Shown: in pieces, positions 1 to 64,000 of the stretch | Layout: the number at the start of each line of letters is the position of its first letter | Position numbering within the stretch: position 1 is the first letter of the stretch | Virus record (IMG/VR): IMGVR_UViG_3300038520_001826 | Reading direction: 5' to 3' (one strand) | Source of the DNA: an uncultured virus (IMG/VR IMGVR_UViG_3300038520_001826) | Taxonomy: Duplodnaviria; Heunggongvirae; Uroviricota; Caudoviricetes | DNA length: 64,000 nucleotides | Translations under genes and position numbers: made by a program | Notes under the pieces: generated by a model | What the model was told of the DNA's origin: nothing | Databases searched by the model: none | Seen by the model: only the letters and a program-made list of their open reading frames with translations

Positions 1-484
1 TGTCCATAAGATTCCAATATTCCTTTTCATCTTCTTCGGAAAGCATAGCAATTACTTCTGTCCAATCGGTATATTTCAGGTATTCTTTACGAGCCTTATT
101 TTCAAGTTCTCGAATCTTTTCAATCAATTCAATTTCTTCTATACGGTTCATTCTTCATCACCTTTCCAATACCATGTTTGTTCGCCTAATTCGTCTAAAG
201 TCATGCCAAATGTTTCAGCAATAACATTCATTGGAATGCACATATACCATCCAATTTCACGACTTGAGCCATTATATCCTTTGTAGTTCTTTCGCATAAA
301 CTCAACAATTGGATTCATTCTTCTTCCTCCTTGAGAAAAGTAGCATAATCCTTCTGATATTCATAGCCTCTATGATTAATTAGACTAAGTAGAGTTTTAT
401 AGTGTTCATCATTTTCGCTATGAAACTTAATCGCTCTTACGCACAAATCTATGTATTCATACAAGTGTTCTTTTATTTCGTTAT

Positions 485-670
485 TCATATTTTCACCTTC
501 TTTGATTTTAGGTATGCTTGGTATGGGCGCATTCCTAGACCCAGTAATTCTTGGTATTTTTCAACCCGTTTTGCTTCGTATTTTATTGTCCTATTCAGAA
601 ACTCAGGTTTATACAACCTATGATTCATCTCAGGAATTATATCTTTCATAAATTTCGTCATTACAACCAC
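485..670 (-). CDS. small hypothetical protein
   Basis: ORF in a tightly packed minus-strand run; no recognisable motif. Confidence 0.45.
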   Translation of the reverse strand: MVVMTKFMKDIIPEMNHRLYKPEFLNRTIKYEAKRVEKYQELLGLGMRPYQAYLKSKKVKI

Positions 671-848
671 TACATACTGTTATTATTATTTCTGATTCTT
701 CAACAGAATCAAACTCACTACTGATTATTCTCAAATTGTGAGTTGCAGGAAGGAAACACACATGACATCTTATCTTAGGTTTCCTTGTGAATATTTCTTT
801 GCTTAATATATTATTTAACCATTTTAACATAATTATCACCCATAGGGC

Positions 849-925
849 GGGGAAAACGACTTCACAAGTTACGATTGCTATCTCCGTGATTCGCAAAATT
901 TTGTCGTTATTACTGGATAAACCCC
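849..925 (-). ncRNA. candidate structured RNA motif, copy 1
   Basis: GGGG/CCCC and AACGAC/GUCGUU stems around a UUUAUCCAGUAAU loop; shared with 4142-4213 with compensatory changes. Confidence 0.5.
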
Positions 926-1177
926 TAAAGGGTGGAGGAAAACATTGGCGATGACTAGAACCCACTATGCCAAACATTTTTAATTTTAAACCTCCGTTCC
1001 CAACAAGGTCTGAAGAGGCCCAAACAATAAGCCTATAACCTTAATTGGAATTTGAAATACTGTTCGTATGCTTCTATTAACTTACGAACAGGTTTGTCCT
1101 TGTACTGTAACAATACAGCATGGAACGTTTTAATTAATTCCAATAAATATTCTGCATTGTCATTGTGTTTTGAATCA

Positions 1178-1405
1178 TCAATCAACACTTTCTACACCTT
1201 CATCATCACTACGAAAAACTTCGTCGCATTCGCATTCATATTCATTTTTCCATTCACCATTTGAAATGCAAATTCTGCAAAACGGAATTGAATTACCACA
1301 ATAAACCCATCTTTTCAGATAAAGCATTTCTTCTTCGGCATCTTGTTCCGCACGTTCTTTACGAAACTTTACATCTTCTTCCTCGATGTTTAGATTTCCA
1401 TTCAT
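1178..1405 (-). CDS. small Cys-containing hypothetical protein
   Basis: GAGGTGA RBS upstream of ATG; CxxC and CxC residues. Confidence 0.6.
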   Translation of the reverse strand: MNGNLNIEEEDVKFRKERAEQDAEEEMLYLKRWVYCGNSIPFCRICISNGEWKNEYECECDEVFRSDDEGVESVD

Positions 1406-1414
1406 AGTTTCACC

Positions 1415-1738
1415 TCAAAATGATTTACCATGCATAAATTCACGGCTTTGATTATATTCAACTTTTGCAAGTATAGCACCTGCAATATCTAAATCTTTAC
1501 CAAATGCATAATCCATAATACGAATAACTGCATCAGCAAGTTCTTCTTCAAGATTACTAAACTCAATAATCTTATTTGAAGAAGGATTACCTTCACGTAA
1601 AGCCTCTAAAGCCTCACTGATTTCAGCATGAATTAAAGCCATTCTTTCGCCATCATTCACTTCATCTTTCCAGAATCCATGATTAACTGCGTTTTTGTAG
1701 ACTTCTTTTGCTAATTTATTCCATTCCCTTTCGAACAT
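1415..1738 (-). CDS. MazG-like NTP pyrophosphohydrolase
   Basis: ALIHAEISEALEA...EEELADAVIRIMD all-alpha NTP-PPase motif; start re-assigned to MFERE at 1738. Confidence 0.85.
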   Translation of the reverse strand: MFEREWNKLAKEVYKNAVNHGFWKDEVNDGERMALIHAEISEALEALREGNPSSNKIIEFSNLEEELADAVIRIMDYAFGKDLDIAGAILAKVEYNQSREFMHGKSF

Positions 1739-1922
1739 TTCTTTTCGCCTCATCTTCTTGAATAAACATCTTTGCAGTTTCCATACACTTATCATAAGTG
1801 TTTTCGTTAATGTTTTCACCACGTTGAACCTTTAGACTAAAAATCCAATCTGCAATTTTCTTCGCTGATGCACCATCTTCTATCATGGCGGCTAATTGAC
1901 TCATTTTACCCATTTTAATCAC
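1716..1922 (-). CDS. hypothetical protein
   Basis: ORF with AGGTGA RBS in the minus-strand gene run. Confidence 0.55.
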   Translation of the reverse strand: MIKMGKMSQLAAMIEDGASAKKIADWIFSLKVQRGENINENTYDKCMETAKMFIQEDEAKRNVRKGME

Positions 1923-2185
1923 CTACATAGAATTGTCTTCTTGAATTGCTTTCCACAATCAAGACATTCACAATACACAATTCCTTCTTCAAAATCTTCT
2001 TCAATGTAAAAGAATTCTTTGTGTTCACACTTCATTCTTCTCACACTCACAAAGATGTTCTTTCGTTCTCCAAGCATCAACAAAACTAACGCTACAATCA
2101 CCATCGTATTTCACGCTAATTCCACATTTGCACTTCATTTCCGTTATATTTACATATCTATTTTTCAACATTTTTTCATCTCCAT

Positions 2186-2392
2186 TTAAGCCGCAGGTGG
2201 GTATTTATAATGATAATAATTATCATTAATGCTACTATCCCACATTGCTTGTTCAATTCTGTTCCTTTCTTGTTCTAGTTCATACATTTGATATTGTGGA
2301 CTATTCCAACACCAGTTGATTGCCCATTGCAATTGTTCATACCAAAATGTTTCCCAGTAATGAGGAAGGATTCTATACCAAAGTTCAAACAT
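2186..2392 (-). CDS. Trp/Tyr-rich hypothetical protein
   Basis: ORF in the minus-strand run; no motif. Confidence 0.45.
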   Translation of the reverse strand: MFELWYRILPHYWETFWYEQLQWAINWCWNSPQYQMYELEQERNRIEQAMWDSSINDNYYHYKYPPAA

Positions 2393-2671
2393 AAAACCTA
2401 TAATTATCCCTCCATAATTCTATCATAACAATCCATACAGGAAAATTCCTCAATAAACCATTCTTTCTCTTCTTTACAAAAATAACATTCCATTCCTATC
2501 CCTCCAAGATTGATTCGAGATAATCTCCAAGAAGGGAAATAACATAATTAACTCCTCTATCTTCTTGAATAATACTCAATAAGTCTTCTAATATCTCATC
2601 AATATCTTCCTGCATTGCTTCTTCTTTTAAATGTTTTAGTGCTTCTAAATAAGTGTTCATCTTTTTTCACC

Positions 2672-4105
2672 TCATTGTGCTGGTTTTGGCCCACAATAAT
2701 ACAAATTCTTCTTTGCTCTTGTAATAGCCACATAACAAATGTTCATCTCTTCTTGCATATCAGTAGCCTTTGGATGTGGCATACGTTCTGTTGCAAGAAT
2801 ATAAACATTATCTGCCTCAAGACCCTTGGCCTTGTGGACTGTTGAAAGCATGATTTCACCTTTTTCATTTCCGTCAAAAACACGCTTAATTTCTGCAATA
2901 ACACCACCAACAGTTGATGCCTTTGTTGCAAAAATACGAATACATTCAAACTTATCTTCTAGCGTTTGTGCTTGATTTATCTTGTTTAGTTTGACCAAAC
3001 GCTGATAATTGTATTGGAAATCTTGTTCTAAGAGAACCGAGAATTCTTCAGAACCCATGTTCTTATTCTTGGTAATCTTATTTACTGCATTAATCAGTCC
3101 TTTTGTCATATCTCGACCAAGAACGTAAGCAGATTTACCTTGCATAATCAAATCGTAAAATGCACTAACCAAAGGAGCATTGTATCTACATAGAACCATA
3201 TCTCCATCTTGAGGATTAAACGGTGCATTTTCCATAACTCGACCTTCAATCGCATCTTCTTTGCATTCAAATTCCTTGACAAATCGGTTTGCTTCAGAAA
3301 CAACAGATTTTGGACAACGCCATGTCAAGGACAAAGAGAATTCCTTAACTTCTCGACCACGACTTTCCAATTCCTTCTTAAAGATAGAAATTGAATTACT
3401 ATCAGCACCTCGGAAACCGTAAATTGCTTGGTTTCTATCGCCAACAATGACTACTCGGTTATTACCGACACATCGAAGAATCATCTGTCTTTGCATTTCA
3501 TTGAAGTCTTGTGCTTCATCAACAAATAGAACATCAAATTGTGGTAATGGGAAATTCTCAACCAAAGGAATCCAAATCATGTCATCAAAATCAATCATAG
3601 CAAGATTACGTCGGCATTCCTTAAGAATGGCAGGAATCGCTTCAATAGCCATTTGTTCTTCTCGGTCTGATTCAAAGTTAATGTTGTAACGGTCAATCAA
3701 TCCAAAGATTGATTTACGGTCATTTCCTTCAACCATAGAACCCTTGATTAGACCAATTAACTTACAAAGTGGTGCGGCATGGAAATCCTTACCGAGAACA
3801 TCATTAATGATATTCTTAACCTTGAAGTTATTTACTCTTGTTTTAATACCTGCTGAACGAATAGCAGCAAATCCAAGTGCATGGAATGTTTTTGCTTCTA
3901 CATTGTCTGGTAGTCTTTCTGCGAGTTCTGTTTGAATGGACTTGTTAAAACAAAGAAAAGCCATATTATTTCCCTTTGTTCTGTTTCCACCTTCAACAAT
4001 TGTAAATGTTTTACCAGTGCCAGCACCAGCATTTACAATTACATCTCCTGTCCCATTAGCAAGTTCATGCCAAATCGCTTCTTGTTGTTTTGTTCCTGTT
4101 ATCAT
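2672..4105 (-). CDS. superfamily 1 (UvrD/Rep-like) helicase
   Basis: AGAGTGKT Walker A, VDEAQD Walker B, VGDRNQAIYGFRGA, TWRCP, STVHKAKGLEAD, YVAITRAK. Confidence 0.95.
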   Translation of the reverse strand: MITGTKQQEAIWHELANGTGDVIVNAGAGTGKTFTIVEGGNRTKGNNMAFLCFNKSIQTELAERLPDNVEAKTFHALGFAAIRSAGIKTRVNNFKVKNIINDVLGKDFHAAPLCKLIGLIKGSMVEGNDRKSIFGLIDRYNINFESDREEQMAIEAIPAILKECRRNLAMIDFDDMIWIPLVENFPLPQFDVLFVDEAQDFNEMQRQMILRCVGNNRVVIVGDRNQAIYGFRGADSNSISIFKKELESRGREVKEFSLSLTWRCPKSVVSEANRFVKEFECKEDAIEGRVMENAPFNPQDGDMVLCRYNAPLVSAFYDLIMQGKSAYVLGRDMTKGLINAVNKITKNKNMGSEEFSVLLEQDFQYNYQRLVKLNKINQAQTLEDKFECIRIFATKASTVGGVIAEIKRVFDGNEKGEIMLSTVHKAKGLEADNVYILATERMPHPKATDMQEEMNICYVAITRAKKNLYYCGPKPAQ

Positions 4106-4141
4106 TATTTTTACCTCCTTATTTAGAGTAGAATATAGAAT

Positions 4142-4213
4142 GAGGAAACTGCTTCATGTAATGCGGCCACTATCTCCGTTTGTGTATTTTGCAGTTATTA
4201 CTGGATAAACCTC
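4142..4213 (-). ncRNA. candidate structured RNA motif, copy 2
   Basis: GAGG/CCUC and AACUGC/GCAGUU stems around the same UUUAUCCAGUAAU loop and ACGGAGAUAG segment. Confidence 0.5.
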
Positions 4214-4313
4214 GTGAAAGGGCGGAGAAGGAGCAATACAGATAATTAAAGTGCGGAGGTAATTATCTGTTTATCGTCTAAACGGCCACCTTTGCTACAA
4301 CTTCTCCATGAAG

Positions 4314-4397
4314 TGTGGGAAGTGGGATTTGAACCCACGAAGCAATTCGCACAGGATTTTAAGCCCTGCTCCTTTGACCAAACTCGGATATCCCCAC
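4314..4397 (-). tRNA. tRNA-Leu (anticodon UAA)
   Basis: Acceptor GUGGGGA/UUCCCAC, anticodon stem CAGGG-CUUAAAA-UCCUG, long variable arm, T-arm GUGGG-UUCAAAU-CCCAC; no encoded CCA. Confidence 0.93.
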
Positions 4398-4560
4398 AGA
4401 TTAATGAGTTAATGTCAAAGATACTTACAAATACGATTTAATGTCGTTATCTGAAGTAAATCACTATTTACAACTACTCCGAGGCTGACCCCTATTTAAA
4501 GAGTCCGAGGTGAGCGAACACCTTATTTTTTAAGAACTAATTGTGCCACAATAGGCGAAA

Positions 4561-4643
4561 AAGAGAGAGAAAACCAAGAAATGTGCGGGAGGGTTATGAC
4601 GACCTGAGAGGTAAAATGATTTATTACTGCACAAAACTCTCTT
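4561..4643 (-). ncRNA. candidate structured RNA motif, divergent copy 3
   Basis: GAGAG/CUCUC closing stem with GUUUUGUGCAGUAAUAA loop, matching the CAGUAAUAA core of copies 1 and 2. Confidence 0.35.
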
Positions 4644-4735
4644 GAAAAGGAATGAGGGGAAGCCTGAACTTCCCCCCATTCGGACATCATTAGATTAAAT
4701 CTAATGATTTACAACTTAGAAACTTTAAATCAAAT

Positions 4736-5215
4736 TCAAAGTTCTTCGGTTGTTTCAGTAGAAAGTAGGGCATCTACTGAACCATCCCAAGTTCCAGCCT
4801 TGTATTGGCTGTTAAGGGAGTTTCGTGTCTTCTTAACCCAAGAAGCAGCAAATTCTTCTGCGGACTCATATTGACCGCCACCAGACTTTGCGTGTTTAAC
4901 GGAGATTGCTCCGATAATTGGGTCATGGTTGTAATAAGCCATAATAGCCTCTTCAACAACGCCACAAATTCTGTCAGTAGCAACACGGACTGCGGCAGGA
5001 ATACTGCTCTTTTGTCCTCGACGGAACGGAGTTCCATCTCTTCCCTTCAATAGAGCCTTAAGTGCGTTATGTGCCGCATCTCGCTCATTTGGGTTTTCTG
5101 TTCCTACTTGAAGGTGCAACTGCACGATTTGTCGCAATCCACCGTCAAGGGCGGAATCTGCTTCCAAATACTCTTCAACTTCAATCTTCAAACTGTTCCA
5201 ATTCATATCATCCAT
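4736..5215 (-). CDS. hypothetical protein, paralog family A (member 1)
   Basis: RRGQKSSIPA, HAKSGG and Y..GTWDG shared with 6028, 7455 and 9577; start probably MDDMNW, downstream of a TTATATA box near 5260-5266. Confidence 0.8.
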   Translation of the reverse strand: MDDMNWNSLKIEVEEYLEADSALDGGLRQIVQLHLQVGTENPNERDAAHNALKALLKGRDGTPFRRGQKSSIPAAVRVATDRICGVVEEAIMAYYNHDPIIGAISVKHAKSGGGQYESAEEFAASWVKKTRNSLNSQYKAGTWDGSVDALLSTETTEEL

Positions 5216-5304
5216 ATGTATCAACTTCTGCCCGTAGGCGAAGTTCCATAGATTGACCATATATAAGCGATAACAAATCCAAACCCTCGATTCATTCCTG
5301 AACA

Positions 5305-5930
5305 TCATTCTAATCTTTCTAAACTTTCTAAAGTTTTTTCTTAGTCAATTCTATTCCATCAATCAATTCATGCAAAAAAACAACCAATGTGGTTTTCAAA
5401 CCAATAAAAATTAATTGATATTTTTACAAATAACATTTTAGATTAATAAATTCTGATGTTTCTAATCGAGGCGAGGTTATTCTAAAACGATTAAATAATG
5501 GGTTGTGCAACACAGCCTAGAAGAAAATTGGCGAAACCGTCATTTTGGCAACATTTTTCTTTTTTCTAATTTTCTAACGACCCCCATAGAGATTCTATAT
5601 CTCCCATAGGGTAATTCTGTAATAAGTAATAAGTCACACACATAATAGTAGTAGTAGTAAGTATTAGAATATTAGAATATTNNNNNNNNNNTTTCCTTCT
5701 GTTACACAACCCTCCAGTTTCTCAAGGTTTGTTTTATTCTAACGACCTCACTGACCTTAGAATAATGTTTTACTTTAATTATAGTATAATTATATCTTAT
5801 ACGATATTGTATATGTATATCCTATACATATAAGACCAATTGAAACATACCCTTTGAAAAGATATTCAGGATTGGTATTAACATTTGATACCTATGTAGT
5901 GTTAAGTTGATAGTATGTAATTAGGTGAAA
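5305..5930. other. AT-rich non-coding region with TTCTAA repeats; candidate replication origin or genome-end region
   Basis: No ORFs; many TTCTAA/TTAGAA hexamers; inverted repeat 5500-5512/5700-5712; lies between divergent transcription units; contains N gap 5682-5691. Confidence 0.4.
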
Positions 5931-5932
5931 CG

Positions 5933-5956
5933 CTTTGTGTTGAACCTTAAGTACCC
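5933..5956 (+). promoter_or_regulatory. TATA-type promoter (CTTTG-N7-CCTTAAGTACC)
   Basis: Same spacing and sequence as the elements at 6762-6784 and 7370-7392. Confidence 0.6.
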
Positions 5957-6027
5957 AATGAGCATTCTATGGACAGTCGTCGAGCATTGGTCAAAAACCA
6001 ACAAAACAAACGACAGGAGGAAAAAAT

Positions 6028-6567
6028 ATGGCTGAATTAACAAAAGCGAAATTTGAAGAGAGATGTGAACCAATTAAGGCTCACATGGCAAAGAACGACA
6101 TAGGGACTTGGGCGCCTTTGATTCAAGGAACTATGGATTTAGGACTTGCTTCTAAGTCTGATGAAGAACGTGGAAACCTTTGGGATTCTATCCGTTCTAT
6201 GGTAAAAAACGTCGAAGGCTTGACCTTGCGTCATGGACGACGTTCAAGCCTTCCAGCAGAAGTTATGGTAAGTGTCCAATCTGTGCGGAACGTAGTGAAG
6301 ACTGCTTGTGTTGCACTTATTGAGAACAATCCAGTATTCCTTGAGGTTATCCTACCTCATGGTAAAACTGGTGGTAATTTCACTCAAGACTCATTTGCAG
6401 AGTATTTTGCAGATAAGGCTGAATCTGCTCTTACTGCGGCTTACCGTGATAAGAACGGACAACGTTGGGATGGAATGCTCAACGACGATGGTATGACTGG
6501 AATGGTTGCTCCAGTTAAGGCCGAATCAAACAATGATGAATCTTCGGAGGTTAGCGAAGAGGAATGA
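6028..6567 (+). CDS. hypothetical protein, paralog family A (member 2)
   Basis: AGGAGG RBS; RHGRRSSLPA, PHGKTGG, YR...WDG; acidic tail. Confidence 0.85.
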   Translation: MAELTKAKFEERCEPIKAHMAKNDIGTWAPLIQGTMDLGLASKSDEERGNLWDSIRSMVKNVEGLTLRHGRRSSLPAEVMVSVQSVRNVVKTACVALIENNPVFLEVILPHGKTGGNFTQDSFAEYFADKAESALTAAYRDKNGQRWDGMLNDDGMTGMVAPVKAESNNDESSEVSEEE

Positions 6568-6618
6568 TTGTTTTGATTGAATGATGGTCAATGCTCGACG
6601 GCCACCCTATTCTTTTGC

Positions 6619-6720
6619 TAAGGGGGGATAATCACATTAGAGCCACTTCAACAACATGGCGTTTGATTGAAGGATAACTGATGAAATGATGTGAGAATCC
6701 CCCCTTATGCTGTTTTTTTT
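6619..6720 (+). terminator. long 3' hairpin followed by T-tract
   Basis: TAAGGGGGGAT/ATCCCCCCTTA and TCACATTA/TGATGTGA stems, then T8. Confidence 0.6.
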
Positions 6721-6745
6721 ATTGCTTAAGATTGCACAAAGCGCA

Positions 6746-6755
6746 ACCATATGGT
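6746..6755. promoter_or_regulatory. palindromic operator ACCATATGGT (copy 1 of 7)
   Basis: Copies at 6746, 7357, 8088, 8698, 9507, 10333 and variant 10556, all intergenic and all preceded by CA. Confidence 0.75.
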
Positions 6756-6817
6756 AGGATTCTTTGAATTATACCTTAAGTACCTAATCCAAATGCATAG
6801 GTCACGGAGGTAATCCA

Positions 6818-7195
6818 ATGTCTGAAACATACATAGTGATAGATACACAAGACAATGAGAGAAGCATTGGTTCTTATTCAAGTAAGAATCATGCCGAAGA
6901 AGATAGAATGCACCTGATGAAAACGCATTTTGAGCGAACTATGGGAGAAATGGAAAAATTAGCCAAATCACCCATCAAGCGAGCGATGAAGAAAATTAAG
7001 GTGGATTTAGACCACCCAGACGTTGATGAGGAAGAGCGTGATTTTGCAATTATGCGAAATCAAACTTTTGTTAAGATTGAGATGGTAAATGAACTTCACT
7101 TCAAGTATAAGAAGTTGAAAGCGTCAATTTCACCAGACAATCCTCGATACATCATCAAGACGATTAAGCATCGAGATTCTCGACGCTTTTCATAA
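6818..7195 (+). CDS. hypothetical protein
   Basis: GGAGG RBS, own promoter and terminator. Confidence 0.8.
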   Translation: MSETYIVIDTQDNERSIGSYSSKNHAEEDRMHLMKTHFERTMGEMEKLAKSPIKRAMKKIKVDLDHPDVDEEERDFAIMRNQTFVKIEMVNELHFKYKKLKASISPDNPRYIIKTIKHRDSRRFS

Positions 7196-7254
7196 ACGGT
7201 CTGATTGACTCATTTTGACTGGTTCGACCAGTGTTGCCACAAAAGTGGTTTTTC

Positions 7255-7294
7255 GCCTCCAACTCGATTCAGGTCGAGTTGGAGGCCCTTTTTT
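7255..7294 (+). terminator. hairpin plus T-tract terminator
   Basis: GCCTCCAACTCGA/TCGAGTTGGAGGC stem then TTTTTT. Confidence 0.7.
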
Positions 7295-7356
7295 CATTTT
7301 TAGCCCCTACCCATCCCTTGCGAATAAATATAACAAAAAGCATTTATAACGCTACA

Positions 7357-7366
7357 ACCATATGGT
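7357..7366. promoter_or_regulatory. palindromic operator (copy 2; full 14-bp CAACCATATGGTTG)
   Basis: 17 nt upstream of a TTAAGTA box. Confidence 0.75.
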
Positions 7367-7454
7367 TGTCTTTGACAACCTCATTAAGTACCTATTGTGC
7401 TTTCTATGAACGGTTTATGGTGCATAGTGAATCATCTACTATGGAGGAATCAAA

Positions 7455-7953
7455 ATGAACAACGAAAAATGGACAATTAAGAAACAACTAATCGTTTCTT
7501 TTGTGAACAACAACGATGTGGGCAATTTTGCCCCTATTGTTTTGGGTACAGTTGAAATGGTTGATAATACACAGCCTGATGACAGAACACCTTTGATTGA
7601 ATCTCTACGTTCAATCTTCAAGACTATTGACCCTAACAAGGTTAGTGGGGCCTTTCGTACAGGAAAAGCCTCTTCACTTCCCGCTAGTGNNNNNNNNNNG
7701 CATTATGTCGGATGTACGGGCAAATCTTCAAGATTTGTTTAATGCTCCACATATGTCTCAAATCCTTACGCCTCACGGCAAATCAAAGGATATGGGCGAT
7801 TTGTTCGTCAATGATGAACAATACGCTGAATATGAAGCAAAGCGCATTGAAAGCAGATTGACTCGATGGTATCGAAAACAAATCTGGGACGGTACGCTAG
7901 AAGGACTGCAAACGCTTTCTTTCCCTTCAATGGAGGTTGAAGAGGAAGAATGA
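7455..7953 (+). CDS. hypothetical protein, paralog family A (member 3), split by an assembly gap
   Basis: RTGKASSLPA before the N run (7690-7699); PHGKS and YRKQIWDG after it in another frame; collinear with 6028. Confidence 0.8.
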
Positions 7954-7989
7954 TTTGCTATGCACCATAGGCCACCTTTACTCCTTAAT

Positions 7990-8058
7990 GGGCAATAGGG
8001 CAATGAAAAGTAAAATGAAAATTAATTCCGACTTTTCGCCCTATTGCCCTTGTTTTTT
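7990..8058 (+). terminator. long 3' hairpin plus T-tract
   Basis: GGGCAATAGGGC/GCCCTATTGCCC stem then TTTTTT. Confidence 0.65.
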
Positions 8059-8087
8059 GTCGAGGTTGAAATGGCAAAGCCATTACA

Positions 8088-8097
8088 ACCATATGGT
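8088..8097. promoter_or_regulatory. palindromic operator (copy 3)
   Basis: CAACCATATGGTTG flanked by CAAAG and CTTTG. Confidence 0.7.
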
Positions 8098-8173
8098 TGA
8101 TAATCTTTGTATTATAAAACCTTGAAAAGGAAAACCGAATTTAATCGGTTTTTTAGTTGAATTGGGGTTCAAT

Positions 8174-8641
8174 TCAACGACGTGGCTCATAAGTCATACT
8201 TGATTCGATTCTTTTAATCTTATCAATTGCACTATCATATTCATGAATAGAGCGAATTTGCGTATGCATCATAATGCCCAGTATTCGACACATTCCTTCA
8301 ACGTCTCTAAATCGCTTTCGGACTTCAGACATAAACGTTTTACCCGTAAAGTATCTGAATTGTTTTCTGGTCATATTGGGATTAAGTCTGAACTCTTCCT
8401 GATACAATTCGTCAAGTTCTATTTCGTTGTTTGCGAATTTGATTTGATGGGTTTCAAGTTCTGTTTGTAGCCATGTTTGAAACTTAATCAAAACGGTCTG
8501 CAATATAGCGAACACTTCTGTTTGTGTTTTTGTTTGGCTGTTTTTCAAAGAAAGGAGGAACTGTATGAACCATATTGTTTGTTTGGTTCTGTCTTCCATT
8601 CTATGTAGGCTTCTTACGTCTTTAGGTTCTAATATTATCAT
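8174..8641 (-). CDS. hypothetical protein
   Basis: 155-aa ORF with CCTTAATATA box and operator upstream. Confidence 0.75.
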   Translation of the reverse strand: MIILEPKDVRSLHRMEDRTKQTIWFIQFLLSLKNSQTKTQTEVFAILQTVLIKFQTWLQTELETHQIKFANNEIELDELYQEEFRLNPNMTRKQFRYFTGKTFMSEVRKRFRDVEGMCRILGIMMHTQIRSIHEYDSAIDKIKRIESSMTYEPRR

Positions 8642-8697
8642 AGTTTTCCCATTCTTAGGTTAATTATTGATTATATTAAGGGTGCATCAAATGTGCA

Positions 8698-8707
8698 ACC
8701 ATATGGT
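8698..8707. promoter_or_regulatory. palindromic operator (copy 4)
   Basis: 18 nt from the minus-strand TTAATATA box. Confidence 0.7.
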
Positions 8708-8974
8708 ATGGCTTTGTCATACCTTGACTTAAAAAATTGAGGGCTTCCGCCTACTAAATATCGAATTATACAGACGTTTTCTATATCGGGCATTAACTAG
8801 TATTGCCAACTTATCTATCACGTGTGCATTCTCGCCTATCTTTCGGCTTCAGCCCCTAATGGTGTTATATGGCCAATCAATTGCCATTGGAGTAATTGGA
8901 GAATATAGAACGGCATTCCCTTAATTTGCCAGATTAGTCACCTTTCGGCTATTGGATTCATCTATATCCTATTG

Positions 8975-9015
8975 AAAAAAATTTGGGGGGAGGATTGCCT
9001 CTTTCCTCCCCCCAA
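8975..9015 (-). terminator. hairpin plus T-tract terminator
   Basis: TTGGGGGGAGGA/TCCTCCCCCCAA stem followed by T7 on the minus strand. Confidence 0.7.
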
Positions 9016-9075
9016 CGTATGTTCCCTGTAATAGTCAATTTTCTATGACTACGACTTGAATACCGAGAGGCGTAT

Positions 9076-9207
9076 TCAAACGGGCGGAAGGGGATTACAG
9101 TCTAAACAAGACTTCAATGTGTATCTATGTTCAGAGTCTCTACAAATCTTTGTCACTGCATGTCTAAATGCAGGTATTTCATTAATTACAATTGTTTCAT
9201 CAGTCAT
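9076..9207 (-). CDS. 43-aa Cys/His peptide (possible Zn finger), not in ORF track
   Basis: ATGA overlap with 9204 ORF; MTDETIVINEIPAFRHAVTKICRDSEHRYTLKSCLDCNPLPPV. Confidence 0.55.
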   Translation of the reverse strand: MTDETIVINEIPAFRHAVTKICRDSEHRYTLKSCLDCNPLPPV

Positions 9208-9461
9208 TCTTCTTCACCTTTTGTAAAATCAACGTTAGTGCCCATTGTTGGGTTTTCTTTAATAAATTCAAAATAGTTCTCGTAATCTGAAGCAATTACA
9301 ACCATATCATTCATATCGGCTGTAACTTTGAATCCTCTTGCTTCGAGATAATCAAGTATCTTTAGCAATTCATTGTCATCATTGAATTTGTATTTTCGTT
9401 CAACAAGTATTGTTCTGTCATGGTGTAGCATATTACCTATTCTTATGAAATTTGGCTCCAT
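9204..9461 (-). CDS. hypothetical protein
   Basis: ORF directly behind a TTAAATA box and operator (near-leaderless). Confidence 0.7.
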   Translation of the reverse strand: MEPNFIRIGNMLHHDRTILVERKYKFNDDNELLKILDYLEARGFKVTADMNDMVVIASDYENYFEFIKENPTMGTNVDFTKGEEE

Positions 9462-9506
9462 GTCCTAGAATCAATTAAAGGGTATTTAACGGGCTTGACA
9501 AAGACA

Positions 9507-9516
9507 ACCATATGGT
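9507..9516. promoter_or_regulatory. palindromic operator (copy 5) between divergent promoters
   Basis: TATA boxes at 9483-9489 (-) and 9538-9546 (+). Confidence 0.75.
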
Positions 9517-9576
9517 AATGCACTTTGGGACAGAACCTTAAATATACCCTATGAAACCTATAAACGGTGAAAGCCA

Positions 9577-9861
9577 ATGTGGAGAAAAAGACAAAAACCA
9601 CCAAAGGAAGTAGAAAAGGAAATTGAACAAGTTGCGAAAGTAGTTAGAGAGGTAATTGAGGGATTAAGCCCAGATTGGGAAATTCTTCAACTTCTCGTTC
9701 ACTCTCGTTCTGAAAGAGTTGTTTTGAATCAAGAACAACTAGCAAAGCACTATGAACGACGAATAAGGGCTAAACTCGGTATGTTGTATAGACAAGGCCG
9801 ATGGAATGGAAAACGCCCTATTGTTGTTAAACCAGTAAAGAGACTATGGGAGGAAGAATGA
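9577..9861 (+). CDS. hypothetical protein, truncated paralog family A (member 4)
   Basis: VHSRS and LYRQGRWNG align with the C-terminal half of the family. Confidence 0.65.
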   Translation: MWRKRQKPPKEVEKEIEQVAKVVREVIEGLSPDWEILQLLVHSRSERVVLNQEQLAKHYERRIRAKLGMLYRQGRWNGKRPIVVKPVKRLWEEE

Positions 9862-10196
9862 TGGTATCAGCGAAGCATTTTGAGGCATTTGCTGGTTGGG
9901 TTGCTAAAGAGGAAATGATGGGAATTGAAGAAAATAGGGTTGAAAGCCTATGTGTTCTTCTTGAATCCTTCAATCCTAACTTTGACAAAGGGCGATTTAT
10001 TGCCCGTTGTGATGAATTGCAGGGTTTTGAGCGTGGAAAGTTTGGTTTTCCTATCTCTTCTCAAAATATGCCCGATTTAGTCCTTCATAACCTTCTTGGG
10101 TATCTTTCAAAGGCTGAAACACAAAAAGAGCGAATAGGCATTCAAGAATGCATTGACGCTACTTTGAAGGTTTTTCCTCATTTGAAGCCAGATTGA
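9858..10196 (+). CDS. hypothetical protein
   Basis: ATGA overlap and GGAGG RBS; NPNFDKGRFIARC segment. Confidence 0.7.
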   Translation: MMVSAKHFEAFAGWVAKEEMMGIEENRVESLCVLLESFNPNFDKGRFIARCDELQGFERGKFGFPISSQNMPDLVLHNLLGYLSKAETQKERIGIQECIDATLKVFPHLKPD

Positions 10197-10332
10197 GCCT
10201 TTAACCCCTCAAACGTGCGTGTCCTAAGCATGACCATAAAAACTGCTTGGCTTCGGCCATTTTTTAGCCCCTACCCTCCCTGTGAATTAATCACCTATTA
10301 TCGAAAGAACATAATGTTTAATTAATTCAACA

Positions 10333-10565
10333 ACCATATGGTATTGTTAATTTATGCGTTATGCATTAGGGTATTATGCTATTATATGTAATCTATATAG
10401 ATAATCTTAGAAATATATAGATATGACTCTTATTAAGCCAATTATAGCCAAAATAATAGGCCGTTAATCAATACACCATAAATAAATTAAAACGTCGTTA
10501 TGCACTATGCATTGGCATATTAACGCCCTATTATTCTAAATAAAAATAATACACAACCATATGGC
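10333..10565. promoter_or_regulatory. palindromic operator copies 6 (10333) and 7 (10556, variant) in an AT-rich spacer
   Basis: CAACCATATGGT and CAACCATATGGC. Confidence 0.6.
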
Positions 10566-10777
10566 TTTGTTCCAATTTTTATTTTTATATATGAACAATG
10601 CATCATTGAGCATTTAAGCTTAAATAATGCATTATTAATCACTTTAGCAGCCATAATTAAGTCTAAACAACCTATTTAGCATCAATGCATCGAATTAGTT
10701 TGCAAGATATGGTTAAAATGTTAAACCTAACAATGCTTATAATATAGACTGAACTACCTAACCTTGAGGCAAGATAT

Positions 10778-11005
10778 ATGCCAACAAAAGATGATGTAAT
10801 TAGCAATATACAGACTATTACAAAACAAATAAACGAAATACTCCTAATAATAAAAGAAAACAGAAGAAAGGGTATTAATGAAGGAAATAAGGTTAATTTA
10901 TTAGCATTAAAAGAAATACAATCAAATTTAAATAGACTTAAAAAACAAGTTACTGATATTATAAATCCAAATACTAGACAAACCAGTTTTGATGAATATA
11001 GATAA
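10778..11005 (+). CDS. small coiled-coil protein with PIP-box-like C-terminus
   Basis: Heptad pattern; ends QTSFDEYR. Confidence 0.45.
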   Translation: MPTKDDVISNIQTITKQINEILLIIKENRRKGINEGNKVNLLALKEIQSNLNRLKKQVTDIINPNTRQTSFDEYR

Positions 11006-11129
11006 ATAATTAAAAGTGAATGATTAATTGTTAAAGTTTTATTCTGGAAATACAATTATTAACAAAATTTTATAAACGCAAGTGCCGAAAAAATTCCAGC
11101 CCAAATTTTGAGAAATTTTAGGTGATATT

Positions 11130-11357
11130 ATGTGGGAAGATATAATTAAACTCAAACGAGAAGAATTTGCAGATGAATTAGTTGAAGAAATAAGAGAAGA
11201 ATTAGGTTCTCTTATTGATGATTTATCCCGTATGCAAATTACAAGAGATGAAGCAGGTAGATTAACAGAAAAACATAGAGTCCGAATTGATGCAAAAATG
11301 ACTGTTCTTTATGCAATTCAGGATTATATTCGAGATGAATTAGAGCCTAGCGAATAA
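11130..11357 (+). CDS. W-tagged small protein (MWEDIIK)
   Basis: AGGTGA RBS; shared N-terminal tag. Confidence 0.8.
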   Translation: MWEDIIKLKREEFADELVEEIREELGSLIDDLSRMQITRDEAGRLTEKHRVRIDAKMTVLYAIQDYIRDELEPSE

Positions 11358-11366
11358 GGTGATATT

Positions 11367-11657
11367 ATGTGGAAAGATGAAATTAAAAAACAGTCAGATA
11401 AAAAAATATCAAACGCATTTAGACCATTACAAGAAGCAATCTTACACTTAGAAGTATTAGGATATGATGTAATGCAAAATGCTATTGATGAACATTTTCC
11501 GATGAAATCGTTAAATGTTGATGCAAGAGAGGTAATGGAAATTCTCAAAACGTATGTGAGCGCATTAATAAACCTTCAATATGTTAGTTCTAAGCCTAAA
11601 GAGTCTGAAACAAGAAGCCCCATTGAAAGTAGAGATACTACATTTTCGGATGATTGA
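11367..11657 (+). CDS. W-tagged small protein (MWKDEIKK)
   Basis: AGGTGA RBS; tag. Confidence 0.8.
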   Translation: MWKDEIKKQSDKKISNAFRPLQEAILHLEVLGYDVMQNAIDEHFPMKSLNVDAREVMEILKTYVSALINLQYVSSKPKESETRSPIESRDTTFSDD

Positions 11658-11661
11658 TATT

Positions 11662-11868
11662 ATGTGGAAAGATACAATTAACAAGAAAAGGTCATTTGAA
11701 AGTGGCCCGACAAGAGAAATGGTTGAACAGGATTTAAATGAATTAACTGAAAATTTAGACTATGCTATGGCTCTTGCTATGAGAGTTAATAAAACAAGAG
11801 ATGCTAAGGAACTTATACAATTACTTCAAAGAGCGCAATACTTAGTAAGTCAAAGATTAAGAAGGTAA
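11662..11868 (+). CDS. W-tagged small protein (MWKDTINK)
   Basis: Start re-assigned to the TGATATTATGTGGAAAGA repeat. Confidence 0.75.
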   Translation: MWKDTINKKRSFESGPTREMVEQDLNELTENLDYAMALAMRVNKTRDAKELIQLLQRAQYLVSQRLRR

Positions 11869-11976
11869 TCATATGACAAGATGCAAATTACTCGACCAAT
11901 GGTTTGATTCAGAATCAAAGCGTTTAGATAAAGAAGAAGAAAAACAAAAGAAAGACTTGATTACAGGTGAGAAAAA

Positions 11977-12195
11977 ATGACTTGGCAAACAGAAATAAGG
12001 AAAAATGAAATTAAGAAGAAAATTGACGCAAATCTTGAAGTGAAGATGAATAAAGCAATTAGTGATATTAACTCTATGATGCAACCTTTCCTTGAAGCGG
12101 GCTTTCTTGATTATGACGAACATCAAATGGCATTTGTTGATATTACAGATAAAATCATGAATAGAATGATGGCTCATGCAACAGACTTGGATTGA
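11977..12195 (+). CDS. W-tagged small protein (MTWQTEIRK)
   Basis: AGGTGA RBS; tag. Confidence 0.75.
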   Translation: MTWQTEIRKNEIKKKIDANLEVKMNKAISDINSMMQPFLEAGFLDYDEHQMAFVDITDKIMNRMMAHATDLD

Positions 12196-12199
12196 TATT

Positions 12200-12370
12200 A
12201 TGTGGAAAGAAATAGTCAAGTATGATGAAAAGGATGTGGCAGACCGCATTCAAAAAACTGGCTATTGTAGAACTTGTAAGCAAATGGTAACTAAATACCA
12301 AAGATGTCCATTAAGATTGCCAGCACCACCTGTTAAACCAAGTTGCCCAATGCGTGAAATGGAGGATTAA
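12200..12370 (+). CDS. W-tagged Cys-rich peptide (MWKEIVK)
   Basis: Tag; CxxC...C...C. Confidence 0.7.
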   Translation: MWKEIVKYDEKDVADRIQKTGYCRTCKQMVTKYQRCPLRLPAPPVKPSCPMREMED

Positions 12371-12372
12371 TT

Positions 12373-12843
12373 ATGAATTGGTTTGATTTACTTAAACTTG
12401 ATTTTGCAGGATATGATGCAAAAGGATTCCTTGAGCATTTGCAAGATACTTTAGGTGGAGATGTTAGTGAAAAGAAAGAAGGTAGCATTAATGTATTTTC
12501 TTTAGATTATGACGAAGGCTACATTAAATTAAGAAGAAGAAAGGATGGAGCATTCTTTGTTATTACACACAAGGGCTCATTTTCAGAAGATAAGAAATTC
12601 AATAAGCCTACTTATAATCTAAAGAAGATTGTAGATGAGTTACTGGATTATTTGCAAGATGCTGAAACTTTTGAGAAGTTTGACATCGATGGTCTTGATT
12701 TTTCAAAGGCTACTCCAGAAGAACAACTTTCATGGTTTAATTCATTAAAAGCGGGGGGTGCAGTAACTACTGCTACACCTGCAATTATTAACGTAAGATA
12801 TTCAAAGAAAAAGGAGGATGAAGAATTTGGTCAAAAAGACTAA
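12373..12843 (+). CDS. W-tagged protein (MNWFDLLK)
   Basis: GGAGG RBS; tag plus internal SWFNSLK. Confidence 0.8.
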   Translation: MNWFDLLKLDFAGYDAKGFLEHLQDTLGGDVSEKKEGSINVFSLDYDEGYIKLRRRKDGAFFVITHKGSFSEDKKFNKPTYNLKKIVDELLDYLQDAETFEKFDIDGLDFSKATPEEQLSWFNSLKAGGAVTTATPAIINVRYSKKKEDEEFGQKD

Positions 12844-13885
12844 AAAGAATGTTGTTTCTTTGAATGGGACTACTATTGAATTTACTCCTTACGAGTTTGT
12901 TACTAATTATAACAAGTGGAAAGAAACTATGAAAGGAGTTTCTGCGGGTTCTATTTATTCGACCAAAGACCTTTATGAAACTGTTGATAGTCATGTTAAT
13001 ACTGCTACTAGAAGAGGAAGGTCTAAAAATTCTGGAAGTAAGGGGGCTTTTACAGTAATTGCCGATATTGAAGAACTAATTATGCAAGGCAAGCAAATTT
13101 TTACAAAAGAAGATTTACAACTATTGAAGAAGTTTGAAGACATACTAGAGGGTTTTCTAGCAAGTCCTACCTTAAATCCACAGAATGTCAAATTTACAAA
13201 GCCTAAAGAATGGAGAGTTAGCAAAGATGGTAAAAGGATAATTATTACTGATGATGACCCTGTTGATTATTATGGGCATTTTGTCGATTTAGGAACAGAT
13301 AAAACTTCTTACTTCCGAGCAAGGAATAAAATCAATGAAGAAACTGAAGGTAAAAAGGGTATTAGTTTAAGCGGTTGGAAAGAGGAGTGGTCAAGTGATA
13401 AAAAGAATACTGCAAAACCCCCACTTTATATGGCACTTTATGAAAAATATGCTGGACAGGATGGGTTATTGCCAATTATTAAAGCAGCCATTAAAGAACT
13501 TGAAGAAAAGGGATATGATGTTACAATTACTAAATTGCGACAAGCAAATAAATTAGCAAGGATTCCTGAAATTAGAAGAGTTATTTCTGGTCTTTTGAAA
13601 AGAAGAGCATTATTTGATGGTGGGGATTTTAAAACAAATAATGCAAGAACTGAACTTAAGAGTAAAGTTATTGAGTTAAGTGAACAATCAGCAGAAAGAC
13701 TTAGCGTTATTCTTTATGGAGAAGTTCTTGCGGGGGATTTAGGCCAAGTTCAATTAGACTTGACAAAACCTGCTATGAAGAGATTAATTGAATTAGCGGT
13801 GGTTACAAGGACTTCTGAATTAAAGGATAGAAAATCACCAAGCGGAGAACCTATTGTTCTTAAATCATGGAAGATGATATTATGA
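12818..13885 (+). CDS. hypothetical protein (head region)
   Basis: 355-aa ORF; ends VLKSWKMIL. Confidence 0.85.
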   Translation: MKNLVKKTKKNVVSLNGTTIEFTPYEFVTNYNKWKETMKGVSAGSIYSTKDLYETVDSHVNTATRRGRSKNSGSKGAFTVIADIEELIMQGKQIFTKEDLQLLKKFEDILEGFLASPTLNPQNVKFTKPKEWRVSKDGKRIIITDDDPVDYYGHFVDLGTDKTSYFRARNKINEETEGKKGISLSGWKEEWSSDKKNTAKPPLYMALYEKYAGQDGLLPIIKAAIKELEEKGYDVTITKLRQANKLARIPEIRRVISGLLKRRALFDGGDFKTNNARTELKSKVIELSEQSAERLSVILYGEVLAGDLGQVQLDLTKPAMKRLIELAVVTRTSELKDRKSPSGEPIVLKSWKMIL

Positions 13886-14382
13886 GTTGGAAAGATATTC
13901 TGAAAGGCGAAGAAGTTCATCCTAGTGTTAGAGGATACATTAAGGATAGAGATACTAAAATTGAAAGACAAAGACCAAAGGATGATAAAACTTTATTCCA
14001 ATTAGATGTTATGAATCGCTTTAGAGATTTTGCTATAAGGGTGATAGGTTTGAATTTTAGTGGAAGAACTGATATGAGAAACGAAAAGGGTGAAATAAAA
14101 ATGCCACTTACCATATCAGTAATACAACTTTTAAAGAAATATCGTAATAAGGAGCATTATCTTGGAGATGCTGAACCTTTTCTTATAACCCCAGCAGAAT
14201 TCATCGAAAAGGAAAGAAAGTTAGCAGAAGTCATTATTGACCAGATAGTAGACACACTTAAGGTATTTCCTAAATCGGAAGATATTGAAGCATACAATCC
14301 CGATGATGGTTATACTCCAAACTTCGTTAGATATGCTAAATCCAAACTTCCTAGATTATCTGTTTCTATGGTAACTGATTGA
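13882..14382 (+). CDS. W-tagged protein (MSWKDILKGEEVHPSV)
   Basis: Tag; extended N-terminus shared with 14393. Confidence 0.8.
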   Translation: MSWKDILKGEEVHPSVRGYIKDRDTKIERQRPKDDKTLFQLDVMNRFRDFAIRVIGLNFSGRTDMRNEKGEIKMPLTISVIQLLKKYRNKEHYLGDAEPFLITPAEFIEKERKLAEVIIDQIVDTLKVFPKSEDIEAYNPDDGYTPNFVRYAKSKLPRLSVSMVTD

Positions 14383-14392
14383 GGTGAATGAA

Positions 14393-14905
14393 ATGAATTG
14401 GAAAAAAATATTGAAAGGTGAAGAGATACATCCTTCTGTTGAAGGTCATGTTGAAAGAGGTCAAAGAGCATTACAAGCATTAAAAGAAAATGTACGTACT
14501 TTGGAGAATACATATAATACTGTACCGCTAAGTCCAAAAGAAGAAAAAGAAATGATGAAAAAAATCAAAGACCTTCACGCTGATATTAACAGACTACAAG
14601 TATATTATGAAAGGCATGGAATGTCTCCACGTTATGATGATAGAAACGTTAAATTTACGAGAGAAAGGGAAACAATAGATGAAGATGATGAAAAGGCTTT
14701 AAGAAGATTAGATAGAAAAACTTCAGATGCATTAGACAAAAGAGTTTTAGAACTTGTAAGGGCAAAAAAGATTACTAATTATGAGAAAGGTCTTTTGTAT
14801 AATGCAATAAATAATGGATGGCGTGATGATTATAAACGCTTAAGGGAACTCGCTAAAGAAATTGGTGTCTCCTTTGACGATGCTTTTACATCTGCAAAAC
14901 AATGA
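14393..14905 (+). CDS. W-tagged protein (MNWKKILKGEEIHPSV)
   Basis: GAGGTGA RBS; tag. Confidence 0.8.
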   Translation: MNWKKILKGEEIHPSVEGHVERGQRALQALKENVRTLENTYNTVPLSPKEEKEMMKKIKDLHADINRLQVYYERHGMSPRYDDRNVKFTRERETIDEDDEKALRRLDRKTSDALDKRVLELVRAKKITNYEKGLLYNAINNGWRDDYKRLRELAKEIGVSFDDAFTSAKQ

Positions 14906-14915
14906 GGTGAATAAA

Positions 14916-15572
14916 ATGGTTACTCGTAAGCGTTGTGGATTTTGTCAGCATGAGGATAGAGAAGAACTTGAATCCATGTTAGAGACAGGACAAACCAGTT
15001 GCGACGTTTTAGACGCAAACAACGGTTGGAGAAGTGGAACTGCGGCACAGCATCAAAGAAACCACATGGGTAATTATGAGATGAGTTCAAATCCTCGATG
15101 CGTTCTATGCACAGACCCTATGAGGAAACACTATGAAATAGCCTTATCTGAAGGTAATATCACAAGTGATGCAGTTTCCGAAGCATTAGGCACAACAAAA
15201 CAACAGGTGCAACGGCACATGAAGCACCACTTAACGCCATTGGTGCAGAAATCTGCGGCCTCCTTGATAGCGAAAAAGGAAGTAAATGAAGTTGATTTAC
15301 TTTCTGCGAATGTCCAACGCTTAGATATGAAATTAGATGAAGTATTCGCTATGGATGATTTAGACCCAAAGGTGATTGATAGTTTGACTAAACTCGCAAG
15401 AGAGATTAGAGAATCATTAAAGTATCTTATGGAGTTCAAAGGTAAATTGGTTCATAAGAGACAAGATACAGTTATTTTCGCACAGATGCAAATTGTTCAA
15501 GAAGTTCTTGCTCAGAACAATCCTGAAGTTTGGCTTGAGATTAAGAAAGAAATGCAGGAGAGGCTACAATGA
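14916..15572 (+). CDS. double Zn-finger/HTH protein with helical C-terminus; probable terminase small subunit
   Basis: Two CxxC...HxxxH repeats (CGFC...HQRNH; CVLC...HMKHH); upstream of TerL; GAGGTGA RBS. TerS call is inference. Confidence 0.55.
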   Translation: MVTRKRCGFCQHEDREELESMLETGQTSCDVLDANNGWRSGTAAQHQRNHMGNYEMSSNPRCVLCTDPMRKHYEIALSEGNITSDAVSEALGTTKQQVQRHMKHHLTPLVQKSAASLIAKKEVNEVDLLSANVQRLDMKLDEVFAMDDLDPKVIDSLTKLAREIRESLKYLMEFKGKLVHKRQDTVIFAQMQIVQEVLAQNNPEVWLEIKKEMQERLQ

Positions 15573-15769
15573 ATTGGAAAGAGGAAATTAAAAAACAAGA
15601 TTCAAAGACGAGTTTAGAAAGTCTGTTGCGAGAGATAAATAGAGATATGCAAAACCTTGACTCAAATCCCGAAAAAGAATATAATTCAAGAATTATTAAA
15701 ATTAAAATGTCAAGTTATAAAGAACAAGTAGAAAGAATTTTACAAAAAATGCAGGAGAGACTACAATGA
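15569..15769 (+). CDS. W-tagged small protein (MNWKEEIKK) flanked by a 28-bp direct repeat
   Basis: Tag; ends MQERLQ like the upstream gene. Confidence 0.75.
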   Translation: MNWKEEIKKQDSKTSLESLLREINRDMQNLDSNPEKEYNSRIIKIKMSSYKEQVERILQKMQERLQ

Positions 15770-16089
15770 ATTGGGAGAATCTAATTAAAAGAAGTGGGAT
15801 GGCATATATATTATTTAAAAATAGAACTGGTAGTTTGCCACCTGACCATGTAATTGAGGCTGGCTACGGAGAAATTGACGGCTATCCTGTTAAAGCATTT
15901 TCTTCATATAAGATTCTATATGATTTTCTATTAAGACAGAAACTTATGGAGTTAGAGCCTAACAATGTAGAAAGTGGGGGAACGCCTGTTTTCGATACTT
16001 ATAAAACTAAAGAATTTAAAGAAAAATTAGGGAAAGAAGGACTTTATGTTGTTACTGTGCCACTTGATACTATGGGGGATATTGAATGA
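15766..16089 (+). CDS. W-tagged protein (MNWENLIK)
   Basis: ATGA overlap; tag. Confidence 0.75.
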   Translation: MNWENLIKRSGMAYILFKNRTGSLPPDHVIEAGYGEIDGYPVKAFSSYKILYDFLLRQKLMELEPNNVESGGTPVFDTYKTKEFKEKLGKEGLYVVTVPLDTMGDIE

Positions 16090-16370
16090 GTTGGGAAAAG
16101 ATATTAAAAAGAGAATCTTGTTGCGAAAATGCTAAGAATCGAGTTAGGTCAATATTTACTGATAGAATAGAAAGAATAAAAAGAGGTGATGGGTTCGGTA
16201 GCATAGAAAATGAGCGTCAGAATATAGAAACTTTAGAAATGCTAGATTGCGATGAATTAAAGGATTATCTAAGATATGAAGTTCGTCGGATGAAGAACGA
16301 CCCTACTAAAGATGAATTGTTATTCAAAGAAATACTAGAAGAATGGAACACTTGTGAAGATAATAGGTGA
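16086..16370 (+). CDS. W-tagged protein (MSWEKILK)
   Basis: ATGA overlap; tag; CC...C...C. Confidence 0.75.
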   Translation: MSWEKILKRESCCENAKNRVRSIFTDRIERIKRGDGFGSIENERQNIETLEMLDCDELKDYLRYEVRRMKNDPTKDELLFKEILEEWNTCEDNR

Positions 16371-16377
16371 AAAAGAA

Positions 16378-18168
16378 ATGAACTGGCAATTCGTCTTGAA
16401 GGCTAGACCTTCTCCTAACACTGTGTTAGTTGAAATTGTTATTGCTTTTGACGAATTATACAATACTCTTAGCAGTGGTAAAATGGGAAGTGCTTCAACT
16501 GGTTCAGGTGTTTTCAAGAAAATGTTTAGGGAAAATCCTGATTTAGATACTAATTTTGAAACAGTTAGAAAAGTATATGGACAATATTCCTTATCTCATT
16601 TTTTGGAACATATTACTGAAAAGGAATTTCTTGATAGATTTTCTAAGGTTAAAGAACTACTTACTCAAAAGACAAAAAGAACCGACTATAATGAAAAATT
16701 TTTCCAAGAACTCTTCTCTTCTAAGAAAAATCCAACAAATATTAAAGAATTGTTGGTAATTTATCAGAAAAAGATTGCTGATAGTGTTCCTAAGCAGACC
16801 CGTTCGGATTATATTAAGAACAATGTAGAAAATACTGCAAGAATTCAGTCATTATACAAGAAAAATCAAGAAAAACCGACAGTTGAGCAATTTAGAAAGA
16901 ACGAAGTGCCTAATTTTGACTACGTTTTGGTGAAAGTGATAGTCGAGGGAAAAGAAAAACCCAAAAAAACGGGCTGGACAACCGATGGAAATGCTTTACT
17001 TAAGGTCTTTGAAGAAAATTCGGACAAAATTGAGTCGGAAGTAGCAAAAATTGACAACGTTTCCGAAACAAAAGTCATTTTTTCACCAATTCGCAAGAAT
17101 TTTGGAGAAAAAACCTCTCTCGAAATAGAAACTACTGCAAAAAACTACAATGCAGTAGAGGTAAATCAAGCAAATATCGCAAATTATCTAAATGTTATTG
17201 AATATTTGCCAAGTGTTAGTAATCTTAGTAAATTAGACAAGCAAATTTTTGCAGTGAACGTTGAGAAAATCAAAAATGTTGGATTATTTGGCAGTAAATT
17301 ATCAAATGTTCGACAATTATTAAGAGAAGTAATTACATCAGAACCACAAGCCCTAATTGCTAAGTTTTCACAAGAACAATTTAAGAATAGGAGAAAATTT
17401 GGACAATATTTCCTACAAGATAAAGGAATTCCAGAAGCCGAACAATCTACTAAACTAGATACTTTTTTAAGGCAATATACTTTGTTAAAAGATAGAGAAC
17501 TCTCCTCTAAAGATTATGAAGAAAAGCCCATGGATGAAAAGATTATTGTTTCCCAAGATGATTTTAGAACCTATAACGAATTTAAAAACGGCTATGATAG
17601 ATTAATGAGAAATGTTCAGCAAGGAACCGTTGATGAGGACTTTAATGAGAAAATAGGAGCATTACCTTTTACTGATTTATTGAAACAAGTCGTTGATGAG
17701 GGAAGAGAAGATGAAACTGAAGTAGTAAGCATAACTCAAGTATCTAATGCCATTAAAACCCTATTGGATAAAACTGATAGGAGTTTCCTCAACATTCTAT
17801 TAATTGTGTCATTTTTAGGATACGGTTCAAGAAACGGTTCTGAAATTTTTAAAGTAATAGATGACTACGAAAGCGAGATGAAGAAAAAAAGAAAGGAATT
17901 AAGAGAAAGGACTAAAAAATGGAGACAAGGGGGAAAACAAGGAAAAAAACCAGTTGCTGAGAACCCTCCTAACAAAGAATTTAATTCCAAACTCGAAAAA
18001 CTATTCATCGAAAATCTAAACGCATTTAAAGAAAAACTATTTGAAGCAGTTAATACTCTATTGCAAGGTATTGCACAAAAAGAAGATGAAAAGTATTTTT
18101 CAATCGCTAACAACAACAAACTTATAAGCAAGTTAGTAGAAAGCAAATTGTTGGAGGAAGCACAATGA
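16378..18168 (+). CDS. large W-tagged helical protein (MNWQFVLK), putative internal virion protein
   Basis: AGGTGA RBS; tag; K/E-rich. Confidence 0.8.
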   Translation: MNWQFVLKARPSPNTVLVEIVIAFDELYNTLSSGKMGSASTGSGVFKKMFRENPDLDTNFETVRKVYGQYSLSHFLEHITEKEFLDRFSKVKELLTQKTKRTDYNEKFFQELFSSKKNPTNIKELLVIYQKKIADSVPKQTRSDYIKNNVENTARIQSLYKKNQEKPTVEQFRKNEVPNFDYVLVKVIVEGKEKPKKTGWTTDGNALLKVFEENSDKIESEVAKIDNVSETKVIFSPIRKNFGEKTSLEIETTAKNYNAVEVNQANIANYLNVIEYLPSVSNLSKLDKQIFAVNVEKIKNVGLFGSKLSNVRQLLREVITSEPQALIAKFSQEQFKNRRKFGQYFLQDKGIPEAEQSTKLDTFLRQYTLLKDRELSSKDYEEKPMDEKIIVSQDDFRTYNEFKNGYDRLMRNVQQGTVDEDFNEKIGALPFTDLLKQVVDEGREDETEVVSITQVSNAIKTLLDKTDRSFLNILLIVSFLGYGSRNGSEIFKVIDDYESEMKKKRKELRERTKKWRQGGKQGKKPVAENPPNKEFNSKLEKLFIENLNAFKEKLFEAVNTLLQGIAQKEDEKYFSIANNNKLISKLVESKLLEEAQ

Positions 18169-20540
18169 CAGCAGAAGAACAACTCAATAAAATTAAGCAA
18201 CTTCCAAACTTAGATGAATTGCGAGAAGAATACGAAGAAGAGGAAGATAAAAACGAATTCATCTTAGTCGAATTTGGTGACTACATAGATGACGCAGGTA
18301 GCGTCGCATCAAGAAAGAAGTTAATTGGAATGATTAACGACCTTATGCGAGAAGGTAGAAGCGGAGTCCAAGAAACTTTTGAAACTAAATCTGTTTTGGA
18401 TGAAATTAACTTTACAGGTATGCAATACAAAGGAGAAGATATTGCAGAAAAGGGAGGAAAACTCAAGGAACAGTTTGTGAGTTTGTTATCTAATACAATT
18501 ATTGATGTAAATAAAATTACAGTCAAGGACTTGAACCCTAGAATTAAACAAAATAAAGAAGCATATAACAATGCTAAACTTCAAGTAGAACAAGTAAAGG
18601 TTGTTAAGGAAAGCAATCTATTAAAGAACTTTATTAACATTTATGATGATTTACTAGATAGACAACAGTACAATCTAGGAAAAAGAGAACTAGATTTAGA
18701 CTTTGATTTATCCGATTTCTTTAGTGCTTCTACTCTAAGGCAACTATCACAAAGGAACAATGTGTATAAGTATTGGAAAGGAATACATGAGAAGATTGAA
18801 GAATTAAAGAAGGAACTTAAAAAAACAGATTTAGTAAAAGATGAAGTAATTGATAACATCAACTATATACATGATTTTAAGAAAGTAAAATTCAACGTTG
18901 ATGCTTTAGAATATAGAGCATACGACTTTGTTAAGTCATATATTGGTCTTGTCTTTGGTTCAGACATTATTGATTTAGATGAAGTTGATGGCGAATATTA
19001 TTTTGCTCAAAGAGGAACAAAAACAGAAGATGGAGATAAGGCTCAAAGTGCAGAAATTGATTCTACTAAAGTTCTATCGACTGAATTGAAGAGAGCGCTA
19101 CAAACTACAAAGGAAATGGATGTTTTAGGGTATTTACATATTGTAACTAACTTATCAGATGGTTCCTATGCTCTTTCATCTGATGAACTCAAGTTACTTA
19201 AAACAAAGATTAAAGACTTATTTAATTCTTATGTCGTTCAATTTGATGATGAGTTTGTAGAGTCAATGAATGATGGACTCAAGAACTTGTTAGATTCGTT
19301 TAAGATTGTAAATACTGCTAGAACTTATCATTACCTTCCAATATACTTTGCATCAAATAAAGAAAGTATGATTCGTTATAAGAATTTACAAATAGGTAAG
19401 GTGACTAAAATTGGGCCTAGACGAGCCACTGAAGAAGCATATACTGGTATTAGTAAATTATTTAACGAAAAAGAAATTACCAACGCAATTAATGAAATGA
19501 TAAAAGCAATTAGTGAAGCAGTTGTTGAAGAAAAGGGAGCAACTCCAATTAATATTAGAGAAGAAGGAAAGGGTGTAGGTAGCGGAGGCCGTGATGCTGA
19601 TAAAGAAGTTTCATTCTATACTGCATCTGTTAGGGGAAAACTAGCAAGATACAAAGATATTGATAAAGAAATGGAAAAGATTTTAAAACTCATTGATGAT
19701 TGTTATATTAGACCATTTAACAGTAGATTTGGGAAGGGAATTACATTAGGGTATGATGAAACGCTATTAGGAGATTTAACTAACAGACCCGATTCTCCTT
19801 TTGCTATTAAAAGACAACTTAATGAAAATTATGTCAAAGAAGGATTAGATTTTATTAATTTAGATGAACTTAATGACATTAAAGAATTTATGATTCTAAA
19901 CAAGCAAATAGAAAGCAAAACTAAGAAGATTGACTTAGACGCACTTAAGAGAGTCTTCTTAGAAATGGCAGATGAAATGGATGACATTATTGATACTTCT
20001 GAAGCAAAGGATTTAGGATTTACAGAAATGATTATTAAAGATATTGCTTCTCTATTCTATCACATAACAAAGGAAGACACTAGTTTTGAAGGGATTAGTT
20101 CAAAGGCTGCATTTGATGAAAGAGGAGCAACAACCTATGATGATTCACACGCATTTAAACAAGTAGTTTATTTCTTAATAGAAAGAATAGACGAGTTTAA
20201 TGCATCGAATATGTCAAGTGAAGCAAAGGTTGTAAAGGACATTAAGAAATTACAAGATTGGTTTGGAGGCATTAAAAAATCTGAAGAAGAAATGCTATTA
20301 CAAGCGCATGACCACATTAGAGTCCTTAAAGGACAAGAAATACATTTTGATGTGTTAGATTACAATGATATTGATGACATGGAATATTTCATTACAAAGA
20401 TGAATAAAGAAAGAAATATTGACTTAAGTTCTATGGAAGTATATAACATTGTAAAAGAATTAGATTCTTTCCAAAATATTTCTAATGAGTATGGTATTAG
20501 CACAGAAGATGTTTATTTAATCAAGGCTAACTTTAGGTGA
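18165..20540 (+). CDS. large acidic protein, putative internal virion protein
   Basis: 791-aa ORF; possible C-terminal HTH (ISNEYGISTEDVYLIK). Confidence 0.8.
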   Translation: MTAEEQLNKIKQLPNLDELREEYEEEEDKNEFILVEFGDYIDDAGSVASRKKLIGMINDLMREGRSGVQETFETKSVLDEINFTGMQYKGEDIAEKGGKLKEQFVSLLSNTIIDVNKITVKDLNPRIKQNKEAYNNAKLQVEQVKVVKESNLLKNFINIYDDLLDRQQYNLGKRELDLDFDLSDFFSASTLRQLSQRNNVYKYWKGIHEKIEELKKELKKTDLVKDEVIDNINYIHDFKKVKFNVDALEYRAYDFVKSYIGLVFGSDIIDLDEVDGEYYFAQRGTKTEDGDKAQSAEIDSTKVLSTELKRALQTTKEMDVLGYLHIVTNLSDGSYALSSDELKLLKTKIKDLFNSYVVQFDDEFVESMNDGLKNLLDSFKIVNTARTYHYLPIYFASNKESMIRYKNLQIGKVTKIGPRRATEEAYTGISKLFNEKEITNAINEMIKAISEAVVEEKGATPINIREEGKGVGSGGRDADKEVSFYTASVRGKLARYKDIDKEMEKILKLIDDCYIRPFNSRFGKGITLGYDETLLGDLTNRPDSPFAIKRQLNENYVKEGLDFINLDELNDIKEFMILNKQIESKTKKIDLDALKRVFLEMADEMDDIIDTSEAKDLGFTEMIIKDIASLFYHITKEDTSFEGISSKAAFDERGATTYDDSHAFKQVVYFLIERIDEFNASNMSSEAKVVKDIKKLQDWFGGIKKSEEEMLLQAHDHIRVLKGQEIHFDVLDYNDIDDMEYFITKMNKERNIDLSSMEVYNIVKELDSFQNISNEYGISTEDVYLIKANFR

Positions 20541-20544
20541 TTAT

Positions 20545-21135
20545 TTGAAATGGTGGAACATTATTAAATTTCATCCTGACCTTAGAAGGTTGGCGGGTGA
20601 TGAAAAAATCAAAGTTGTTCAACTTGGTGATGAAAATTCTATGAAAGAACTTTGGGATGCAAGCAACCCTGATATGCCACACACGCTTCGTTCTAAAAAT
20701 AAATGGCTTTATCCCATAGATAATTGGTATGGAACAATTGTAAATTATGATGAAAATAAAAAACAATATCCTAATGGTAAAAGACGTTTAGTATCTGTAA
20801 TAGGTCATTCCATTAGAAAAGGAAAGAAAGGAAAAGAGTTTGCCTTTGTAGGAGGAACTAAAACTAATCCTTTCTATAGAAGACAAGGTTTGATGAGTGG
20901 AGCAAGAGATAAAAATATTCAAGCGATAGGGGCAAGACCTAAAATTGCTGGATACACTAGCATGGGAAGAAGTTCTTTTTCCGAAGAAAAAAAACCAACT
21001 TCACATGAAATTATACCTGATGAGGTTATAGAATTTATGAAAGAAAGAATAAATAATTTGCCTAATGTTGTAGATTGGGGAATTATTGAATATGACGCTG
21101 CCAATAAAAGCGAAATATGGGAATATATAGAATGA
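20545..21135 (+). CDS. W-tagged GNAT-like acetyltransferase (TTG start, MKWWNIIK)
   Basis: TNPFYRRQGLMS resembles GNAT acetyl-CoA-binding motif A. Confidence 0.6.
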   Translation: MKWWNIIKFHPDLRRLAGDEKIKVVQLGDENSMKELWDASNPDMPHTLRSKNKWLYPIDNWYGTIVNYDENKKQYPNGKRRLVSVIGHSIRKGKKGKEFAFVGGTKTNPFYRRQGLMSGARDKNIQAIGARPKIAGYTSMGRSSFSEEKKPTSHEIIPDEVIEFMKERINNLPNVVDWGIIEYDAANKSEIWEYIE

Positions 21136-21144
21136 GGTGATTAA

Positions 21145-22569
21145 ATGGAAGAGTTTAACTTAGAACATCAAATGGATATGGAGTTATCAAAGAACTCCTT
21201 TCCATATTTTTTTCAACACGTTCTAGGTTTCGACTTTCCAACATACATACAAGAATGGCACGACTTAATGAATGACACACAAAGAACTGTCATTATTTGT
21301 AGTCGTGACCACGGAAAATCGGTATTTATGCACAGTTGGGTTGTTTGGAATTTAATATTTCAACCTCCACCTTATCAGATGCTTTACATTTCATCGAACC
21401 AAAAACAGACAATGGTTCACATGAGAGACATTGATAAAATGTTTCAACATCCACTTCTTAAAAAGTTTAAACCTGCAAGAGGTTGGGCTATTGGAAACAT
21501 TACATTAACGAATGGTAATCAAATCCTTGAGCGTTCTGTTGGTTCACAGATTCGTGGGTTACACCCTCAAGAAATTATTATTGACGACCCTTTGAAAGAG
21601 TTTAGCATAAGCGGTATTCAAAAGGTAACTGATTGGTTTTATGGGGATATGATTCCTACACTTCACCACACTGCATCTTTAAGAGTTATTGGAACTCCAT
21701 TTAGTTATACAGATATTTACAAACAATTAGAAGAAAATGCGGCATATACTGTTAGAACGTATCCTTGTCTCAATGCACTTAATGAACCCTTATGGCCTGA
21801 ACGTTGGGATTATGATGCTTTAATGTCAAGAAAGGCTGAAATTGGTTCACTTAAATTTACAAGAGAATATATGTGTGTGCCTATTTCAACAGGAACATCT
21901 TTATTCAATCCTGAATATTTACAACTGGCTAAGAATAAAGACTTAATCTTAAAACCAAGTAGAAGAGAAGGATATAAATATTTTGTCGGAGTGGACCCTG
22001 CTATCTCTACTGATGGTGACTATAACGTAATTACTGTTCTTGAAGTAGATAGTGAAGATAATAAAAATATTGTTTATATTGACCGTTCTAAAAACGTAGA
22101 GTTTAGGGAGAATATTAACAAGGTCAAACTAATTGGAAAAATATTCAATCCAGAAGTAATACTATTTGAAACAAATACATTCGCAAAGTCATTTACTCAA
22201 GAACTTCGCAACGTCGCAGATTTAAATGTCCATGATTTTAATACTACTCGTAAGAGAAAAGAAGAAGTTATTCTAAATCTACAAATGACTTTAGAGAATC
22301 AGAAAATGAACTTTCCTTATGGTAATGAAGAAAGTCGAAGAGTTACATCAGCATTGGTTGAAGAACTATCAATGTTCGCAATTACAGAACGTGGGAGATT
22401 TGAAGGGATTGGGGCGCATGATGACATGGTGATGAGTTTGGCCCTAGCAAATGCCGCCACCTTTCAAATCACGGATAACTTCATACTCTTGGATGACATG
22501 GAGATATTCGGGAGTTCAAATCGTTCTAACAATCGAGTTAAAATGCCATTTTTAGGCTTGAATTTTTAA
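21145..22569 (+). CDS. terL: terminase large subunit
   Basis: SRDHGKS Walker A, IIIDD Walker B, VIGTP, VGVDPA and HDDMVMSLALA nuclease motifs. Confidence 0.95.
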   Translation: MEEFNLEHQMDMELSKNSFPYFFQHVLGFDFPTYIQEWHDLMNDTQRTVIICSRDHGKSVFMHSWVVWNLIFQPPPYQMLYISSNQKQTMVHMRDIDKMFQHPLLKKFKPARGWAIGNITLTNGNQILERSVGSQIRGLHPQEIIIDDPLKEFSISGIQKVTDWFYGDMIPTLHHTASLRVIGTPFSYTDIYKQLEENAAYTVRTYPCLNALNEPLWPERWDYDALMSRKAEIGSLKFTREYMCVPISTGTSLFNPEYLQLAKNKDLILKPSRREGYKYFVGVDPAISTDGDYNVITVLEVDSEDNKNIVYIDRSKNVEFRENINKVKLIGKIFNPEVILFETNTFAKSFTQELRNVADLNVHDFNTTRKRKEEVILNLQMTLENQKMNFPYGNEESRRVTSALVEELSMFAITERGRFEGIGAHDDMVMSLALANAATFQITDNFILLDDMEIFGSSNRSNNRVKMPFLGLNF

Positions 22570-22579
22570 AGGTGATAAT

Positions 22580-23950
22580 ATGGATTTAAGTGAATTAACT
22601 CCTGAAGAGATTGATGAGGTTGCTGATAATGCAACTGAACAGGCTCGCCTCAAAAGATTATCTCAACAGGCTAAAGAAGAAATGCAAACTTTAACCAATA
22701 AATCTTTTTTGGTTGGTGGTCGAGTCCTTTCAGAATTAGAAGAGATTCACAAAATTTCAACGCATATGAATATCAATGCAACAGAAGCGAGAAAACAATT
22801 AACCTTTCCACAAGAATACAACATTGATGGTCAAACTATTCCTGACCTTGTTAGAAAGATGCGTAAAGCAAGAAGACAATTAAAGGGAGATATGAGAGAT
22901 AAAATGAATAAAAGTATTGACTCTCTCATTGATGGGTATTCTGATTATCTAAACAAGTGCATTGATTCTATGCATTGGATAAGTCCTTACTCCATCCCAC
23001 TTAAGAAAATGTCTATTACAGAAAAAGATTTATTCAAACTTAACAAAATGAAAGATACTACATCAAGAAGAGAAGTAGTAGATGTTTTGTGTAAGTATTG
23101 GGAACTTGATTTAGACCAAAAAGACATGGCTTTTTGTAGAGATTATGCTAAAATTTCAAAGGAGATGAAAGAAGTTAAGAAAGAATACAGGGCCATTCTT
23201 TCTAAGATTAATTCTCAGCAATTGAAAAAGTCTAAGAAAGAACAGGCTAAAGAATTTATTCTTAAACAAATTGTCAATAATCCTGGAATTGGTGCAAAAA
23301 GAATACATGAAAATATGCCCAGTCCATTATACAAATACAGCAATAGTAATATGATTTCTAAAATGGTTAGAAGCATGAATGTTGCTAATTACGAAGGTGC
23401 TTATTACAAAGTTCCATCAATGATGAAGAAAAATATTTGGGCTTATACTGCTGCATTTATTGATTCAGATGGTTATATTACATTAGACCGTAACATGAAT
23501 CCTAGAGTTGGATTAGTTGCAACAGGAGAAAGAGGAAAGGCTTTCATGCAAGAAATGCATAAATCTATTGGATTTGGCAGAATGCATCTTGACCAGAAAT
23601 CACCACAAGATACTCGTTTAATTAACAGATTAAATTTCTATTCACAAGATGACGTTACTGACCTTTTAACAAAGTGCTTGCCTCATTTTAGATTAAAGAA
23701 AGGTAATGCTAAATTATTACTTGAACTTATTCGCATGAAGAAGTCTTACAAGAAAGCCGATTGGTATAAAGACCGTTGCGATGAAATCTTTAAATTAATG
23801 AAGTGGGAAAACCATAAAGACCATGTTGGGTTTGACTGGGCTAAAGAGAATATTTACTTAGATGATATTGCAAAGTTACAAGGTAATTGTAAAATGAGCC
23901 TTATGGATGAATTGGAGAATGTTGGTGGTATTGTTCTTAAGGAGGAATAA
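22580..23950 (+). CDS. LAGLIDADG-domain protein with long N-terminal helical extension
   Basis: WAYTAAFIDSDGYI motif, then GFGRMH and LPHFRLKK typical of the LAGLIDADG fold. Confidence 0.85.
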   Translation: MDLSELTPEEIDEVADNATEQARLKRLSQQAKEEMQTLTNKSFLVGGRVLSELEEIHKISTHMNINATEARKQLTFPQEYNIDGQTIPDLVRKMRKARRQLKGDMRDKMNKSIDSLIDGYSDYLNKCIDSMHWISPYSIPLKKMSITEKDLFKLNKMKDTTSRREVVDVLCKYWELDLDQKDMAFCRDYAKISKEMKEVKKEYRAILSKINSQQLKKSKKEQAKEFILKQIVNNPGIGAKRIHENMPSPLYKYSNSNMISKMVRSMNVANYEGAYYKVPSMMKKNIWAYTAAFIDSDGYITLDRNMNPRVGLVATGERGKAFMQEMHKSIGFGRMHLDQKSPQDTRLINRLNFYSQDDVTDLLTKCLPHFRLKKGNAKLLLELIRMKKSYKKADWYKDRCDEIFKLMKWENHKDHVGFDWAKENIYLDDIAKLQGNCKMSLMDELENVGGIVLKEE

Positions 23951-23952
23951 TT

Positions 23953-24075
23953 GTGGGCTTAGGAAATCATAATTTTATGTATTGTGGTATTTGCTACAAA
24001 GACGGAGATAAACCATTCGGATTCTGTAACTTATGTTGGATTGCTCATGGAAGACCAAAGGGGATGAAAGAATGA
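23953..24075 (+). CDS. small Zn-finger peptide, not in ORF track
   Basis: GGAGG RBS with GTG start; CGIC...CNLC; ATGA overlap with next gene. Confidence 0.55.
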   Translation: MGLGNHNFMYCGICYKDGDKPFGFCNLCWIAHGRPKGMKE

Positions 24076-24404
24076 ATTGGCAAACTATTCTTAAAAAGAA
24101 GAAAAGACACCCTGCATTAGTGAGAGCAGGGGTCAGTGGTTTTAGTAAGCCTAAAAGAATCAAACACAAAACTAAATCTCACATAGTTGTCGTAAAAGAT
24201 GGAGATAAAGTTAAAACAATCAGATTTGGCCAAAAAGGTGTAAAAACAAATCAAACTGCTGGACAGCGAAAAGCATTTAAGTCTAGACACGCTAAGAATA
24301 TTAAACGTGGAAAAATGTCTGCGGCTTATTGGGCAAATAAGGTTAAATGGAGCCCAAGTAAGACTAAAGAAAAAAAGAATAAAAGTTGGAGAAAGGGGTC
24401 ATAA
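24072..24404 (+). CDS. W-tagged highly basic protein (MNWQTILK)
   Basis: Tag; K/R-rich; IRFGQKG...FKSRH...SAAYWA. Confidence 0.8.
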   Translation: MNWQTILKKKKRHPALVRAGVSGFSKPKRIKHKTKSHIVVVKDGDKVKTIRFGQKGVKTNQTAGQRKAFKSRHAKNIKRGKMSAAYWANKVKWSPSKTKEKKNKSWRKGS

Positions 24405-24406
24405 TT

Positions 24407-24526
24407 ATGAAGTGGTGGAATTTTCTCAAAAAATTAACGAAAACCTGTCCTGTTTGTGGACATGAAAATAAAAAAGACGCTAAAAGATGTGCCAATTGCG
24501 GTGCAGATATTTCAGATGTGAAGTGA
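24407..24526 (+). CDS. W-tagged Zn-ribbon peptide (MKWWNFLK), not in ORF track
   Basis: MKWWNFLKKLTKTCPVCGHENKKDAKRCANCGADISDVK. Confidence 0.7.
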   Translation: MKWWNFLKKLTKTCPVCGHENKKDAKRCANCGADISDVK

Positions 24527-24530
24527 TATT

Positions 24531-24740
24531 ATGAAGTGGGAAGAAGTATTAAAAAAGAAAAAGAAAAGAAAATCTACTGTTAATCAATCAGGTAATTATA
24601 CTAAACCTGCACTTCGTAGAAGAATATTCAATAGAATCAAAAGAGGAGATAAAGGCGGAAAAAAGGGCGAATGGTCTGCTAGAAAAGCACAAATGGTTGC
24701 CGCAGCGTATAAACGGGCAGGTGGTGGCTATCGCAATTGA
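24531..24740 (+). CDS. W-tagged highly basic protein (MKWEEVLK)
   Basis: Tag; YTKPALR...WSARKAQ...YKRAGGGY. Confidence 0.8.
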   Translation: MKWEEVLKKKKKRKSTVNQSGNYTKPALRRRIFNRIKRGDKGGKKGEWSARKAQMVAAAYKRAGGGYRN

Positions 24741-25005
24741 GTGGTGGAATATTCTCAAAGCCAAAACAAAAAGGCAAAGAGATTTATCTACTTGGACTGA
24801 TGAAGATTGGGGAAGTGCTGAACAACATAGAGCCAAAGATAAAGGCAAGAAACCTAAATCAAAAACTAAAGGAAGATATATGCCAAGAGCAACCTATAAG
24901 AGAACCGATAAGAAAACTCTTCGCTATCAGGATGCTAAAAAGAGAAAAGGCAGAAAAAAAGGAAAACAACACGTTCCAACAGGAAAGAAGTTTAGTCAAA
25001 AGTGA
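24736..25005 (+). CDS. W-tagged basic protein, probable ATT start (MEWWNILK)
   Basis: GGTGG RBS 8 nt before ATT overlapping the previous stop; tag in register. Confidence 0.65.
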   Translation: MEWWNILKAKTKRQRDLSTWTDEDWGSAEQHRAKDKGKKPKSKTKGRYMPRATYKRTDKKTLRYQDAKKRKGRKKGKQHVPTGKKFSQK

Positions 25006-25010
25006 TTCTT

Positions 25011-25484
25011 ATGCCCATTAGAAAAGTAAAAGGCGGCTACAAATGGGGTAGCAAAGGTAAAGTCTACAAAAATCGTAAAGATGCTGAAAGACAAGCCGCA
25101 GCCGCTTATGCTTCGGGATATGTAAAGAAAGGATGGAAAGAAGTTCTAAAGACCGACCCAAAGAAAGGAACAGGCAAAAAACCCAAAGGTTCTGCTAGAA
25201 GATTATACACAGATGAAAACCCGAAAGATACTGTTCCAGTTAAATTCAAAACTGCAAAGGATGTAAGAGAAACATTTTCGAGTTCATCGTTCAAATCAAA
25301 ACCACATAAAAGACAATCACAAATAATTAACTTAGTTGAACAAAGAGCAAGAGTGGCGGCTAAAAGAGCAAAAGACCCTGAAACAAAGAAGAGATTAAAT
25401 GCAGCACATAAAGTAGCCGAAAGAGCAAAAGAAAAAAGCAAAAGAAAAACAGAAAGTAGAAAAAGAAGCGCTTTTACAAGGTGA
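25011..25484 (+). CDS. basic protein with internal WKEVLK tag (apparent fusion of two units)
   Basis: MPIRKVKGGYKWG unit, then GWKEVLK, then TDPKKGTGKKPKGS unit. Confidence 0.75.
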   Translation: MPIRKVKGGYKWGSKGKVYKNRKDAERQAAAAYASGYVKKGWKEVLKTDPKKGTGKKPKGSARRLYTDENPKDTVPVKFKTAKDVRETFSSSSFKSKPHKRQSQIINLVEQRARVAAKRAKDPETKKRLNAAHKVAERAKEKSKRKTESRKRSAFTR

Positions 25485-25489
25485 TTAAA

Positions 25490-26032
25490 ATGAAATGGAA
25501 AGAAGTATTAAAAGCCCATTGTGGCACAGCACAGAAAACAGATGAAAAGATGCTCTATGGTGGGCAAAAGAAGTTAGATAAAGACAAGGATGGTAGAATC
25601 ACAGGAAAGGATTTTGCTATGCTTAGAAGAGAGAAAAAAAGAAATGTATTAAAGGCTGATATTGCAGGATTAAAAAGGTCATATCCTTCTTTGAAAGGAT
25701 TACCCGACGATGCAATAAGAGAGTTCGATAGAAGGCTTAGTCCTCATATGAGCGCAAGTCGCTTAATAGCGGAATTGAGACAAAAATTTGGGGTAACACG
25801 GAGAATGCCAACTGGTAGGTTTGCTAAAGAAGATATTGAAGAAGAAATTCTTGAAGAAGTAGAAGATGAGGGCGGTGCTTTAGGAATGAAAAACCTAAAA
25901 GATATTGCTGACAAAAAGAAACTTAAAGAAACTCTTTCTTCTATGGAAGATAGAAAGATTATTTTTGAACATGAAGATGGTGACTTCTATACTCACAAGC
26001 CAAAAAGAGAACAGAAAAAGAAAGGTGATTAA
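25490..26032 (+). CDS. W-tagged protein with EF-hand-like loop (MKWKEVLK)
   Basis: Tag; DKDKDGRITGKD. Confidence 0.75.
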   Translation: MKWKEVLKAHCGTAQKTDEKMLYGGQKKLDKDKDGRITGKDFAMLRREKKRNVLKADIAGLKRSYPSLKGLPDDAIREFDRRLSPHMSASRLIAELRQKFGVTRRMPTGRFAKEDIEEEILEEVEDEGGALGMKNLKDIADKKKLKETLSSMEDRKIIFEHEDGDFYTHKPKREQKKKGD

Positions 26033-26434
26033 ATGGATTGGCAAATAATTTTAAAGGAATTGCTTTGCCCTTTGGCAACAAAAAGCGTCTACATAAATAC
26101 TAAAAATAGAGACGAAGCAATAAAAAATAAAAACGTTAAATATGGGCCACTAAATGTAGATGAACCTGCTGATTATTGGGAAAAGATAGCAGAACATTGG
26201 AATACAACAGAAGAGGCGGCTAAAAAATCTAGATGCTCAAATTGTGTTGCTTTCGATATTAGTCCTAGAATGAAAAAATGTATGCCATTAGAGGGCGAAT
26301 TGGGATATTGTTGGATGCATGACTTCAAATGCCATAAAGATAGAAGTTGCTATACTTGGGCAAAAGGTGGCCCAATTGTCCAAGACGAAGTATCTAAAAA
26401 GAATCAAATGAGGAAAGAAGGCAAAAAGGCTTAA
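26033..26434 (+). CDS. W-tagged Cys-rich protein (MDWQIILK)
   Basis: Tag; CSNC...GYC...C...C possible metal cluster. Confidence 0.75.
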   Translation: MDWQIILKELLCPLATKSVYINTKNRDEAIKNKNVKYGPLNVDEPADYWEKIAEHWNTTEEAAKKSRCSNCVAFDISPRMKKCMPLEGELGYCWMHDFKCHKDRSCYTWAKGGPIVQDEVSKKNQMRKEGKKA

Positions 26435-26474
26435 TAAGGGTATCTATTATAGCCGAGTATAGGGGGCGTAGCAT

Positions 26475-28112
26475 ATGGTGGAAGAGAAGAGAAGATTCTC
26501 CATTACTAACCTATTTAGGCGTTCTACTCCAAAACCTGCCGATAGACAAATTTATAACATAGGTATTCAAGAAAGAAGAAATCAACAGATGATGACTGCA
26601 CCAATCATCTATTCGATGGTGCAACAGTCTGTTATTGTTAGGACTTGCATTACTCAATTAAAGCAAGAAATCTTTAGAAGAGGATATGTTTGGGAAAAGT
26701 CTTATGAAGCCCTTTGTAAAAATTGTGGTAAAAAACATCAAAAACCTGTTACAGAATGTTCTCGTTGTGGCTCAGAAGACTTAAGACTTCCAGACCCAAA
26801 ACAGTTAGAATACATTGAAAAGTTCTTAGATAGATACGTCAATAAATCCGAACAGTTATTCATTGATGTTCTTAGGGAACTTGAAGATGATTTAAATACA
26901 ATGGATGATGCATACATTGTAATGGTAAAAGAGTATTTTATTGACGGTAATGGTAAAATACGAATGCATCGAGTAAAAGAATTATACAGGGGCGACCCTG
27001 TAACTATGTATATTTATGCTGATGAAAATGGTGTAAGAGGAACAAAGGGTTTCACTTGCGTAAATCATCGTGATATTATTGCTACCGAACCACATGAAAC
27101 TTGTGAAGTTTGTGGCAGTAATTTATTTCCTATTCATTATGTAAATAGAGTTGGAGGCGAAGACCAATACTTTTTAGAAGGAGAAGTGCTTCATTTTAGT
27201 AAATACAGTCCATCTCGTCTTTATGGATTATCACCTATTTTAACTCTCTATAACCATATTATGACTTTGATTGCTATGGAGAATTACGTCAATTCATCCT
27301 ATACAAAGAGTAGAATGCCAAGAGGTCTATTAGCAGTTCAAACAAGAAACATGGAGTCTATGCGCTCTTTCTGGAGGTCTGTTAAAGAAAAGATGGAACA
27401 AGACCCGCACTTCATTCCCGTCATGGGAATCGAAGCAGAGAACGGTAAAGGGGCCGTTGAATGGATTAAGTTCATGGACAGTCTGAAGGAGATGGATTAC
27501 GTTTCAGTCAAGGATGATTTGCGGGATAGAATTTCAGCATTCTATGGTGTCAGTAAAGTATTTATGGCTGATAACACTACAAGTGGTGGATTAAACAACG
27601 AAGGTATGCAGATTCTTGTTACAAATAGAGCAGTTCAAATGGCTCAGAATGTATATAATAATTATGTATTTCCGTTTTTGGTTAAACAGTTTGGAATTAC
27701 AGATTGGAATTTAAGATTACCACCAAGCGAAGAAGAAGATGAAATTGCAGTATTGCGTAAAAGAGAAATTGAAGTCAATATTGCAGCATCAATTAAGAAT
27801 TTAGGATTTGAAATTGAAATGGATGAAGATGGCCAATTCACTTATACTAAACCTGAACCTAAAGAAGAAAAACCAGAAGAAGGTGAAGATATGATAGAAA
27901 ATGACCCATTAGCAGGTTCTAATTTAGACCAAAGGGATTTAGATGAACAAGCGAGACAATTTGCTCAAAGTGGAGGAAAACCACAAGAAAATCCACCTGC
28001 TACAAGAAATAAGCCATCAATGAGTACTGGGCCTGATAAAAGATTACAAGGATTACCTCAAGATGCAGGGAATCAAAACGTAGATAGAAGAAGTGAAAGG
28101 AGAGTTGGATGA
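26475..28112 (+). CDS. portal protein with Zn-ribbon insertions
   Basis: YGLSPI, MPRGLL, ISAFYGV portal-like motifs; between TerL and protease/MCP; CKNC..CSRC and CVNH..CEVC. Confidence 0.88.
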   Translation: MVEEKRRFSITNLFRRSTPKPADRQIYNIGIQERRNQQMMTAPIIYSMVQQSVIVRTCITQLKQEIFRRGYVWEKSYEALCKNCGKKHQKPVTECSRCGSEDLRLPDPKQLEYIEKFLDRYVNKSEQLFIDVLRELEDDLNTMDDAYIVMVKEYFIDGNGKIRMHRVKELYRGDPVTMYIYADENGVRGTKGFTCVNHRDIIATEPHETCEVCGSNLFPIHYVNRVGGEDQYFLEGEVLHFSKYSPSRLYGLSPILTLYNHIMTLIAMENYVNSSYTKSRMPRGLLAVQTRNMESMRSFWRSVKEKMEQDPHFIPVMGIEAENGKGAVEWIKFMDSLKEMDYVSVKDDLRDRISAFYGVSKVFMADNTTSGGLNNEGMQILVTNRAVQMAQNVYNNYVFPFLVKQFGITDWNLRLPPSEEEDEIAVLRKREIEVNIAASIKNLGFEIEMDEDGQFTYTKPEPKEEKPEEGEDMIENDPLAGSNLDQRDLDEQARQFAQSGGKPQENPPATRNKPSMSTGPDKRLQGLPQDAGNQNVDRRSERRVG

Positions 28113-28113
28113 T

Positions 28114-28341
28114 ATGAGCGAAGATAGTAAGCAAAAAGAAATTAGGCTAAGAAAAGAATTAGCAAAGGTAAAGGCGCAAAATGCAAGTGAATCAAGAAAG
28201 ATTACAAAGAACCGTGATTTTTCTGTTGGTGGCATTCCACCAGATACTACGCATAAGCGAACAAATACATCAAATGATGTTCCTGATGCTATTCTCTTGC
28301 CATCAAAGCGAAGAGGAAAGAAAGAAAACATTCCATTTTGA
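28114..28341 (+). CDS. hypothetical protein
   Basis: Short ORF after the portal. Confidence 0.6.
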   Translation: MSEDSKQKEIRLRKELAKVKAQNASESRKITKNRDFSVGGIPPDTTHKRTNTSNDVPDAILLPSKRRGKKENIPF

Positions 28342-28352
28342 GGCGATTCTAA

Positions 28353-30653
28353 ATGATGCATCGTATTATTCTTAAAGGAGCAGATGACTGCGTATTTACT
28401 ATGTTGTCTATTATTTATGATGACATTGTAAATAAAATTGAAAAAGCAAAATATACGATGGAAGAAGGTCTTGAAACAAAGGATAGAGATGAAGCCGTTC
28501 AAGCATTAGATAAACTTCTAAATACTAAGGTTAAAGAAGAAGGCGGTAAATTAATTGTTTCTAATGATGGAAGTTCTTTGAAGAATTACATTGGTAAGAA
28601 TAAACCCCTCTTGAATACTTTATTGTTTAGTAGAGAATATACAGATAGGCCACAAAAAGAAGCAAGTAAATTACCTTCTGTTGATATTCAAAGACTACAA
28701 GTTTTAACAAAATACAAAAATTCTAAAGAACTCTTAGAAGCCTTTAAGAAGTTAGACTACAATAAGACTTTTAAAACTGAAAAGGGTGAAATTAAACCAA
28801 AGTATTTTAAAAATAAAACTATTAAAGTGCCTGAAGATTTCGATTCTTCTAAACTAGAAGCACAAATAGAAAAATTAGAGGAAAAGTACACTAAAGATGT
28901 CGAAAGAATTGGTATAAGAATAGGAACATATGATGAAAAGACAAAAAGACCTAAAGATGCCACTGAAAAAATGTTAGAAGAATATAAGAAGTCCCTTAAA
29001 GAATATAGAGAGGGAGTCAAAAAAATTACTGATAAAATTGATAAATTAAAGGGAAAAACAAAAGAAAAGACAATTAAAATCTTTAAAGACAATTTTTCAG
29101 ATGATATTAAAGAGTTCAATAATAATAAAAGATTACTTTCTCGATTTATTGAAACCGATGACGAAGGAAATGTGAAGGCAATAGAAGGATTAAATAAACT
29201 AATTAAAGATGCTCCTCAAAAAATTAAAGAAATGAAATCAGCACAAAAAGACATTGATTCAAAAGAAACTGACGCTCTTTCATTATTTTTAAATTCACCT
29301 GCTCCTAAATACGTGGGTGTATCAGGTTCAGTTACAAGACGAGGTAAAGGCACTAATTATGATATTCTCATATATGATTTAAGAAAGGTTTTAGTTCTTT
29401 TATTAAATGCATTTGGCCCTGAATACAAGAGACAAGTAAATACAATGATGGAGAAAATTAAAGATTCTCTTTCTAATGAAATGGAAAGGCTAAAAGATAT
29501 TAAAGTATCTGATGAAACTGCTAGGGCCGTTCAACAAGAAGGAAAACTTACTGATGAAATGGATTCGTTTTACACTAAGTTATCAAAGGTTCTAAGAGAA
29601 TTGAATTCAGAAAGAGCCGTTGTAGATTTCTTTAAAGAAAAACCATTCTCAAAACAAAGACTTATCCGAATGATTATGGAAGATAAAGACTACCTTAAGT
29701 ATAGAATCCCGAAAGCAAAAGAAAGTGATAAGTTAATTCTATTAAAAGATAAGATGGCTGAACCTTCTCAAATTGGTGATATTAAGGAAAGGCTTAACAA
29801 AAAGAATATCTCCAAAATTATTACTATTCTAATTAAAAATAAAATTAGTCCAAGTGAATTATTTACTGTAAAAGATAAGGCTACTGTTAAGTCAAAGTTT
29901 AAGAAATATACTGATGACCTTTCTGATATTGTTGAAAGAGTAGAAAATATGACAATTAACATTAAAAACGAATTAGAAAGTCAGATTGACGAGGCTAAGG
30001 AAATTATTGTTATTCAGGAACAAATTGGAAAAGATGATTTTACTAATTTAAAACAAGACCTACAATCAATTGATGATAAAATTAGTGCAATAAAGTTAAA
30101 AGAATTAGAAACTTACGCTAATTACCTTAGACAACAATTAAGTAAGCCAATAAAAGAAAAAGAATCTAAAGAACCAATAGGAGAAAAAGATGCAGAAGAA
30201 TATATAAAAATTCAAGAGATGACTTCAAGCGCATTAGTAGTATATACTAAGAAACTTAGAAATCTTATTGAAGAAAGCGAGAAGCAATATAAAAAATTAT
30301 CAGAAGAATATGATAAATTAGAAGAAAAAAGGTTTGAAGAACCTCAAAAATATTCTGCTCGTAAGGAAGAACTAAAAAACTTTAAAACAAATCAAATCAA
30401 ATTAAGAAAAGATATAGTTGGATTTAAGAGAGAACTTTACAATGTTGAAGCAAAACTAGAAAATCTTATCAGAATAGTAACAGTATTGCGACAAAAACCT
30501 TTATTTGAAAAATTCAATGAAGCATTTATGAGTAGAGATAAAGATGATATTAAGCGACTAGAAAATGCAATGAGAAGAGTTAAAAGAATATTGCGAGCGA
30601 AGGAAGCACCAAAGGGAGCAACAGCAAAAAGAAATTTAAGGAGAGGAAAGTAA
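28353..30653 (+). CDS. large coiled-coil protein (head region)
   Basis: 766 aa, K/E-rich heptads; begins MMHRIILKG. Confidence 0.8.
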   Translation: MMHRIILKGADDCVFTMLSIIYDDIVNKIEKAKYTMEEGLETKDRDEAVQALDKLLNTKVKEEGGKLIVSNDGSSLKNYIGKNKPLLNTLLFSREYTDRPQKEASKLPSVDIQRLQVLTKYKNSKELLEAFKKLDYNKTFKTEKGEIKPKYFKNKTIKVPEDFDSSKLEAQIEKLEEKYTKDVERIGIRIGTYDEKTKRPKDATEKMLEEYKKSLKEYREGVKKITDKIDKLKGKTKEKTIKIFKDNFSDDIKEFNNNKRLLSRFIETDDEGNVKAIEGLNKLIKDAPQKIKEMKSAQKDIDSKETDALSLFLNSPAPKYVGVSGSVTRRGKGTNYDILIYDLRKVLVLLLNAFGPEYKRQVNTMMEKIKDSLSNEMERLKDIKVSDETARAVQQEGKLTDEMDSFYTKLSKVLRELNSERAVVDFFKEKPFSKQRLIRMIMEDKDYLKYRIPKAKESDKLILLKDKMAEPSQIGDIKERLNKKNISKIITILIKNKISPSELFTVKDKATVKSKFKKYTDDLSDIVERVENMTINIKNELESQIDEAKEIIVIQEQIGKDDFTNLKQDLQSIDDKISAIKLKELETYANYLRQQLSKPIKEKESKEPIGEKDAEEYIKIQEMTSSALVVYTKKLRNLIEESEKQYKKLSEEYDKLEEKRFEEPQKYSARKEELKNFKTNQIKLRKDIVGFKRELYNVEAKLENLIRIVTVLRQKPLFEKFNEAFMSRDKDDIKRLENAMRRVKRILRAKEAPKGATAKRNLRRGK

Positions 30654-31027
30654 TGACATGGGATTTTTACGATACAGGAGAAGATTTTATTCTCAAAGAA
30701 AAAAAAGTAGCAAAGAATCTACTAGATACATTAAGTCCTAAAGAAAGAAAAATATTGAAAAAGAAAGTTCAATCGGCATCACCGACTGAATTCTTTGGAC
30801 AAGACTTTACTAAATTAGGAGAACTTATCGAGTCTTTAAGAGAAATCAATTTTATTAAAACAGATGATAAGTTAAAAAAGAAAATGAAATCAATGGATGA
30901 AAGGAATATTGATATAGTTGCCACAGCATCCAAACTTCGTAAGGAGTATGAGTTGCTCTATCGTCAATTGCGAGATTTAGTTTATCCACCAAAGAAAGGA
31001 GAGAAAAAAGATGACAGAAAAGAATGA
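30653..31027 (+). CDS. hypothetical protein
   Basis: TAATG coupling; MTWDFY...FILKE. Confidence 0.75.
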   Translation: MTWDFYDTGEDFILKEKKVAKNLLDTLSPKERKILKKKVQSASPTEFFGQDFTKLGELIESLREINFIKTDDKLKKKMKSMDERNIDIVATASKLRKEYELLYRQLRDLVYPPKKGEKKDDRKE

Positions 31028-31253
31028 AGTTAGTAATGATATTTTGGCTATATTGAAAGCCCTAACAGATAAGATTGAATCATTAGAGAGAACAGTTTAT
31101 GCAAAGGATAATTTGTTAATGAAATCTGGTCTTGTTGTTTCAGAGAGTCCTACTCCATCAATGGACAATAAAATTGCTTCACCAGTAGGTGATGTAGCAA
31201 GCATGGATTGGTCTGAAATTCATAAAATGGTGGAAAAGGTAGGAGGTCAGTGA
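31011..31253 (+). CDS. small scaffold-like protein ending MDWSEIHKMV
   Basis: Coiled coil plus a C-terminal motif nearly identical to the protease/scaffold C-terminus. Confidence 0.7.
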   Translation: MTEKNEVSNDILAILKALTDKIESLERTVYAKDNLLMKSGLVVSESPTPSMDNKIASPVGDVASMDWSEIHKMVEKVGGQ

Positions 31254-31254
31254 T

Positions 31255-31500
31255 ATGCCTGAAAGAATAACAAAAGAAGAAAGAATGGTTTCCTTAGCCA
31301 TTGAAAAAGCAAGAATCGCTAAGGAAAAATTAAGCGAAAAAAAGAGAATGAATATAGAACCTACTCAAGTAAATCCAGTTGATACTACGGTAGAAGTACA
31401 AAAGATTACAAGACCTAAAGTTCAAGATGCTTCAAAGATTACAAATCAAACTCAAGACAAAGAAGGTTATGGTTTGGCTGGCGAAAGTAGAGTTAAGTGA
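31255..31500 (+). CDS. hypothetical protein
   Basis: ORF with RBS in the head module. Confidence 0.65.
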   Translation: MPERITKEERMVSLAIEKARIAKEKLSEKKRMNIEPTQVNPVDTTVEVQKITRPKVQDASKITNQTQDKEGYGLAGESRVK

Positions 31501-31506
31501 TAATCC

Positions 31507-34008
31507 ATGCCTCTTCTCATTGAAAAGGATAAAGATTCTTCTGAAGAGATTATACGTCTTTTCGAGAAAACAAGAGTCGCTTATCTATCTGCTCGCACCG
31601 ACCCCAAAGAATATGGGAATAGGTGGCGTAAAGCAATTGATGACATTAGAGAAATCTATGAGCAATTGAATGAACTTAGTAAAGAAATGAAAAATTTTGT
31701 TCAAGAAAACGAATTAGAAAACAAAGAAGCAAAAGACCCTACAAGTAATATCGCTGAAAAGATTTACAACGGTATTAAAGAAATGCGATTCAGTTCTGAT
31801 TTAATTTCAGACCCATTCGCAAGAAAATACAAAGGGGATGTTCTTGAAGGATTGCTTTCTTCTCCAGAAATGATGGTCAAATTTGTTCACTATGCTTTAA
31901 GAAATGATGATAAAGCACTTCCAAAAGAAGTTTGGAGCATTAAAGACATGGAAGCCGACACGATAACTGATGGGTTGAAAGGACTTGACCTAGATGAAGA
32001 GGACATTCCTCTCTATATTATCGAACAGTATGGTGACGATAAAGACTCAAAAAAGGTAGAAAGCAAAGTTAAGGCTGCCTTAGAGATATTAGAAACGTTA
32101 TTTTTCTCCAAATACTCAAAAGAAGATTTAAAAGACTTGAAGGAAATTGATGGTATTGAAAAGTCCGAACAAAAATCTAAAAGTGATTTCATCATTCCTA
32201 ATAAACCAATGTATAGAATCTTCGATATTGATGACATGAATGAATTAAAGGGCTTCTCAGGAAATTACCTTGTTCAAGAAAAGTATGATGGTATGAGAAT
32301 ACAGATTCATAAGATTGATGGTAATGTTCGTATCTATTCATATAATGAAAAAGATATTTCTGAAAAGTGCAAAAAACAGGTTGAAGAACTTAAAAAGAAA
32401 AAGTATGGAGATTGCATTCTTGATGGCGAATTGATTCTTTTTGACGGTGACGAAGCCCTACATCGTGCTGATACTATTGCTCATGTATTTAAGAATAAAT
32501 ACCCTGATGCTAAGTTAAGAGCGCACGTTTTTGACATTATGAGACACAATGAACAAGAATTAGTAGAAGAAGAACTTGATAATCGAATCAATACTTTATT
32601 TAACAACTATTCAATGCATTCAACAGAAGCAATAGCATTTCCATCAAAGAAAGATACAAGAACTGCTGATAACTTGAAGGATGTGGAAGAGTATGCGAAA
32701 GAGATTATGGATATGCCTACATCCGAAGGCGTAGTTATCAAGGATATGACCTCGACGTATTACATAGGCACAAGAAAGAATCCTAAGTGGATTAAGTGGA
32801 AGAAGTTTGTTGATTTGGATTTAATTGTTCTTGATAAGAAAACTACAAAATCAAATCTAAATTCATATACATTGGGAGCAGGGCCAGCCGAAGGAGAAGG
32901 AAAGTTTTATTCTGAAATTGAAGGTAAAGTCTATATGGATGTTGGTAAGGCATTAAATACCAAAATAGATGTAGATATTGGAGATATTGTTCGAGTTAAG
33001 GTTGATGAAGTTAAAAAGAATGGAGATAGATATACTTTGTTTTCTGCAAAGGTTATTGAAGTTCCTGAAGTTGAATATCCCGACAAAATTGTTACACTAG
33101 AAATGCTTTCACAAGATACTAAGAAATCATTGAATTATGATGTTAAAGCATTAGAAAAGGGAATTATTGTTACAGACCATATTCATGGAGAAACTAATGT
33201 AATTATTAAATCCGATTTTGATGGTTTTACTATTTATGGTTTTGAAGAAAGTAATCTTATGTCTAAGAACGCATTAATTGATATTGATATGTGGAAGGCA
33301 CAAGCCGAGGAGATAATGAAAACTAAGCAATCACAATTAACTCAAATAGTATTTAATCATTTAAAAGAAAACGGTTCCAAAACTCCCAAAGAAATACACA
33401 ACTTCTTAGTTAAAAATCATAAATCTATTTATGAAGACATATTGGAAAGTAAATTAAATAGAGTCAAGGATTGGTTTGAAAATAGAGATGGCATTTCTTT
33501 TGATATGAAAACTAAAAAATTATTTTCTGAGGATGATAAAGTTATTAAAGAACCAGCGATGTTAAAAGCATATAAAACTCCAGAAGAATATCGTAAAGGT
33601 AATTTTAAGATTTATTTGAGAGATGATAATAATTTAAACTTTACAATATCTGTTGGCGGAGAAACAATGCATTGGTATATTGAACTTAATGAAGAGGATG
33701 ATATCTTCGATTTATTTGGAAAGGCGGGTAAATATCCTGCTGAAGTTTCAAAGAATGTTTCTAAGGATAAGGTAATTGATTCTGGCAAAATTGAATTAGG
33801 ACTACAAAGGCATGGTTATCATGAGTATTTCTTAGAAGGAAATAAGTTTGAAACAAAATTACACATTAGAGTATTACCTGTAAAAGATAAGAAAATGTGG
33901 CTTGCATGGACTGGATTCAAACAAACCCCTGCTGATAAGGACAATGACGAAGGAATCTGGAACATCTATGAGGATAGGTTTAACGAATTAACCATACCAC
34001 AAGAGTAA
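31507..34008 (+). CDS. lig: ATP-dependent DNA ligase with N- and C-terminal extra domains
   Basis: EKYDGMR (motif I), LDGEL (III), VFDIM (IIIa), EGVVIK (IV), WIKWK (V), then OB-fold-like segment. Confidence 0.92.
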   Translation: MPLLIEKDKDSSEEIIRLFEKTRVAYLSARTDPKEYGNRWRKAIDDIREIYEQLNELSKEMKNFVQENELENKEAKDPTSNIAEKIYNGIKEMRFSSDLISDPFARKYKGDVLEGLLSSPEMMVKFVHYALRNDDKALPKEVWSIKDMEADTITDGLKGLDLDEEDIPLYIIEQYGDDKDSKKVESKVKAALEILETLFFSKYSKEDLKDLKEIDGIEKSEQKSKSDFIIPNKPMYRIFDIDDMNELKGFSGNYLVQEKYDGMRIQIHKIDGNVRIYSYNEKDISEKCKKQVEELKKKKYGDCILDGELILFDGDEALHRADTIAHVFKNKYPDAKLRAHVFDIMRHNEQELVEEELDNRINTLFNNYSMHSTEAIAFPSKKDTRTADNLKDVEEYAKEIMDMPTSEGVVIKDMTSTYYIGTRKNPKWIKWKKFVDLDLIVLDKKTTKSNLNSYTLGAGPAEGEGKFYSEIEGKVYMDVGKALNTKIDVDIGDIVRVKVDEVKKNGDRYTLFSAKVIEVPEVEYPDKIVTLEMLSQDTKKSLNYDVKALEKGIIVTDHIHGETNVIIKSDFDGFTIYGFEESNLMSKNALIDIDMWKAQAEEIMKTKQSQLTQIVFNHLKENGSKTPKEIHNFLVKNHKSIYEDILESKLNRVKDWFENRDGISFDMKTKKLFSEDDKVIKEPAMLKAYKTPEEYRKGNFKIYLRDDNNLNFTISVGGETMHWYIELNEEDDIFDLFGKAGKYPAEVSKNVSKDKVIDSGKIELGLQRHGYHEYFLEGNKFETKLHIRVLPVKDKKMWLAWTGFKQTPADKDNDEGIWNIYEDRFNELTIPQE

Positions 34009-34031
34009 AACCGAGCCTATTAAATAGTGAA
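34007..34031 (+). promoter_or_regulatory. late promoter (AAAACCGA..TATTAAATAG)
   Basis: Near-identical element at 37692-37715. Confidence 0.55.
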
Positions 34032-34055
34032 CTGAATTACAAGGAGTTGAAGGAC

Positions 34056-35318
34056 ATGAGCATCAGTATCATGGCAACAAGACATGATGAGTTTAACATT
34101 ATCAAAAGCGATGAACTGATGATTGGTGGATATGCAAGCATTGAAATTGTAGATAAGCAAAATGATTTAATAACCTTAAAAGCATTAAATGAAGCCGTCA
34201 AAAAGTTCATGGAAAAGCCTGAATATAGAAATGTAATGACAAATCATTCAAATGTTCAAGTCGGAGAAGTAGTAGATTCATATAGAGATAAAACAGGGAG
34301 ATTGTGGAAAACAGAAGTAGATGATGTTGGATTCTTTGTTGTAATCAAATTAAGAGATGATATAGAAAAAGCCAAAGAAGTTGGTAGAGGAATTCGCAAA
34401 GGGTCGTTAAGGTCATTTAGCATTGGAGGACAGGCGTTACAGAAATCTAAGAAAACACATTCAGAAATGGGTGAATACAACGAGATTAGTAAATTAGAAC
34501 TGCACGAAGTAACAATATGCGAAAAAGGAATTAATCCCGAAGCGAGATTCGATATTTTAAAACAAGATAAAGGAGAAAGAAATATGTCAGAAAAACTAGC
34601 GAAAGCATTAGAAGAATTAGACGCATTGATGGAAGAAGTCAATACGTTGAGAAAGGAAGAAGAAGAAAAGAAAGAGGATGAGATGACGGATGAAAAAGCC
34701 ATGAATCCTAGAGCGATGGAAATGATGGAGGAAAAAGGCATGTACGGAAAAGGAAGCCATGAAGAAAAGGAAGACGAAATGATGGAAATGCAAGACGTTC
34801 CAACAGACGAAGACGAAATGATGGAATACAAGGAAGAAGCAGAAAAAGCCTATGTTCGTACATTAGATGGTGCAGGTAATCAAATCGGTGAACCTGCTGA
34901 TAGAATCGTCATTAGCGGTGGAAGACCAACATCCTCGGATATGCCTGTTGTTAAGGCATTCAACAACGATGAATTAGATACACTTGATTTATCTGTTGGT
35001 AACATTGAGAAGGCTTACGAGGCTTTCCGACAAGAACAACTTGAAAAGTTGGCTTATGACAACTTACAAAAGTCTTTTGAAGCACGTTTCGCAAGAGAAA
35101 AGGCTTCAAGAGAAAATATTCTCGCAAAGTCACAATATGATGCACAAAGCGAGATTGCATCCCTTAAGGATGAATTTACACAATTAAGAAAGTCTTTGAC
35201 GGCTGAAAAGGAAACAATCCTAAAGGCCCAAGAAGAAGCAAAGATTGAACTCCCAAGTATTGATGATTTGGCTGAAATGGATTGGTCGGATATTCACAAG
35301 ATGGTAGGAGGTTATTAA
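34056..35318 (+). CDS. prohead protease fused to scaffold domain
   Basis: IGGYAS..DKQND, NHS, SFSIGG, LHEVTIC..GINP HK97-type protease motifs; acidic coiled-coil C-terminus; directly upstream of MCP. Confidence 0.9.
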   Translation: MSISIMATRHDEFNIIKSDELMIGGYASIEIVDKQNDLITLKALNEAVKKFMEKPEYRNVMTNHSNVQVGEVVDSYRDKTGRLWKTEVDDVGFFVVIKLRDDIEKAKEVGRGIRKGSLRSFSIGGQALQKSKKTHSEMGEYNEISKLELHEVTICEKGINPEARFDILKQDKGERNMSEKLAKALEELDALMEEVNTLRKEEEEKKEDEMTDEKAMNPRAMEMMEEKGMYGKGSHEEKEDEMMEMQDVPTDEDEMMEYKEEAEKAYVRTLDGAGNQIGEPADRIVISGGRPTSSDMPVVKAFNNDELDTLDLSVGNIEKAYEAFRQEQLEKLAYDNLQKSFEARFAREKASRENILAKSQYDAQSEIASLKDEFTQLRKSLTAEKETILKAQEEAKIELPSIDDLAEMDWSDIHKMVGGY

Positions 35319-35319
35319 G

Positions 35320-36654
35320 ATGGTAGGATATATTAACACTATTGCAGATTTAGAAGCACAAACATACGGAACAAGCACTTTTGCTGGTAATTCTTTACTA
35401 AAGCAAGCAGGAATGGTTGGTGGCATTCATACAGGACATGATGGTGGCCCTGCATTTAGCGGTTCAGCCGTTTCAGATGTTTCAGCCCTATACAATGTCG
35501 TTTATGGACAAAAGGTTTGGTCTATGCTAAACCGTGAAGTTAATGCATTATCAATGATTTCAAAGCGACCATACTCTTCTAGCGGTTGGAGAGTTCTAAA
35601 GTCAAGACCTTCTGGTGGAAGCGGTAATTTGTTTACTGTTGATGCAACTGGTACTGCAACTTTGGCTGAATTAGGTTCAGATGACCCAAGAGCAGACTTA
35701 ATTGGTGGTGTTCCAGAAAATGCAGCACTATCCAACGCAAACGACGGATTAGGCCCAATTGCACCAACATATGCTCAATTAAACATGAGTCCAAAGGTTG
35801 TTGCTCACCAATTTGATTTCAGCGAATTGGCTATGGAAATGGCTCAAATTGACGATGGTATTGGCGACATTAGAGCGCAAATGCGAGAAGACATGGGTAA
35901 GCATCACGCAGAAGTTCAAAACAAGATGTTAGTTATGCCTTTGGAGCATTATGGTGAATCTTCGGCTATGCCTAACATTGCTAACAATTACACTTCATTA
36001 AACAAGGTAGTTACTTCAAGAGCAGAATTATTGGCTATTGATGGTGGAGTTATTGCTACTGATACTACTTCTGCTTCTAACGCATTAGGAAAAATTTACG
36101 GCAATGAGAGATTTAGTGCCGCATCTTTCCTAGATGCTGAAGTTGATTTCGGTTCAGGTTATGCTTCTGGAGATGTTCGTGCTTTGACCCTAACTCGTCT
36201 TAATGACATGATTAGAAACCTAAGACTTGCGGGTGGTTCACCAAAGGTTATTCTAACTGGATATGATACTATTCAAGCACTTGCTGACCTATTGCAAAGT
36301 CAAGAGCGATTTATGGATAGAAAGGAGATTGTACCCACTGTAAATGGTGTTCGTGGAACAAAAGGTCAAGAAGTTGGATTTAGAGTTGCAACATACTACG
36401 ATATTCCATTGATTCCTGTTAAGGATATGTGCCAAACAGGTAACGCTTCAACGAAGTTATCTGACTTATTATTCCTCGATACTGACCATATGTGGCTTTC
36501 TGTTATGAAGCCTACTCAATACTTTGAGGATGGTATCGCTAATGGAAATCCATTTGGTGTAGGTACTCTCGGAAACAGAGCATTGTATCGAACAATTGGT
36601 GAAGTAGGATGTTCCTTCTTTAAGGGTCAAGGTAAGATTACTAACATTCAATGA
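35320..36654 (+). CDS. major capsid protein (HK97 fold)
   Basis: 444 aa directly after the protease; GGSPKVILTG and YYDIPLIP P-domain-like motifs. Confidence 0.88.
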   Translation: MVGYINTIADLEAQTYGTSTFAGNSLLKQAGMVGGIHTGHDGGPAFSGSAVSDVSALYNVVYGQKVWSMLNREVNALSMISKRPYSSSGWRVLKSRPSGGSGNLFTVDATGTATLAELGSDDPRADLIGGVPENAALSNANDGLGPIAPTYAQLNMSPKVVAHQFDFSELAMEMAQIDDGIGDIRAQMREDMGKHHAEVQNKMLVMPLEHYGESSAMPNIANNYTSLNKVVTSRAELLAIDGGVIATDTTSASNALGKIYGNERFSAASFLDAEVDFGSGYASGDVRALTLTRLNDMIRNLRLAGGSPKVILTGYDTIQALADLLQSQERFMDRKEIVPTVNGVRGTKGQEVGFRVATYYDIPLIPVKDMCQTGNASTKLSDLLFLDTDHMWLSVMKPTQYFEDGIANGNPFGVGTLGNRALYRTIGEVGCSFFKGQGKITNIQ

Positions 36655-36692
36655 GGAAAAAAAGGAAAAAAAAGAAAAGGAGATGATTTATT

Positions 36693-36956
36693 ATGGCATT
36701 TGCAACAGTTATACATTTAGAAATGAATTTAGAAGGAAACAGAAAGTTAGTTTGTGGACAAACCACAACTGACGGAACAGACGGAAATATTGAAACAGGT
36801 CTATCTTTAGTAGAATCTTTGGTTTTTACACACAAGGGTTCAGCAGAAGAAGCAGCCGCAGCAACAGTTAATGCAGATTTACCACTTTCTAGTGGTGATG
36901 TAGCAATTCACTGTGTTTCTGGTGATGTTGTTTATTTCCAAGCAATTGGTCAATGA
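36693..36956 (+). CDS. small beta-rich structural protein (decoration-like)
   Basis: Follows MCP; composition. Confidence 0.65.
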   Translation: MAFATVIHLEMNLEGNRKLVCGQTTTDGTDGNIETGLSLVESLVFTHKGSAEEAAAATVNADLPLSSGDVAIHCVSGDVVYFQAIGQ

Positions 36957-36966
36957 GGTGATTTAA

Positions 36967-37320
36967 TTGGCAACAGTTACAATTCTAGCAGACCATAAGG
37001 GTATTGCTAGACCAAGAGTCAGTGGAGATGAATATGTGGTTGATGCCACTATTAACGTTAATCCATATGTTGCAGCAGGTGTAGTTATTAATGCTAGTGA
37101 TTTAGGACTATCTACAATTACTGCGGTTACAATTACTGGAACAGAAAAGGCAGTAGGAAATAGTGGTTTTTTACCTAATATTATGCTTGAAACTGATGGA
37201 ACTTACACTTCTGCAAGTAGTTTTACCATTAAAGCAACTGATTTAGACGGCACAAACGCTGCCGCATCAGATGTAGATGATGTGGGAATGGTTAGAATTA
37301 GAGCATACGGTCTTATTTGA
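36967..37320 (+). CDS. small beta-rich structural protein (TTG start)
   Basis: GAGGTGA RBS; follows MCP. Confidence 0.7.
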   Translation: MATVTILADHKGIARPRVSGDEYVVDATINVNPYVAAGVVINASDLGLSTITAVTITGTEKAVGNSGFLPNIMLETDGTYTSASSFTIKATDLDGTNAAASDVDDVGMVRIRAYGLI

Positions 37321-37330
37321 GGTGAGTTAA

Positions 37331-37693
37331 ATGGTTACTGTTAAATTGACAGAAAGTAGTCAATTAGGCGGTAGGTATGTTATTGAAGGATTAGAAGGGA
37401 GGACTGAGATTACTCGGAATGATTCTGCTTCTGTACCTTTACGCAGGGCTATCGTGTCTTTATCTGATGAAAACTTAATGTTTGAATTTGATGAGGCTGA
37501 TAGAGAAGACTTACTTAATCTTTCTGAAAAACTTTTGGCGATTGGTCTAAAAGAAGTTGGAAAAGAAAGCGGAACTGCACAAGATTTGTGCGATATTCTT
37601 CTTCCTAAGAAAGTAGCGCCTAAACCTAAAAGTAAACCTAAACCAAAGAAAACTTCAACAACGGCTAAAAAGTCTGCTTTAAGTGAAGATTAA
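37331..37693 (+). CDS. hypothetical protein with PK-rich tail
   Basis: GAGGTGA RBS. Confidence 0.7.
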   Translation: MVTVKLTESSQLGGRYVIEGLEGRTEITRNDSASVPLRRAIVSLSDENLMFEFDEADREDLLNLSEKLLAIGLKEVGKESGTAQDLCDILLPKKVAPKPKSKPKPKKTSTTAKKSALSED

Positions 37694-37715
37694 AACCGAA
37701 GTATTAAGTAGGGAA
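37692..37715 (+). promoter_or_regulatory. late promoter (AAAACCGAAGTATTAAGTAG)
   Basis: Matches the 34007 element. Confidence 0.55.
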
Positions 37716-37744
37716 TCCTTCCTGCTCGTATTGAAGGTGATAAC

Positions 37745-38047
37745 ATGGCAAATCAAGTCTGTCGTTCAAGTGGTGTTTTAGGCTCAAGTGCAATTGTTAA
37801 TAGAGAACAATCTCTGTTGATTAGCATTCATGCAAACTTAATAGTTGTAAGTAACGCTTTAGTTACTGTTAAGGTGTTTGATGGAACAAGTGCAAGCGGT
37901 ACAGAAGTAGCAAGAATTACTCATTCTGTAACAGGACACTATAACTTTGAATATGATATGCATGGAGTATTATGCAGAAATGGTATCTTTTTGGAAATTG
38001 TTGAAAACGGTTCTTCAACAGCAGAAGTTTCTGTCGAATTTGCTTGA
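37745..38047 (+). CDS. small beta-rich protein
   Basis: AGGTGA RBS. Confidence 0.7.
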   Translation: MANQVCRSSGVLGSSAIVNREQSLLISIHANLIVVSNALVTVKVFDGTSASGTEVARITHSVTGHYNFEYDMHGVLCRNGIFLEIVENGSSTAEVSVEFA

Positions 38048-38056
38048 GGTGATAAA

Positions 38057-38455
38057 ATGCCAGCATTAAACACAGATACTCGCTTAGTTATGACTATTCT
38101 TTTTGTTGGAACAGTTAGTGGTGCTAACGTTTTCTTTTACGCAACTTATGGAACTACTTTTCCATACACTCCCTTAGCCCACGCAGTTTTATTTGGTCTT
38201 ATTACTGTTGGAACAATTATGTGCATGAAAGCCCTCTTTGATATTTCACTCAATGATAAGATTGAATTGTGGCTACTAGACCGTAAGATTAGTGCTTATT
38301 GGGCTAGAATGGCAAGAGATGAAGAACAAAGAAAGAAACTTCAGGAAACTGCAAAATCATACAATCTTTCACCCTACACTGGATTAGCACCTATGGCACA
38401 GTCTTATGAAACAGAAAATACAGTTTCTTCTGATTTCTTGACTACGCTACAATAG
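38057..38455 (+). CDS. two-TM membrane protein
   Basis: Two hydrophobic segments followed by a charged helix. Confidence 0.75.
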   Translation: MPALNTDTRLVMTILFVGTVSGANVFFYATYGTTFPYTPLAHAVLFGLITVGTIMCMKALFDISLNDKIELWLLDRKISAYWARMARDEEQRKKLQETAKSYNLSPYTGLAPMAQSYETENTVSSDFLTTLQ

Positions 38456-38463
38456 GTGAGTAA

Positions 38464-38682
38464 ATGGTAGTATCAGATTGGTTAGGCTTTTCTGATTCAG
38501 ATTATGCCTACAATGCACAAAGAGCGCATTCAGCAGACATTCTCTTTCTAAAAATGAGAATGTGGTTTTGGGCTACTTGCGCTACGCTTTCAGCATTTTT
38601 AATTGGAAACATCATGGGTGTTTTCGATATTAATGTAATGGGTTGGTTAATTGACACCATTTCAGGTGGGTGGGGTCATTAA
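38464..38682 (+). CDS. small membrane protein
   Basis: Hydrophobic C-terminal half. Confidence 0.7.
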   Translation: MVVSDWLGFSDSDYAYNAQRAHSADILFLKMRMWFWATCATLSAFLIGNIMGVFDINVMGWLIDTISGGWGH

Positions 38683-39344
38683 TGTCATTAATGACAGGCT
38701 TTGCCATTTTAGTTGGAGAAGCGATATTAGGTTTTTACAAAAAGATTCATGCAATTAATTTTGGAGTATATGGTGCAACAATGGTTGGAAAAACTACATT
38801 ACATCATCAATTAAGAACAAGAGGTGAAGTTCCAACAATACAGAAAAGAACTGTTGGCCGTCACCGAGCAACTAGAAAATCTATTAAATTAGATGGACAA
38901 ATGAATACTCTTAGAACATCAGATATAGGTGGAGAAGCAATATATTGGAAAGAATGGGCTAAAGATATGCAGTCCAGAAAAGTCAAATACATTATTTTTA
39001 TGATTGACCATAGACATTTAGATAAAGGCGGCAATTTAGACCATCAAGTAGCATGGAAGTTTTTAGTTGATACAATTACAAGTGAGAGATGGCCTAGTGG
39101 AAGAAAGAAGAAAGAGGCAGATTATCCAATGGCAGTTTCTATTTGGGCAAACAAATATGATATTTGGGGAGATAAATACAAAAGTGATGCACCGATTGAT
39201 AAACATCCAATTTTTGAACCTTTTAAATACGGTATGCAAAAACTAAATGATGTGGGAATACCGACGCATAAATATATTGTATCAGCAAAATCAGAACCCG
39301 AAGCAGTTTATCAAGGAATATTTACAATGATTAAGGACTATTGA
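38682..39344 (+). CDS. Ras-superfamily (Arf/Sar-like) small GTPase
   Basis: G1 GATMVGKTT, G2 RTVG, G3 DIGGE, IIFMID, G4 ANKYD, G5 SAK; N-terminal hydrophobic helix. Confidence 0.88.
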   Translation: MSLMTGFAILVGEAILGFYKKIHAINFGVYGATMVGKTTLHHQLRTRGEVPTIQKRTVGRHRATRKSIKLDGQMNTLRTSDIGGEAIYWKEWAKDMQSRKVKYIIFMIDHRHLDKGGNLDHQVAWKFLVDTITSERWPSGRKKKEADYPMAVSIWANKYDIWGDKYKSDAPIDKHPIFEPFKYGMQKLNDVGIPTHKYIVSAKSEPEAVYQGIFTMIKDY

Positions 39345-39349
39345 TTACT

Positions 39350-39982
39350 ATGTACCAAAATAATATTATACAACAAAATGTAGCACAGAACACGGTGAAT
39401 AAATTTTTACCAAAACTACAACAAGCCCGTTCAAGTGGACCAATCGAAGAATATAAGTTTGATAATTTCAAACCTAAAAAGAAACTAAAAGAACTTAGAA
39501 AGGTACTACTACCTGAAAAGAAGAAATTTCTCTTTGTAAAATTCGGATATAAATTTAATCTCAAAGAAAGATGCGTTGTTTGTGGAATGCATCATGTTTG
39601 GGAAGCAGGGGATTATTTGCGACCACCTATTCCATTAGATAGAGTAGAACGAGGAAGGCCATTAAGAGGAACTTATTGTCCTCGCCATGCGGCACATCAC
39701 AAACAATTTGAAATGTTACAACAAGAGATTATTGCAGATGAACATGGTTTAGATTTTAAAAGATTTATTCCTACTCCAAAAATGCCTAAAATGATGAAAA
39801 CAGGGCCAATTTATAATCTGACTAATGAAGATATTGTTGCCCTCTCATCAGTCGGATATGTTATAAAGCCTCCAACCGTATCACAAGATGAGTCGAAGGA
39901 GAGCGAAGTATTACGCTTAACATCGGAGTTAAAAACGATTAGTCAAAGACTTGATGTATTACTAAAAATTAAGGAGGAATAG
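39350..39982 (+). CDS. Zn-finger-containing protein
   Basis: CVVC...CPRH; C-terminal coiled coil. Confidence 0.75.
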   Translation: MYQNNIIQQNVAQNTVNKFLPKLQQARSSGPIEEYKFDNFKPKKKLKELRKVLLPEKKKFLFVKFGYKFNLKERCVVCGMHHVWEAGDYLRPPIPLDRVERGRPLRGTYCPRHAAHHKQFEMLQQEIIADEHGLDFKRFIPTPKMPKMMKTGPIYNLTNEDIVALSSVGYVIKPPTVSQDESKESEVLRLTSELKTISQRLDVLLKIKEE

Positions 39983-39984
39983 AC

Positions 39985-40641
39985 ATGGGAATATTAGGAA
40001 CAAGTAATGGAACTGTATTAAATGCTGTTCAAGCACAATCAGATGCAAATTTTAAAACGGTCAATAATCTACTATCATTACAAGAAAATCATGTTGAAGA
40101 GTTTTTTCAATATCACGGAGAACTTTTCTTAAAGTCATTGGAAAAGTTAATGGAAGACGTTATTGAAAGAGTAATGAGCCAAATGCTAGGAAAGTTGGCA
40201 TTTGTTCAAGACTCTACTACAAACAGAATGAAAATTGATTCAGAATGCATGCGAGAGTTTGAACGCATCACACAAGAAAACATTGATTTAGATTTGAAGA
40301 ATCTTTTAGATACTGCAATTAACACAGAAATCATTAATCAACGAAAACTTGCAAAACAGCAGTACCTAGAATCTCAAGGATTCTCAGCAGGTGCAGGTCA
40401 AATTTCTGCAACTGCCGCACTAGCAAACGTAACAGGAAATACGCAGCAATTTAATCAAATGAATCATGCTATGAACAATGGTTCAGGTTATCCTGTTCCT
40501 CCAAATGGAACAGATGGATATGGTCGCCCATATTGGATTGACCCACAAACAGGTCAAATGAGTTATGAACCGCCTTCAAGTGGTTTAGGATTAGGTGGAG
40601 CAATTCAAAAAACTGCGGCATGGGCTAAGTGGTTAATGTGA
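39985..40641 (+). CDS. helical protein with Gly/Pro-rich tail
   Basis: GGAGG RBS; YWIDPQTGQMSYEPP is WW-like. Confidence 0.75.
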   Translation: MGILGTSNGTVLNAVQAQSDANFKTVNNLLSLQENHVEEFFQYHGELFLKSLEKLMEDVIERVMSQMLGKLAFVQDSTTNRMKIDSECMREFERITQENIDLDLKNLLDTAINTEIINQRKLAKQQYLESQGFSAGAGQISATAALANVTGNTQQFNQMNHAMNNGSGYPVPPNGTDGYGRPYWIDPQTGQMSYEPPSSGLGLGGAIQKTAAWAKWLM

Positions 40642-42290
40642 GTAATGAGAACCAGTCCTTTACTATTATCTTAGATGATGGTAAAAGGCAAATAATTAAT
40701 GAAAAGTTTCTATTAGATAACTTTTTTAATTTTTTATTTTATCGTTCTCAAGGTGCAACATCTACTAAAGAACAAATTAATGGAGAAAAGAAATACTTTC
40801 GAGTAAGGTATTTGAGAGATTTGATTGGTAATTCAAAAAATACTGCTCTATTTACCCAAGCACAGAAAGAAAGTTACAGAAAGTTTCTTAAAGATACTTT
40901 TGAACTTTTATTAACTGATGTTTCAGAAAGTAGTAAAAGATTAAAAGATAGCGGTATTCCTCAAGAAATCAAACCATTTATTGAAAATCAACCATTAGAA
41001 AAATTATTGGATGATGATTTCATACAAAGCATTAGTCCTGTTTATGAAAAAGATGAACAGGTTGGTGCAGATGGTGGAGAAAGAAGAAGAAAATTAGATA
41101 AAGTTGCCGAAGGATTTGGTAATGATGAAGATGAATATATTAAGGGTCTAATTACTAAAAACGGTAATATTATTGAGTTGGATGAATCTATTGTAGATAG
41201 GCCGTTAAATAAAAGAAAAAAACTTATTGAAAGCGGTATTGGTGTTAGAAGCGAACTTAAAGAGAATAGAGAAGTTGCTAACGGAAAAATGGGAGTAAGG
41301 AAAACTACTAGAGTTGAAGTAGATGGTGAAGAAATTACTCTTAGTTCTGGAGAAAAACTAATTCTTAAAAATTTAGATAATTTTTTTAAAGAATGGTTTG
41401 ATGGATTAGAAATCACAAAAGATGAAGATATTGATTTAACGGATAAAGAGGCTCCTTCTGTATTTTTAGAATACCAAAAAGCACTAGATGGAATCGGGCA
41501 GTCTATTAAAGAAGATTATTTAACACCTTTGTATCAGAAGTATAAAAAATCTATTGATGGTGATGAAGAAGAACTACTTAGCGAAGATACAGATGCTATG
41601 AGTTATTCTGAATGGGCAGAAAAAAATGAAGTGAATGATGCTATGCAGAATATTGTTTTATATATTAAACACAAAACATTTGCGGCATTACAGAAGCAAG
41701 GAATAAGTAGTGCTAAATTAAAACCAAAAACAAAATCCGAGGATGATACTACTAAACAATTAGCATTTAAAAAATTAATAGATTTCACTAATTTTAGAAC
41801 TAACTATAAGAATAAAACAAAACTTGTTGATTTCAAGTCAGAATTAATAGACGAAATAGTTAATATTGAAGGAATTAAAATGGGAGATAAAGTTGTTGAA
41901 TATTCTTCTGCTTTTATAGGCAAAGACGGACAAGAAACTAATTGGGGAGAAATACTACGAGGAGTTAAAACAAGCGACACTGACCTTCCTGAAAATGTAA
42001 AGGATGAAATTGTTAATTATGTTACAAACATCATTAATGGTAATCCATTTAATGACCTTCTTAGTTTTTACAAACTTAGATTTGATTTAGGTAAAAAGGA
42101 ATGGAAATTGACTTTAATTGTTAGGATTAACCCAACAAAGGGAGAAGAAATAACTGCAAAGAGAGGACAATTGAAATTTCCAAAAGCAAAAGAAATGGGA
42201 ACAATTCCTAATAATCTATTAACTATGTTTAACTCATTAGTTAATTTATTCAGAAAGAATGTAAGAGTAACAAAAAGAGCATTGAGGTGA
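40638..42290 (+). CDS. large hypothetical protein
   Basis: About 550-aa ORF; GTGA overlap. Confidence 0.75.
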   Translation: MSNENQSFTIILDDGKRQIINEKFLLDNFFNFLFYRSQGATSTKEQINGEKKYFRVRYLRDLIGNSKNTALFTQAQKESYRKFLKDTFELLLTDVSESSKRLKDSGIPQEIKPFIENQPLEKLLDDDFIQSISPVYEKDEQVGADGGERRRKLDKVAEGFGNDEDEYIKGLITKNGNIIELDESIVDRPLNKRKKLIESGIGVRSELKENREVANGKMGVRKTTRVEVDGEEITLSSGEKLILKNLDNFFKEWFDGLEITKDEDIDLTDKEAPSVFLEYQKALDGIGQSIKEDYLTPLYQKYKKSIDGDEEELLSEDTDAMSYSEWAEKNEVNDAMQNIVLYIKHKTFAALQKQGISSAKLKPKTKSEDDTTKQLAFKKLIDFTNFRTNYKNKTKLVDFKSELIDEIVNIEGIKMGDKVVEYSSAFIGKDGQETNWGEILRGVKTSDTDLPENVKDEIVNYVTNIINGNPFNDLLSFYKLRFDLGKKEWKLTLIVRINPTKGEEITAKRGQLKFPKAKEMGTIPNNLLTMFNSLVNLFRKNVRVTKRALR

Positions 42291-42294
42291 TATT

Positions 42295-43599
42295 ATGGGA
42301 ACAGTTCGCTCACCAAGCGATTATACATCAATTAACGTAGACTATTCAACAGGTAATGGTTTTTACACAGATAAAGGAGCAGTTGCCGATTTACTTCAAG
42401 TTTCACCATTTTCTTCCACCACTAACCCCTCTGAATCACAGGTAGGTTCAATCATAAAGTATGTAGAAGGCATGGTTGATGACAAGGCTAAGAGGTCGTA
42501 TCGCCCAATTATTACCCAACATGAATATCATAACTTTGAATTTATTAGACATCCTGCTAGAGCATACTATGGTGGCTATGTCGGCTATATTCAACTTTCC
42601 TTAATGAAAGTGAGAAAGATTGTTTCTCTTCAAGTTTGGCAAGGGAGTAGTTATATTGAACTGGCATCAGCACAAGCAAAAATTGAATTACTTGAGAATT
42701 ATAGAGATATTCATTCAATAGTATTACAATTACCAAATAGTGGAACAGAATTTGAAATGTTTTCAGAAGACACTGGTTCTCTGCAAAAAGAAGAATTTAA
42801 TACATCTTTTGGAGAAAAAACAACTGCTAATGAATTAGTATCTTTAATTAATGAACAGTTCCCATCACCAACTGCACAATTTACAGGAGCAACAGAAGCA
42901 AAACAATTAATCTCAAATAATAGAAACATTTCTGATTTCTTTTATGCCCATAAGAATACAGAAAACTCAAAAGAAGTATTTATTTCTTCATTGTTGGCTG
43001 GAGAGGATGGTTCTGATTGCACGATTAAAGTTAAAACTCGGCAAACTGGTTCAACATCAGGAACGACAACAAATTTAACTGTTGCAGACTCTAGTAAATT
43101 AGTTGTAGGAATGTCAGTTTCAGGAACAAATATCAACTCATCCTCGACTATCAGTTCTATTACTGATTCAACAACTGTTGTTTTAAGCCACACTACAACT
43201 GGCTCTGTAAGTGGAAATGTTACATTTACTGCAACAAACACTGCAATACCTACAATATGTAATGTTACAAGATTTACAGATAAACAAGACTTAAAAAGAT
43301 TAGGTTCTTTTTGGAATATTGGAGAAGAAGGTAAAATATTTTTCTTACAAGATTATCCATATCATACTCAAAACTCTATCATTGTTTCATATATTGCAGG
43401 AGATAATAGAGTACCTGCGGCTATTCATGAAGCGGCCACTAAATTAGTTGCAGCAGAAATTCTAAGGCATGATGACCAAACTATTCTAATCGGTGAAACG
43501 GGTGGAAATATATCTACAAAAGAAAAGTACGATATATTGAAGAAAGAAGCAATGGATATTTTATCTGGTAAATCGGATATTGTATATTTCTTAGGGTGA
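42295..43599 (+). CDS. head-tail connector/adaptor-like protein with Ser/Thr-rich insert
   Basis: VSYIAG..RVPAAIHEAATKLVA C-terminal adaptor-like motif; position before tail genes. Confidence 0.65.
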   Translation: MGTVRSPSDYTSINVDYSTGNGFYTDKGAVADLLQVSPFSSTTNPSESQVGSIIKYVEGMVDDKAKRSYRPIITQHEYHNFEFIRHPARAYYGGYVGYIQLSLMKVRKIVSLQVWQGSSYIELASAQAKIELLENYRDIHSIVLQLPNSGTEFEMFSEDTGSLQKEEFNTSFGEKTTANELVSLINEQFPSPTAQFTGATEAKQLISNNRNISDFFYAHKNTENSKEVFISSLLAGEDGSDCTIKVKTRQTGSTSGTTTNLTVADSSKLVVGMSVSGTNINSSSTISSITDSTTVVLSHTTTGSVSGNVTFTATNTAIPTICNVTRFTDKQDLKRLGSFWNIGEEGKIFFLQDYPYHTQNSIIVSYIAGDNRVPAAIHEAATKLVAAEILRHDDQTILIGETGGNISTKEKYDILKKEAMDILSGKSDIVYFLG

Positions 43600-43603
43600 T
43601 AAT

Positions 43604-43810
43604 ATGTTTGAAGACATTGAAATAACCACAAGAAAATTCCAAGAGTTTTTAAAAATAGAACAAGAAAGGCAATTGGCTATGCAAGAATTATCTCAAATTC
43701 TAGGCTATGATGTTACATTCAGTAAAGAAGAAATGATTAGAAACGCAAAAGAATCATTTGCAAAATATGTATCAAAGGAGGTATCATTATTGATGAAGTC
43801 AGCCTTCTAA
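43604..43810 (+). CDS. hypothetical protein (neck region)
   Basis: GGGTGA RBS. Confidence 0.65.
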   Translation: MFEDIEITTRKFQEFLKIEQERQLAMQELSQILGYDVTFSKEEMIRNAKESFAKYVSKEVSLLMKSAF

Positions 43811-44298
43811 TTGATTTAGTTTCTAGTAATTGGGTAAGTTCTGCTACAACCCTACAAAGTGCTGGAACTATTTCAGCAGACCATGTAGCAACTCCGAACT
43901 TTATTGATGTTAGGACACTAGAAAAAGGAAAGGGTATGAGATATGATTTATCATCAAAAGACGTTATTGTCTTCTTTGAGGACAGTCAAAACATAGAATA
44001 CCCTACTGTTCATTATGACGTTAGAAATGAAACATATGGATTTACTATGCACATTAGAACAATTCACGATGAAAGGGCTGGAACGGACTCAAATTTTGGC
44101 CGAGATAGGCTAAGGGCTTTATACTTGATTGCCCGTCATGTACTTGAGCGAAGTCGAAGAGGCTATACTGCAAGTGATGGTTCTAAATTCAATCAAATAT
44201 TTGTAGGTTCAAGAAGCGAATCAAATGACCGAGCAAAGAGATTATTTGGATATAAATTAAGTATAGAAGCAAAAAGATTCGCATTAAGCATTCCCTAG
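43789..44298 (+). CDS. tail-completion/terminator-like protein, probable ATT start
   Basis: Frame open 49 codons upstream of 43936; GGAGG 7 nt before ATT; immediately before the tail tube. Confidence 0.6.
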   Translation: MDEVSLLIDLVSSNWVSSATTLQSAGTISADHVATPNFIDVRTLEKGKGMRYDLSSKDVIVFFEDSQNIEYPTVHYDVRNETYGFTMHIRTIHDERAGTDSNFGRDRLRALYLIARHVLERSRRGYTASDGSKFNQIFVGSRSESNDRAKRLFGYKLSIEAKRFALSIP

Positions 44299-44329
44299 TA
44301 AGTAAGTAAAGGAAAGGGGAGATTAAGAG

Positions 44330-45983
44330 ATGGCAGTAAATACAGATATATTTTTAGGCAGTGGCGCAACTTTGACTATGATTCCAGAATTGGATTTAAA
44401 AGTCATATTGAACAATTCAGGCTCAACAACAACTAAACTGGTTGCTGATGCCCTTTGGACAGATAACATAAGAATGGTAGAAAACCTCTACGTTGGATGT
44501 GTTGTTGATTTATTTGATGCGTCTGAATCTACAACGGAAGTTCATTCTACTCACGTTATTACTGCTAATGATACTACATCTATTACAATTTCTCCTGCAC
44601 ATACCTTAACTATCCAAGATGCAACAGATTTCATTGTTATTAGAGGGTATGGCGCACCTGCTCCAACAACCTTAACAGGTTCTATTGCACGATTAAGTGC
44701 TGATAATTGGTTAGGTCTTTTGGAAAGTGCGACATTCCCTAATCTTGAAGTAGAAATGAAACAAATGAATTTATCTTTGGGAGGTTCAAGAAACTTTACT
44801 CATCAATACAAAGGTATTGAAACTGCAAGCGGAGGTAATTTGGCTATTGTTAATAATCAAGGAACATGGCTTTATTATGCTTTAGGGAAATGTACACAAA
44901 TTAACGCAACCTTTACTGGAAGTTCTTCATTAGACCCTGCAACACCGCCATATACTGCTCATGCAAACAACGTTCATTATTTGGACATTGGAGAAACTGC
45001 AACTGCAAAAGCATTTAGTGATAACATTACAGGCTTTACATCGACAGGGCCAATCTTTTACAGAACTGCAAGGGATTCTACATTTATGATTCCTCCAGTA
45101 GCAAATCAAGATACTGCTACACATATGGCACTATTAACATTACCAGAATATAATGCAAGCGGTGTTCTAACAAATCCAATTAAATATACATTTGCTGAGG
45201 CAAATGGTGAAGAATTACCTTCGTTTGGATTAGAACAAAACATGAGTAAATTAGAAGCAACTNNNNNNNNNNAATCCACACAGAATAGGGGATACTACAT
45301 TAGCAACTGAATCTCATAACTTTGTTCGTATTGCAAGAGGTAATAGAGTCAATACTTTAACAATGACGGCTAATGAAAATGAAGAAGTCAAAATGACTCT
45401 TGATTTGAATACAAGAGCAGTTCATAAATTAAAAACAAATGAAGCATATGAAGGTCGTGCAGGTGTTGATGATAATGCTAATTTGTTTAACTTTGGAAGT
45501 GGTTCAAATACATTAACTGCAACAGGAGAAGAATCACTTGAGCCATTTTTCTTTTCAAGTGGTTCTTTCACTATCTTTGGAGAGCAGTTCCTTAAAATTA
45601 CAAATATGACATTGACTATCAATAATAATTTACAAGATAAAAGATTTATCGGTGTTGGAAATAAATCAATTAAAACTGGCGTTCCTGCTCAAAGAACATA
45701 TGAAATTTCTTTTACTGCTATGGTTACAGATAACAAATTATTTGAAGAACTTCTCGACCAAACAGAAGAAGGAACAAGCAATCTTATCACTTTACAATTT
45801 GATAAGAATGCTCCCGATGGAACTCTTAATGAGCAAATTTTATTAAAGTTCCAAGATTACTTCTTAAGTTCAGCAAACATTACAATTCCAGATGACAAAG
45901 GGCCAATCACTATTGAAGGAACAGTAATGCCTAGAAATCTAAATACTTGTGAAGTTAGAACTCATTGGATTTTACAGGGGTGA
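44330..45983 (+). CDS. major tail tube protein (one gene split by N gap 45263-45272)
   Basis: Post-gap frame runs continuously into the 45363 ORF; ITNMTLTINNNL...RTYEISFT tube-like C-terminus; precedes chaperone and tape measure. Confidence 0.75.
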
Positions 45984-46132
45984 TTTTATGGATAAGTATG
46001 ATAAACTACGCCTTAAAGAACAATTGGCTAAAAAACCAAAAAAAACCAAAAAGGAAACTCCAAAAAAGACTACAAGTAAATTACAAGAATAATATTCCAC
46101 CAACACCGTTTGTTTGTTTGTTGGTATAGAAG

Positions 46133-46510
46133 GTGGATGAAATGTTAAACGATAAAAAAGTTATTACAGATAAGAGTGTATTATTTGCACTAAATGAGCC
46201 TACGCTACACTATATTAAAGTAGCACCCGAAAGTGAAGAATATCTCAAGGTATGGGTTAAAGAACCTACTTGGCTTGAAGCCGAAAAAGCCTTGAATAGT
46301 GTGATGAAGATTGATTCTCGCACACAATCGTTTGACCTCGACCTAAATGCGATGTATCGCTACATGGTTGAGAATTTCATCTCCAAAACAGAACCAAGTC
46401 TATCTACTATTGATATGCTTAGATTAAGTCCTTTTGTCGGAAATCAAATTAAAGAGATTTTACCAAATCCAATGTTGATGATGCAGGAGGATGAACAAAA
46501 AAACGAATGA
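46133..46510 (+). CDS. tail assembly chaperone (G-like)
   Basis: Between tube and tape measure; ends in slippery A AAA AAC. Confidence 0.7.
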   Translation: MDEMLNDKKVITDKSVLFALNEPTLHYIKVAPESEEYLKVWVKEPTWLEAEKALNSVMKIDSRTQSFDLDLNAMYRYMVENFISKTEPSLSTIDMLRLSPFVGNQIKEILPNPMLMMQEDEQKNE

Positions 46511-46734
46511 TTAGGGATGCTTTAAATGGAAAAGAAGCAGACCCTAAAACAATTTCGTTAATTATGGTATATACTCTTTCTAATGCGCTATCAATTAGCC
46601 CATTAGAAGTTTATAAAATGCCAGTTAGTTTAGTCAAGGACTTACTTAGTGTTCACGCTAATATAGAAAAAATTAAATCAGACGAAATGGAAAAGGCAAA
46701 AAATAAAGCCAAAGGTGTAAGTCATGGCAGATGA
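46498..46734 (+). CDS. -1 frame extension of the tail chaperone (GT-like)
   Basis: ORF 46507-46734 is in the -1 frame after the slippery heptamer 46498-46504. Confidence 0.6.
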   Translation, partial: KKRMIRDALNGKEADPKTISLIMVYTLSNALSISPLEVYKMPVSLVKDLLSVHANIEKIKSDEMEKAKNKAKGVSHGR

Positions 46735-48379
46735 AGAAATTAAAAAGTTAGCAGGTTCGCTAAATGATTTAAATTCAACACTATCTCTGACTGATACTAA
46801 AACTTTAGGTTTTATACGAAAAGTTGGGAAATTAAGCCTCAACACTTCTAATGCTGGAAAAAGATGGACTACATTTAGTCGTTTAGTTTCTGGAAGTCCT
46901 ATATGGTCTGTTCAGAATAAACTAAGAGCATATGTTGATATTTTTGCTGGTTTAGAAAGTAGAGCAAGAGATAATGCTAAAGCGCAACAAGAATCGAATC
47001 AAAGAATTATTGACCAAGTTCAATCATATAAAGCACTTGAACCCCAATTGCAAAATTTGCAAAAGTTAAAAGACGATTTAGAAGGTGGAACTCCTTTTGC
47101 TGATGCAGAAGCAAGAGAAAACATCGAAGAAGCAGTCAAAGGAACTCTTGCATTTAATAGGGCCCTTTTAGAAGGAAAAACCGAAGCAGACCAATTTGCC
47201 GCAGGTTTAGATGAACTTATTGCTAAAGGACAAAAGCAAACTGAAATATTTACTAAAGCACAGGAAGCAATTCAAGCAAAACTTAAATTTGAAACGCAAG
47301 CGGGTAGAGAACAAATTGAGGATGAAATAGCGTCTAGGAGAACTGCTTTAAAGGAAGCACCTTCTGTTAAAGTAGAAAAAATATTTCAAACCATGACAGA
47401 TAGATTGACTTCGATTAGAAAGTTTGTAACTGCTAATTACACTGTTTCCGAAAGAATCCAAAAAGAAAATAAAAGGCGACAAAAAGTAGATGATAGAAGA
47501 GTTAAGAGAGAAATATTACAACTTAAAATAAGTCAAGGAATGTTTAAAGTCTCACAAATGGTTAAGCCAATGTTAAACATAGTTTTTAAATTCTTAATAT
47601 TTTCTATATTTGCATTCATGGGTATTCTTCTCTTTTTGAAATTTGCTAAAGATGCATTTATGATAATGGAAGAGTTGTTAATACTAGAAGATTTAAGAAA
47701 CATATTTTATACTTCTATTGAGATGATAGGAGCATTCTTTGGATTAGTGGGAGCATTCTTTAGTGGTGATTATGAAGTAGTCATAGATTATTTAATGACA
47801 CTAATTGAAGGTTCATTAAGTATTTTAAAATCTGTTGGTTTGGCTGCATTGAAAATAGCAACAGGGCTTTTAGTTGGTTTCTTTTTCACAATTATCGACA
47901 ATATTGGGATTTTATTCACCCCTAAATTTTGGGAAAGAGCATTACCTATGCTTAAGAAGTTTGGAACAATATTGTTGATTGCTTATTTTGCTAAATATTT
48001 ATTAGCACAAGCAGCACTATTAATAGGAATATATGCTTTACCTGCGTTATTTATTCTTCTCCTTGCTGCATTATTAACAGCATTATTTAGAAAGATTTTT
48101 GATAAATTACCGTTCATGGCTAACGGTGGTGTTTCACAAGGAGGATTAACTGTTGTTGGAGAAAGAGGCCCAGAATTAATTAATTTGCCAGCAGGTTCAA
48201 GAGTTCATTCAAACAGTGATTCAAGAAGAATGGTTTCTAATACTGGAGGAAATACAATCAATATTACCATAAATGCAAGAGATACTACTGATGCAGAATT
48301 AAGACGTATTGCAGATAAGATTGGAAATATGGTAAATAATAAAATTAACAGACGAACTTCGTCAAGAACATTAGGGTGA
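46724..48379 (+). CDS. tape measure protein
   Basis: Helical with hydrophobic stretches; MANGG..VVGERGPEL C-terminal motif. Confidence 0.85.
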   Translation: MADEEIKKLAGSLNDLNSTLSLTDTKTLGFIRKVGKLSLNTSNAGKRWTTFSRLVSGSPIWSVQNKLRAYVDIFAGLESRARDNAKAQQESNQRIIDQVQSYKALEPQLQNLQKLKDDLEGGTPFADAEARENIEEAVKGTLAFNRALLEGKTEADQFAAGLDELIAKGQKQTEIFTKAQEAIQAKLKFETQAGREQIEDEIASRRTALKEAPSVKVEKIFQTMTDRLTSIRKFVTANYTVSERIQKENKRRQKVDDRRVKREILQLKISQGMFKVSQMVKPMLNIVFKFLIFSIFAFMGILLFLKFAKDAFMIMEELLILEDLRNIFYTSIEMIGAFFGLVGAFFSGDYEVVIDYLMTLIEGSLSILKSVGLAALKIATGLLVGFFFTIIDNIGILFTPKFWERALPMLKKFGTILLIAYFAKYLLAQAALLIGIYALPALFILLLAALLTALFRKIFDKLPFMANGGVSQGGLTVVGERGPELINLPAGSRVHSNSDSRRMVSNTGGNTINITINARDTTDAELRRIADKIGNMVNNKINRRTSSRTLG

Positions 48380-48383
48380 TTAA

Positions 48384-49049
48384 ATGACAAGAGAATATTA
48401 CGTTTATTTGAAAACACAAATGTTTGAAGATGGTGAAACAGACATTACAAAGAATACTATACCATTAAGAGTAGTTAGTGCTTCGTTTAGTGTATCTAAA
48501 ACAATTCCTGCATTTCCTGTTCCTTTATCTGGTATTGCAACAGGTGAATCAATTACTGCTGCTTTAGATTTAGGAATGGCTGATAAATCAATTTCTCTTC
48601 AAGGTTTTCTCATTGATACTACAATTACTAAGGATAGAGTGGGTTCTGGAAGAGATGAAGATTTCAGTACTTTAACCTATACTGCTCACGAAGTTGCACA
48701 AATGATTGCATCGGGTGTTGATTCAACAGGATTAGCAAAAAATCAAGCATTTTCAGAACTAGTTATTCTTTATCCTTCATTTGTAGGTAATGACCAAACA
48801 CAACAAAGAGCAGGCGTTGATGTAAATAATATCGATACCGCAGTAAATGTTCCTTTTAACTTTGCTTCGAGGGGTGATAACAATACAAGCGATAACTTAG
48901 GTGTTCCTGCTAAAATTTCTGATTTTCCAGATTCAGCAACAGCAAAAGGCGTAACAGGTTTTATTCGTTCATTTAGTTTTGATTTTTCTGCTGAAACAGT
49001 TGAAGTGAGTTTTAATTTAGATTTCCAAGTTGCATCAATTACTCCTTGA
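48384..49049 (+). CDS. distal tail-like protein
   Basis: Directly after tape measure; beta-rich. Confidence 0.6.
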   Translation: MTREYYVYLKTQMFEDGETDITKNTIPLRVVSASFSVSKTIPAFPVPLSGIATGESITAALDLGMADKSISLQGFLIDTTITKDRVGSGRDEDFSTLTYTAHEVAQMIASGVDSTGLAKNQAFSELVILYPSFVGNDQTQQRAGVDVNNIDTAVNVPFNFASRGDNNTSDNLGVPAKISDFPDSATAKGVTGFIRSFSFDFSAETVEVSFNLDFQVASITP

Positions 49050-49059
49050 GGTGAATTAA

Positions 49060-50193
49060 ATGTATCAAGTATTAGCAGGTAAGAAAAGAAGTTTAGTCTT
49101 TCCTGTTATGTGTAATGGTTTTGTTAAACTAGATTATTCGGATAATGTAGTTGATACAAATAATGATGGAGATACATCCAATGATATTGCTTATGGATTA
49201 TTTGACCATGAAGGTTCATTTACTTTTGAAGCAATTGTTACGCCATATGATATTAACGGTTATGGTCGTCAAAGTGCAAGTGGCACTATTCCTAGTTTTA
49301 CACTAAGTAAAAAAATAATGCCATCGAATAGTCATCAATCCACAACTGCGAATTATCAAAGTGAACTTTATCTTCCCGTTAGTGGTGGAAGATTGACACA
49401 TGAAATGAGAATATTTAGTAATGATAAATTTTCTGTTTCTTTACTTAATGCTACTTCGTTTAATGAGAATCAACCTGCTGAATATAAGATAAGAGTTTCG
49501 ATGGATATTGGGGGAACAACTGAAACCTTTACTACTACAAGTGCAGTTATTACTGCTAATAAGAGTTCTATGTTCAAATGGAGTTCTACCTCCGATACTG
49601 AAGGATTTGACAGTAATGGTCGAAGAACATTTGATTTGCTAGGCTCGACTACCTCGCATAGCGGTGCTGTTATCGGTCTTTCTGGTACAGTAGAAAATCA
49701 GTGCCATGCGAGCCAAGAACTCTTCATTAGGGATGGTTTTACGTTCACGTCTATTGGTACTATTGCTAGCGTAACGGGTACGACGAGCGTTACTCTTAGC
49801 GCTTCATATTCTCCGACCTTGAGTAATGGAACAAAGGTGTTTATTCATTCTAGGAAGGAGGCTTCTTACATTAACAACACCTATCACATTGCTTGCACAT
49901 ACACTCAATCAAGTAATAGAATCAATATTTTCCTAAATGGAATTAATGTTTTAAGCACTAAGCATACTCAATCAGGAACATTTGCTTTTGGTAGAACAGA
50001 TAGTTTTATTGGGGCTAACGGAACAGGTGCAACAGGAACATTATCAGCAATAACAAATAAACAATTTATGGGAGAGATGCATGAAATGTCTATCTTAAAT
50101 ATTCCTAAAACAACGTTTGTAAATAAAGAGAATCTTTTACCAAGCCTTAACAACACATTACTTTATCTTAGATTTGAGGAGATTGATTTATAA
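49060..50193 (+). CDS. tail protein with LamG/concanavalin-like domain
   Basis: SFTFEAIV...YHIACTY...IFLNG...FMGEMHE. Confidence 0.7.
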   Translation: MYQVLAGKKRSLVFPVMCNGFVKLDYSDNVVDTNNDGDTSNDIAYGLFDHEGSFTFEAIVTPYDINGYGRQSASGTIPSFTLSKKIMPSNSHQSTTANYQSELYLPVSGGRLTHEMRIFSNDKFSVSLLNATSFNENQPAEYKIRVSMDIGGTTETFTTTSAVITANKSSMFKWSSTSDTEGFDSNGRRTFDLLGSTTSHSGAVIGLSGTVENQCHASQELFIRDGFTFTSIGTIASVTGTTSVTLSASYSPTLSNGTKVFIHSRKEASYINNTYHIACTYTQSSNRINIFLNGINVLSTKHTQSGTFAFGRTDSFIGANGTGATGTLSAITNKQFMGEMHEMSILNIPKTTFVNKENLLPSLNNTLLYLRFEEIDL

Positions 50194-53100
50194 TGGCAAT
50201 CAAAGTCTTTCAAAAAGGTGAAACTACTTTTAGTAGTGGCAATGGATATAAAACTCCTACTAATCCTCTAATTGAATCGAATACTAGTTTTGGTTCTACG
50301 GATAGGTTATTTACTTTAATTTATCCTGATGATTCTACATCAAGTGAGACTTTTGTAGAAGTAGGAACATCTAGTGAAAATACAGAAAGAAACAATTTGC
50401 AGACTACAAAAGGTTTTAGAATCAAATGTTTTGATAGTATTACTTCAACAGGTGTTCAATTAACAGGTGGTAATTATGATAGTGCTTTTCATTACTTTGT
50501 CTTGATACATTCGGATGACCACCTAAAGCATCATTTTGCGAGAGTAACAGACATTATTACAGAAGATGTCGTTGGAGATGCCTTTGAATTTACACCAGCA
50601 TTAGGTAAAGAAATACCTAAAGATACAAAGTTTATGTTATTTAAAGGCCCAGCATTGACTACTACTGCAATTGCTTTTTCAGCAGGGATTAAGCAAGACC
50701 TAAAAGCCTCCCTAGTTGTTTCATCTCCATTATTTCATCTGCTAGAATCTTCTTTAAATAAGAAGAATGAATTAGACCACAATACAAAATACTTTGTTAG
50801 ACTAAACAAAACAGATAGTGGGGGTACGACAACACTAGATACTAATTCAGAAGAATATACATTTGTTACAGAGCAAGAGTTTTCAAATAAAATTTTAGAT
50901 TATAGCAAATATTCAATGCAATTGACTTTAGTTGATAAGTTAAAGGATTTAGATAATCCAAGCACACACACTTCTAATGAAGGTAATACTATCAACAGTT
51001 TAGACTATACTGATTATGACGATGCTTTTCCTAATGCTAGAAGAGATAATGATGATTTAATAAATCCAACTTCTCAAATTGTTAATGAAGGCCCTATTAG
51101 ATATTTACATTATGATTTTTCTCCAACAAAAGTCAATGTATTAGATAACGTAATTGATAATAAATTAGAACAGTCTATTGGAAATCGTGGAGGATTCTGT
51201 GAAACTAAAATTATGAATCCTAGTAGAATGCTTACAAGCAAAATTACTGAGTTCGATAAGTATAGAGTCAGACATAGAGTATTTACAGGAGATTTGAATG
51301 AATTCGTTGATATGAAAATTACATTAGGTTCTCTTATTACAACCTTTAGCGATGCTAGATATAACTTAATAACTGATTATTCTGATGCAACTAATTTTAT
51401 TAATGTAGGAGATGAGATTAGGATTGGTAATAGAATTTTAATATGTGCGATTATTACATCTTCTGTAATTAAGTTTGAAGAATACAGTAGATTAGAAACA
51501 GAATCCTCTTTTACTAATTCAACTAGTTTAACCTCCTTAACAGGAACATTGCAAAGAAGGGCTTATAATTACCAAGATAATACAATTCTAACTTCATTCA
51601 ATCTACTTGCAGGTAGGAGTTCGGAATTATATGTAAAAACTATGTCAAAAGATATGGAATTTATTGAATCGTCTGTAACTGCTGTTGATGCTACTCATGG
51701 ACTAATTACACTAAGTTCTAATTCTCAAAGTTATTCTTCTGATTCTTCGCTTAGATATTCTTTAGGTTCTTATCATATAGAAGTAGAGAGGTTTTCTGGA
51801 ACAATTGAAAAGGTTGATTCATATAAAGAAGATTCGCAGAACTATGTAGAACTTTCTGGAAGAAGCGATATTAGTAAATTATTTGGGCCAATTATTAATA
51901 AAGATACTGCATTTTCAGAAGATATTATTTATTCTACTTTGAGTCCATATAATACTTTATCACAGATTGATTCAACTAATTTTACATTAGCGTTGGGAGC
52001 CACCTCCTTGGCAACAGGAGTCAATGCTGCTGATTTTGACATATTACCAGTAGTAGGCAATAGGTTATTTACCGTTAATGGCTTTATAGGCGAAGTAAAT
52101 ACTGTTAGTGCTGGCGACCCTAAAACAATCACATTGGTTTCGGGTGCTTTGACAAAAGTTCATTCTGAAAAGATATATGTAGAAACAGATAAAAACTATA
52201 TGTTTAATAAAGCATTAAGTTCATCTCATCTAGCATCAGTTAATCCAACATCATTAAGTGGTTCTGCGGGTAAAGGAGTTTTCTTTACAAGCGGTAAAGA
52301 AATTACAATGTCTGATGGTTCAGAAGGAAATGATTTAGTCGGGAGTAGTATCAATACAAACCCGAAAGCAATTGGCTATCATATTAACAGTCCAGTATCA
52401 ATTAAAAATGATAATGCTTTTCAAGCAAAGTTTGTAGATGAAATAGGAAGCGAATCAAATTCTTCATTTGATACTGTTAATACTTTAATTGATTTTGAAA
52501 TAGTTAGTTTAGAAAAGAAAGAAAACGAATCAACTATTGTTTTAGCCCCCTATCTTCCTATTACTTTAGGAAGAAAACTACCTAATTATGGAAATGCATC
52601 CTCTTATACTTTAACAGAAGAAGCAACAATACAAAATACTGATTTGGGTTCTGGAAATACACTAAATACTTTTATTCCCAGTGCAATAGAAACTGTTACT
52701 GATGGTATTAAGGACTTTGATTATGGAGATGCAGTATTCATCGGTGCTGATTCGAATTCTGCTCGGTTTGCTGGATTTATCAACGAATTTATTTTCGTTA
52801 CTGGGCAACCTAATTATGGGCCAGCAATCATCTTAGATAGAAATGTCACTCCCGTTACTGGAGAAAAAGTATTTTCAGTGGTTAAAGATACTCATGATTT
52901 ATTTTTCGTTAATGGAAAGCATCTTTGGGGAGGTAAAATTCTAACAATGCCTCATCCAAAGATTACTTCAAGTGGTGCAGTTCCAGTAAATTTTAAAAAT
53001 ATATATTCTTCAAACACTGATATTGCGAAAAAATATGGACAAATGTACTATAAACTATTAAGTGTTTCTGATGGAGAATTTAACGTGCTTAATTCTAAAT

Positions 53101-56100
53101 CCACTATCTTTTCTGATTCTCAGAATAAAACCTATGAAAATGCTTCTAAATTAAAACACCATGCAGTATCTTATAAATTCTCTCCTAAAACTTCTAGTGA
53201 TAATACTAACGAATATGATAAAACTGGTACTGGTGACGATATTCAAATGGATTTAGATATGAGGGGAATTGATTCTACCTATGGTAGTAATTTCTCTGAA
53301 AGAAATATAAGACTTCAAAGAACTTTATTGCAGAATAAATACCCAAATGATTTTAGCACTTCAAATCTAACAAAGGTTGAAGAATTAAAAAGTGATTTAG
53401 ACCAAAAAGACACTTCTGCTGCTAATCTTTTCTTTTATATTAATAGTGATATTCTTCCATATTCTTCTCTAAGAAAAGATAGTTTAATGAATTCAAGTAA
53501 AGTATTAAATAATTATAACTTATTACTTATCGAAAACAAAAAAGCATCTGATGAAGAATTAGAATACACAGAAACTAGTACTGGAAAAGTTAAAAACTTA
53601 AATGATAATTCATTCCAAACACTAACTTTAAACTCCAATAAAGATATTAGTTCGCTTAAAAGGTTTGGCATAATGAGATTAACCGAATTATGCTTTGATT
53701 CTCAGTTTAATGCATTTAACCCAGAAAAACCAACCATTGATGATAAAAATCACTTAAGAGTTGCAGACTTTGATGCATATAGATTTACTGACACTTCTAA
53801 TACAATTGATGTCGCTCAAAGCATTATCGCTGGTAATGATAAAATAGTTTTACAGTCTTCTGTTGGTAGTACGCCTACAAACGGAGAAGTGTACTATGAT
53901 TCAAACTATAGATTAATAGGTATTGTAAGTTCATATAATTCTTCTACTAGAACAATTACATTTAGTACTAATACTGTAAGAAACTCAGAAAATAGTTTTA
54001 CTGCTGGAACTTTATATAAACAAAATGCTAAAATAGATGTTAATATCAAAGGAGCAAAAGACTCCAATACCTTTATAACTTTAGATAGAGCGCATTTACA
54101 AAAAGGTGCATTAGTTACTGAAAATTATGCAAGTCATGGAAGTGATTTTTGGGCACAAAATGCAAATAATCACAGCCAAGTTTTAAGTTTTTCCAGCACA
54201 GATAGAGTAGTTTTACCCCTTAGATTTCAACATTCAAATTCATCAGTTATCGCTACTACACCTTATCCCCAAGTTCCAAGTAGAGTATTTAGATATATGC
54301 TTGAATCAGCAGGAAATATTTTTGACCAATGTAAAGCAGTTGTTTTAGATACTTATACAATAGAACAGGGTGGATTAGTAGATGTTGAAAATGGATTAGC
54401 AATCCCATCAATAGGTATAAATTTAGAGCAATTCAATGATGTTACTAGTGAAAATACTATTTTATTTACTTTAGAAAACAATCAACGAACTTTTGGACTA
54501 GAATACCCGCAAGACTATGGGGTTTCAACAACAACAGGATTACAGGTAGTTGGTTCTGGAGGAAACACTATGGAAGTAATGGGAGCAAAATTAGGTTTTT
54601 GTCCAAGGTTACATTATGTTGCTGCTGACCATGATACTGCTACTACTGTAAATTCATCAAATGGGACATTACATTCAGTTGGATTAAATGCAATTACCAC
54701 TGGTCACGGTTGGTTAGATTTTGTTGATTTAACTGGATGTTATTTGGTTTCGGAAAGCGGGTTTGATACTGATTTAAAATCAACATCAACAACTGGAGGA
54801 AGCGATGCCACTGATATGAGAAGATTAGATAATGTTATTCCAGAAGATATTATTTATATTCTTTCTCACGAAATAAATAATAGTGGCACTGTCAAACATA
54901 ATTTGACCACTGATAAGGCATTGACTAATAATAGAGCATATAGAATAATGAAACCTAATGAAATTGCCTTTCATGAAAACTCACCGAAAAAAATCTCTTT
55001 AAATATGCTATCAGGAAAATATACTAAGCAATCAAATTCAGATGAAATGTATTCTCCCTCCCAAGATTTTGCTATTAAAGAAGGGTCAAGACAGAAATCT
55101 GATTCAGGACTAGGACCAATTCAAGAGGCTATTCTTTCAATGTATGTTGCTGTGGATTTAGATAAACAAAGTAGCAGTGAAGATTATATTGTAATGAGAA
55201 AGGCAAAGAACTTTATTGACATTTTGCCTGAAGGAAATCATTCATTATATATGAGCGATGGAGAAAATAATCAACTTACTTCCATAGTTGTCAATGAAAA
55301 TACGGACTTTACAACTGAAAAACAAATTATACTTACTTTTGGCGAAATTAAGGAAATGCATGGCGTTGTTAGCGTTTCTGAAACATTTTCTGTTACTTCT
55401 AATAATACAATAGAAATATCACCAGATAGAGCCTGTATTGGAACAACCGTTACAATTGCAAATGAAACAGAAGAACTTATCAATGAACTCATGGAGGAAA
55501 ATGACATAGTATTTGATTTAGAAACTCAAGATTATCCATTATACTTAGCACCTAATTATCAAGGAGTTGATTTATTTTCAGCAATTAACTTCTTACTTGA
55601 GCGAAAAGATTTAACCCTTTTTGAAGAAAATGGCACATTTAAAATCAAAGATAGATTGGCAAATGATTTCTTTAAAGGCATTGTTCTTAATGAAACTGGA
55701 GAGTATCAGATATTTGATTTTGAAGAATCAAAGAATATGTTTAATTTCTATAATCAAATTACGGTCTATGGAAGAAACCATAAAAAGATTAGAAAAGATA
55801 TTAGAAGCATCAATGATGTCGGTTTGAAAGCATTTGAAGTATTTAATACGGAACTTACGACACAAGAAGATGTAAATAAGGAAGCATCAGCATTACTTAA
55901 ATTACATTCCTCATCAAACAAAAAACTAAAAATTACTGTCGGACATTCTAAGATTTCACAAATAAAGGTAGGAGATATAATCAATGTTGAAATACCTAGA
56001 GAAAATATTCCGCTTTCTCAATTTATGGTATTACAAATAGAATATTTACTTACTGGATTAATGGTATTAGAACTAGGAAAGTATAGTAAGGGATTGGAAG

Positions 56101-56360
56101 ATAGATTTGCTGATTTGATTATACAGAATAAAAGGATTAATTCTCAATTGAGAAACGAATCTTTTAAAGAATCAGAAAGTTTAGACTTCTTGGAAGAACT
56201 AAAAATTAATCAAATAAGACTATTCGCTAGAAAGAGAACATCTTCGGGAACGTTCAAGTTAGGTTTTGGAACAGCATTAAATACGGGAACAAATACGCTT
56301 GGTCATGGGGTCGGCACAGGCATTACATTCACTACTTTGATAGATGAGGAATTAATATGA
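50193..56360 (+). CDS. large tail tip / hub / receptor-binding protein
   Basis: 2055 aa, S/T/N-rich; C-terminal NQITVYG...IKVGDIINV hub-like motifs. Confidence 0.75.
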   Translation: MAIKVFQKGETTFSSGNGYKTPTNPLIESNTSFGSTDRLFTLIYPDDSTSSETFVEVGTSSENTERNNLQTTKGFRIKCFDSITSTGVQLTGGNYDSAFHYFVLIHSDDHLKHHFARVTDIITEDVVGDAFEFTPALGKEIPKDTKFMLFKGPALTTTAIAFSAGIKQDLKASLVVSSPLFHLLESSLNKKNELDHNTKYFVRLNKTDSGGTTTLDTNSEEYTFVTEQEFSNKILDYSKYSMQLTLVDKLKDLDNPSTHTSNEGNTINSLDYTDYDDAFPNARRDNDDLINPTSQIVNEGPIRYLHYDFSPTKVNVLDNVIDNKLEQSIGNRGGFCETKIMNPSRMLTSKITEFDKYRVRHRVFTGDLNEFVDMKITLGSLITTFSDARYNLITDYSDATNFINVGDEIRIGNRILICAIITSSVIKFEEYSRLETESSFTNSTSLTSLTGTLQRRAYNYQDNTILTSFNLLAGRSSELYVKTMSKDMEFIESSVTAVDATHGLITLSSNSQSYSSDSSLRYSLGSYHIEVERFSGTIEKVDSYKEDSQNYVELSGRSDISKLFGPIINKDTAFSEDIIYSTLSPYNTLSQIDSTNFTLALGATSLATGVNAADFDILPVVGNRLFTVNGFIGEVNTVSAGDPKTITLVSGALTKVHSEKIYVETDKNYMFNKALSSSHLASVNPTSLSGSAGKGVFFTSGKEITMSDGSEGNDLVGSSINTNPKAIGYHINSPVSIKNDNAFQAKFVDEIGSESNSSFDTVNTLIDFEIVSLEKKENESTIVLAPYLPITLGRKLPNYGNASSYTLTEEATIQNTDLGSGNTLNTFIPSAIETVTDGIKDFDYGDAVFIGADSNSARFAGFINEFIFVTGQPNYGPAIILDRNVTPVTGEKVFSVVKDTHDLFFVNGKHLWGGKILTMPHPKITSSGAVPVNFKNIYSSNTDIAKKYGQMYYKLLSVSDGEFNVLNSKSTIFSDSQNKTYENASKLKHHAVSYKFSPKTSSDNTNEYDKTGTGDDIQMDLDMRGIDSTYGSNFSERNIRLQRTLLQNKYPNDFSTSNLTKVEELKSDLDQKDTSAANLFFYINSDILPYSSLRKDSLMNSSKVLNNYNLLLIENKKASDEELEYTETSTGKVKNLNDNSFQTLTLNSNKDISSLKRFGIMRLTELCFDSQFNAFNPEKPTIDDKNHLRVADFDAYRFTDTSNTIDVAQSIIAGNDKIVLQSSVGSTPTNGEVYYDSNYRLIGIVSSYNSSTRTITFSTNTVRNSENSFTAGTLYKQNAKIDVNIKGAKDSNTFITLDRAHLQKGALVTENYASHGSDFWAQNANNHSQVLSFSSTDRVVLPLRFQHSNSSVIATTPYPQVPSRVFRYMLESAGNIFDQCKAVVLDTYTIEQGGLVDVENGLAIPSIGINLEQFNDVTSENTILFTLENNQRTFGLEYPQDYGVSTTTGLQVVGSGGNTMEVMGAKLGFCPRLHYVAADHDTATTVNSSNGTLHSVGLNAITTGHGWLDFVDLTGCYLVSESGFDTDLKSTSTTGGSDATDMRRLDNVIPEDIIYILSHEINNSGTVKHNLTTDKALTNNRAYRIMKPNEIAFHENSPKKISLNMLSGKYTKQSNSDEMYSPSQDFAIKEGSRQKSDSGLGPIQEAILSMYVAVDLDKQSSSEDYIVMRKAKNFIDILPEGNHSLYMSDGENNQLTSIVVNENTDFTTEKQIILTFGEIKEMHGVVSVSETFSVTSNNTIEISPDRACIGTTVTIANETEELINELMEENDIVFDLETQDYPLYLAPNYQGVDLFSAINFLLERKDLTLFEENGTFKIKDRLANDFFKGIVLNETGEYQIFDFEESKNMFNFYNQITVYGRNHKKIRKDIRSINDVGLKAFEVFNTELTTQEDVNKEASALLKLHSSSNKKLKITVGHSKISQIKVGDIINVEIPRENIPLSQFMVLQIEYLLTGLMVLELGKYSKGLEDRFADLIIQNKRINSQLRNESFKESESLDFLEELKINQIRLFARKRTSSGTFKLGFGTALNTGTNTLGHGVGTGITFTTLIDEELI

Positions 56361-56707
56361 TTACAGACAAATTGAAAGAATTAGTAACAACATATATACG
56401 AGGAACTGCCATAGATAATGGTAAAATAGGACAAGGTGGTAATTCAACAAGTCCAGCCGCTACAACCTTAGATGTTCCTTTATCTACTGCAACTTCTACA
56501 TTTGCCGCAGTTAAATCTGATACAAATGTAATTGAAGTCCAAGCAATTTTTCAAGGGGCTACTTCTTCTATGACAGGTAAAGTAATTAGAGAGTTCGGTA
56601 TTTTTGATTCTAGTTCTAATCTTCTAGCAAGGGTTAATTTCGATGGAGTCGGCCCTTTTTCTTCAACAGAAGATTTAGAACTATTTTTAACAATAGAGGT
56701 GGAATGA
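56357..56707 (+). CDS. tail structural protein
   Basis: IREFGIFD...LLARV motif typical of tail fibre/baseplate N-terminal domains. Confidence 0.65.
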   Translation: MITDKLKELVTTYIRGTAIDNGKIGQGGNSTSPAATTLDVPLSTATSTFAAVKSDTNVIEVQAIFQGATSSMTGKVIREFGIFDSSSNLLARVNFDGVGPFSSTEDLELFLTIEVE

Positions 56708-56708
56708 T

Positions 56709-58016
56709 ATGGCAGACGAAAACCCGCACCAATTTAGCACACAAACGACAGGCGTAACTTTTGCACAAATAACTGATGATACTGATTTTCCTCATACTGG
56801 TTTAATAAAATCATTAAGTCTTATGGCTAAAGGAAACATGGCTGTAAAAGGTTCAGCAACTGATTTTGATATTACCCAAGCAAGTTCTGGAAATGTTATT
56901 CAAGTCGCAGCAGGTAGAATATTTAAAGATAATAAATTGACTGCTCAAGTAAGTGCCGCAAACTTTACCTCTAGCGCATTTGATACTTCAACGGGAGGTA
57001 ATAGTTATTATCATTTACTTGTTGTTGATGCTTCAAATGTTTTACAAGTTAGAAAGCATGGTAGTTCTACTGCAAACAAAGTTCCAGAATATACAGAAGG
57101 AGATACTATTATTGCATTAATTATGTTTAATTCATCTACTGCTGCTTTAGGAAGTATGCAGATTCAATTCCTAACAACAGGTAAAACTGAAAATAGTTTA
57201 AGTGTAGGTAGGAATGATTCTGGTTATACTGAAAGTCTTTCTATTGCTAGCAATGCAGGTGATGTAGAAATAGAAGCAATAGAACAAGATAAAGATATTA
57301 TTTTTCAAGTAAATGATGGAGGTTCTGCGGGAACAGAAGTAATGAGAATTGATGGTTCTACTTCTCAAATAAGAGTAGGGGTTTGTAGTGCTAGTGCAAC
57401 AGATGGCCCTGACGCAAAATTAGACATTAGAGGTTCAAATGACAATACAGTATCAGTGAGGGCTTCAGGAACATTATCTGTTGAAAACTCGGCTGAAGCA
57501 ACATCTCCTTCAAGTAGAGCATATGCGTTTTTATCGGTAGATAATGGAGATGCAATGGTTGGTGGAAATATAAGATTAGATGATTCTGTTAGTGGAGGAA
57601 CACATGATGGTTATGCTTCTGGAACAAATTTAAGAGGTGGTGCTGGAATTGTTTTTACTAACACCAGTTCAAGCGATGATGGCGTAATTAAGTTTGTTAG
57701 ACAAAATGATAGTAATGATGATACTTGGACTGTTAAAGAAAGCGCACAAATTGATAATGCGGGTAATTTAATAGCCAACAATAATTTAAGAATAGGAGGT
57801 GCTTTAGACCACGAAGGTTCAACTGTAGGTTTTTATAACACTACACCCGCTACTCAGCAATCTGTTGGTAATTTAACTCCTACTGCCGTTACGCCTGATG
57901 CTCCTGCAAATCCTACTGCGGCAGACCATACTACTACTGCCGCAGCCATTACTGCACTTGAAACCAAATTGAATGCTCTTATTGATGCTTTACAGTTAAT
58001 TGGTATAATTACGTGA
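56709..58016 (+). CDS. tail fibre/spike protein
   Basis: G/S/T-rich beta repeats, C-terminal coiled coil. Confidence 0.7.
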   Translation: MADENPHQFSTQTTGVTFAQITDDTDFPHTGLIKSLSLMAKGNMAVKGSATDFDITQASSGNVIQVAAGRIFKDNKLTAQVSAANFTSSAFDTSTGGNSYYHLLVVDASNVLQVRKHGSSTANKVPEYTEGDTIIALIMFNSSTAALGSMQIQFLTTGKTENSLSVGRNDSGYTESLSIASNAGDVEIEAIEQDKDIIFQVNDGGSAGTEVMRIDGSTSQIRVGVCSASATDGPDAKLDIRGSNDNTVSVRASGTLSVENSAEATSPSSRAYAFLSVDNGDAMVGGNIRLDDSVSGGTHDGYASGTNLRGGAGIVFTNTSSSDDGVIKFVRQNDSNDDTWTVKESAQIDNAGNLIANNNLRIGGALDHEGSTVGFYNTTPATQQSVGNLTPTAVTPDAPANPTAADHTTTAAAITALETKLNALIDALQLIGIIT

Positions 58017-58020
58017 TTAT

Positions 58021-58101
58021 ATGGAATTAATCGTATTGGCTATTATAGCCTTTATCTGTGGCTTTCTTGCAACATGGTTGGCAACCCTAGACGACATATA
58101 A
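58021..58101 (+). CDS. 26-aa single-TM peptide, not in ORF track
   Basis: MELIVLAIIAFICGFLATWLATLDDI. Confidence 0.45.
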   Translation: MELIVLAIIAFICGFLATWLATLDDI

Positions 58102-58107
58102 AAATCC

Positions 58108-58150
58108 AAAAAAAAAACGGGGCGAGGCAACCCTAAAGTTACCTCGCCCC
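58108..58150 (-). terminator. hairpin/T-tract terminator at the convergence of the two modules
   Basis: GGGGCGAGG/CCTCGCCCC stem; A10 on + (T10 on -). Confidence 0.7.
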
Positions 58151-58294
58151 TTAATGCGTCTTTACTGACCAAATCTTGTAACAAGACCTACATTCCCAAA
58201 GTTTAACTTGTTCAGTCGAACCTACATAAAATCCGACTAAACGCTTCGCTAAAGTGTTTTCACCACAATAACGACAAGTTTGTTTTAAACTCAT
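58151..58294 (-). CDS. 47-aa Zn-ribbon protein, not in ORF track
   Basis: CRYCG...WECRSC. Confidence 0.7.
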   Translation of the reverse strand: MSLKQTCRYCGENTLAKRLVGFYVGSTEQVKLWECRSCYKIWSVKTH

Positions 58295-58440
58295 TGTTCG
58301 CCTTCCTTGTTTCTCATCAATCTTCTCATATAATCTTCAACGCTATCATCGGTGATATTTGTTCCACCAAATGCAGCGAAAAAGAGCAATAAGAGAACTG
58401 TTAAGAAAACAAGAAGAAAGAACCAATCCCAGCCTTCCAT
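58291..58440 (-). CDS. 49-aa membrane-anchored peptide, not in ORF track
   Basis: MEGWDWFFLLVFLTVLLLLFFAAFGG...; coupled to both neighbours. Confidence 0.6.
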   Translation of the reverse strand: MEGWDWFFLLVFLTVLLLLFFAAFGGTNITDDSVEDYMRRLMRNKEGEQ

Positions 58441-59033
58441 TACCAATCAACTCCCAATTCAACAAATTGTTCTTGTTCAACAGAAAATGCTTTAACTAAA
58501 CCATTATCCTGTCCATACTTCCATAAGTCATACACTAGTTGAGTATCTTTCATACAATACTCTACTACTTCATCATACTTACCCATCTTCCATAATTTAG
58601 GTGCATCAGCACTATCCATGAGTTTAGAATCATCCATAGTGCATTTAACTAAATTACTAAGTTGAAACCTTTCACCATGTTCTTTATTTAAGATTCTACT
58701 TGTATCAATATACTTCTTTTCATCGAGGTATTTGTTGATACAAAATATATCTAATGAATCTCTAAGAATTGGCAAATCAAATGAAGCAATATTGTGTCCT
58801 AACAATACTCCGCCCTTTTGCAAATGTTCATCCAAGTCATATTTCAATTCTCTAATAGATTTAATTACATGACCCGATTTAGCAAAAGAATCAACAGGTT
58901 CATCAACATAAACAGTTCCATTATTTCCATCCCATGTAGCAACTGTTGATACTTGAAACATATGAGTATTTCCAAATCCACCGATGTCATAAGACATATT
59001 TTTGGTTTCTAAGTCAATAGCCATTACAGACAT
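58440..59033 (-). CDS. DEDD/RNase H-like 3'-5' exonuclease
   Basis: AIDLET (ExoI), GHNIASFD (ExoII), YCMKD (ExoIII). Confidence 0.88.
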   Translation of the reverse strand: MSVMAIDLETKNMSYDIGGFGNTHMFQVSTVATWDGNNGTVYVDEPVDSFAKSGHVIKSIRELKYDLDEHLQKGGVLLGHNIASFDLPILRDSLDIFCINKYLDEKKYIDTSRILNKEHGERFQLSNLVKCTMDDSKLMDSADAPKLWKMGKYDEVVEYCMKDTQLVYDLWKYGQDNGLVKAFSVEQEQFVELGVDW

Positions 59034-59038
59034 AGTTA

Positions 59039-59260
59039 TCATTCCTGTTGCCAAAGTTTAGAAATCTTCTTTTGCTCATCATCACCTTTATCTTCTTCAA
59101 CATCTGTTCTTCTCTTTAAGAAGCAAACGATGTTGTTTCCTGCTACTGTTAGCATAGAACAACATTCCCAACCATCAGCACCATATGTATCTAAAGATTC
59201 AATAATTACTTTTGGCCCTTTTGCTACCTCAAAAACAAGGTATGTGTTTTCCCACTTCAT
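59039..59260 (-). CDS. DUF4177-like small protein
   Basis: MKWE...LDTYGADGWEC...CFLKR pattern. Confidence 0.6.
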   Translation of the reverse strand: MKWENTYLVFEVAKGPKVIIESLDTYGADGWECCSMLTVAGNNIVCFLKRRTDVEEDKGDDEQKKISKLWQQE

Positions 59261-60711
59261 TCTTTTTCATCTCCTTTATATTTTACGAATACTGAACGGC
59301 CAACCTTATCTTCTTCAAACTTATGAGAAATTGTTTTGTAATAGTTATAAATACTAGGTTGGCTCTTTTTTGTTTCTTTTTGAACTCTATCAAGGTATAA
59401 TTTCTTACTTACAAAGCCTTCTTCGTCTTTTTCCATTTCTAAGAATACCTTAATAAAAGATGGAATCATGCTCTTTTCCTCAAGAGTCTTGCGTCGAACT
59501 CGGAGGCTATCAGTTAGCCAATCCACCAATGACTTATAGCATTGTCGGACAATTGCTGACGCTTGACGGACATTATTGCCCGTTACAATGAATCGCTTGC
59601 TTTTATCCTTAATTGAAGGACTTTGTGCAATAGAACATAATACACTTAACTTCATCAATGTTTCCATTAATCTAGTAGTAAAGTTCCCTGCAATCTCTTT
59701 CACTTCTTTACGCTTGCTTTGAATAAACTCATGCATATTCTCGTATTCAAAAAGCAAAGCATCGTTAAACTCTTTAGAATACGTCATTGTATCTAAAGGA
59801 TTACGCCCTACTTCTTCATATCTTTCCTTTAGGGTCGAATAGATATTAAATATAGCATTGGCAAATCTTTCAATTGGTTGATTAACTTCAACATATTTAC
59901 CTGCCAATGCTATTTGCTCTCTTCTCATCGTGTCTTGAACCTTATCTTCTACCGCCCAAACAAACACTAACATTCTTTGAAGCACACCCTTTTCGGCCAT
60001 TACATCCTCTAAGTTCTTTGGAGGATATGTCATTGCCATTACCGAGCGTTCACAGAAACATTCCATTATATCGCCTTCTTTGAGTTTTTTCGTAATAATC
60101 CATGATTCGCCTGCTAAGGTATTCATTAGTGTATTCAAATATACAATGGAACTTTCTTTGTGTTGTGTTGCCTTAAATACTCCAGAATATTCAAACTCAT
60201 CCCAATGAGCCAAACCACTTCCTTCTAAAGCCCCTGCAATTCTTTCCCAATCATCATTGCCATCTTCATCAAATACTTTCTTATAATAACCAATAAGAGA
60301 TGCATCTGTATAATCAACCAATGAAAAGGTATCAAAGATTTTTGGTATTGCAATATCGTTCCTTACTGCTCTAGGGTGTCCTTGATTTTCATTTATCTTT
60401 CTAAAGACGGATTTAGCAATTGGCCCTACAAAGTTATAAAGAGTTGATTTACCAGTTCCAGATGTTTGAATCCAACAAAAATGGATTCTACTATCTGATA
60501 TATTTCTACCCTTTGGTATTTGCACAAAGTCTTTTGAAACTTGACCTAAAATAGTAAAGAAAGAAATAGCCGCAGGAACTTCATTATAGTGTGATACTTC
60601 TGTTGCTGATTTCTGAAACTCCCTTACAATTGCAGGTAATGATTCTGACATCGTTCTTCTATCTTCAAATACTTCTTCAAGCATTTCTTCGTTAATTTCT
60701 TCTTCATTCAT
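59257..60711 (-). CDS. AAA+ ATPase, MCM-like replicative helicase candidate
   Basis: SGTGKS Walker A, TDASLIG, HWDEFE Walker B, TTRL; C-terminal wHTH-like. Confidence 0.75.
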   Translation of the reverse strand: MNEEEINEEMLEEVFEDRRTMSESLPAIVREFQKSATEVSHYNEVPAAISFFTILGQVSKDFVQIPKGRNISDSRIHFCWIQTSGTGKSTLYNFVGPIAKSVFRKINENQGHPRAVRNDIAIPKIFDTFSLVDYTDASLIGYYKKVFDEDGNDDWERIAGALEGSGLAHWDEFEYSGVFKATQHKESSIVYLNTLMNTLAGESWIITKKLKEGDIMECFCERSVMAMTYPPKNLEDVMAEKGVLQRMLVFVWAVEDKVQDTMRREQIALAGKYVEVNQPIERFANAIFNIYSTLKERYEEVGRNPLDTMTYSKEFNDALLFEYENMHEFIQSKRKEVKEIAGNFTTRLMETLMKLSVLCSIAQSPSIKDKSKRFIVTGNNVRQASAIVRQCYKSLVDWLTDSLRVRRKTLEEKSMIPSFIKVFLEMEKDEEGFVSKKLYLDRVQKETKKSQPSIYNYYKTISHKFEEDKVGRSVFVKYKGDEKE

Positions 60712-61403
60712 ATTTTCACCTTATCTTCTGAATTTAATACATTAAGTATTCTGTCTGCTAATGTTTTACCAAACCCTTCTAGTTTTTGAATTTCAAAACT
60801 AGTTTGTTCTCCTATTTCCATAACAGACCCAAAACTATCTATTAACAGTTTTGCTTTTTTATAGGACACTCCTTTTATGCTTGTTAAAATATCTAACCTT
60901 AAATCGTCGGTGCTTATTCTTTTAAATATTTGTGGTCTTATATTTTCTCTTTTAATTGGTTGCATTTTACATACTGCTGTAATAATGTCTGATGCTTCTT
61001 CTTCGCTATGAACCCAAAATGGCTTTGCATCCATATCTAATGTTATTCTTCCTAATGCTCCTAAAAATTTATTTCTTAGCATAATTAATCTTGATTTTAC
61101 TGGTAATGTGCTTTTTGAGTGTTCAATAATTTTCCAAATTCCTTCTTCTAAATCTCCATATATAATAACAACATTTGTTTGATAGTGTCTATCCATATTA
61201 TCCAATTGTGTCCATAGTCTTTTTGACATTACAGACCCAATAAAATCTTCAACGGACTTCGCTTCAAAACAAACATTATCATATACATAATCTCCTATTT
61301 CTAACCATTTCTTTTCTGTCTTTATGTTTAATTTTCGTGCTTTATCTTCGACTAACTTTACTAATCTCGAACCTTCTTTTTCTCTACTATCAATTATTAA
61401 CAT
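60708..61403 (-). CDS. ERCC4/XPF-family nuclease with HhH motifs
   Basis: IIDSRE, GDY, EAKSVEDFIGS, IKGVS...LEGFG. Confidence 0.9.
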   Translation of the reverse strand: MLIIDSREKEGSRLVKLVEDKARKLNIKTEKKWLEIGDYVYDNVCFEAKSVEDFIGSVMSKRLWTQLDNMDRHYQTNVVIIYGDLEEGIWKIIEHSKSTLPVKSRLIMLRNKFLGALGRITLDMDAKPFWVHSEEEASDIITAVCKMQPIKRENIRPQIFKRISTDDLRLDILTSIKGVSYKKAKLLIDSFGSVMEIGEQTSFEIQKLEGFGKTLADRILNVLNSEDKVKI

Positions 61404-62430
61404 CTGGAAACCTCCAACATTTACCTACACAATAGCCTTCCGATATTAACTTATTACAGAACGGTGTTTTGTAATTACCATTTACTGTAAATCTTGCGTG
61501 TTTGCGTGTTTCGCTTTCATCCCAATCTAACCACACATCATCTCTTTCTCCAAAAGAAGTTTTGATTTCAGATACAATCATATCAAGGACTTTGTTCTTT
61601 TCTTCTAACGAATTGAGATTCGTTCCGAGAGTCAATAAATCTCTATACCATGAAACGAGGTATGCTCTCGCCATATGCGAAGGATTCTCCGTCATTATAG
61701 CATTGTGCAAACATGGCAATAGTGGGAGTTTTCCATCATACTTCGGAACGGAAACTTCGCCTTCTACTTCATCTATGGGGGGTTGTTCGGGAAACTTGAC
61801 CTTGATATTACCCACCTTTCTGAAAGGAATACTTCTTGGTTTGGATGCTAATACAATCAATTCATCAAGACTTAAAGAAAGGTCATCATAAAACAAAGGA
61901 ATACAGAAAAGAGCATTTCCATTCTTATCAGAAGACGACATATTAACAGTATTTGGAACTCGCCTCAAACGAGTCTTTTGCCCTACTCTATCATCTAAAG
62001 TATTTTCAATCCCAACCTTTTCAATAAGCATATTTTTTATCTCCTTAAAATATGCTTGAATGTTTCTGATATTGTCAGTTCTTTCACCATCTAAAAACAA
62101 ATGAAAACCTCTTCCAGAAAAAAATAAAGTATGGCTAATATTTTGTTCTATTACCCAATCCATTAATACTTTAATATCCCTATACGCATTTTTAAGGTCG
62201 CCATCATGTCCGTCAAAATCCAAAAATATCCTGTCTAGTATTACAGATGAATCAATCTGCGCAGTTTCACTAAAATGCTCAAAATCATAAACAGTCGTAT
62301 AAACATTCGTTCTGTTATTCTGAATTTTTACAAAATTAATGTAGTCATTCTTCGTCAGAACTATTTTTCTTTTCATCTGTGGTGCGTTCTTTATGTGGCT
62401 TCCCGCCCAAACTGCTCTCGGAAATTTCAT
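61390..62430 (-). CDS. archaeo-eukaryotic primase, catalytic domain fused to a PriL-like Cys domain
   Basis: FLDFD, FSGRGFH, RLRRVPNT; C-terminal LPCL...HMAR...PFC...YCVGKC. Confidence 0.85.
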   Translation of the reverse strand: MKFPRAVWAGSHIKNAPQMKRKIVLTKNDYINFVKIQNNRTNVYTTVYDFEHFSETAQIDSSVILDRIFLDFDGHDGDLKNAYRDIKVLMDWVIEQNISHTLFFSGRGFHLFLDGERTDNIRNIQAYFKEIKNMLIEKVGIENTLDDRVGQKTRLRRVPNTVNMSSSDKNGNALFCIPLFYDDLSLSLDELIVLASKPRSIPFRKVGNIKVKFPEQPPIDEVEGEVSVPKYDGKLPLLPCLHNAIMTENPSHMARAYLVSWYRDLLTLGTNLNSLEEKNKVLDMIVSEIKTSFGERDDVWLDWDESETRKHARFTVNGNYKTPFCNKLISEGYCVGKCWRFPDVNN

Positions 62431-62716
62431 TGTTACTACCTCCAAAATTTACTGTTGCTTTATCTAGCATATTTCTAATTGTTCCTGCTACCTCTGCTCT
62501 TAAATGTGTCATGCATAATTCTTTCAATACATCTGGATAATAAGAACCAACCATTGTATCGTTGATTTTAGTTTCCTTGACCATTCCAAATCTTTCAATT
62601 AGATTCATTTCTGAATATAATTCTGTTGCTAGTTGTTCAATGGAAGATGAAAGATTTGAAATCTCATTGAAAGTCCACGACTTTGCTTTTACCTTTAACT
62701 CAATCACTTCTTTCAT
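62345..62716 (-). CDS. hypothetical protein
   Basis: GGAGG RBS in the replication operon. Confidence 0.65.
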   Translation of the reverse strand: MKEVIELKVKAKSWTFNEISNLSSSIEQLATELYSEMNLIERFGMVKETKINDTMVGSYYPDVLKELCMTHLRAEVAGTIRNMLDKATVNFGGSNNEISESSLGGKPHKERTTDEKKNSSDEE

Positions 62717-62868
62717 TTTCTGCCTCCATAGTCATTATTTTCATAATAAGAAAATCGCTAAAAGATAATGGCGGTTGGTAATTAAACTTTATTTGGTCAT
62801 ACAAATCCTTTAGTTCGATTTTATATTTTACAATCTTATCTTTTGCAACTAATGTTTTTCTCACATTA

Positions 62869-63774
62869 TCACACCCATGAATCATCTTGTGCGGCATCAC
62901 AAATACCAAAATAAGAACAATGAGCGCAAGTCTTGTAAAAGAACTTAGCAGGGAATTGTTCTCTTTCATAGTGATGAATTAACTTAGCAATATTATTCAT
63001 TACAGAAGTCATAGACCTCTTCTTTCTTTCTTCTGCATAAATGTAGTTCGATGCTGGATAATACCAACCCCAATGTGTTACTTTATCATTAGGGTCAAGA
63101 CCATTCTTAATCATAACTTCATCTGTTGCATTCTCAATAAGTAATTCATAAAATGCCATTTCTTTTCTCATTGAGGTTCTCTTGTAATCTTTCCAAGCAC
63201 CTGTCTTATATTCAAAAGGAACAAGACCACCGTTTTCTTTAAAAATACGGTCAATGATTCCTTGAATATGGATTACATAATCTCTTTGCAAAGGAAACTT
63301 AGGATTGATGTTTGCAGGGATTGTAATTTCTGCATCAAACTTTCCTTCATTACAAACAGGTAAATATTCATGGACTTTACCTTCTGCCTTTGCTTCAATA
63401 AATCGTTGTGCTTCAAGAGAAGCAACAGTCAATGAAATATCATAGTATTCATCAACAGGCATTAATCCTGTGCAATATTCTAGGATTTCACTATTGTTCA
63501 TTTTTTCCGCCTTCTTAACATCAAAGTCATCAAAGAACTTCTCTCTATGATTGTGAAGAACCGTTCCTTTAAGCATCGCTTCGGTTTGGTCTTGAGGCAA
63601 CCGTTGAACATAAGAAAAGTCGTATTTCTTTGGACACCAATCAAAAGTTCCCAAAGAAGACTTAGTTATTTTCAAGATAGGCATAGAGGGGTCATCATAA
63701 TTTTCGTGATTCCATTGATAAGTGTATTCTCTCATCGAAGAAATCACCGCATTATATTTTTCGTCGTCGTTCAT
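62869..63774 (-). CDS. Cas4/RecB-like PD-(D/E)XK nuclease with Fe-S cysteines
   Basis: CPKK...GTVLH, GIIDRI, EYKTG, CAHCSYFGIC. Confidence 0.88.
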   Translation of the reverse strand: MNDDEKYNAVISSMREYTYQWNHENYDDPSMPILKITKSSLGTFDWCPKKYDFSYVQRLPQDQTEAMLKGTVLHNHREKFFDDFDVKKAEKMNNSEILEYCTGLMPVDEYYDISLTVASLEAQRFIEAKAEGKVHEYLPVCNEGKFDAEITIPANINPKFPLQRDYVIHIQGIIDRIFKENGGLVPFEYKTGAWKDYKRTSMRKEMAFYELLIENATDEVMIKNGLDPNDKVTHWGWYYPASNYIYAEERKKRSMTSVMNNIAKLIHHYEREQFPAKFFYKTCAHCSYFGICDAAQDDSWV

Positions 63775-63775
63775 T

Positions 63776-63940
63776 TTAATCCTTCCTGTCTTTTATTTCG
63801 CATTCAAGAAAATCAATAGTCAAAATAAGGTGGTCAATAAATGAATATTCTCCTAATTGTCCTTCCTCATCTTCAACTAACATTCTTCCATAGTGTTCCA
63901 TCAGTTTTTTCTTTTTCTTTTCTATCTCTTCTCTATTCAT
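63776..63940 (-). CDS. 54-aa hypothetical protein, not in ORF track
   Basis: MNREEIEKKKKK...; fits the operon packing. Confidence 0.55.
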   Translation of the reverse strand: MNREEIEKKKKKLMEHYGRMLVEDEEGQLGEYSFIDHLILTIDFLECEIKDRKD

Positions 63941-63941
63941 T

Positions 63942-64000
63942 TTACCACCATTCGTCTAATTTCATTTGTATTTTTCCTGTTCTTATTGAAGATACATCCC
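63942..64000 (-). CDS. C-terminus of a PCNA-binding protein, possibly family B DNA polymerase (partial)
   Basis: Ends IQMKLDEWW, a PIP-box-like Qxxhxxaa motif; PolB identity is inferred from context only. Confidence 0.45.
   Translation of the reverse strand, partial: DVSSIRTGKIQMKLDEWW

Follow-up and report, generated by a model that had tools for sequence, protein, structure and literature searches.

A covarying pseudoknotted RNA motif in replication modules of marine tailed phages, possibly a translational operator

Introduction

Translational operators of replication genes are known from T4-type phages, among them the gene 32 leader pseudoknot and the RegA and gp43 operators. Phage ribozymes, for example hammerhead and HDV-like theta ribozymes, occupy places similar to those described below. 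The put RNAs consist of two stem-loops. A survey of IMG/VR reported 10,006 unnamed candidate structured RNAs, and it describes candidates that precede GP32 in phages of that database (Fremin, Bhatt and Kyrpides, 2023; PMC10690425).

The window analyzed here is a 64,000-nucleotide stretch of DNA from an uncultured virus (IMGVR_UViG_3300038520_001826). A sequence-only reading had proposed a structured RNA motif in three copies on its minus strand, with a cis-regulatory element, a processing signal or a small ribozyme as possible roles. Copies 1 and 2 are a real, strongly covarying pseudoknotted RNA structure of about 75-110 nt. The family was found in one clade of marine tailed phages only, on the gene strand of replication-module mRNAs.

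Motif copies in the window

The features of the window are as follows.

849-925, minus strand: copy 1 of the motif; P1 925-922 with 852-849; P2 908-903 with 860-855; conserved strand J1/2 921-909; A-rich linker 902-886; GGAGAUA 885-879; P4 878-875 with 867-864; GAA 863-861
4142-4213, minus strand: copy 2 of the motif; P1 4213-4210 with 4145-4142; P2 4196-4191 with 4152-4147; J1/2 4209-4197; linker 4190-4178; GGAGAUA 4177-4171; P4 4170-4168 with 4158-4156; GAA 4155-4153
4561-4643, minus strand: look-alike (copy 3), containing CAGUAAUAA; a P1 GAGAG/CUCUC, an analogous P2 and a pseudoknot-like GUGC/GCAC pairing are possible
633-830, minus strand: small cysteine-rich ORF of 66 aa; Shine-Dalgarno (SD) sequence GGGUGAU at 841-835, beginning 8 nt past P1 of copy 1
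2672-4105, minus strand: UvrD-like superfamily 1 DNA helicase gene, stop codon included (phrog_1967, E 1.9e-96; PF00580)
4313-4397, minus strand: tRNA-Leu(TAA), between copies 3 and 2
4224-4307, minus strand: long imperfect hairpin between tRNA-Leu and copy 2
933-996, minus strand: simpler hairpin immediately upstream of copy 1

Copies 1 and 2 carry all the elements of covariance model R2 (P1, P2, P4, J1/2, GGAGAUA and GAA) and belong to the new motif family. Copy 1 scored 77.6 bits (E 1.7e-15), or 75.9 bits with R2, and copy 2 scored 75.9 bits (E 4.1e-15), or 76.3 bits with R2. The three-copy proposal was thus upheld for these two (76-78 bits, E about 1e-15) and not confirmed for copy 3, which scored 14.3 bits (E 0.65-0.78), resembles the family too weakly to be assigned to it and was found only in three close relatives (the window, L392 and L415). 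The outer stems GGGG/CCCC (copy 1) and GAGG/CCUC (copy 2) and the inner stems AACGAC/GUCGUU and AACUGC/GCAGUU are present as proposed. So are the blocks that the two copies were said to share: the 17-mer GTTTATCCAGTAATAAC occurs exactly twice on the minus strand of the window (922-906 and 4210-4194), and ACGGAGAUAG is in both. Even when as many as 3 mismatches were allowed, 0.25 matches to GTTTATCCAGTAATAAC were expected by chance; two matches turned up in 2 of 100 shuffles. Single-copy folding energies of copies 1 and 2 were unexceptional (z -0.08 and +0.30). CAGTAATAA also occurs elsewhere in the window, at 13242, 38199, 44556 and 49547; these sites were rejected, the rest of the motif being absent.

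The helicase start lies 36 nt downstream of P1 of copy 2. The 66-aa ORF had no Pfam or PHROG match. Close cultured relatives were not found, a blastn search returning only short MazG-gene matches. No host could be assigned because the terminase and helicase of the window are at most 34% identical to those of isolates.

The long hairpins noticed ahead of copies 1 and 2 exist but are lineage-specific neighbors outside the family core and no defining part of it; the sliding-clamp lineage has the motif without such a preceding hairpin. The helicase lineage has kept the hairpin at 4224-4307 (-22.9 kcal/mol, z -2.0), whose outer stem shows covariation: of 7 predicted pairs, 2 are altered on both sides. 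The hairpin at 933-996 is ordered GGAGG, UUUAAA..., AAAAUG, variable hairpin, CAUUUU, CCUCC. It is kept in close relatives, resembles the motif weakly (13.6-14.1 bits, E ~0.9) and may be a reduced paralogue of it.

Anatomy and covariation of the family

The family comprises 81 matches, 61 of them distinct, from marine viral and metagenome contigs. Each contig carries 1-3 copies; tandem copies occur, and in 6 of the 61 distinct cases the next element downstream is a second copy and not a gene. Common to all are P1, the 13-nt strand UUUAUCCAGUAAU, P2, the A-rich linker, GGAGAUA, the hairpin P4 and GAA. P1 is of at least 4 bp, extended in some lineages to 10-13 bp or by an added helix P0. P2 is of 6 bp with AA as its first bases, and is followed by AAAA and a variable linker (9-50 nt). 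The 3′ part runs GGAGAUA, P4, GAA, 3′ strand of P2, 0-2 nt and 3′ strand of P1.

Of 1037 pair cells, 98.6% held standard pairs; the share was 80.4% in shuffles and fell to 48-57% with slid partners. Changes on both sides were found at 10 of 17 pairs (188 cells), a result reached by 0 of 500 shuffles, and covariation was seen in three helices across the 61 distinct sequences, which confirms the proposal of a genuine structured RNA. The same held in a structure-blind MAFFT alignment of 26 sequences, and P1 and P2 were independently recovered by RNAalifold; the covariation is therefore independent of the model-fitted alignment. The first pair of P4 is G-U in 42, G-C in 16 and A-U in 3 of the 61. 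As G-U pairs are frequent, the structured RNA is strand-specific (sense). The database patterns required the two longest conserved blocks, so the invariance of these is partly built in; copies found by the model only (L305, L321:285-364 and L355:1136-1214) vary within them.

The pseudoknot is probably formed by UCC of the conserved strand with GGA of GGAGAUA. The register UAUC/GAUA, as first suggested, was violated in five clear variant rows and is probably wrong, UCC/GGA being violated less often in such rows; both registers were counted, and neither is statistically strong. A micro-ORF inside the motif (GGAG followed by AUG) was considered and rejected, as several members have ACG or GUG in place of the "AUG" and these bases pair in P4. 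No sigma-70-like promoter arrangement was found within the motif, the scan not exceeding shuffles.

Database searches and distribution

At gathering scores, Rfam 15 returned only tRNA over the whole window. At E up to 10, positions 600-5400 gave no family at the three copies except RsaJ at chance level (750-910, overlapping copy 1; 14.8 bits, E 3.8, where the gathering score is 100), and 14 further loci gave only tRNAs at or near the motif. The motif is absent from the catalogued RNA families of Rfam 15, in agreement with the initial failure to match it to a known class. Among 185,579 prokaryote species (one genome each), 85 pattern matches were obtained. Only L256, on a phage-like MAG contig, matched the model; the remaining 84 of 85 loci failed it. 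A literature search with the motif strings gave, among the matches listed, unrelated papers only. The strings were unmatched in the searched part of the supplements of PMC10690425, and its main text does not name helicase- or clamp-associated candidates.

Position and downstream genes

The end of the motif lies 14-34 nt upstream of an SD-preceded start codon on the same strand in 44 of the 61 distinct copies. In the lineages inspected by eye, the SD follows 1-20 nt beyond P1 or P0. The nearness to gene starts noticed in the window (start codons at 830 and 4105) is therefore general enough to favor the cis-regulatory option among the roles first listed. The families downstream of the 61 copies are a 253-aa family (17), UvrD-like helicases (11), a 66-92-aa family (10) and other small proteins (6); the helicase and the 66-aa ORF of the window belong to the second and third of these. 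All genes behind the motif lie in replication modules, and neighboring genes include clamp loader, Sak4-like and processivity-factor genes. The predicted fold of the 253-aa family resembles DnaN sliding clamps (pLDDT 61, Foldseek E 1.5e-7, TM 0.55), which suggests that the family is sliding-clamp-like.

One gene family can stand downstream of very divergent copies (L474 and L501 versus L173), and the motif occupies different sites of the same module in different subclades. tRNA-Leu(TAA) adjoins it in several lineages: in L321 the motif begins 11 nt past tRNA-Leu, and in the window copies 2 and 3 do flank the tRNA (4397-4313), as had been read. By eye, no terminator, whether with a U-tract or conserved, was seen after the motif in the lineages inspected, and alternative pairings that would sequester the SD were inconsistent between lineages.

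Gain and loss between related phages

In contig L355, positions 956-1125 form a full-scoring tRNA (Rfam tRNA, 54.1 bits; ARAGORN with introns). In this tRNA-Lys the motif forms an insertion of 95 nt, placed in the anticodon loop at 36/37 or 37/38. The other L355 copy lies 45 nt before tRNA-Leu, and neither precedes an ORF. An uninterrupted tRNA-Lys(UUU) orthologue is found at L554:351-425; in a search with the L355 exons the 3′ half led to L554 and the 5′ half to no match. An anticodon-loop interruption with an uninterrupted orthologue, the mark of a tRNA intron, was found in this one case (L355 versus L554). The insertion into a tRNA occurs at one scanned locus only, 60 of 61 distinct copies lying outside tRNAs.

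In the near-identical phage G005 the helicase gene is present and copy 2 absent, with identical flanks. The difference is a cassette replacement that also alters the leader and the SD, with no clean excision. As the same helicase gene is there without the motif, the motif is dispensable in G005. At the site of a full copy in L304, L210 has a mere 14-nt hairpin.

Proposed function and alternative readings

The motif may well be an accessory cis-acting leader element or translational operator, on which binding of a trans factor would control ribosome access, although this reading falls somewhat short of probable. Its inferred parts are trans-factor binding and translation control. The compact fold ends a few nucleotides ahead of the SD and so lies inside the region required by the 30S subunit. 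A trans factor reading the conserved junction nucleotides would stabilize or occupy the fold, thereby setting how readily ribosomes reach the gene downstream, be it for a sliding clamp, a helicase or a small protein, a scheme comparable to the T4 control of replication genes at the mRNA level. Because the distribution is phage-only, a phage protein of the replication module would fit the part of trans factor better than a metabolite. A search for the binding protein by shared gene content yielded no candidate, returning core replication and structural genes only, and Pfam found nothing RNA-related in the small neighboring ORFs. Against the operator reading, a conserved expression platform was not found, and the P1 of 10-13 bp in L170-L172 is too stable for a P1-switching riboswitch. 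The two L355 copies with no ORF behind them, the six copies that precede a second copy and the dispensability in G005 also count against it.

A self-contained module with a closing stem of variable and sometimes great length, a compact pseudoknotted fold with conserved junction nucleotides, tandem copies, a phage-only distribution, tRNA genes alongside in several lineages (L321, L355) and no need of a downstream protein gene (L355) would also suit small self-cleaving ribozymes of a new class, or a module recognized by an RNA-processing enzyme. Polycistronic early transcripts would then be cut, parting tRNAs and upstream RNA from the mRNA. This is rather unlikely: the tight 14-34 nt start-codon spacing and the few gene families (44/61) would be unusual for self-cleaving classes, known ribozyme models were unmatched at E up to 10, and cleavage at a single site in the anticodon loop would destroy the L355 tRNA. 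It is kept alive, together with an intron-like reading, because one copy interrupts a tRNA-Lys that is intact in another contig. As an intron-like or mobile RNA, the motif would insert into transcribed DNA, including a tRNA anticodon loop, and leave the RNA either by self-splicing or through the action of enzymes of host or phage. The 95-nt insertion in L355 beside the intact L554 orthologue, the lack of copy 2 in G005 despite identical flanks, the 14-nt hairpin of L210 and the differing sites among subclades speak for such an element; it is nonetheless very improbable, with a tRNA hit at only 1 scanned locus and a cassette replacement, leader and SD included, in G005. Moreover, a contig has 1-3 copies, whose stems covary and whose loops are conserved, unlike recently transposed repeats, 75-110 nt is far under the size of known self-splicing introns, group I models were unmatched, and the conserved position before the clamp gene in divergent members points to vertical descent. 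The joint proposal of a new small (~80-95 nt) self-processing RNA, self-cleaving or self-splicing and intron-like, which would occupy tRNA-Lys 37/38 as well as replication-gene leaders and be gained and lost between near-identical phages, is regarded as improbable.

The motif might instead be a stand-alone, stable RNA acting in trans; it could serve, for example, as a decoy or sponge that occupies a protein of host or phage, and would be freed from the polycistronic transcript, sometimes on a tRNA scaffold. Such an RNA would be consistent with an insulated module having its own closing stem, with tandem copies, with a place beside tRNAs and within one as an anticodon-stem extension, and with dispensability in G005. 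It is quite improbable, as the constant short distance to the start codon and the recurrent gene families suggest action in cis, and the motif showed neither a promoter nor a terminator of its own (scan not above shuffles). Processive antitermination like that of HK022 put, in which the polymerase would be modified to read through terminators of the early or replication operon, would require no expression platform and would be indifferent to the following gene; the motif does lie within long co-directional operons at 1-3 copies per genome, and in the lineage of the window downstream of terminator-like or long hairpins. Little credence is given to it, since the motif of the clamp lineage sits in an intergenic gap of ~130 nt with no hairpin upstream, conserved downstream terminators were not found, the closeness to the SD would go unexplained, and put RNAs lack the architecture of this motif. 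A non-functional DNA-level repeat or chance similarity would agree with the non-significant single-copy MFE z-scores, yet it is barely conceivable when three helices covary over 61 distinct sequences, G-U pairs indicate a strand-specific structure and 84 of 85 pattern-matching control loci miss the model. A MITE-like repeat was rejected on the copy number of 1-3 per contig, the combination of covarying stems with constant loops and flanks without consistent duplication.

If the motif is a regulator, it would give access, through a compact RNA, to the expression of the clamp gene, the helicase gene and their companions in an abundant, uncultured group of marine phages; it would also be a phage-only counterpart of the T4 translational operators and a target for finding its protein or ligand. 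Should it prove to cleave or splice, a new class of catalytic RNA would be at hand, or the smallest intron-like element seen in a bacterial virus. In either case, three covarying helices, 61 distinct sequences and two phages that differ naturally in having it make the motif ready for in-vitro assays.

Comparison with known systems

The candidates of Fremin, Bhatt and Kyrpides (2023) are alike in data source (IMG/VR) and in being covarying structures that lie at most 25 nt ahead of phage genes.

Aptamers of metabolite riboswitches that have H-type pseudoknots share variable covarying stems around invariant junction strands, a 5′ UTR location and tandem copies, and the generic description of a riboswitch (conserved aptamer, covarying stems, 5′ UTR) applies to the motif. 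It differs in its absence from bacterial genomes and in a P1 that is sometimes very long, and an expression platform was not recognized by eye. The clamp and helicase genes suggest no metabolite, and Rfam riboswitches were unmatched.

With pistol, twister, hammerhead and HDV-like theta ribozymes the motif has in common a similar size, a pseudoknotted fold and occurrence in phages beside tRNAs and in tandem. Its strand order (P2 5′ strand, A-rich linker, pseudoknot 3′ strand, hairpin, short junction, P2 3′ strand) presumably resembles that of pistol. P1 encloses the entire structure, as it is not known to do in pistol or HDV-like folds. Rfam ribozyme models were unmatched (E up to 10) and the start-codon spacing of the motif is fixed, in contrast to these small phage ribozymes. 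Membership of the pistol, twister, hatchet, hammerhead and HDV-like families was rejected, their models being unmatched. The L355 copy, at or next to 37/38 and lengthening the anticodon stem, is like tRNA anticodon-loop introns (bacterial group I; archaeal and eukaryotic protein-spliced), although a bulge-helix-bulge was not evident in the motif by eye. A group I intron was rejected, the insertion being 95 nt against a core of at least ~200 nt (P3-P9) and Intron_gpI being unmatched.

The T4 operators resemble the motif as phage-only elements in 5′ leaders of replication genes (here clamp and helicase), with a pseudoknot near the ribosome-binding site and several target genes per genome. No sequence or model relation links the two, and the genes behind the motif do not encode SSB. 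The core of the motif is also larger, with three covarying helices and ~25-30 conserved junction nucleotides. The agreement with operators of the gene 32 or RegA type is confined to position and gene class.

Copies of the motif in the window

The window comes from a tailed phage, with terminase, portal, protease and major head genes on the plus strand and a minus-strand replication module of helicase, MazG-like pyrophosphatase, primase-like, ERCC4, Cas4-like exonuclease and polymerase-exonuclease genes. The motif is a structured RNA of ∼80 nt consisting, from 5' to 3', of stem P1, the conserved strand J1/2, stem P2, an A-rich linker, GGAGAUA, hairpin P4 and GAA. The relevant features are:

925-849, minus strand: copy 1, ending 18 nt ahead of the ATG at 830 of a 66-aa ORF
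996-933, minus strand: hairpin directly upstream of copy 1
4213-4142, minus strand: copy 2, ending 36 nt ahead of the ATG at 4105 of the UvrD-like helicase gene
4307-4224, minus strand: hairpin between the tRNA and copy 2
4397-4313: tRNA-Leu(TAA)
4643-4561, minus strand: proposed copy 3

Copies 1 and 2 have an identical 17-mer and also ACGGAGAUAG in common. Compensatory stems had been proposed for them from the sequence alone, and both stems were found to differ by paired changes (GGGG/CCCC to GAGG/CCUC and AACGAC/GUCGUU to AACUGC/GCAGUU). The two stems were recovered by single-sequence folding of the window copies, with ordinary folding energies. Copy 3 carries CAGUAAUAA and analogous P1, P2 and GUGC:GCAC pairs are possible, but it scored only 14.3 bits against the motif model and, besides the window, occurred in just two close relatives; the three-copy motif of the sequence-only reading was retained for copies 1 and 2, and copy 3 was not counted as a member. 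Four further CAGTAATAA sites within the window were rejected as unrelated.

The hairpins described ahead of copies 1 and 2 are present and conserved within their own lineages but missing in others. Hairpin 996-933 is a simpler conserved element with weak likeness to the motif and may be a reduced paralogue. It opens like the motif (GGAGGUUUA...) without the core, and was also seen in the flanks of loci L184, L186, L208, L316, L329 and L349 from the database pattern searches. In the helicase lineage (contigs with a UvrD-like helicase gene after the motif), hairpin 4307-4224 is kept in the interval from tRNA-Leu to the motif, and its outer and middle stems covary. It encloses an inner hairpin and a stretch of conserved sequence, GGGGC..AC.AA, has counterparts at L191, L345, L356, L210, L350, L319 and L318, and had no match in Rfam.

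Three other regions of the window were recorded. Two hairpins at 4655-4735 (minus strand) lie after a 190-aa ORF (5308-4739) and just ahead of copy 3, one A/U-rich and the other G/C-rich with a U-rich tract, resembling an intrinsic terminator. A sub-threshold Rfam match at 2685-2771 (minus strand; 33.8 bits, gathering score 65.2) was to n00280, a C. difficile sRNA located within a helicase gene; it is positioned where the helicase ORF is conserved, at the 3' end, and coding conservation is its probable source. In the tail region, a 2055-aa ORF (50193-56357, plus strand) had almost no family matches.

Collection of family members

An exact 16-mer was located at 47 IMG/VR loci, of which 18 held the whole motif by eye, the remainder being chance matches. 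Two-block patterns gave the motif in 21 of 33 distinct stretches among the IMG/VR matches listed, and strong model matches at 38 of 49 loci in the JGI metagenome collection, every one from marine samples. Variants within the conserved blocks were gained by a looser pattern search, the collection as a whole being biased by the patterns used. Prokaryote genomes (one per species, 185,579 species) gave 85 pattern matches; of these the covariance model found only L256, a 9-kb MAG contig that is near-identical to phage contigs, and the other 84 loci served as a specificity control. Contigs carried 1-3 copies, sometimes two in tandem ∼10 nt apart. The family was assigned to one clade of marine phages because ∼10 core genes are in conserved order in the window and three whole contigs of other lineages. 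No close cultured relative of the window phage was found by nucleotide or protein comparison.

Alignment and covariation

The model was built on 26 hand-checked sequences, rebuilt, and utilized to align 81 matches (61 distinct). Standard pairs occupied 98.6% of 1037 pair cells in the distinct sequences, compared with 80.4% in shuffles and 48-57% when partners were slid. The covariation in homologues that the sequence-only reading had looked to was observed as changes on both sides at 10 of 17 pairs (188 cells), a count equalled in 0 of 500 shuffles. As this alignment had been fitted to the model, the count was repeated on a structure-blind MAFFT alignment, giving 99.2% paired and 74 cells changed on both sides, a number reached in 0 of 500 shuffles; from the same alignment RNAalifold predicted P1 and P2 unaided. 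P2 was paired in 100% of cells, and 4 of its 6 pairs covary, showing as many as six pair types. The sense RNA strand was assigned from the first P4 pair, which is mostly G-U (42), otherwise G-C (16) or A-U (3). By eye, P1 extends to 10-13 bp in L170-L172 against 4 modelled pairs, and the clamp lineage (contigs with a gene of the 253-aa, predicted DnaN-like family after the motif) has an extra covarying helix, P0 (AGUAAC/GUUACU, GUGAC/GUCAC, UUACAC/GUGUAA).

The motif likely forms a pseudoknot, for which two registers are possible between conserved strand UUUAUCC and GGAGAUA. The UAUC:GAUA register suggested earlier is broken in L474, L350:1055-1133, L319:882-960, L477 and L174/L190. The UCC:GGA register is favoured: A-U stands in for C-G in L355:1136-1214 and in the very dissimilar L474, U-G is gained in L540, and L441 is the single clear violation. 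Counts were small for both registers and neither was convincingly above controls.

In every member, conserved AGUAAUAAC runs from J1/2 into the beginning of P2 and consists of three consecutive A-R-N triplets, which are preserved in divergent members L305, L321:285-364 and L355:1136-1214. Repeated A-R-N triplets are the Hfq distal-face binding pattern.

Genes downstream of the motif

Features following the 61 distinct motif copies (number of copies)
253-aa family: 17
UvrD-like helicase: 11
66-92-aa cysteine-rich family: 10
Two other small-protein families: 6
193-aa family: 2
Singleton ORFs: 3
Second motif copy: 6
No ORF call: 6 (one without flank; two are tRNA contexts in L355)

The position just upstream of a gene start, noted previously for the window copies, held for 44 of the 61, with 14-34 nt between the end of the model match and the start codon, while 6 precede a second copy instead. 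The previously unannotated 253-aa family (L173:1658-2416 and 16 relatives) had no Pfam or PHROG match. Its AlphaFold model (pLDDT 61, N-terminal domain confident) resembles DnaN sliding clamps (Foldseek E 1.5e-7, TM 0.55), predicting a DnaN-like sliding-clamp fold. Genes near the motif also include a clamp loader, a Sak4-like ATPase and a processivity factor.

Variable presence of the motif

L355:956-1125 is a tRNA (54.1 bits against the Rfam tRNA model) that ARAGORN resolved only with a 95-nt anticodon-loop intron, this intron being the motif. The uninterrupted orthologue is tRNA-Lys(UUU) at L554:351-425. Owing to a one-A ambiguity at the boundary, the insertion site is either 36/37 or 37/38; the boundary chosen by ARAGORN gives anticodon UUA. 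This was the sole motif-interrupted tRNA among the loci scanned, and the other L355 copy lies ahead of tRNA-Leu rather than an ORF. In G005, a phage near-identical to the window, the counterpart (L555, G005:53300-55200) of window 4050-4760 is identical across tRNA-Leu, hairpin 4307-4224 and the start of the helicase gene, but lacks copy 2, with ∼30 nt containing a different SD in place of motif and leader. Only a 14-nt mini hairpin is present at L210:2408-2470, where L304 has a full second tandem copy; the mini-hairpin stem is itself altered on both sides. Given the tRNA-Lys insertion and the G005 and L210 differences, the motif is an accessory, exchangeable module.

Proposed function

The motif may be a cis-acting leader or operator that would be recognised by a trans factor, a tentative reading favoured because the motif adjoins the SD, repeatedly precedes families of replication genes and is restricted to phages. 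The restriction to phages is more in keeping with a phage protein as the factor than with a metabolite. No expression platform, ligand or protein partner was identified across the lineages examined. That some members have a very long P1 speaks against a classical riboswitch that switches through P1.

The L355 insertion and the G005 and L210 differences do not fit neatly with a role in translation alone. A candidate self-cleaving ribozyme or processing module is unlikely, and a new self-processing RNA is an outside possibility. A putative stable trans-acting RNA appears less probable again, a putative intron-like mobile RNA slightly less so than that, and a putative put-like antiterminator is more doubtful still; that the motif has no function is very improbable.

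Comparison with known RNA families

PMC10690425 catalogues 10,006 unnamed structured-RNA candidates from phages and viruses, and the motif may already be among them; none of the motif strings occurred in the part of its supplements that was searched. A literature search with the motif strings gave nothing related among the matches listed. That the sequence-only reading could not match the motif to a known ribozyme or riboswitch agrees with the Rfam search, in which no Rfam 15 family matched the motif in the window or at further motif loci. Relative to Rfam 15, we rate the motif as a new family of structured RNAs from phage leaders.

Follow-up and report, generated by a model that had tools for sequence, protein, structure and literature searches.

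Compensatory evolution points to a selected RNA helix between the leader and 3' UTR of two paralogous genes in a putative magrovirus

The predicted leader of a small viral gene, here called gene B, is complementary to its own 3' UTR, and this raises the question of whether the pairing is a selected feature of the mRNA or a chance repeat in AT-rich DNA, and of what a message closed in this way would do. The gene lies in a 64,000-nucleotide stretch from an uncultured virus (IMG/VR record IMGVR_UViG_3300038520_001826), which is referred to in its full length as the window; positions are those of the window, on the + strand unless noted. The initial annotation of this DNA had described a pairing of 5976-5993 with 6585-6602 over 18 bp with three G.U pairs on the + strand, and both the coordinates and the letters proved exact. 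This helix 1 joins GTCGTCGAGCATTGGTCA to TGGTCAATGCTCGACGGC through 18 contiguous pairs (15 Watson-Crick and 3 G.U, -26.7 kcal/mol), and the opposite strand of the same arms forms 12 pairs only (-22.4 kcal/mol). A second helix, noted at the same time as lying between the stop codon and the ribosome-binding site, is likewise borne out: helix 2 pairs 6002-6009 (CAAAACAA) with 6568-6575 (TTGTTTTG) by eight Watson-Crick pairs.

Architecture of the clamped genes

The loop of this panhandle is the gene B ORF itself (6028-6567, 179 aa). The 5' strand of helix 2 stops 5 nt short of the Shine-Dalgarno sequence (SD) AGGAGG (6015-6020), which is unpaired in the transcript fold and sits just inside the clamp, while the first base of the 3' strand is directly 3' of the TGA stop (6565-6567). 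Helix 2 is weak and A/U-rich, and helix 1 begins 17 nt past the stop. At the outer end of the clamp stands GGCCACC (6600-6606), made up of the end of the helix and an unpaired C-rich tail and common to genes B and C. A likely terminator follows at 6619-6721, with a long hairpin (6619-6637/6689-6707) and then a T-run (6713-6721; z-score -3.5). The stem of this hairpin carries compensatory changes in the relative L001 (CAC/GTG to CGC/GCG) and, because such changes occur between close relatives, it too can be regarded as a selected RNA structure.

In archaeal promoters, the first transcribed base is expected some 20-24 nt past the TATA-like box. The TATA-like box CTTAAGTA at 5946-5953 lies 22 nt upstream of the 5' arm of helix 1, and from its position we infer that it is the gene B promoter; the motif recurs at 6775 and, with one mismatch, at 7383. 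Read from the sequences of ten lineages, the helix starts 20-24 nt past a TATA-like A/T-rich 8-mer, and contigs from RNA libraries cover gene B from 5983/5984. Both observations fit the earlier claim that the 5' arm begins about at the transcription start predicted from the TATA box.

The same layout is found at gene C (7455-7953), a paralogue with 30-42% amino-acid identity to B over the aligned parts. Its arms, 7412-7435 and 7950-7973, form 24 contiguous pairs (20 Watson-Crick and 4 G.U on the + strand) and are unrelated in sequence to those of gene B. The TATA-like box ATTAAGTA (7383-7390) lies 21 nt upstream of the 5' arm, a free SD follows this arm by 7 nt, and the 3' arm, which takes in the TGA stop (7951-7953), finishes with GGCC before an ACC, so that GGCCACC again marks the outer end. 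The terminator (7990-8058) consists of a hairpin (7990-8001/8038-8049) and a T-run (8053-8058; z-score -4.5). The window contains two runs of 10 N, at 5682-5691 and 7691-7700. The second of these breaks the frame of gene C, which is intact in relatives, and the break is not biological because the run stands for 28 bases in these relatives. Genes B and C are best explained as separate one-gene transcription units of a magrovirus.

A third paralogue, gene A (4736-5218, - strand), provides a contrast case that is free of a clamp, with a leader/trailer duplex of -11.6 kcal/mol. Its orthologue in G005 is also without a clamp (-15.7 kcal/mol between leader and trailer), and a gapped duplex of -28.5 kcal/mol at the orthologue in G004 was judged spurious. 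The leader of gene A holds a small local GC hairpin instead (5219-5245, - strand; GCC-UACG-GGC); in the orthologous leaders of L004, L047 and L049, the far clade has GCC-UUCG-GGC at this place and other lineages have a longer C/G stem. Such a hairpin would fit an alternative cover for a 5' end. A 164-aa metagenomic protein (P0013) joins the N terminus of paralogue A to the body of paralogue B, either through recombination between paralogues or through chimeric assembly.

Evidence for selection on the RNA

To place the two clamps among the other genes of the window, 60 nt of leader was paired with 60 nt of trailer for each of its 58 ORFs. Genes C (-38.9 kcal/mol) and B (-38.4 kcal/mol) rank first and second, with the third best at -26.1 kcal/mol, and none of 3306 mismatched leader/trailer controls (mean -14.4, sd 4.7, minimum -32.3 kcal/mol) reaches the energy of either. 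The third-best duplex (58440-59054) sets purine-rich against pyrimidine-rich sequence inside coding sequence and was judged to be due to chance. Helix length alone is not significant, because the AT-rich window holds 12 contiguous helices of at least 18 bp on the + strand (G.U allowed, arms at most 3 kb apart); the placement and energy of the B and C clamps together are significant and lie beyond chance.

Folding of the predicted transcript (5976-6720), a check that the initial annotation had proposed, gives the 18-bp helix 1 in both the minimum-energy and the centroid structure. The leaders of B and C fold weakly when taken alone (-8.4 and -8.6 kcal/mol, z-scores -0.9 and -0.65), and the clamp therefore meets no strong competitor. 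Over its whole length, the predicted B transcript folds at -242 kcal/mol against -192 kcal/mol for shuffled sequences (z-score -9.9, from 20 shuffles only), and its coding part may hold further structure.

Loci of gene B for comparison were taken from viral and metagenome contigs. In near relatives, the arms are unchanged although the ORF has diverged by several per cent, and the 5' arm of helix 1 is invariant across the near clade. The far clade of group B (L004 and L013-L016; 61-68% amino-acid identity) carries the helix 1 arms GTCGTTGAGCATTAAACATC/GATGGCTAATGCTCAACGGC, in which two pairs are changed in a compensatory manner, C-G to U-A and G-C to A-U, and helix 2 is replaced by CACCAAAA/TTTTGGTG. 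Across the group B alignment, with its 12 distinct sequences, 95% of the cells of helix 1 are paired. The changes in group C are larger: in L014 and L023, five consecutive pairs differ on both sides (CATAG/CTATG to AGATT/AATCT), and the inner part of the helix is remodelled.

Other viral contigs of 84-96 kb again contain members of the family as orthologues of A, B and C, and the clamps of their B and C orthologues (L030-L033, L044, L046 and L054) are of unrelated sequence. L030, L031 and L033 show compensatory differences among one another, and L054, a further lineage, has a 13-bp helix, GTCTAAGGGGGAC/GTCCCCCTTAGGC. The clamp is thus kept with different arm sequences in at least five virus lineages of orthologues. 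Clamp helices measure 18-28 bp and, in lineages beyond the B and C of the window, are interrupted by 1x1 or 2x2 mismatches only.

The 15 distinct helices, counted without gaps at each locus and read by eye, contain 288 Watson-Crick pairs, 41 G.U, 4 A.C and 16 other mismatches, although these are not independent events because related sequences share pairs. In all 15 loci, the duplex of the + strand is more stable than that of the opposite strand. This greater stability of the coding-strand duplex, together with the 41 G.U pairs against 4 A.C, argues that selection acts on the RNA. A covariation count based on MAFFT alignments was rejected, as it misaligned the diverged arms and undercounted their changes (e.g. 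0 compensatory pairs for C2). In a shuffle control on the B alignment (A4), the covariation score was reached by 35 of 500 shuffles, a modest result from covarying sequences that represent few independent lineages. The case draws its strength from several lineages that place unrelated arms in the same architecture. On this comparative evidence, the pairing of leader and 3' UTR shows itself to be a selected RNA structure, and the initial proposal of RNA-level selection for a message closed in this way is upheld on several counts: by compensatory changes within and between groups of orthologues, by the G.U bias and the strand preference, and by a paralogue with the same architecture. Loss of complementarity in homologues had been named as the outcome that would speak against it; the covariation analysis found the complementarity kept.

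Of the 15 loci, 14 have pairing that overlaps the stop codon or leaves at most one base between the two; at C_L001 and C_L012 the in-frame stop was taken from the sequence itself, and at L009 an N in the 3' arm leaves the contact unscored. At every locus the SD is free and follows the inner end of the 5' strand at a distance of about 4-14 nt. Conservation is highest in the outer 11-14 pairs of the clamp, and the inner ones vary. An unpaired C-rich tail follows the helix, reading ACC (then T or C) in the groups of the window's B and C, CCA or CCCA in five other distinct loci, and CCCT in L054.

RNA-library contigs from two studies cover 5983-6093 and 6093-6607 as separate pieces. They include the 3' arm of gene B (6585-6602) and run 11-26 nt past 6607, to about 6630, where they enter the terminator stem as it reads in a slightly divergent strain; the cover of gene C begins at 7438. 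Assembled contigs reveal neither the ends of a transcript nor whether it is a single continuous molecule, and the libraries may contain carried-over DNA; no contig falls in 5850-5973 or 6656-7213, and gaps of this kind carry no weight alone. The cover agrees with a transcript that holds both arms, and the positions of promoter and terminator fit with it. A transcript ending before the 3' arm, which would have counted against the proposal, is not what the contigs indicate, as they include this arm and run beyond it.

Precedents and possible roles

To our knowledge, long-range pairing between 5' and 3' UTRs has been described for only a few bacterial mRNAs, and in archaea it is only suspected from genetics. 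Full-text searches of the literature on archaea and their viruses, covering panhandles and processing stems, long-range UTR interactions and closed-loop or circularised mRNAs, found no description of such a clamp. The 16S and 23S rRNA processing stems of archaea contain a bulge-helix-bulge that is cut by the splicing endonuclease, giving circular intermediates. These stems resemble the clamp in that the leader and trailer of an archaeal transcript pair around a whole gene product; the clamp differs in that it has no bulge-helix-bulge, encloses an ORF and left no junction in the RNA contigs. Archaeal rRNA processing is treated in the available text of PMC7714728.

The closest precedent appears to be the hbs mRNA of Bacillus subtilis, for which Braun, Durand and Condon (2017) describe long-range pairing between 5' UTR and 3' UTR (PMC5737220). 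In the available text of that paper, hbs is likewise a one-gene mRNA for a small abundant protein, its 3' partner lies just upstream of the terminator, and the pairing, in which a strong SD is involved, shields the leader from nucleases; the hbs duplex, however, is 14 bp long (about -19 kcal/mol) and lies within the leader rather than at its first base. The clamp has 18-28 bp, starts at the predicted +1, abuts the stop and belongs to an archaeal virus, and the evidence presented here for it is comparative only. In the Staphylococcus aureus icaR mRNA, the 3' UTR masks the SD and invites RNase III, an arrangement that is repressive. The SD of the clamped genes, by contrast, is free, and RNase III was found in none of three related viral genomes. 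Both icaR and Salmonella hilD, named for 5'/3'-UTR pairing in the available text of PMC5737220, share with the clamp an intramolecular contact between 5' and 3' UTR, one that alters the fate of these mRNAs. Similar in setting is translational control in haloarchaea, which are euryarchaea, where 5' and 3' UTRs are needed together (Brenneis and Soppa 2009, PMC2636863); the requirement is a genetic one, and the available text of that paper, in which neither 'base pair' nor 'complementar' occurs, does not attribute it to pairing.

Compared with these systems, what seems new here is pairing at the very end of the mRNA, over a much longer helix that abuts the stop, in an archaeal virus. Several lineages of abundant ocean viruses have preserved, through compensatory changes, a helix that runs from the predicted +1 to the stop. 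It offers a concrete, sequence-defined element with which to ask how archaeal mRNAs are protected from decay and whether prokaryotes have closed-loop translation, and it marks the B/C gene family as probably under unusual post-transcriptional control.

As roles for a closed message, the initial annotation had put forward re-initiation, protection of the ends, and processing or circularisation. The reading that we favour, with moderate confidence, is that the clamp, by holding the mRNA end to end, would shield its 5' end from decay. In euryarchaea, decay that depends on the 5' end would be carried out by 5'-to-3' exonucleases of the RNase J or aCPSF2 type. The first 18-24 nt of the B or C mRNA would pair with the 3' UTR at or just past the stop, leaving the SD and the ORF in a loop closed by the long helix, with the C-rich tail and the terminator hairpin beyond. 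A 5'-triphosphate end buried in this helix would be inaccessible to 5'-end-dependent decay, and the terminator hairpin would guard the 3' end. With the helix directly beside the stop, ribosomes that terminate would be expected to open its inner part only; the outer 11-14 bp would stay closed during termination, and the stability of the clamp would be coupled to translation. Protection alone does not explain why the partner of the leader lies beside the stop, since a local hairpin would suffice to protect an end, and for this reason a second reading that involves the hand-over of ribosomes is kept alive.

According to that second reading, which is possible although we think it rather unlikely, the stop codon would be held a few nucleotides from the unpaired SD, such that small subunits released at the one could re-initiate at the other without leaving the mRNA, much as in the eukaryotic closed loop but by means of RNA alone. 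The near-constant contact of the paired region with the stop (14 of 15 loci) and the ever-free SD are what it would predict, and the enclosure of the ORF exceeds what the protection of an end needs. Termination-reinitiation has been reported for archaea in the available text of PMC6728339, and the haloarchaeal requirement for 5' and 3' UTRs together (PMC2636863, available text) points the same way. Compact 3' UTRs would, however, put an arm near the stop anyway, and at gene B only the weak helix 2 abuts it, with helix 1 starting 17 nt downstream.

We consider it unlikely that the duplex is a processing substrate, cut or joined by an enzyme to give a trimmed or circular mRNA, for which a double-strand-specific nuclease, the tRNA 3'-end machinery or an RNA ligase would be candidates. 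The length of the helices, about two turns of near-perfect double-stranded RNA at 18-28 bp, is that of an RNase III substrate, yet RNase III (PF14622) was found in 0 of 3 related viral genomes. The conserved helix end with its unpaired tail, GGCCACC at B and C, with GCCCCA or GGCCCA as the counterpart in other lineages, would suit a processing site, and a ligase-domain protein of the virus gives a weak RNA-ligase match. Against this, the B and C helices are uninterrupted and contain no bulge-helix-bulge (two 3-nt bulges on opposite strands, 4 bp apart), searches with Rfam and ARAGORN find nothing tRNA-like, and the RNA contigs pass through the tail into the terminator. No back-splice joint was present among the contigs of four RNA runs, from which rare forms are dropped, and loose contig ends at 6606/6607 are not junctions because they match the downstream sequence of the relatives themselves.

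It is improbable, in our estimate, that the duplex serves as an RNA operator through which the encoded protein or another viral factor would bind and autoregulate the message. The clamp is confined to the B and C lineages of one family (2 of the 58 genes in the window), and paralogue A is without it, as might be expected of an operator; but the arms differ wholly between lineages and the protein has no recognisable RNA-binding fold. As the arm sequences are wholly different where the proteins are alike, a binding factor could only recognise the shape of the duplex.

None of the readings accounts for the conserved terminal pairs or for the C-rich tail. It would be a long shot to take the clamp for a mimic of a tRNA acceptor stem, as the helix beginning at +1, the terminal G-C and U.G pairs and the unpaired NCC(A)-like tail might suggest. 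If this were true, host RNase Z and the CCA-adding enzyme would remove the terminator and finish the end, and both termini of the mRNA would be locked in a minihelix, a substitute for cap and tail on the message of an archaeal virus.

The least probable reading, a DNA-level inverted repeat that acts as a recombination or inversion site or forms the terminal repeats of a mobile cassette, is disfavoured: inverted repeats do flank a discrete gene, P0013 resembles an A/B chimera and was counted as a sign of recombination, and in L014 and G003 the C cassette as a whole has the opposite orientation to B, but mismatches are G.U on the coding strand (41 against 4 A.C), the ORF is flipped between its arms in 0 of the 21 sequences of alignments A4 and A5 (14 B and 7 C sequences, 12 and 6 distinct), the arms sit between promoter and SD, the B and C repeats differ in sequence, unlike copies of one mobile element, and the inverted C cassettes carry promoter and terminator along. 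Since the promoter, the arms, the ORF and the terminator of C are all reversed together in these two far-clade members, the cassettes move as units.

The encoded family and the virus

The 179-aa product of gene B is mostly helical with an acidic C-terminal tail. It has 13 close homologues, a profile search gathered 201 representative clusters of its family, and Pfam and PHROG searches with proteins A, B and C gave no match. An AlphaFold model of B (mean pLDDT 69) has no match in the PDB at E <= 0.001, tblastn of B against a phage collection found none, and neither did scans of genome contigs with the B family and with the viral chaperonin. Searches for further loci gave a 29-residue fragment only for P0024 and nothing for P0030.

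The gene content of the window identifies it as a magrovirus, one of the tailed viruses that infect Marine Group II archaea. It encodes a terminase, a portal protein, a prohead protease and an HK97-type capsid protein whose 11 matching records all come from tailed viruses of haloarchaea and methanogens, and an ATP-dependent DNA ligase (31507-34008) lies within the structural module, between the portal and protease genes; the ligase-domain protein is the one with the weak RNA-ligase match. Close relatives are marine viral contigs of 66-91 kb, one of them complete at 90.9 kb with terminal repeats, in which the family B DNA polymerase is in two pieces (3 of 3) and a chaperonin is present (2 of 2). 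A halovirus-like capsid, a DNA ligase in the structural module, a family B DNA polymerase, a chaperonin and a genome of about 90 kb are the features given for magroviruses in the available text of PMC5434244, and a split family B DNA polymerase is that of magrovirus group B (PMC5434244). These features of the window and its relatives, those of group B in particular, support the euryarchaeal setting that the initial annotation had assumed.

A tRNA-Leu gene (anticodon UAA; 4313-4397, - strand) lies between the helicase gene and the block of small genes. At the gathering threshold, Rfam finds only tRNA in the window, and over 5900-8150 it gives one sub-threshold hit that is due to chance. The palindrome AACCATATGGTT (at most one mismatch) occurs 8 times in the window against 0.22 expected, at 6745-6756, 7356-7367, 8087-8098, 8568-8579, 8697-8708, 9506-9517, 10332-10343 and 10555-10566. 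The available text of the 2017 magrovirus paper (PMC5434244) contains neither 'promoter' nor 'palindrom'. The palindrome is probably an operator for a virus-encoded regulator of this gene block. The copies at 6745, 7356, 8087 and 8697, whose flanks were read, lie some 20-35 nt upstream of the TATA-like box of a small gene, and the motif is also found ahead of B and C orthologues in other viral contigs.

Follow-up and report, generated by a model that had tools for sequence, protein, structure and literature searches.

What are the complementary flanks of one short viral gene for, and do they act in the message or in the DNA? The window considered here, the whole 64,000-nucleotide stretch from an uncultured marine virus (IMG/VR IMGVR_UViG_3300038520_001826), carries an open reading frame, p2, whose 5' untranslated region (UTR) can pair with its own 3' UTR. 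We call this pairing panhandle 2. It lies within a compact predicted transcription unit, and the window also holds a paralogue, p1, with a panhandle of its own (panhandle 1), and a third paralogue, p3. The features discussed below are:

7355..7368, no strand assigned: palindrome CAACCATATGGTTG upstream of the promoter, putative dimeric-regulator site of early genes (repeats and relatives).
7370..7374, plus strand: CTTTG box, part of an extended palindrome, CAAAG...CCATATGG...CTTTG (repeats, relatives).
7384..7390, plus strand: TTAAGTA, predicted A/T-rich core promoter box (common to p1, gene 6818 and p2).
7402..7411, plus strand: TTCTATGAAC, promoter-proximal or initiator region, or end of a short leader (kept in p1, at 5965, and p2).
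7412..7435, plus strand: 5' arm of panhandle 2 (direct reading, duplex scan, orthologues).
7443..7447, plus strand: Shine-Dalgarno sequence (SD) GGAGG, outside the helix, with a gap of 7 nt to the 5' arm on one side and of 7 nt to the AUG on the other (direct reading).
7455..7953, plus strand: ORF p2, 168 aa, a member of a helical family with an acidic C-terminal tail (family alignment, locus L001, DNA runs).
7950..7973, plus strand: 3' arm of panhandle 2, with the stop codon TGA (7951-7953) inside (direct reading, duplex scan, orthologues).
7974..7976, plus strand: ACC right after the last pair, within the conserved GGCCACC (family helices).
7990..8058, plus strand: predicted terminator, a hairpin GGGCAATAGGGC...GCCCTATTGCCC, its loop 36 nt long, followed by TTGTTTTTT (direct reading).
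5976..6009, plus strand: 5' arm of panhandle 1 (H1 5976-5993, H2 5998-6009; repeats, orthologues).
6568..6606, plus strand: 3' arm of panhandle 1 (H2' 6568-6579, H1' 6585-6602), then CACC of GGCCACC (6600-6606; orthologues).
4736..5215, minus strand: third paralogue p3, which has a local 5'-UTR hairpin instead of a long-range helix (UTR folding).

The arms of panhandle 2, GGTTTATGGTGCATAGTGAATCAT (7412-7435) and ATGATTTGCTATGCACCATAGGCC (7950-7973), run antiparallel to each other and form 24 contiguous pairs, of which 20 are Watson-Crick and four are G.U (positions 3, 4, 17 and 18, counted from the base of the helix), with no A.C. Direct reading thus confirmed the duplex described in the initial annotation, including the stop codon within its 3' arm. 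A repeat search that allows Watson-Crick pairs only sees the same arms as 20 nt at 90%. When both strands of the 64 kb were scanned for contiguous duplexes, with G.U allowed and arms 60-1500 nt apart, panhandle 2 came out on top, followed by a duplex of 21 nt on the minus strand and one of 19 nt on the plus strand. None of 24 dinucleotide-preserving shuffles reached 24 (range 17-23). The duplex that the 5' UTR of p2 forms with its 3' UTR had an energy of -50.2 kcal/mol, compared to -21.4 ± 4.1 kcal/mol in shuffles (z = -7.1, reached in 0 of 200), and that of panhandle 1 was likewise exceptional (z = -5.5, 0 of 200); the z values of nine neighbouring genes ranged from -1.5 to +0.6. We therefore reject a chance origin for panhandle 2, given its rank in the scan, the shuffles and the UTR-UTR energy. 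At Rfam gathering thresholds the sole match was a tRNA-Leu, and no RNA family there matched the panhandle.

The pairing persists while the sequence changes. The p2 helix survives about nine two-sided changes among orthologues; in L014 and L019, for example, GCATAGTGAATCAT has become GAGATTAGTCATC and the 3' arm is altered to match. Among 12 distinct rows of p1 orthologues, a C-G pair is replaced by U-A in five and a G-C pair by A-U in four, and the H2 helix changes from CAAAACAA/TTGTTTTG to CACCAAAA/TTTTGGTG. Overall, 95.3% of cells in the p1 alignment are paired, and sliding the partner by 1-3 columns lowers this to 14.6-56.7%. Across the wider family, the flanks of homologues show the UTR-UTR complementarity for which the initial annotation had proposed a search: a helix equalled by 0-1 of 100 shuffles was present in 17 of the 19 members with usable flanks. 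Two further copies were set aside, one in a locus that ends 6 nt past the stop codon (L085c) and one in which no start codon was found (L086). The family helices contain 17-32 pairs, and members with 30-39% protein identity carry helices of unrelated sequence, so structure is indeed kept without sequence. Each of 16 5' arms had its own 3' arm as its best partner (-36.6 kcal/mol, against -16.1 ± 5.1 kcal/mol for foreign arms, n = 240). The geometry is also conserved: the helix stops 15-24 nt short of the AUG in 18 of 19 cases, and the 3' arm starts between -4 and +8 nt from the stop codon.

Departures from Watson-Crick pairing distinguish RNA from DNA at these loci. Over the 19 helices there are 46 G.U positions and 2 A.C positions, and in 17 of the 19 folding is more stable for the sense than for the antisense strand, which is the bias expected of a transcript and largely refutes a purely DNA-level reading, because DNA repeats would show G.U and A.C equally. 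The orientation of the ORF relative to its own arms, promoter and terminator is constant in 14 of 14 p1 and 7 of 7 p2 orthologous loci. Complementary UTRs, compensatory change and sense-strand specificity are three properties that panhandle 2 shares with 5'UTR-3'UTR interactions, with both arms placed on one predicted transcript; the G.U bias, the covariation and the constant orientation support the original proposal of a panhandle at the mRNA level. We conclude that selection maintains panhandle 2 as a helix in the sense RNA.

The transcription unit around the helix largely resembles that of p1, although not in every respect proposed at first. The two share TTCTATG(G/A)AC, the 5' arm, GGAGG, the ORF, a 3' arm ending in GGCCACC, a long hairpin and a T-tract. 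The upstream element was described wrongly as CTTTG-N7-TATA; the element actually common to both is CTTTG-N9-TTAAGTACC. Similarly, the arm sequences of the two panhandles, described as unrelated, have the base of the helix in common, RGU.../...GGCC-ACC. Family helices with unrelated interiors share a base of two G-C pairs, then U.G or U.U, then NCC; CC occupies the second and third positions past the helix in 15 of 19 cases, and tolerating a one-base shift raises this to 18 of 19. One more copy of GGCCACC, the third (4284, plus strand), was dropped because one chance copy is expected by our own estimate, because its surroundings fold like shuffles (z = -0.35) and because it is antisense to a tRNA/helicase unit.

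Upstream of the helix, CCATATGG occurs in seven copies in the window, all within 6.7-10.6 kb, and the palindrome at 7355..7368 also precedes family genes in distant relatives. Its recurrence makes it a probable binding site for a dimeric regulator of early genes. The CTTTG box is not a fixed -35 element, since its distance to the A/T-rich box ranges from 10 to 24 nt in relatives. That box is shared by p1 (5947), gene 6818 (6776) and p2 (7384), and would be TATA-like if the host is archaeal and -10-like if it is bacterial. In p2 it begins 28 nt 5' of the first paired base (mostly 24-29 nt in relatives), and the -1/+1 step at the start of the helix is a pyrimidine followed by a purine in 11 of 17 cases. 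Between the box and the helix, TTCTATGAAC may be an initiator region in the archaeal reading or the end of a 5' leader in the bacterial one. Related forms precede gene 6818 (CATAGGTC), p3 and gene 9577. TTCTATGRAC may be promoter DNA instead of RNA leader; with an archaeal host, the RNA would start with the 5' arm.

The run of N at 7690-7699 stands for 18 bases, not 10, as shown by a loose end in DNA run X1 and an 8-base insertion in run X3. With this length restored, p2 is an intact ORF of 168 aa, like its counterpart in L001. The predicted terminator hairpin recurs in L001, L009, L012 and L018. All five matching RNA contigs, from two RNA libraries and over a 2.2-kb stretch, fall inside the predicted p1 or p2 transcripts. 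As these are short assembled contigs of 90-97% likeness, blind to transcript starts and ends and possibly including DNA carry-over, and as the parts they leave uncovered mean nothing, they lend weak support to expression. The third paralogue differs: a UTR-UTR helix is absent from p3 (z = -0.2, equalled by 70 of 200 shuffles), and a local hairpin of -11.7 kcal/mol is found in five of seven orthologues, with a shorter one in the other two.

The host determines how the ends of this message should be read. Gene content suggests that the virus is probably magrovirus-like, because its family-B DNA polymerase (PolB) and Hef/XPF nuclease look archaeal. A split family-B polymerase is present in all three related genomes, one of them complete; among solved structures, the PolB of the complete relative matches Thermococcales PolB (E = 2e-17) ahead of the RB69 phage polymerase (E = 5e-9), and this relative also carries a Hef/archaeal XPF-type nuclease. 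An ATP-dependent ligase domain lies inside the structural module, between the portal and the prohead protease. Hairpin-plus-T terminators, which are canonical for bacteria, number 12 in the window against 6.6 ± 2.6 in shuffles (for example at 7255-7286). Magroviruses, assigned to Marine Group II archaea, are described as having split polymerases (group B1) and an ATP-dependent ligase in the structural module (PMC5434244), and this pair of traits, a split family-B polymerase and a ligase in the structural module, is what we find. The same account places MCM, an AEP primase, a sliding clamp and a RadA-like ATPase in all 26 of its magrovirus genomes, and states that most of these replication genes, AEP excepted, need profile-profile searches to be recognised (PMC5434244). 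Pfam models for MCM, Rad51/RadA, AEP primase and PCNA matched none of the three related genomes. Nor did sigma-70 region 2, DnaB or SSB match in these three genomes, which decides the host neither way. No related cultured phage was found by blastn, tblastn with p1 found nothing, and the terminase is at most 26.7% identical to those of Bacteroides phages.

The protein itself says little about the purpose of the helix. The p2 family comprises 260 representatives of sequence clusters at E <= 0.001. A single homologue, accompanied by its panhandle, stands alone in an Akkermansiaceae MAG, on a contig of 2.3 Mb. The family has no match in Pfam, PHROG or NCBIfam, and the best E in a PDB sequence search was 0.57. 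A structure model from 13 sequences was poor (pLDDT 59.5), while one from 88 sequences was confident (pLDDT 91.5) and predicts a helical fold. Searches with the confident model were uninformative: the best E from Foldseek in the PDB was 2.0, BFVD returned just two unnamed viral proteins, and the best VIA Z of 8.1 covered a 59-residue helical stretch in a match to a helical chain of 62 aa, too low a score to be meaningful for helical folds.

What, then, would a helix in this position do? We propose that panhandle 2 closes a monocistronic early transcript and that the paired ends protect the message from RNases, a joint reading in which we place middling confidence, as apt to fail as to hold. 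Taken by itself, the function of the helix is probably to hide the 5' end and the 3' UTR from RNases. The selected feature is the 5' end: even folding the 5' UTR alone leaves most of its first 6 nt paired in 17 of 18 homologues, p3 keeps a hairpin there in place of the long helix, and the A/T-rich box is suitably spaced. In this model the 5' arm would sit at the 5' end of the RNA or a few bases away, and the 3' arm would run from the stop codon to just before the terminator, leaving only the SD, the AUG and the ORF in the loop. Archaeal TATA boxes lie 'around 28 nucleotides upstream' of start sites (PMC8553660); as this is the spacing of the A/T-rich box, an archaeal host would place the start of transcription at the first paired base. 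The nascent 5' end would take up a weak local hairpin until, about 540 nt further on, the 3' arm emerges, whereupon the much more stable long-range helix (about -38 to -46 kcal/mol) would displace it. The 5'-triphosphate end would then be recessed in a duplex of at least 22 bp, with the 3' UTR double-stranded up to the terminator.

In an archaeal host, 5'-to-3' exonucleases of the aRNase J or aCPSF2 type would be unable to load on such an end; among these, aRNase J degrades RNA as a 5'-3' exoribonuclease and is conserved across Euryarchaeota (PMC7144898). In a bacterial host, the same would apply to 5'-end-dependent and UTR-cutting endonucleases, although a leader of about 10-14 nt would then come before the helix and leave the actual 5' end exposed. 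With RNases unable to load, we infer that the message would be longer-lived and yield more protein. The top of the helix would be melted by terminating ribosomes in each round, and since every terminating ribosome must open the helix, protection would be limited. The conserved base of two G-C pairs, U.G or U.U and NCC is not accounted for by simple shielding.

The same geometry is also compatible with a role in translation, which we regard as rather unlikely. Here the helix would bring the stop codon to the SD and AUG so that terminating ribosomes re-initiate, or the 3' arm would free the SD by drawing off a segment of the 5' UTR. The conserved distances to the AUG and stop codon fit this proposal, as does the position of the SD outside the main helix. 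In thermodynamic folding, on which all of the SD predictions depend, adding the 3' arm raised the probability that the SD is unpaired in nine of 18 homologues and lowered it in two (mean 0.49 to 0.62; for p2, 0.64 with the 5' UTR alone to 0.85), and the 5'-UTR segment engaged in local pairing with the SD in L085 and L026 is taken up, in the panhandle, by the stop region GAGUGA. However, the effect is modest, is missing in seven of 18 and is reversed in p1 (0.95 to 0.82), and RNA-mediated recycling of ribosomes to the same start is not known to us from bacteria or archaea. A further form of this idea, which we consider doubtful, is a functionally circular message without a protein bridge, in which the stop codon beside the SD would return ribosomes and competition with an anti-SD hairpin would restrict translation to complete transcripts. 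If true, abundant ocean viruses would use an equivalent of the eukaryotic closed loop that is made of RNA alone.

A processing site is a less probable reading again, and one that needs a bacterial host. RNase III could cut the duplex of at least 22 bp, or the 3' arm and NCC could guide RNase P to the base of the helix to trim off a 5' leader; both routes would give a mature message with paired ends. RNase III requires roughly 20 bp, and the family helices span this length. A -10-like TATACT lies 17-19 nt upstream and would leave a leader of 10-14 nt to trim; with TATA-type spacing, as in an archaeal host, there is no leader, and to our knowledge most archaea lack RNase III, which would count against this reading too. 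No sigma-70 gene was found in the relatives, and the window shows no enrichment of sigma-70-type promoters (39, compared to 43 ± 6.8). The CC at positions +2 and +3 recalls bacterial external guide sequence (EGS) substrates, described as stems of 13-16 bp with a 3' RCCA whose two C residues pair with RNase P RNA, cut at the junction between single and double strand (PMC4693268). However, the helices do not show this stem-plus-RCCA pattern: CC is present in 15 of 19, but the A that should follow is unconserved (+4 is A in three of 19), N is a pyrimidine in eight of 19, and a small CCC-loop-GGG hairpin directly next to the helix buries the CC in six of 19.

The conserved base could alternatively be an autoregulatory operator, bound by the encoded protein or a paralogue in feedback on its own message. 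The base motif is common to helices with otherwise unrelated interiors, and the helix is confined to this protein family, being absent from nine neighbours including gene 6818, which has the same type of promoter; the Arg-rich motifs RRGRES and PHGRTGG are also conserved among its members. The family restriction would also follow from a shared ancestry of the cassettes, the proteins are acidic with acidic tails, and neither Pfam and PHROG nor the structural searches gave a match that points to RNA binding, so we give this reading little probability. Least probable by far is that the arms are the terminal inverted repeats of a cassette able to move or invert, a cruciform or a recombination site with no RNA role: although they are inverted repeats around one gene, in cassettes rearranged among relatives (in L014, p2 is on the strand opposite p1) and once found alone in a bacterial chromosome, they show the strand asymmetry described above and lie inside a promoter-terminator unit that the flipped L014 cassette carries with it, the ORF matches no transposase or recombinase family, and no joint or inversion, as raised in the initial annotation, appears in contigs of the two DNA runs (X1, X3), a weak check because contigs drop rare forms.

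If shielding is the role of panhandle 2, several consequences follow. At least 16 helices of unrelated sequence would guard one gene family, with its 260 sequence clusters, in viruses common at sea, and the helical family of p2 would be flagged as important early cargo. The panhandle would be a natural design for message stabilisation and, if the 5' end is buried, a simple mutable handle on 5'-end-dependent decay in Euryarchaeota, where little is known of it. Pairing between UTRs is known from a handful of bacterial genes; family-wide, covarying UTR pairing is not known in DNA viruses, nor in archaea or their viruses. Our search of the literature on UTR-UTR pairing found only hbs, icaR, hok and the panhandles of RNA viruses, none of which describes the viral design.

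How do these systems compare? In archaeal rRNA processing stems, a flanking helix with a bulge-helix-bulge encloses a whole functional RNA, and the viral helices resemble these stems in being long-range flank helices around an entire functional RNA. They differ in having no 3-nt bulge, 4-bp helix and 3-nt bulge, with U.U mismatches in relatives; a bulge-helix-bulge site was rejected, as the p2 helix is contiguous and the motif is found in none of the 19 helices. In icaR of Staphylococcus aureus, the 3' UTR reportedly covers the SD, blocks translation and creates an RNase III site, whereas the viral SD is not in the main helix. What icaR has in common with the viral message is pairing of the 3' UTR with the mRNA's own 5' UTR (PMC3868564). 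The hok message of plasmid R1 is similar in that its extreme 5' region pairs with its own 3' end (tac/fbi) in a very stable closed form, with local alternatives at the SD (PMC9841398). However, closed hok is described as silent and activated by 3' trimming, in a system with an antisense RNA and a toxin (PMC9841398), while the viral SD lies outside the helix, tends to be freer when the message is closed, and is accompanied by neither antisense RNA nor toxin. Closest in the proposed role is hbs of Bacillus subtilis, where 14 bp of pairing that join the 5' UTR to the 3' UTR modulate cleavage by RNase Y, as reported by Braun, Durand and Condon in 2017 (PMC5737220). There too, UTR pairing in one monocistronic and highly expressed message governs access of an RNase (PMC5737220). 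In that account, however, the 14 bp belong to a single bacterial gene and cover an internal RNase Y site away from the RNA end, whereas the viral helices have 17-32 pairs, are placed at or beside the predicted 5' end, reach the stop codon and covary throughout their family.

The arms of panhandle 2, 7412-7435 (GGTTTATGGTGCATAGTGAATCAT) and 7950-7973 (ATGATTTGCTATGCACCATAGGCC), lie around the p2 gene (7455-7953, plus strand) and are paired at 24/24 positions as read from the sequence. Twenty pairs are Watson-Crick, four are G.U and none is A.C, and the TGA stop codon of p2 (7951-7953) falls inside the 3' arm, so the bases confirm the 24 contiguous base pairs, the four G.U and the stop codon placement claimed in the initial annotation. 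When the whole window was scanned on both strands for contiguous duplexes with an arm spacing of 60-1500 nt, this helix ranked first (the next were 21 and 19 nt), and 24 nt was reached in 0/24 dinucleotide-preserving shuffles of the window (range 17-23). For each gene, we also folded the 80 nt upstream of the start codon against the 80 nt downstream of the stop codon.

UTR-UTR folding of p2, its paralogue p1 and neighbouring genes
p2: z -7.1, 0/200 shuffles
p1: z -5.5, 0/200 shuffles
Nine neighbouring genes: z -1.5 to +0.6

The predicted minimum-energy and centroid structures of the entire p1 transcript both contain panhandle 1. The architecture that the two panhandles had been said to share was correct in its listed parts except for CTTTG-N7-TATA, as both genes share CTTTG-N9-TTAAGTACC upstream. 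The p1 and p2 terminator hairpins (6608-6722, 7990-8058) are unusually long or large-looped (~100 nt overall; 36-nt loop), with stems conserved and interiors variable among relatives. DNA contigs of the source population showed that the N run at 7690-7699 represents 18 bases, not 10. The p2 ORF is therefore intact (168 aa, the same as in relative L001), and its seeming frameshift is an artefact. The 10-N runs at 7690-7699, 5682-5691 and 45263-45272 do not preserve length.

Paralogues of p2 in the window
6028-6567: p1, inside panhandle 1
4736-5215, opposite strand: p3
9577-9861, plus strand: truncated fourth paralogue, a 94-aa ORF like the C-terminal half of the family (RWNG, ends EEE)

UTR-UTR folding found no long-range UTR-UTR helix for p3, whose 5' UTR has a local hairpin where p1 and p2 have the 5' arm. 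The 5' UTR of the truncated ORF has CTATGAAAC...AAACGGTG as in p2; its 3' arm is absent, and it overlaps the next ORF. A search of 1.84 billion cluster representatives gave 260 of the family at E <= 0.001. Its protein had no match among curated families, and its predicted structure, all-helical with a pLDDT of 91.5, had no informative structural neighbour. Conserved RRGRES, PHGRTGG and RWDG motifs are accompanied by an acidic tail.

Distant relatives, collected by scanning viral contigs for the early-gene palindrome CAACCATATGGTTG, have family proteins that are 30-39% identical. We tested 21 family copies, two of which were not judgeable (a cut locus and an unknown start). The search for UTR-UTR complementarity in their flanks succeeded broadly: among the 19 scored copies, the duplex was matched by 0-1/100 shuffles in 17, by 2/100 in L062b and by 5/100 in L071, which has an 8-9-bp helix. 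Arm sequences were unrelated among distant members, and when arms were swapped between genes all 16 of 16 5' arms paired best with their own gene's 3' arm (own mean -36.6 kcal/mol, foreign -16.1 +/- 5.1 over 240 combinations). The proposal of conserved structure without conserved sequence thus holds well beyond the two paralogues. The 5' arms of L085, L087, L088, L026, L062 and L041 are G-rich and resemble Shine-Dalgarno (SD) sequences (GGAGGG, AAGGAG, GGGAG), their 3' arms are C-rich (CCCTCC and similar), and the reverse arrangement was never seen. The true SD of these relatives can also pair with CCTCC in the codons of a conserved TPPP motif, ~40 nt before the stop codon.

Pairing was also maintained among close relatives. 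For H1, the outer helix of panhandle 1, 95.3% of cells were paired over 14 loci (12 distinct rows), compared to only 14.6-56.7% when the partner was slid by 1-3 columns. Two-sided changes replaced C-G by U-A in five rows and G-C by A-U in four; as the rows form two clades, each pair represents about one event. The clades also differ in the second p1 helix, CAAAACAA/TTGTTTTG versus CACCAAAA/TTTTGGTG. The p2 helix takes three forms among seven loci: the 24 contiguous pairs of the window; a form with an 8-base insertion in the 3' UTR (L001, L009, L012, L018), in which 17+5 or 17+6 positions pair through a duplicated TGATT; and a form (L014, L019) in which the inner half GCATAGTGAATCAT has become GAGATTAGTCATC and the opposite arm is altered to match, giving about nine two-sided changes.

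An invertible or mobile DNA element had been named as the alternative to a functional RNA. The opposed positions of the 19 helices bear on this.

Opposed positions over 19 helices
Watson-Crick: 453
G.U: 46
A.C: 2
U.U: 16
Other: 20

The departures from Watson-Crick pairing among homologues are thus biased to G.U, 46 against 2 A.C, and the sense-strand duplex was the more stable in 17/19 helices, with one tie and one reversed. As DNA inverted repeats would have equal G.U and A.C, the counts argue that the helix acts as RNA of the sense strand. The DNA contigs of sequencing runs X1 and X3, in which rare forms could escape notice, showed neither joint nor inversion. A turned-round cassette in relative L014 includes its own promoter and terminator.

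The geometry of the helices is conserved. In 18/19 helices, 15-24 nt separate the end of the 5' arm from the AUG; the 3' arm starts -4 to +8 nt relative to the stop codon, and the main helix does not include the SD. At the base, where the first 5' and last 3' bases pair, all the helices are similar: the long stem is preceded by two G-C or C-G pairs and then by U.G or U.U. Past the last pair, the second and third positions are both C in 15/19 helices (18/19 allowing a one-base shift); in 6/19 these C sit in a small CCC-loop-GGG hairpin abutting the helix, and in the window helices they are single-stranded (GGCC|ACC). This geometry would suit a role in translation, an open rival to the reading we prefer, protection of the mRNA end; the 3' arm was predicted to make the SD more accessible in 9/18 homologues and less accessible in 2/18. 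Autoregulation through the conserved base is another open rival.

Where the RNA starts depends on how the promoter is read. An A/T-rich box upstream of the first paired base (TTAAGTA in this virus, (C/A)TATAC(T) in relatives) starts 28-29 nt before that base in this clade and mostly 24-29 nt in relatives, the automatic box finder being noisy in 5/17 copies. The -1/+1 step is pyrimidine|purine in 11/17. In archaea, start sites are described as having the TATA box 'around 28 nucleotides upstream' (PMC8553660), and under archaeal transcription this spacing would place the start at the first paired base. In a bacterial reading the box would be a -10 element, with a leader of ~10-14 nt ahead of the helix. 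A start at the first paired base is favoured on two grounds. Folded by itself, the 5' UTR is predicted to take up the same first bases in a local hairpin in 17/18 homologues, and TATGRAC, between box and helix, also precedes gene 6818, where the archaeal reading leaves a 5' UTR of ~13-14 nt, with no space for a helix.

The 4-11 kb region consists of short, mostly monocistronic units, each downstream of the palindrome CAACCATATGGTTG, likely a regulator site of early genes. Its core, CCATATGG, occurs in seven copies (6747, 7358, 8089, 8699, 9508, 10334 and 10557; region 6743-10571). The palindrome often has CAAAG...CTTTG flanks and seems to serve promoters of both strands (e.g. 8695 and 9504). 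A further pairing joins its right half, GGTTG, to a CAACC that lies downstream beside the A/T-rich box, and this pairing is compensated between relatives (GGTTGTC/GACAACC versus GGTTGGC/GCCAACC). Two stretches may be small non-coding transcripts: 8085-8160, a promoter-like copy CTTTGTATTATAAAA followed within ~25 nt by a hairpin and T-run, and 8740-9030, an ORF-free stretch of ~300 nt that lies downstream of the 8695 palindrome and ends in the hairpin GGGGGGAGGATTGCCTCCTCCCCCC.

The window comes from a tailed virus (large terminase, portal, prohead protease, capsid protein, tail tube, tape measure) that also encodes a UvrD-type helicase, a PD-(D/E)XK nuclease and an ATP-dependent ligase; its relatives were found in marine metagenomes. 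The terminase is followed by a 456-aa protein (22580-23950) that has an HNH-endonuclease match, and a 2055-aa ORF downstream of the tape-measure region (50193-56360), almost without family match, probably encodes a tail fibre or a protein of host recognition.

We consider an archaeal host fairly probable. In three relatives, one complete (90,867 bp, terminal repeats) and two partial, the family-B polymerase is encoded by two genes, split by a 207-aa ORF bearing an IscB-like HNH segment. Among solved structures, the polymerase best matched Thermococcales PolB (E 2e-17 to 1e-12) and eukaryotic Pol delta, the phage RB69 polymerase being weaker (E 5e-9), and the best NCBIfam model was PRK05761 ('DNA-directed DNA polymerase I'), which we take to be an archaeal PolB family. 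The window encodes a Hef/archaeal XPF-type nuclease, and its ligase lies inside the structural module, as a domain of an 833-aa protein (31507-34008) between portal and prohead protease. Magroviruses are described as having split polymerases and a ligase in this position (PMC5434244); the relatives resemble them in the former and the window in the latter. Other findings count as against or neutral for an archaeal host. MCM, RadA, AEP primase and PCNA were unmatched in the three related genomes, as were sigma-70, DnaB and SSB. Hairpin-plus-T terminators occur in the window (12, 6.6 +/- 2.6 in shuffles). A lone family gene, which keeps its panhandle (-34.8 kcal/mol) and, in decayed form, the palindrome (CCATAGGG), lies at 2001-2522 of L145, among cellular genes of a 2.3-Mb contig of an Akkermansiaceae MAG, in DNA with 51.5% G+C; it is flanked by genes for a membrane glycosyltransferase-like protein and a large secreted protein, and a strong-score family gene was found in only 1/401 genomes of that phylum. 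A Flavobacteriaceae MAG bin includes a 14.7-kb contig with another copy.

What would the helix do? End protection of the mRNA is the reading that fits most features. The helix would lie at the 5' end of the message and shield it, local pairing of the same first bases would bridge the time before the 3' arm is transcribed, p3 would meet the same need with its local hairpin instead of a long-range helix, and the 3' UTR would be double-stranded as far as the terminator. RNase III is lacking in most archaea, so a 24-bp perfect duplex could persist there. A further open rival is that the message is processed by RNase III, or by RNase P acting as it does with external guide sequences, which direct that enzyme (PMC4693268). 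This requires that the host be bacterial, and conservation does not extend to the A of CCA. As to protected ends, aRNase J is a 5'-3' exonuclease conserved in Euryarchaeota (PMC7144898), and Sulfolobus aIF2-gamma stabilises messages by binding the 5'-triphosphate end (PMC3936769).

Bacterial UTR-UTR cases and RNA-virus panhandles are known, and our literature search found none for DNA phages or archaeal viruses. The helix parallels the B. subtilis hbs mRNA in its 5'/3'-UTR pairing, which in hbs spans 14 bp and modulates RNase Y cleavage (PMC5737220), and the hok mRNA in the stem of a closed message, there the stabilising tac/fbi stem (PMC9841398).

Follow-up and report, generated by a model that had tools for sequence, protein, structure and literature searches.

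A short leader peptide shared by many unrelated proteins of a magrovirus lineage, probably a label for loading the capsid

Why would many neighbouring genes of one virus, encoding unlike proteins, begin with the same few residues? Between positions 11130 and 26434 of the window (the whole stretch of 64,000 nucleotides analysed, from an uncultured virus), the original prediction listed 19 starts of the form M-(x)-W-x-x-h-h-K, and every one of them was examined. The interval holds 26 plus-strand ORFs, 19 tagged and seven untagged (12818, 14916, 18165, 21145, which is TerL, 22580, 23953 and 25002); the leader is W-x-x-h-h-K in 15 of the tagged ORFs and W-x-x-[ET]-I-[KRN] in the other four (Table 1). 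Fourteen of the listed starts have the strict form M-x(0-1)-W-x-x-h-h-K and four are variants with E or T at the first hydrophobic place, while 24736 is ATT and no start codon; the gene encoding IEWWNILK at that place has the start options GTG 24721 or 24724, or TTG 24697. In the window, ATGNNNTGGNNNNNNATHYTNAAR gives 5 matches against a shuffle mean of 0.02 and TGGNNNNNNRTHNTNAAR gives 18 against a mean of 3.5, and in none of 100 shuffles were there at least 5 or at least 18 matches, respectively. The shared N-terminal tag is therefore borne out, far above shuffle expectation. Internal copies had also been claimed and are found in two proteins, the one in the 12373 protein being the weaker; the 25002 protein consists of a 45-aa N-terminal module fused to a body that begins at the tag in relatives.

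Table 1. Tagged block and head genes of the window. Strict, M-x(0-1)-W-x-x-h-h-K; variant, E or T at the first hydrophobic place of the leader.
Position	Strand	Feature	Peptide or profile match
11130..11357	+	strict tag, 75 aa, acidic	MWEDIIK
11367..11657	+	variant tag, 96 aa	MWKDEIK
11662..11868	+	variant tag, 68 aa	MWKDTIN
11977..12195	+	variant tag, 72 aa	MTWQTEIR
12200..12370	+	strict tag, 56 aa	MWKEIVK
12373..12843	+	strict tag, 156 aa	MNWFDLLK; internal SWFNSLK at nt 12733
13882..14382	+	strict tag, 166 aa	MSWKDILK; top match to tag profile
14393..14905	+	strict tag, 170 aa	MNWKKILK
15569..15769	+	variant tag, 66 aa	MNWKEEIK
15766..16089	+	strict tag, 107 aa	MNWENLIK
16086..16370	+	strict tag, 94 aa	MSWEKILK
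16378..18168	+	strict tag, large, 596 aa	MNWQFVLK
20545..21135	+	strict tag, 196 aa, TTG start, directly upstream of TerL	(M)KWWNIIK
21145..22569	+	large terminase (TerL), untagged	Terminase_6C, 28.4 bits (cut-off 22.6)
24072..24404	+	strict tag, basic, 110 aa, net charge +32	
24407..24526	+	strict tag, Zn ribbon, 39 aa	MKWWNFLK; Zn_Ribbon_1, E 7.8e-8
24531..24740	+	strict tag, basic, 69 aa	
24721..25005	+	tagged, basic, overlaps end of 24531 gene	IEWWNILK at nt 24736-24759
25002..25484	+	internal tag, basic, 160 aa	GWKEVLK at nt 25134
25490..26032	+	strict tag, 180 aa	MKWKEVLK
26033..26434	+	strict tag, Cys-rich, 133 aa	MDWQIILK
26475..28112	+	portal protein, untagged	Phage_portal, 44.6 bits (cut-off 39.1)
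28353..30653	+	766-aa protein after portal gene	degenerate tag-like N-terminus MMHRIILK
31011..31253	+	80-aa helical head-module protein	C-terminal tail MDWSEIHK, nt 31203-31226
31507-34008		ligase domain protein, between portal and protease genes	
34056..35318 or 34047..35318	+	prohead protease (S78) fused to scaffold-like C-terminal half	Peptidase_S78 (Pfam), 40.2 bits (cut-off 21); head maturation protease (PHROG)
35320..36654	+	major capsid protein	invariant N-terminal G-N-x-[LI]-L-K-Q; LLK at nt 35395-35403

Judged by its genes, the window belongs to the magroviruses, the tailed viruses of marine group II archaea. Excerpts of Philosof 2017 describe magroviruses as having genomes of about 90-100 kb, archaeal-type replication genes, a chaperonin, a tRNA-Leu and a DNA ligase within the structural module; of the traits in these excerpts, the ligase between the portal and protease genes and the tRNA-Leu are found here. 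The N-termini of an RFC-like and a GroEL-like protein were read by eye in a complete 90.9-kb relative. A term search of magrovirus papers found no mention of a leader peptide. As predicted, the large terminase and the portal protein are untagged, and so are all members of their families (0/81 and 0/78). The small terminase, for which the same had been claimed, was not identified, and the 20545 protein in the usual TerS position is tagged; of its 108 family members in relatives, 16 are tagged, and there are other members with an internal tag at a domain junction.

The leader is widespread among relatives of the window. In 81 sequences (80 relatives and the window, 1.46 Mb), the coding strand has 493 leader-started ORFs and the opposite strand has 1, and 566 of 1836 called ORFs are tagged. 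The proteins fall into 344 body clusters, of which 194 have a tagged member and 167 are tagged throughout; the family of the 26033 protein, for example, is tagged in 25 of 26 members. In-frame internal copies number 107, many of them at domain junctions, which indicates that a free N-terminus is unnecessary. A sister lineage, whose TerL is 39% identical, carries the variant leader F-[DE]-x-A-W-x-h-h-K.

Selection acts on the leader peptide and not on the DNA, the Leu and Lys codons being free. At its third position the Leu codon has an information content of 0.00 bits, with all six Leu codons in use, and the Lys is AAA or AAG at 72/28 (background 68/32). In 10 of 11 families the body is less conserved than the four key positions of the tag. 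A nucleic-acid-level element, either a translation-start context or a boundary that favours the exchange of cassettes among related viruses, would leave the peptide as a side effect. It would account for the A/T-ending forms favoured at codons 2-4 (Ser AGT 82%, background 23%; Lys AAA at +1 97%, background 68%), for the Shine-Dalgarno-like GGTGA before many starts and for the hypervariability of the tagged slots. It is nevertheless very improbable: besides the free variation of the I-L-K codons, which largely refutes it, the Met and the Trp are separated by 0, 1 or 2 residues (61, 474 and 81 cases, respectively), the internal copies have no start codon, and a like peptide also occurs at two C-termini.

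The bodies behind the leader are unrelated, as the original prediction held, and match different families (three PHROGs, a Zn ribbon, PAP2 and pentapeptide repeats). Pfam recognises just three bodies among 140 representatives, and these belong to unrelated families, PAP2, pentapeptide repeats and DUF6943 (DUF6943 slightly below its cut-off); no family was found for the tagged protein at 16378..18168. Among the body types named at the outset, the Zn ribbon of the 24407 protein is confirmed by Pfam; the GNAT-like body finds no GNAT match in Pfam for the 20545 protein, and the EF-hand-like body is limited to a sub-threshold EF-hand_7 match in the 25490 protein (Pfam, E 0.0079; 17 bits, cut-off 30). 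The PHROG profiles start after the tag in the 24072, 24531 and 24736 proteins, with phrog_7595 matching from residue 10 of the first and phrog_17747 from residue 8 of the second. Bacteriophage homologues of these three proteins lack the leader, and relative to them the tag is a graft; those of the 24072 protein in a Celeribacter phage and the 24531 protein in a Methylophilales phage begin MPSKKK and MATPKK. The untagged homologues, the differing families and the spread of tagged lengths from 39 to about 800 aa all speak against the tagged proteins being diverged paralogues of one ancestral small protein with only the N-terminus still recognisable. We regard such common ancestry as the least credible explanation, although some sub-families share the tag together with [VF]-x-P-x-x-[FWY], in separate genes as well as in fused modules. 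In our judgement, the leader M-[SNT]-W-x-[DEN]-I-L-K, eight residues long, probably serves one magrovirus lineage as an address label that is portable and acts at the protein level.

The tagged genes are concentrated around the head genes. In the complete 90.9-kb relative, the tag is present on 18 of 75 ORFs of the structural strand and on none of the 71 on the other, the replication strand. By side, 17 of 36 head-side ORFs are tagged and 1 of 24 connector/tail-side ORFs, so the tag is not equally frequent among non-head genes. The tagged genes occupy fixed slots between core head genes, and the slots are hypervariable. A transmembrane-like segment is predicted in 0 of 194 tagged clusters and in 17 of 150 untagged clusters. 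The leader is not a host signal: the pattern matches at most 5 times per genome in 151 archaeal genomes, compared with 6-7 times per virus of about 90 kb.

The 17,890 8-mers of the window were scored against a profile made from 437 tags. The best non-tag peptides, at ranks 15 and 16, are MDWSDIHK (nt 35277-35300) in the protease-scaffold protein, 5 residues before its end, and MDWSEIHK in the 80-aa head-module protein, 8 residues before its end. The two proteins have M-D-W-S-[DE]-I-H-K-M-V in common; the tail of the former is invariant in 46 of 46 relatives, and that of the latter is present in 52 of 59. The likeness of the leader to the scaffold tail suggests that it probably serves to bring soluble proteins, a set that changes fast, into the head. 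At the place of the leaders' Leu or Ile, every scaffold-type tail has His (found in 1 of 482 leaders), and the tails and leaders are therefore not interchangeable copies. In the sister lineage, four scaffold tails read L-D-A-W-R-A-L-E, with no clear register with its variant leader.

The reading that we favour, by analogy with the capsid targeting sequence of T4, is that the leader is a removable capsid-loading label. The Trp, Ile and Leu of the leader would sit on one face of a short helix. As a copy of the C-terminal M-D-W-S-D-I-H-K of the protease-scaffold protein, the leader would dock tagged proteins at the scaffold-tail site inside the assembling procapsid; to judge from other phages, this site is most likely on the inward-facing side of the major capsid protein. 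Docking would thereby enclose a varying set of soluble proteins, about 18 per genome. The S78 prohead protease would then cut after the terminal Lys of the leader and free the cargo; it may also cut at two other places, L-L-K|Q close to the N-terminus of the capsid protein and I-L-K|Q where its own protease domain ends. The freed cargo would reach the next host cell along with the DNA. The cargo-loading label of the original prediction is thus partly supported, in that the leader is selected as a peptide, is grafted, is head-biased, resembles the scaffold tail and ends in an h-L-K that recurs at likely protease sites; capsid binding and the binding partner, cleavage, packaging, ejection and the cargo role are what we infer.

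Besides the His of the scaffold-type tails, the unclear register in the sister lineage and the internal copies, two observations count against loading. About 18 cargo species per genome, some of 600-750 aa, are many for one capsid, and the first tagged block (11130-18168) lies at the 5´ end of a long rightward gene block and could consist of early genes. Such an array of possibly early genes would suit a leader that docks onto another common partner outside the capsid interior, for example the portal, a site on the prohead protease that recruits substrates, the chaperonin encoded by the virus or a hub protein of the host, and thereby gathers unpackaged accessory proteins at one place or regulator in the infected cell. 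The motif does resemble a short amphipathic docking helix (W, I and L at i, i+3 and i+4), the tag also occurs internally, and the relative's genome has a GroEL-like gene (compare the excerpts of Philosof 2017). We nevertheless consider docking elsewhere unlikely, given that the tag is absent from every replication-strand ORF of that relative, that the tagged genes are interspersed among the terminase, portal and protease genes, that outside the tags the profile matches best at the tails of two head proteins, the scaffold and a second, small one, and that archaeal genomes show no enrichment of the motif.

The h-L-K end of the leader is a possible cut site, recurring in the sequences where prohead proteases usually cut. 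The S78 protease domain ends in F-D-I-L-K-Q (ILK, nt 34554-34562), and in the plus-strand proteome of the complete relative, [IL]LKQ occurs only there and at residues 26-29 of the capsid protein; both sites are invariant in 46 of 46 relatives. At the corresponding places of the capsid protein and protease domain, the sister lineage has DLLK|A and TILK|M. The leader end, the capsid protein N-terminus and the protease-domain end have [DENST]-[IL]-L-K in common. The h-L-K is built of common residues, and that of the protease falls on the final strand of the S78 domain, where folding alone may explain its conservation. The same two canonical prohead-protease sites, together with the absence of conservation past the leader Lys, would also fit an N-terminal propeptide without a targeting role, a processing or turnover signal whose removal by a viral or host protease activates or destabilises the proteins. 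This is improbable, as a cut site alone leaves the invariant Trp five residues upstream unexplained and the C-terminal look-alike tails cannot be propeptides. Prohead proteases are active inside procapsids, and cutting of the leader by this enzyme would therefore imply enclosure of the tagged proteins.

Short terminal peptides with comparable roles are known from several systems. In encapsulins, such a peptide anchors cargo proteins of unrelated kinds on the inside of an HK97-fold shell; encapsulins are compartments of the cell that usually contain one cargo type or a few, without a protease step or DNA packaging. In T4, the prohead protease cuts off the leader at a motif that it also uses in the capsid protein, much as the h-L-K leader end here is common to the capsid protein and also to the protease; the T4 leader sequence itself is unlike W-x-x-I-L-K. 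According to the part of PMC3012670 consulted, the T4 leader steers internal proteins into the scaffolding core. In both systems a short N-terminal leader is the sole shared part (in T4, the CTS of IPI-III and Alt, T-even polymorphic loci), and the leader-bearing proteins are diverse, fast-changing and encoded among head genes. The present system differs in its archaeal host, in its far larger number of tagged genes (about 18 per genome), in a leader that copies the scaffold C-terminal tail and in internal copies at domain junctions; packaging and cleavage are established for T4 and proposed here. The resemblance to T4 lies in the mechanism and implies no family relationship. The 80alpha scaffold gp46 and SaPI1 CpmB have a C-terminal capsid-binding helix in common (PMC5644958, in part). 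Likewise, the scaffold here shares a terminal peptide with a second protein, small and helical (31011-31253); unlike in 80alpha/SaPI1, the look-alike peptide is also N-terminal on about 19 more proteins, and no satellite element is involved. gp46 and CpmB reportedly compete for one capsid protein site. In phiKZ and SPN3US, as far as described in sections of PMC7411985 and PMC10052503, the prohead protease cuts many head-internal proteins at a common motif; their propeptides are long, with no shared eight-residue label, and their hosts are bacterial.

The 766-aa protein that follows the portal gene begins with a degenerate form of the leader, and its positional counterparts in relatives begin with MSWKAVLS, MWKAIIAK or MFIELLK.

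Between roughly 11 and 58 kb, the + strand of the window forms a tailed-virus morphogenesis block (see the table of features); the window also has a tRNA-Leu gene. On either side of the block, the - strand encodes replication and repair functions (UvrD-type helicase, ERCC4 nuclease and Cas4-like nuclease). A TerL search of the viral collection returned 184 relatives, and the best 80 of these (L001-L080; TerL 82–99% identical, many from contigs of 90–97 kb) were analysed. The closest complete relative, G001 (90,867 bases, TerL identity 98%, classed with direct terminal repeats), has RFC-like and GroEL-like genes as well, with N-termini judged by eye. Passages of Philosof 2017 (PMC5434244) give a ligase within the structural module, on which they remark, a chaperonin, a tRNA-Leu and archaeal-type replication genes as marks of magroviruses, the viruses assigned there to marine group II archaea. 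By these marks the window belongs to a magrovirus. No cultured phage is close to it: the 285 phage records that match its TerL all stay under 60% identity.

Features of the window
Feature	Coordinates	Strand	Remark
Large terminase (TerL)	21145-22569	+	
456-aa protein	22580-23950		directly 3' of TerL
Portal	26475-28112	+	
124-aa head-module protein	30653-31027		conserved (73 relatives)
80-aa head protein	31011-31253		
833-aa protein, ATP-dependent DNA ligase domain (residues 247-432)	31507-34008	+	between portal and protease genes
S78 prohead protease fused to scaffold-like half	34047-35318	+	
Major capsid protein	35320-36654	+	
Tail tube protein	45363-45983	+	

The 456-aa protein is present in 82 of 82 sequences examined and matches a PHROG HNH endonuclease only weakly (E 2.1e-5); it thus looks like a core gene and not a mobile endonuclease. 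An untagged HMGL-like gene (pyruvate carboxyltransferase type, Pfam E 2.1e-25) lies between this core gene and the portal gene in L012 (3613-4494) and seven other loci. Of 24 proteins from this region and from relatives, all conserved or large, the HMGL-like protein of one relative was alone in exceeding the Pfam cut-off, and the ESM Atlas gave no usable match for the 766-aa (28353) and 596-aa (16378) proteins (bare numbers denote ORF starts in the window). Three runs of ten N occur, at 5681-5691, 7689-7699 and 45262-45272, the last of which lies between ORF 44330-45310 and the tail tube ORF; the two ORFs form a single 547-aa ORF in G001.

The original prediction assigned an N-terminal W-x-x-h-h-K leader to 19 otherwise unrelated ORFs. 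All 19 starts were read: 14 have the strict form M-x(0-1)-W-x-x-h-h-K and four (11367, 11662, 11977 and 15569) a variant with E or T at the first hydrophobic position, while position 24736 is not a start codon, and the gene most likely starts at the GTG at 24721 or 24724. The strict leader of 20545 has a TTG start. Between 11130 and 26434, 19 of the 26 + strand ORFs carry the leader, and two patterns match 5 and 18 times, where shuffled controls lead one to expect 0.02 and 3.5, respectively. The internal copy proposed in the 25002 protein is real, and that in the 12373 protein is weaker. Two further places in the window resemble the leader. The 124-aa head-module protein starts M-T-W-D-[FY]-Y-x-x-G-x-x-F-I-L-K, which resembles a leader in which seven extra residues separate W from I-L-K. 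At 13861-13905, the 12818 gene ends in SWKMIL-stop just upstream of the MSWKDILK of the next gene; the two are alike in DNA, perhaps because of a past duplication or recombination event at a tag.

Over the 1.46 Mb of the window plus 80 related loci, 493 ORFs of at least 30 aa begin with the strict leader on the coding strand versus one on the opposite strand, and 566 of the 1836 + strand ORFs of a simple gene call are tagged. The bodies were clustered by BLASTP at 1e-5 after the first ten residues had been stripped. This gave 344 clusters, of which 194 have a tagged member, 167 are tagged throughout and 111 are tagged singletons. Core genes of the window and its relatives lack the leader: it is found on none of 81 TerL, 78 portal and 66 ligase proteins, and likewise never on other core proteins. 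The logo of 563 non-identical instances reads (in %) M72-[S35 N19 T10]-W100-[K28 E20 Q19 F12]-[D33 E18 N17]-[I75 V17]-[L75 I18]-K100, with W and K at 100% as a consequence of how the instances were selected, and no conservation extends downstream of the Lys. A transmembrane-like segment occurs in 0/194 tagged clusters versus 17/150 untagged ones, some of which are possibly false ORFs.

The leader is not equally frequent outside the head genes. On the structural strand of G001, 18/75 ORFs are tagged versus 0/71 on the other strand (Fisher p 2.7e-6), and within the structural strand 17/36 are tagged from the block start to the capsid gene versus 1/24 beyond it (p 3.7e-4). The leader DNA pattern has 6, 7, 7 and 7 matches in four complete relatives, on one strand only, with none for reversed-pattern controls. 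Gene order is conserved in the relatives, and the tagged genes occupy fixed slots between the core genes: upstream of and around a Zn-finger protein, in the gaps that separate the ~800-aa protein from TerL and the 456-aa core protein from portal, after portal, and between small head genes ahead of the ligase. This arrangement indicates that at least the tagged genes from terminase to protease sit inside the head module.

Codons 2–4 of the leader do favour A/T-ending forms (AGT makes up 82% of Ser). This lean fits ordinary start-proximal bias and leaves the Trp unexplained. The third position of the Leu codons carries 0.00 bits, with all six Leu codons in use, and the leader Lys codon is AAA/AAG at 72/28 against a background of 68/32. 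Met and Trp are adjacent in 61 cases, one residue apart in 474 and two residues apart in 81, and 107 in-frame internal copies have no nearby start codon. The free Leu and Lys codons, the variable spacing and the internal copies show that selection acts on the peptide; a nucleic-acid signal is thus an unlikely explanation. The four key tag positions are also more conserved than the body in 10 of the 11 families with at least eight tagged members, a result that the tag-calling regex somewhat favours. Many of the 107 internal copies are located at domain junctions in fused proteins. The 25002 protein is such a fusion, and a 693-aa protein of L057 has tags at residues 181 and 368, with its parts encoded as separate tagged genes elsewhere. 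The peptide is therefore retained even when it is no longer N-terminal.

The common N-terminus might also have been kept by paralogues whose bodies have diverged. PHROG profiles, however, begin just past the tag: phrog_7595 matches residues 10-93 of 24072, phrog_17747 residues 8-68 of 24531 and phrog_14910 residues 9-89 of 24736. Homologues of these basic proteins were found by tblastn in cultured marine bacteriophages, and the two inspected lack the tag, with N-termini of MPSKKKDPRLDRAGVSGY in a Celeribacter phage (window, MNWQTILKKKKRHPALVRAGVSGF) and MATPKKKSTVNKAGNYTKP in a Methylophilales phage (window, MKWEEVLKKKKKRKSTVNQSGNYTKP). The leader was thus added to pre-existing bodies, and diverged paralogy is unlikely. 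The predicted Zn ribbon was recovered among the tagged bodies, which also include a soluble PAP2-like phosphatase, a pentapeptide-repeat protein and DUF6943; 137 of 140 cluster representatives have no Pfam match at E 1e-4. AlphaFold2 on the 26033 family (24 alignment rows) gave an unusable model (pLDDT 36).

The 24072, 24531 and 24736 families form a cassette of small, very basic proteins (window 24072-25005; net charge +19 to +32), which is also present at L086 6013-6282 and L087 5708-6430. The cassette is common to cultured marine podoviruses of Roseobacter, SAR11, Methylophilales and Puniceispirillum, lies just upstream of the terminase gene in the Methylophilales phage, and keeps an identical overlap, in which GGGYR(N/G)-stop runs into the next gene. 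The 24072 body weakly matches the PHROG 'minor head protein and DNA pilot' (E 4.4e-5). A term search of PMC4819975 returned no mention, in the text matched, of bacteriophage homologues of the basic proteins in virion proteomics.

In other phages, the scaffold binds the capsid protein through its C-terminus. The protease-scaffold protein of the window ends AEMDWSDIHKMVGGY, in which W, D, I and H are invariant in 46/46 relatives, and the 80-aa head protein ends SMDWSEIHKMVEKVG, a tail present in 52/59 relatives. The pattern M-x-W-x-[DEN]-[IVL]-x-K has eight matches in the six frames of the window, namely five leaders, the two tails and one short - strand frame. When a profile built from 437 leaders was scanned over the 17,890 8-mers of all + strand ORFs of the window, leaders and internal copies took ranks 1–14 and the two tails ranks 15 and 16. 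At the position of the leaders' Leu or Ile, every tail has His (H in 1/482 leaders), so tails and leaders are similar without being the same. A capsid-binding scaffold C-terminus can be common to a second protein, as for 80alpha gp46 and CpmB (PMC5644958). The main rival reading, docking of the leader to another common partner, appears rather improbable. Complex prediction with the capsid protein, the protease-scaffold and a tagged 69-aa protein (score 0.01, mark 0.32) counts neither way on binding, and AlphaFold2 on the capsid protein (46 alignment rows) gave an unusable model (pLDDT 33).

Prohead proteases usually trim the capsid protein at its N-terminus and separate the protease from the scaffold. 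The + strand proteome of G001 (16,751 residues) has only two [IL]LKQ sites, one at capsid residues 26-29 and one where the S78 domain of the protease ends; both are invariant in 46/46 relatives. A sister lineage has GTDLLK/ADSP and NPEASYTILK/MDE at the same places (slash after the Lys), and the leaders end [DEN]-I-L-K. The h-L-K common to leaders, capsid and protease, taken with the usual prohead cuts, fits cutting after the Lys. Since the motif consists of common residues and is part of the protease fold, we infer no more than that the prohead protease may cut the leader at this Lys. A pure propeptide would share the cleavage motif but would not explain the invariant Trp or the likeness to C-terminal tails, and is unlikely. 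An F-x-I-L-K at the N-terminus of the protease (R-N-D-D-F-S-I-L-K) was considered as a further tag and ruled out, because S78 domains begin there.

The best-supported mechanism, which we consider fairly probable, is that the leader acts as a capsid-loading label, copied from the scaffold tail and cleaved off by the head protease. In logic it is like the capsid targeting sequence of T4 (PMC3012670), from which it differs in lineage and probably in sequence. It is conceivable, at slightly less than an even chance, that the capsid-binding tail of the scaffold became a general address code, by which tagged soluble proteins are enclosed, freed by the protease and delivered with the DNA. Eight N-terminal residues, M-x-W-x-D-I-L-K, would then be usable on any soluble protein. 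Each virion would carry a strain-specific arsenal of about 18 pre-made effectors, such as counter-defence proteins, and the body families, over 190 in the 81 related sequences, would amount to a large and so far unused collection of effectors that archaeal viruses inject, with the tag as a ready-made tool to load archaeal virus capsids. Magroviruses are reported, in passages of Philosof 2017 (PMC5434244), to be among the most abundant archaeal viruses of the surface ocean. They and their hosts are uncultured, and for the majority of their genes no function is known. Because about one in five genes on one strand shares the leader, ~190 orphan families gain a single testable handle. If it is a loading label, it marks the orphan proteins that travel in the virion; it would thereby identify the first-strike proteins against the host, extend the T4 mechanism to archaeal viruses and illustrate how a label can originate by copying of a scaffold tail. 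Neither a term search of three magrovirus papers (PMC5434244, PMC11706807 and PMC10160649) nor a library search found a mention of the leader.

The relatives in the TerL homologue listing are all at least 82% identical, and an exhaustive representative search put the lineages that follow at TerL identities of 39% and about 35%. In the 39% lineage (80 loci, L312-L391, 1.05 Mb), the W-x-x-h-h-K leader hardly occurs (18 on the + versus 7 on the - strand). A leader of related form, M-x(1-6)-[AK]-F-[DE]-x-[AG]-W-x-[VIL]-[VLA]-K (e.g. MTAFDQAWSLVK), occurs there 33 times on the coding strand and once on the opposite strand, and heads a few genes per virus; the scaffold tails seen in this lineage, L-[DE]-x-W-[RK]-A-x-E (n=4), are not in clear register with it. 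Five loci of a 35% lineage have no W-x-x-h-h-K leader on the + strand. In 151 archaeal genomes of the phylum of the bin that holds a distant relative (TerL 33% identity), the leader pattern was matched in 46 and never more than five times per genome, which indicates that the motif is no common cellular signal in that phylum. Most viral contigs among the matches listed for the tag DNA pattern were large (many ~90–100 kb) or had already been found through TerL. TerL in genome contigs gave three loci: the distant relative, which is without tags, a weak match and a mis-binned fragment. The last (L303) is a 5.3-kb piece of the same virus group (TerL 91% identical over 175 residues) in a Maricaulis metagenome-assembled genome, where its placement is most likely a binning error.
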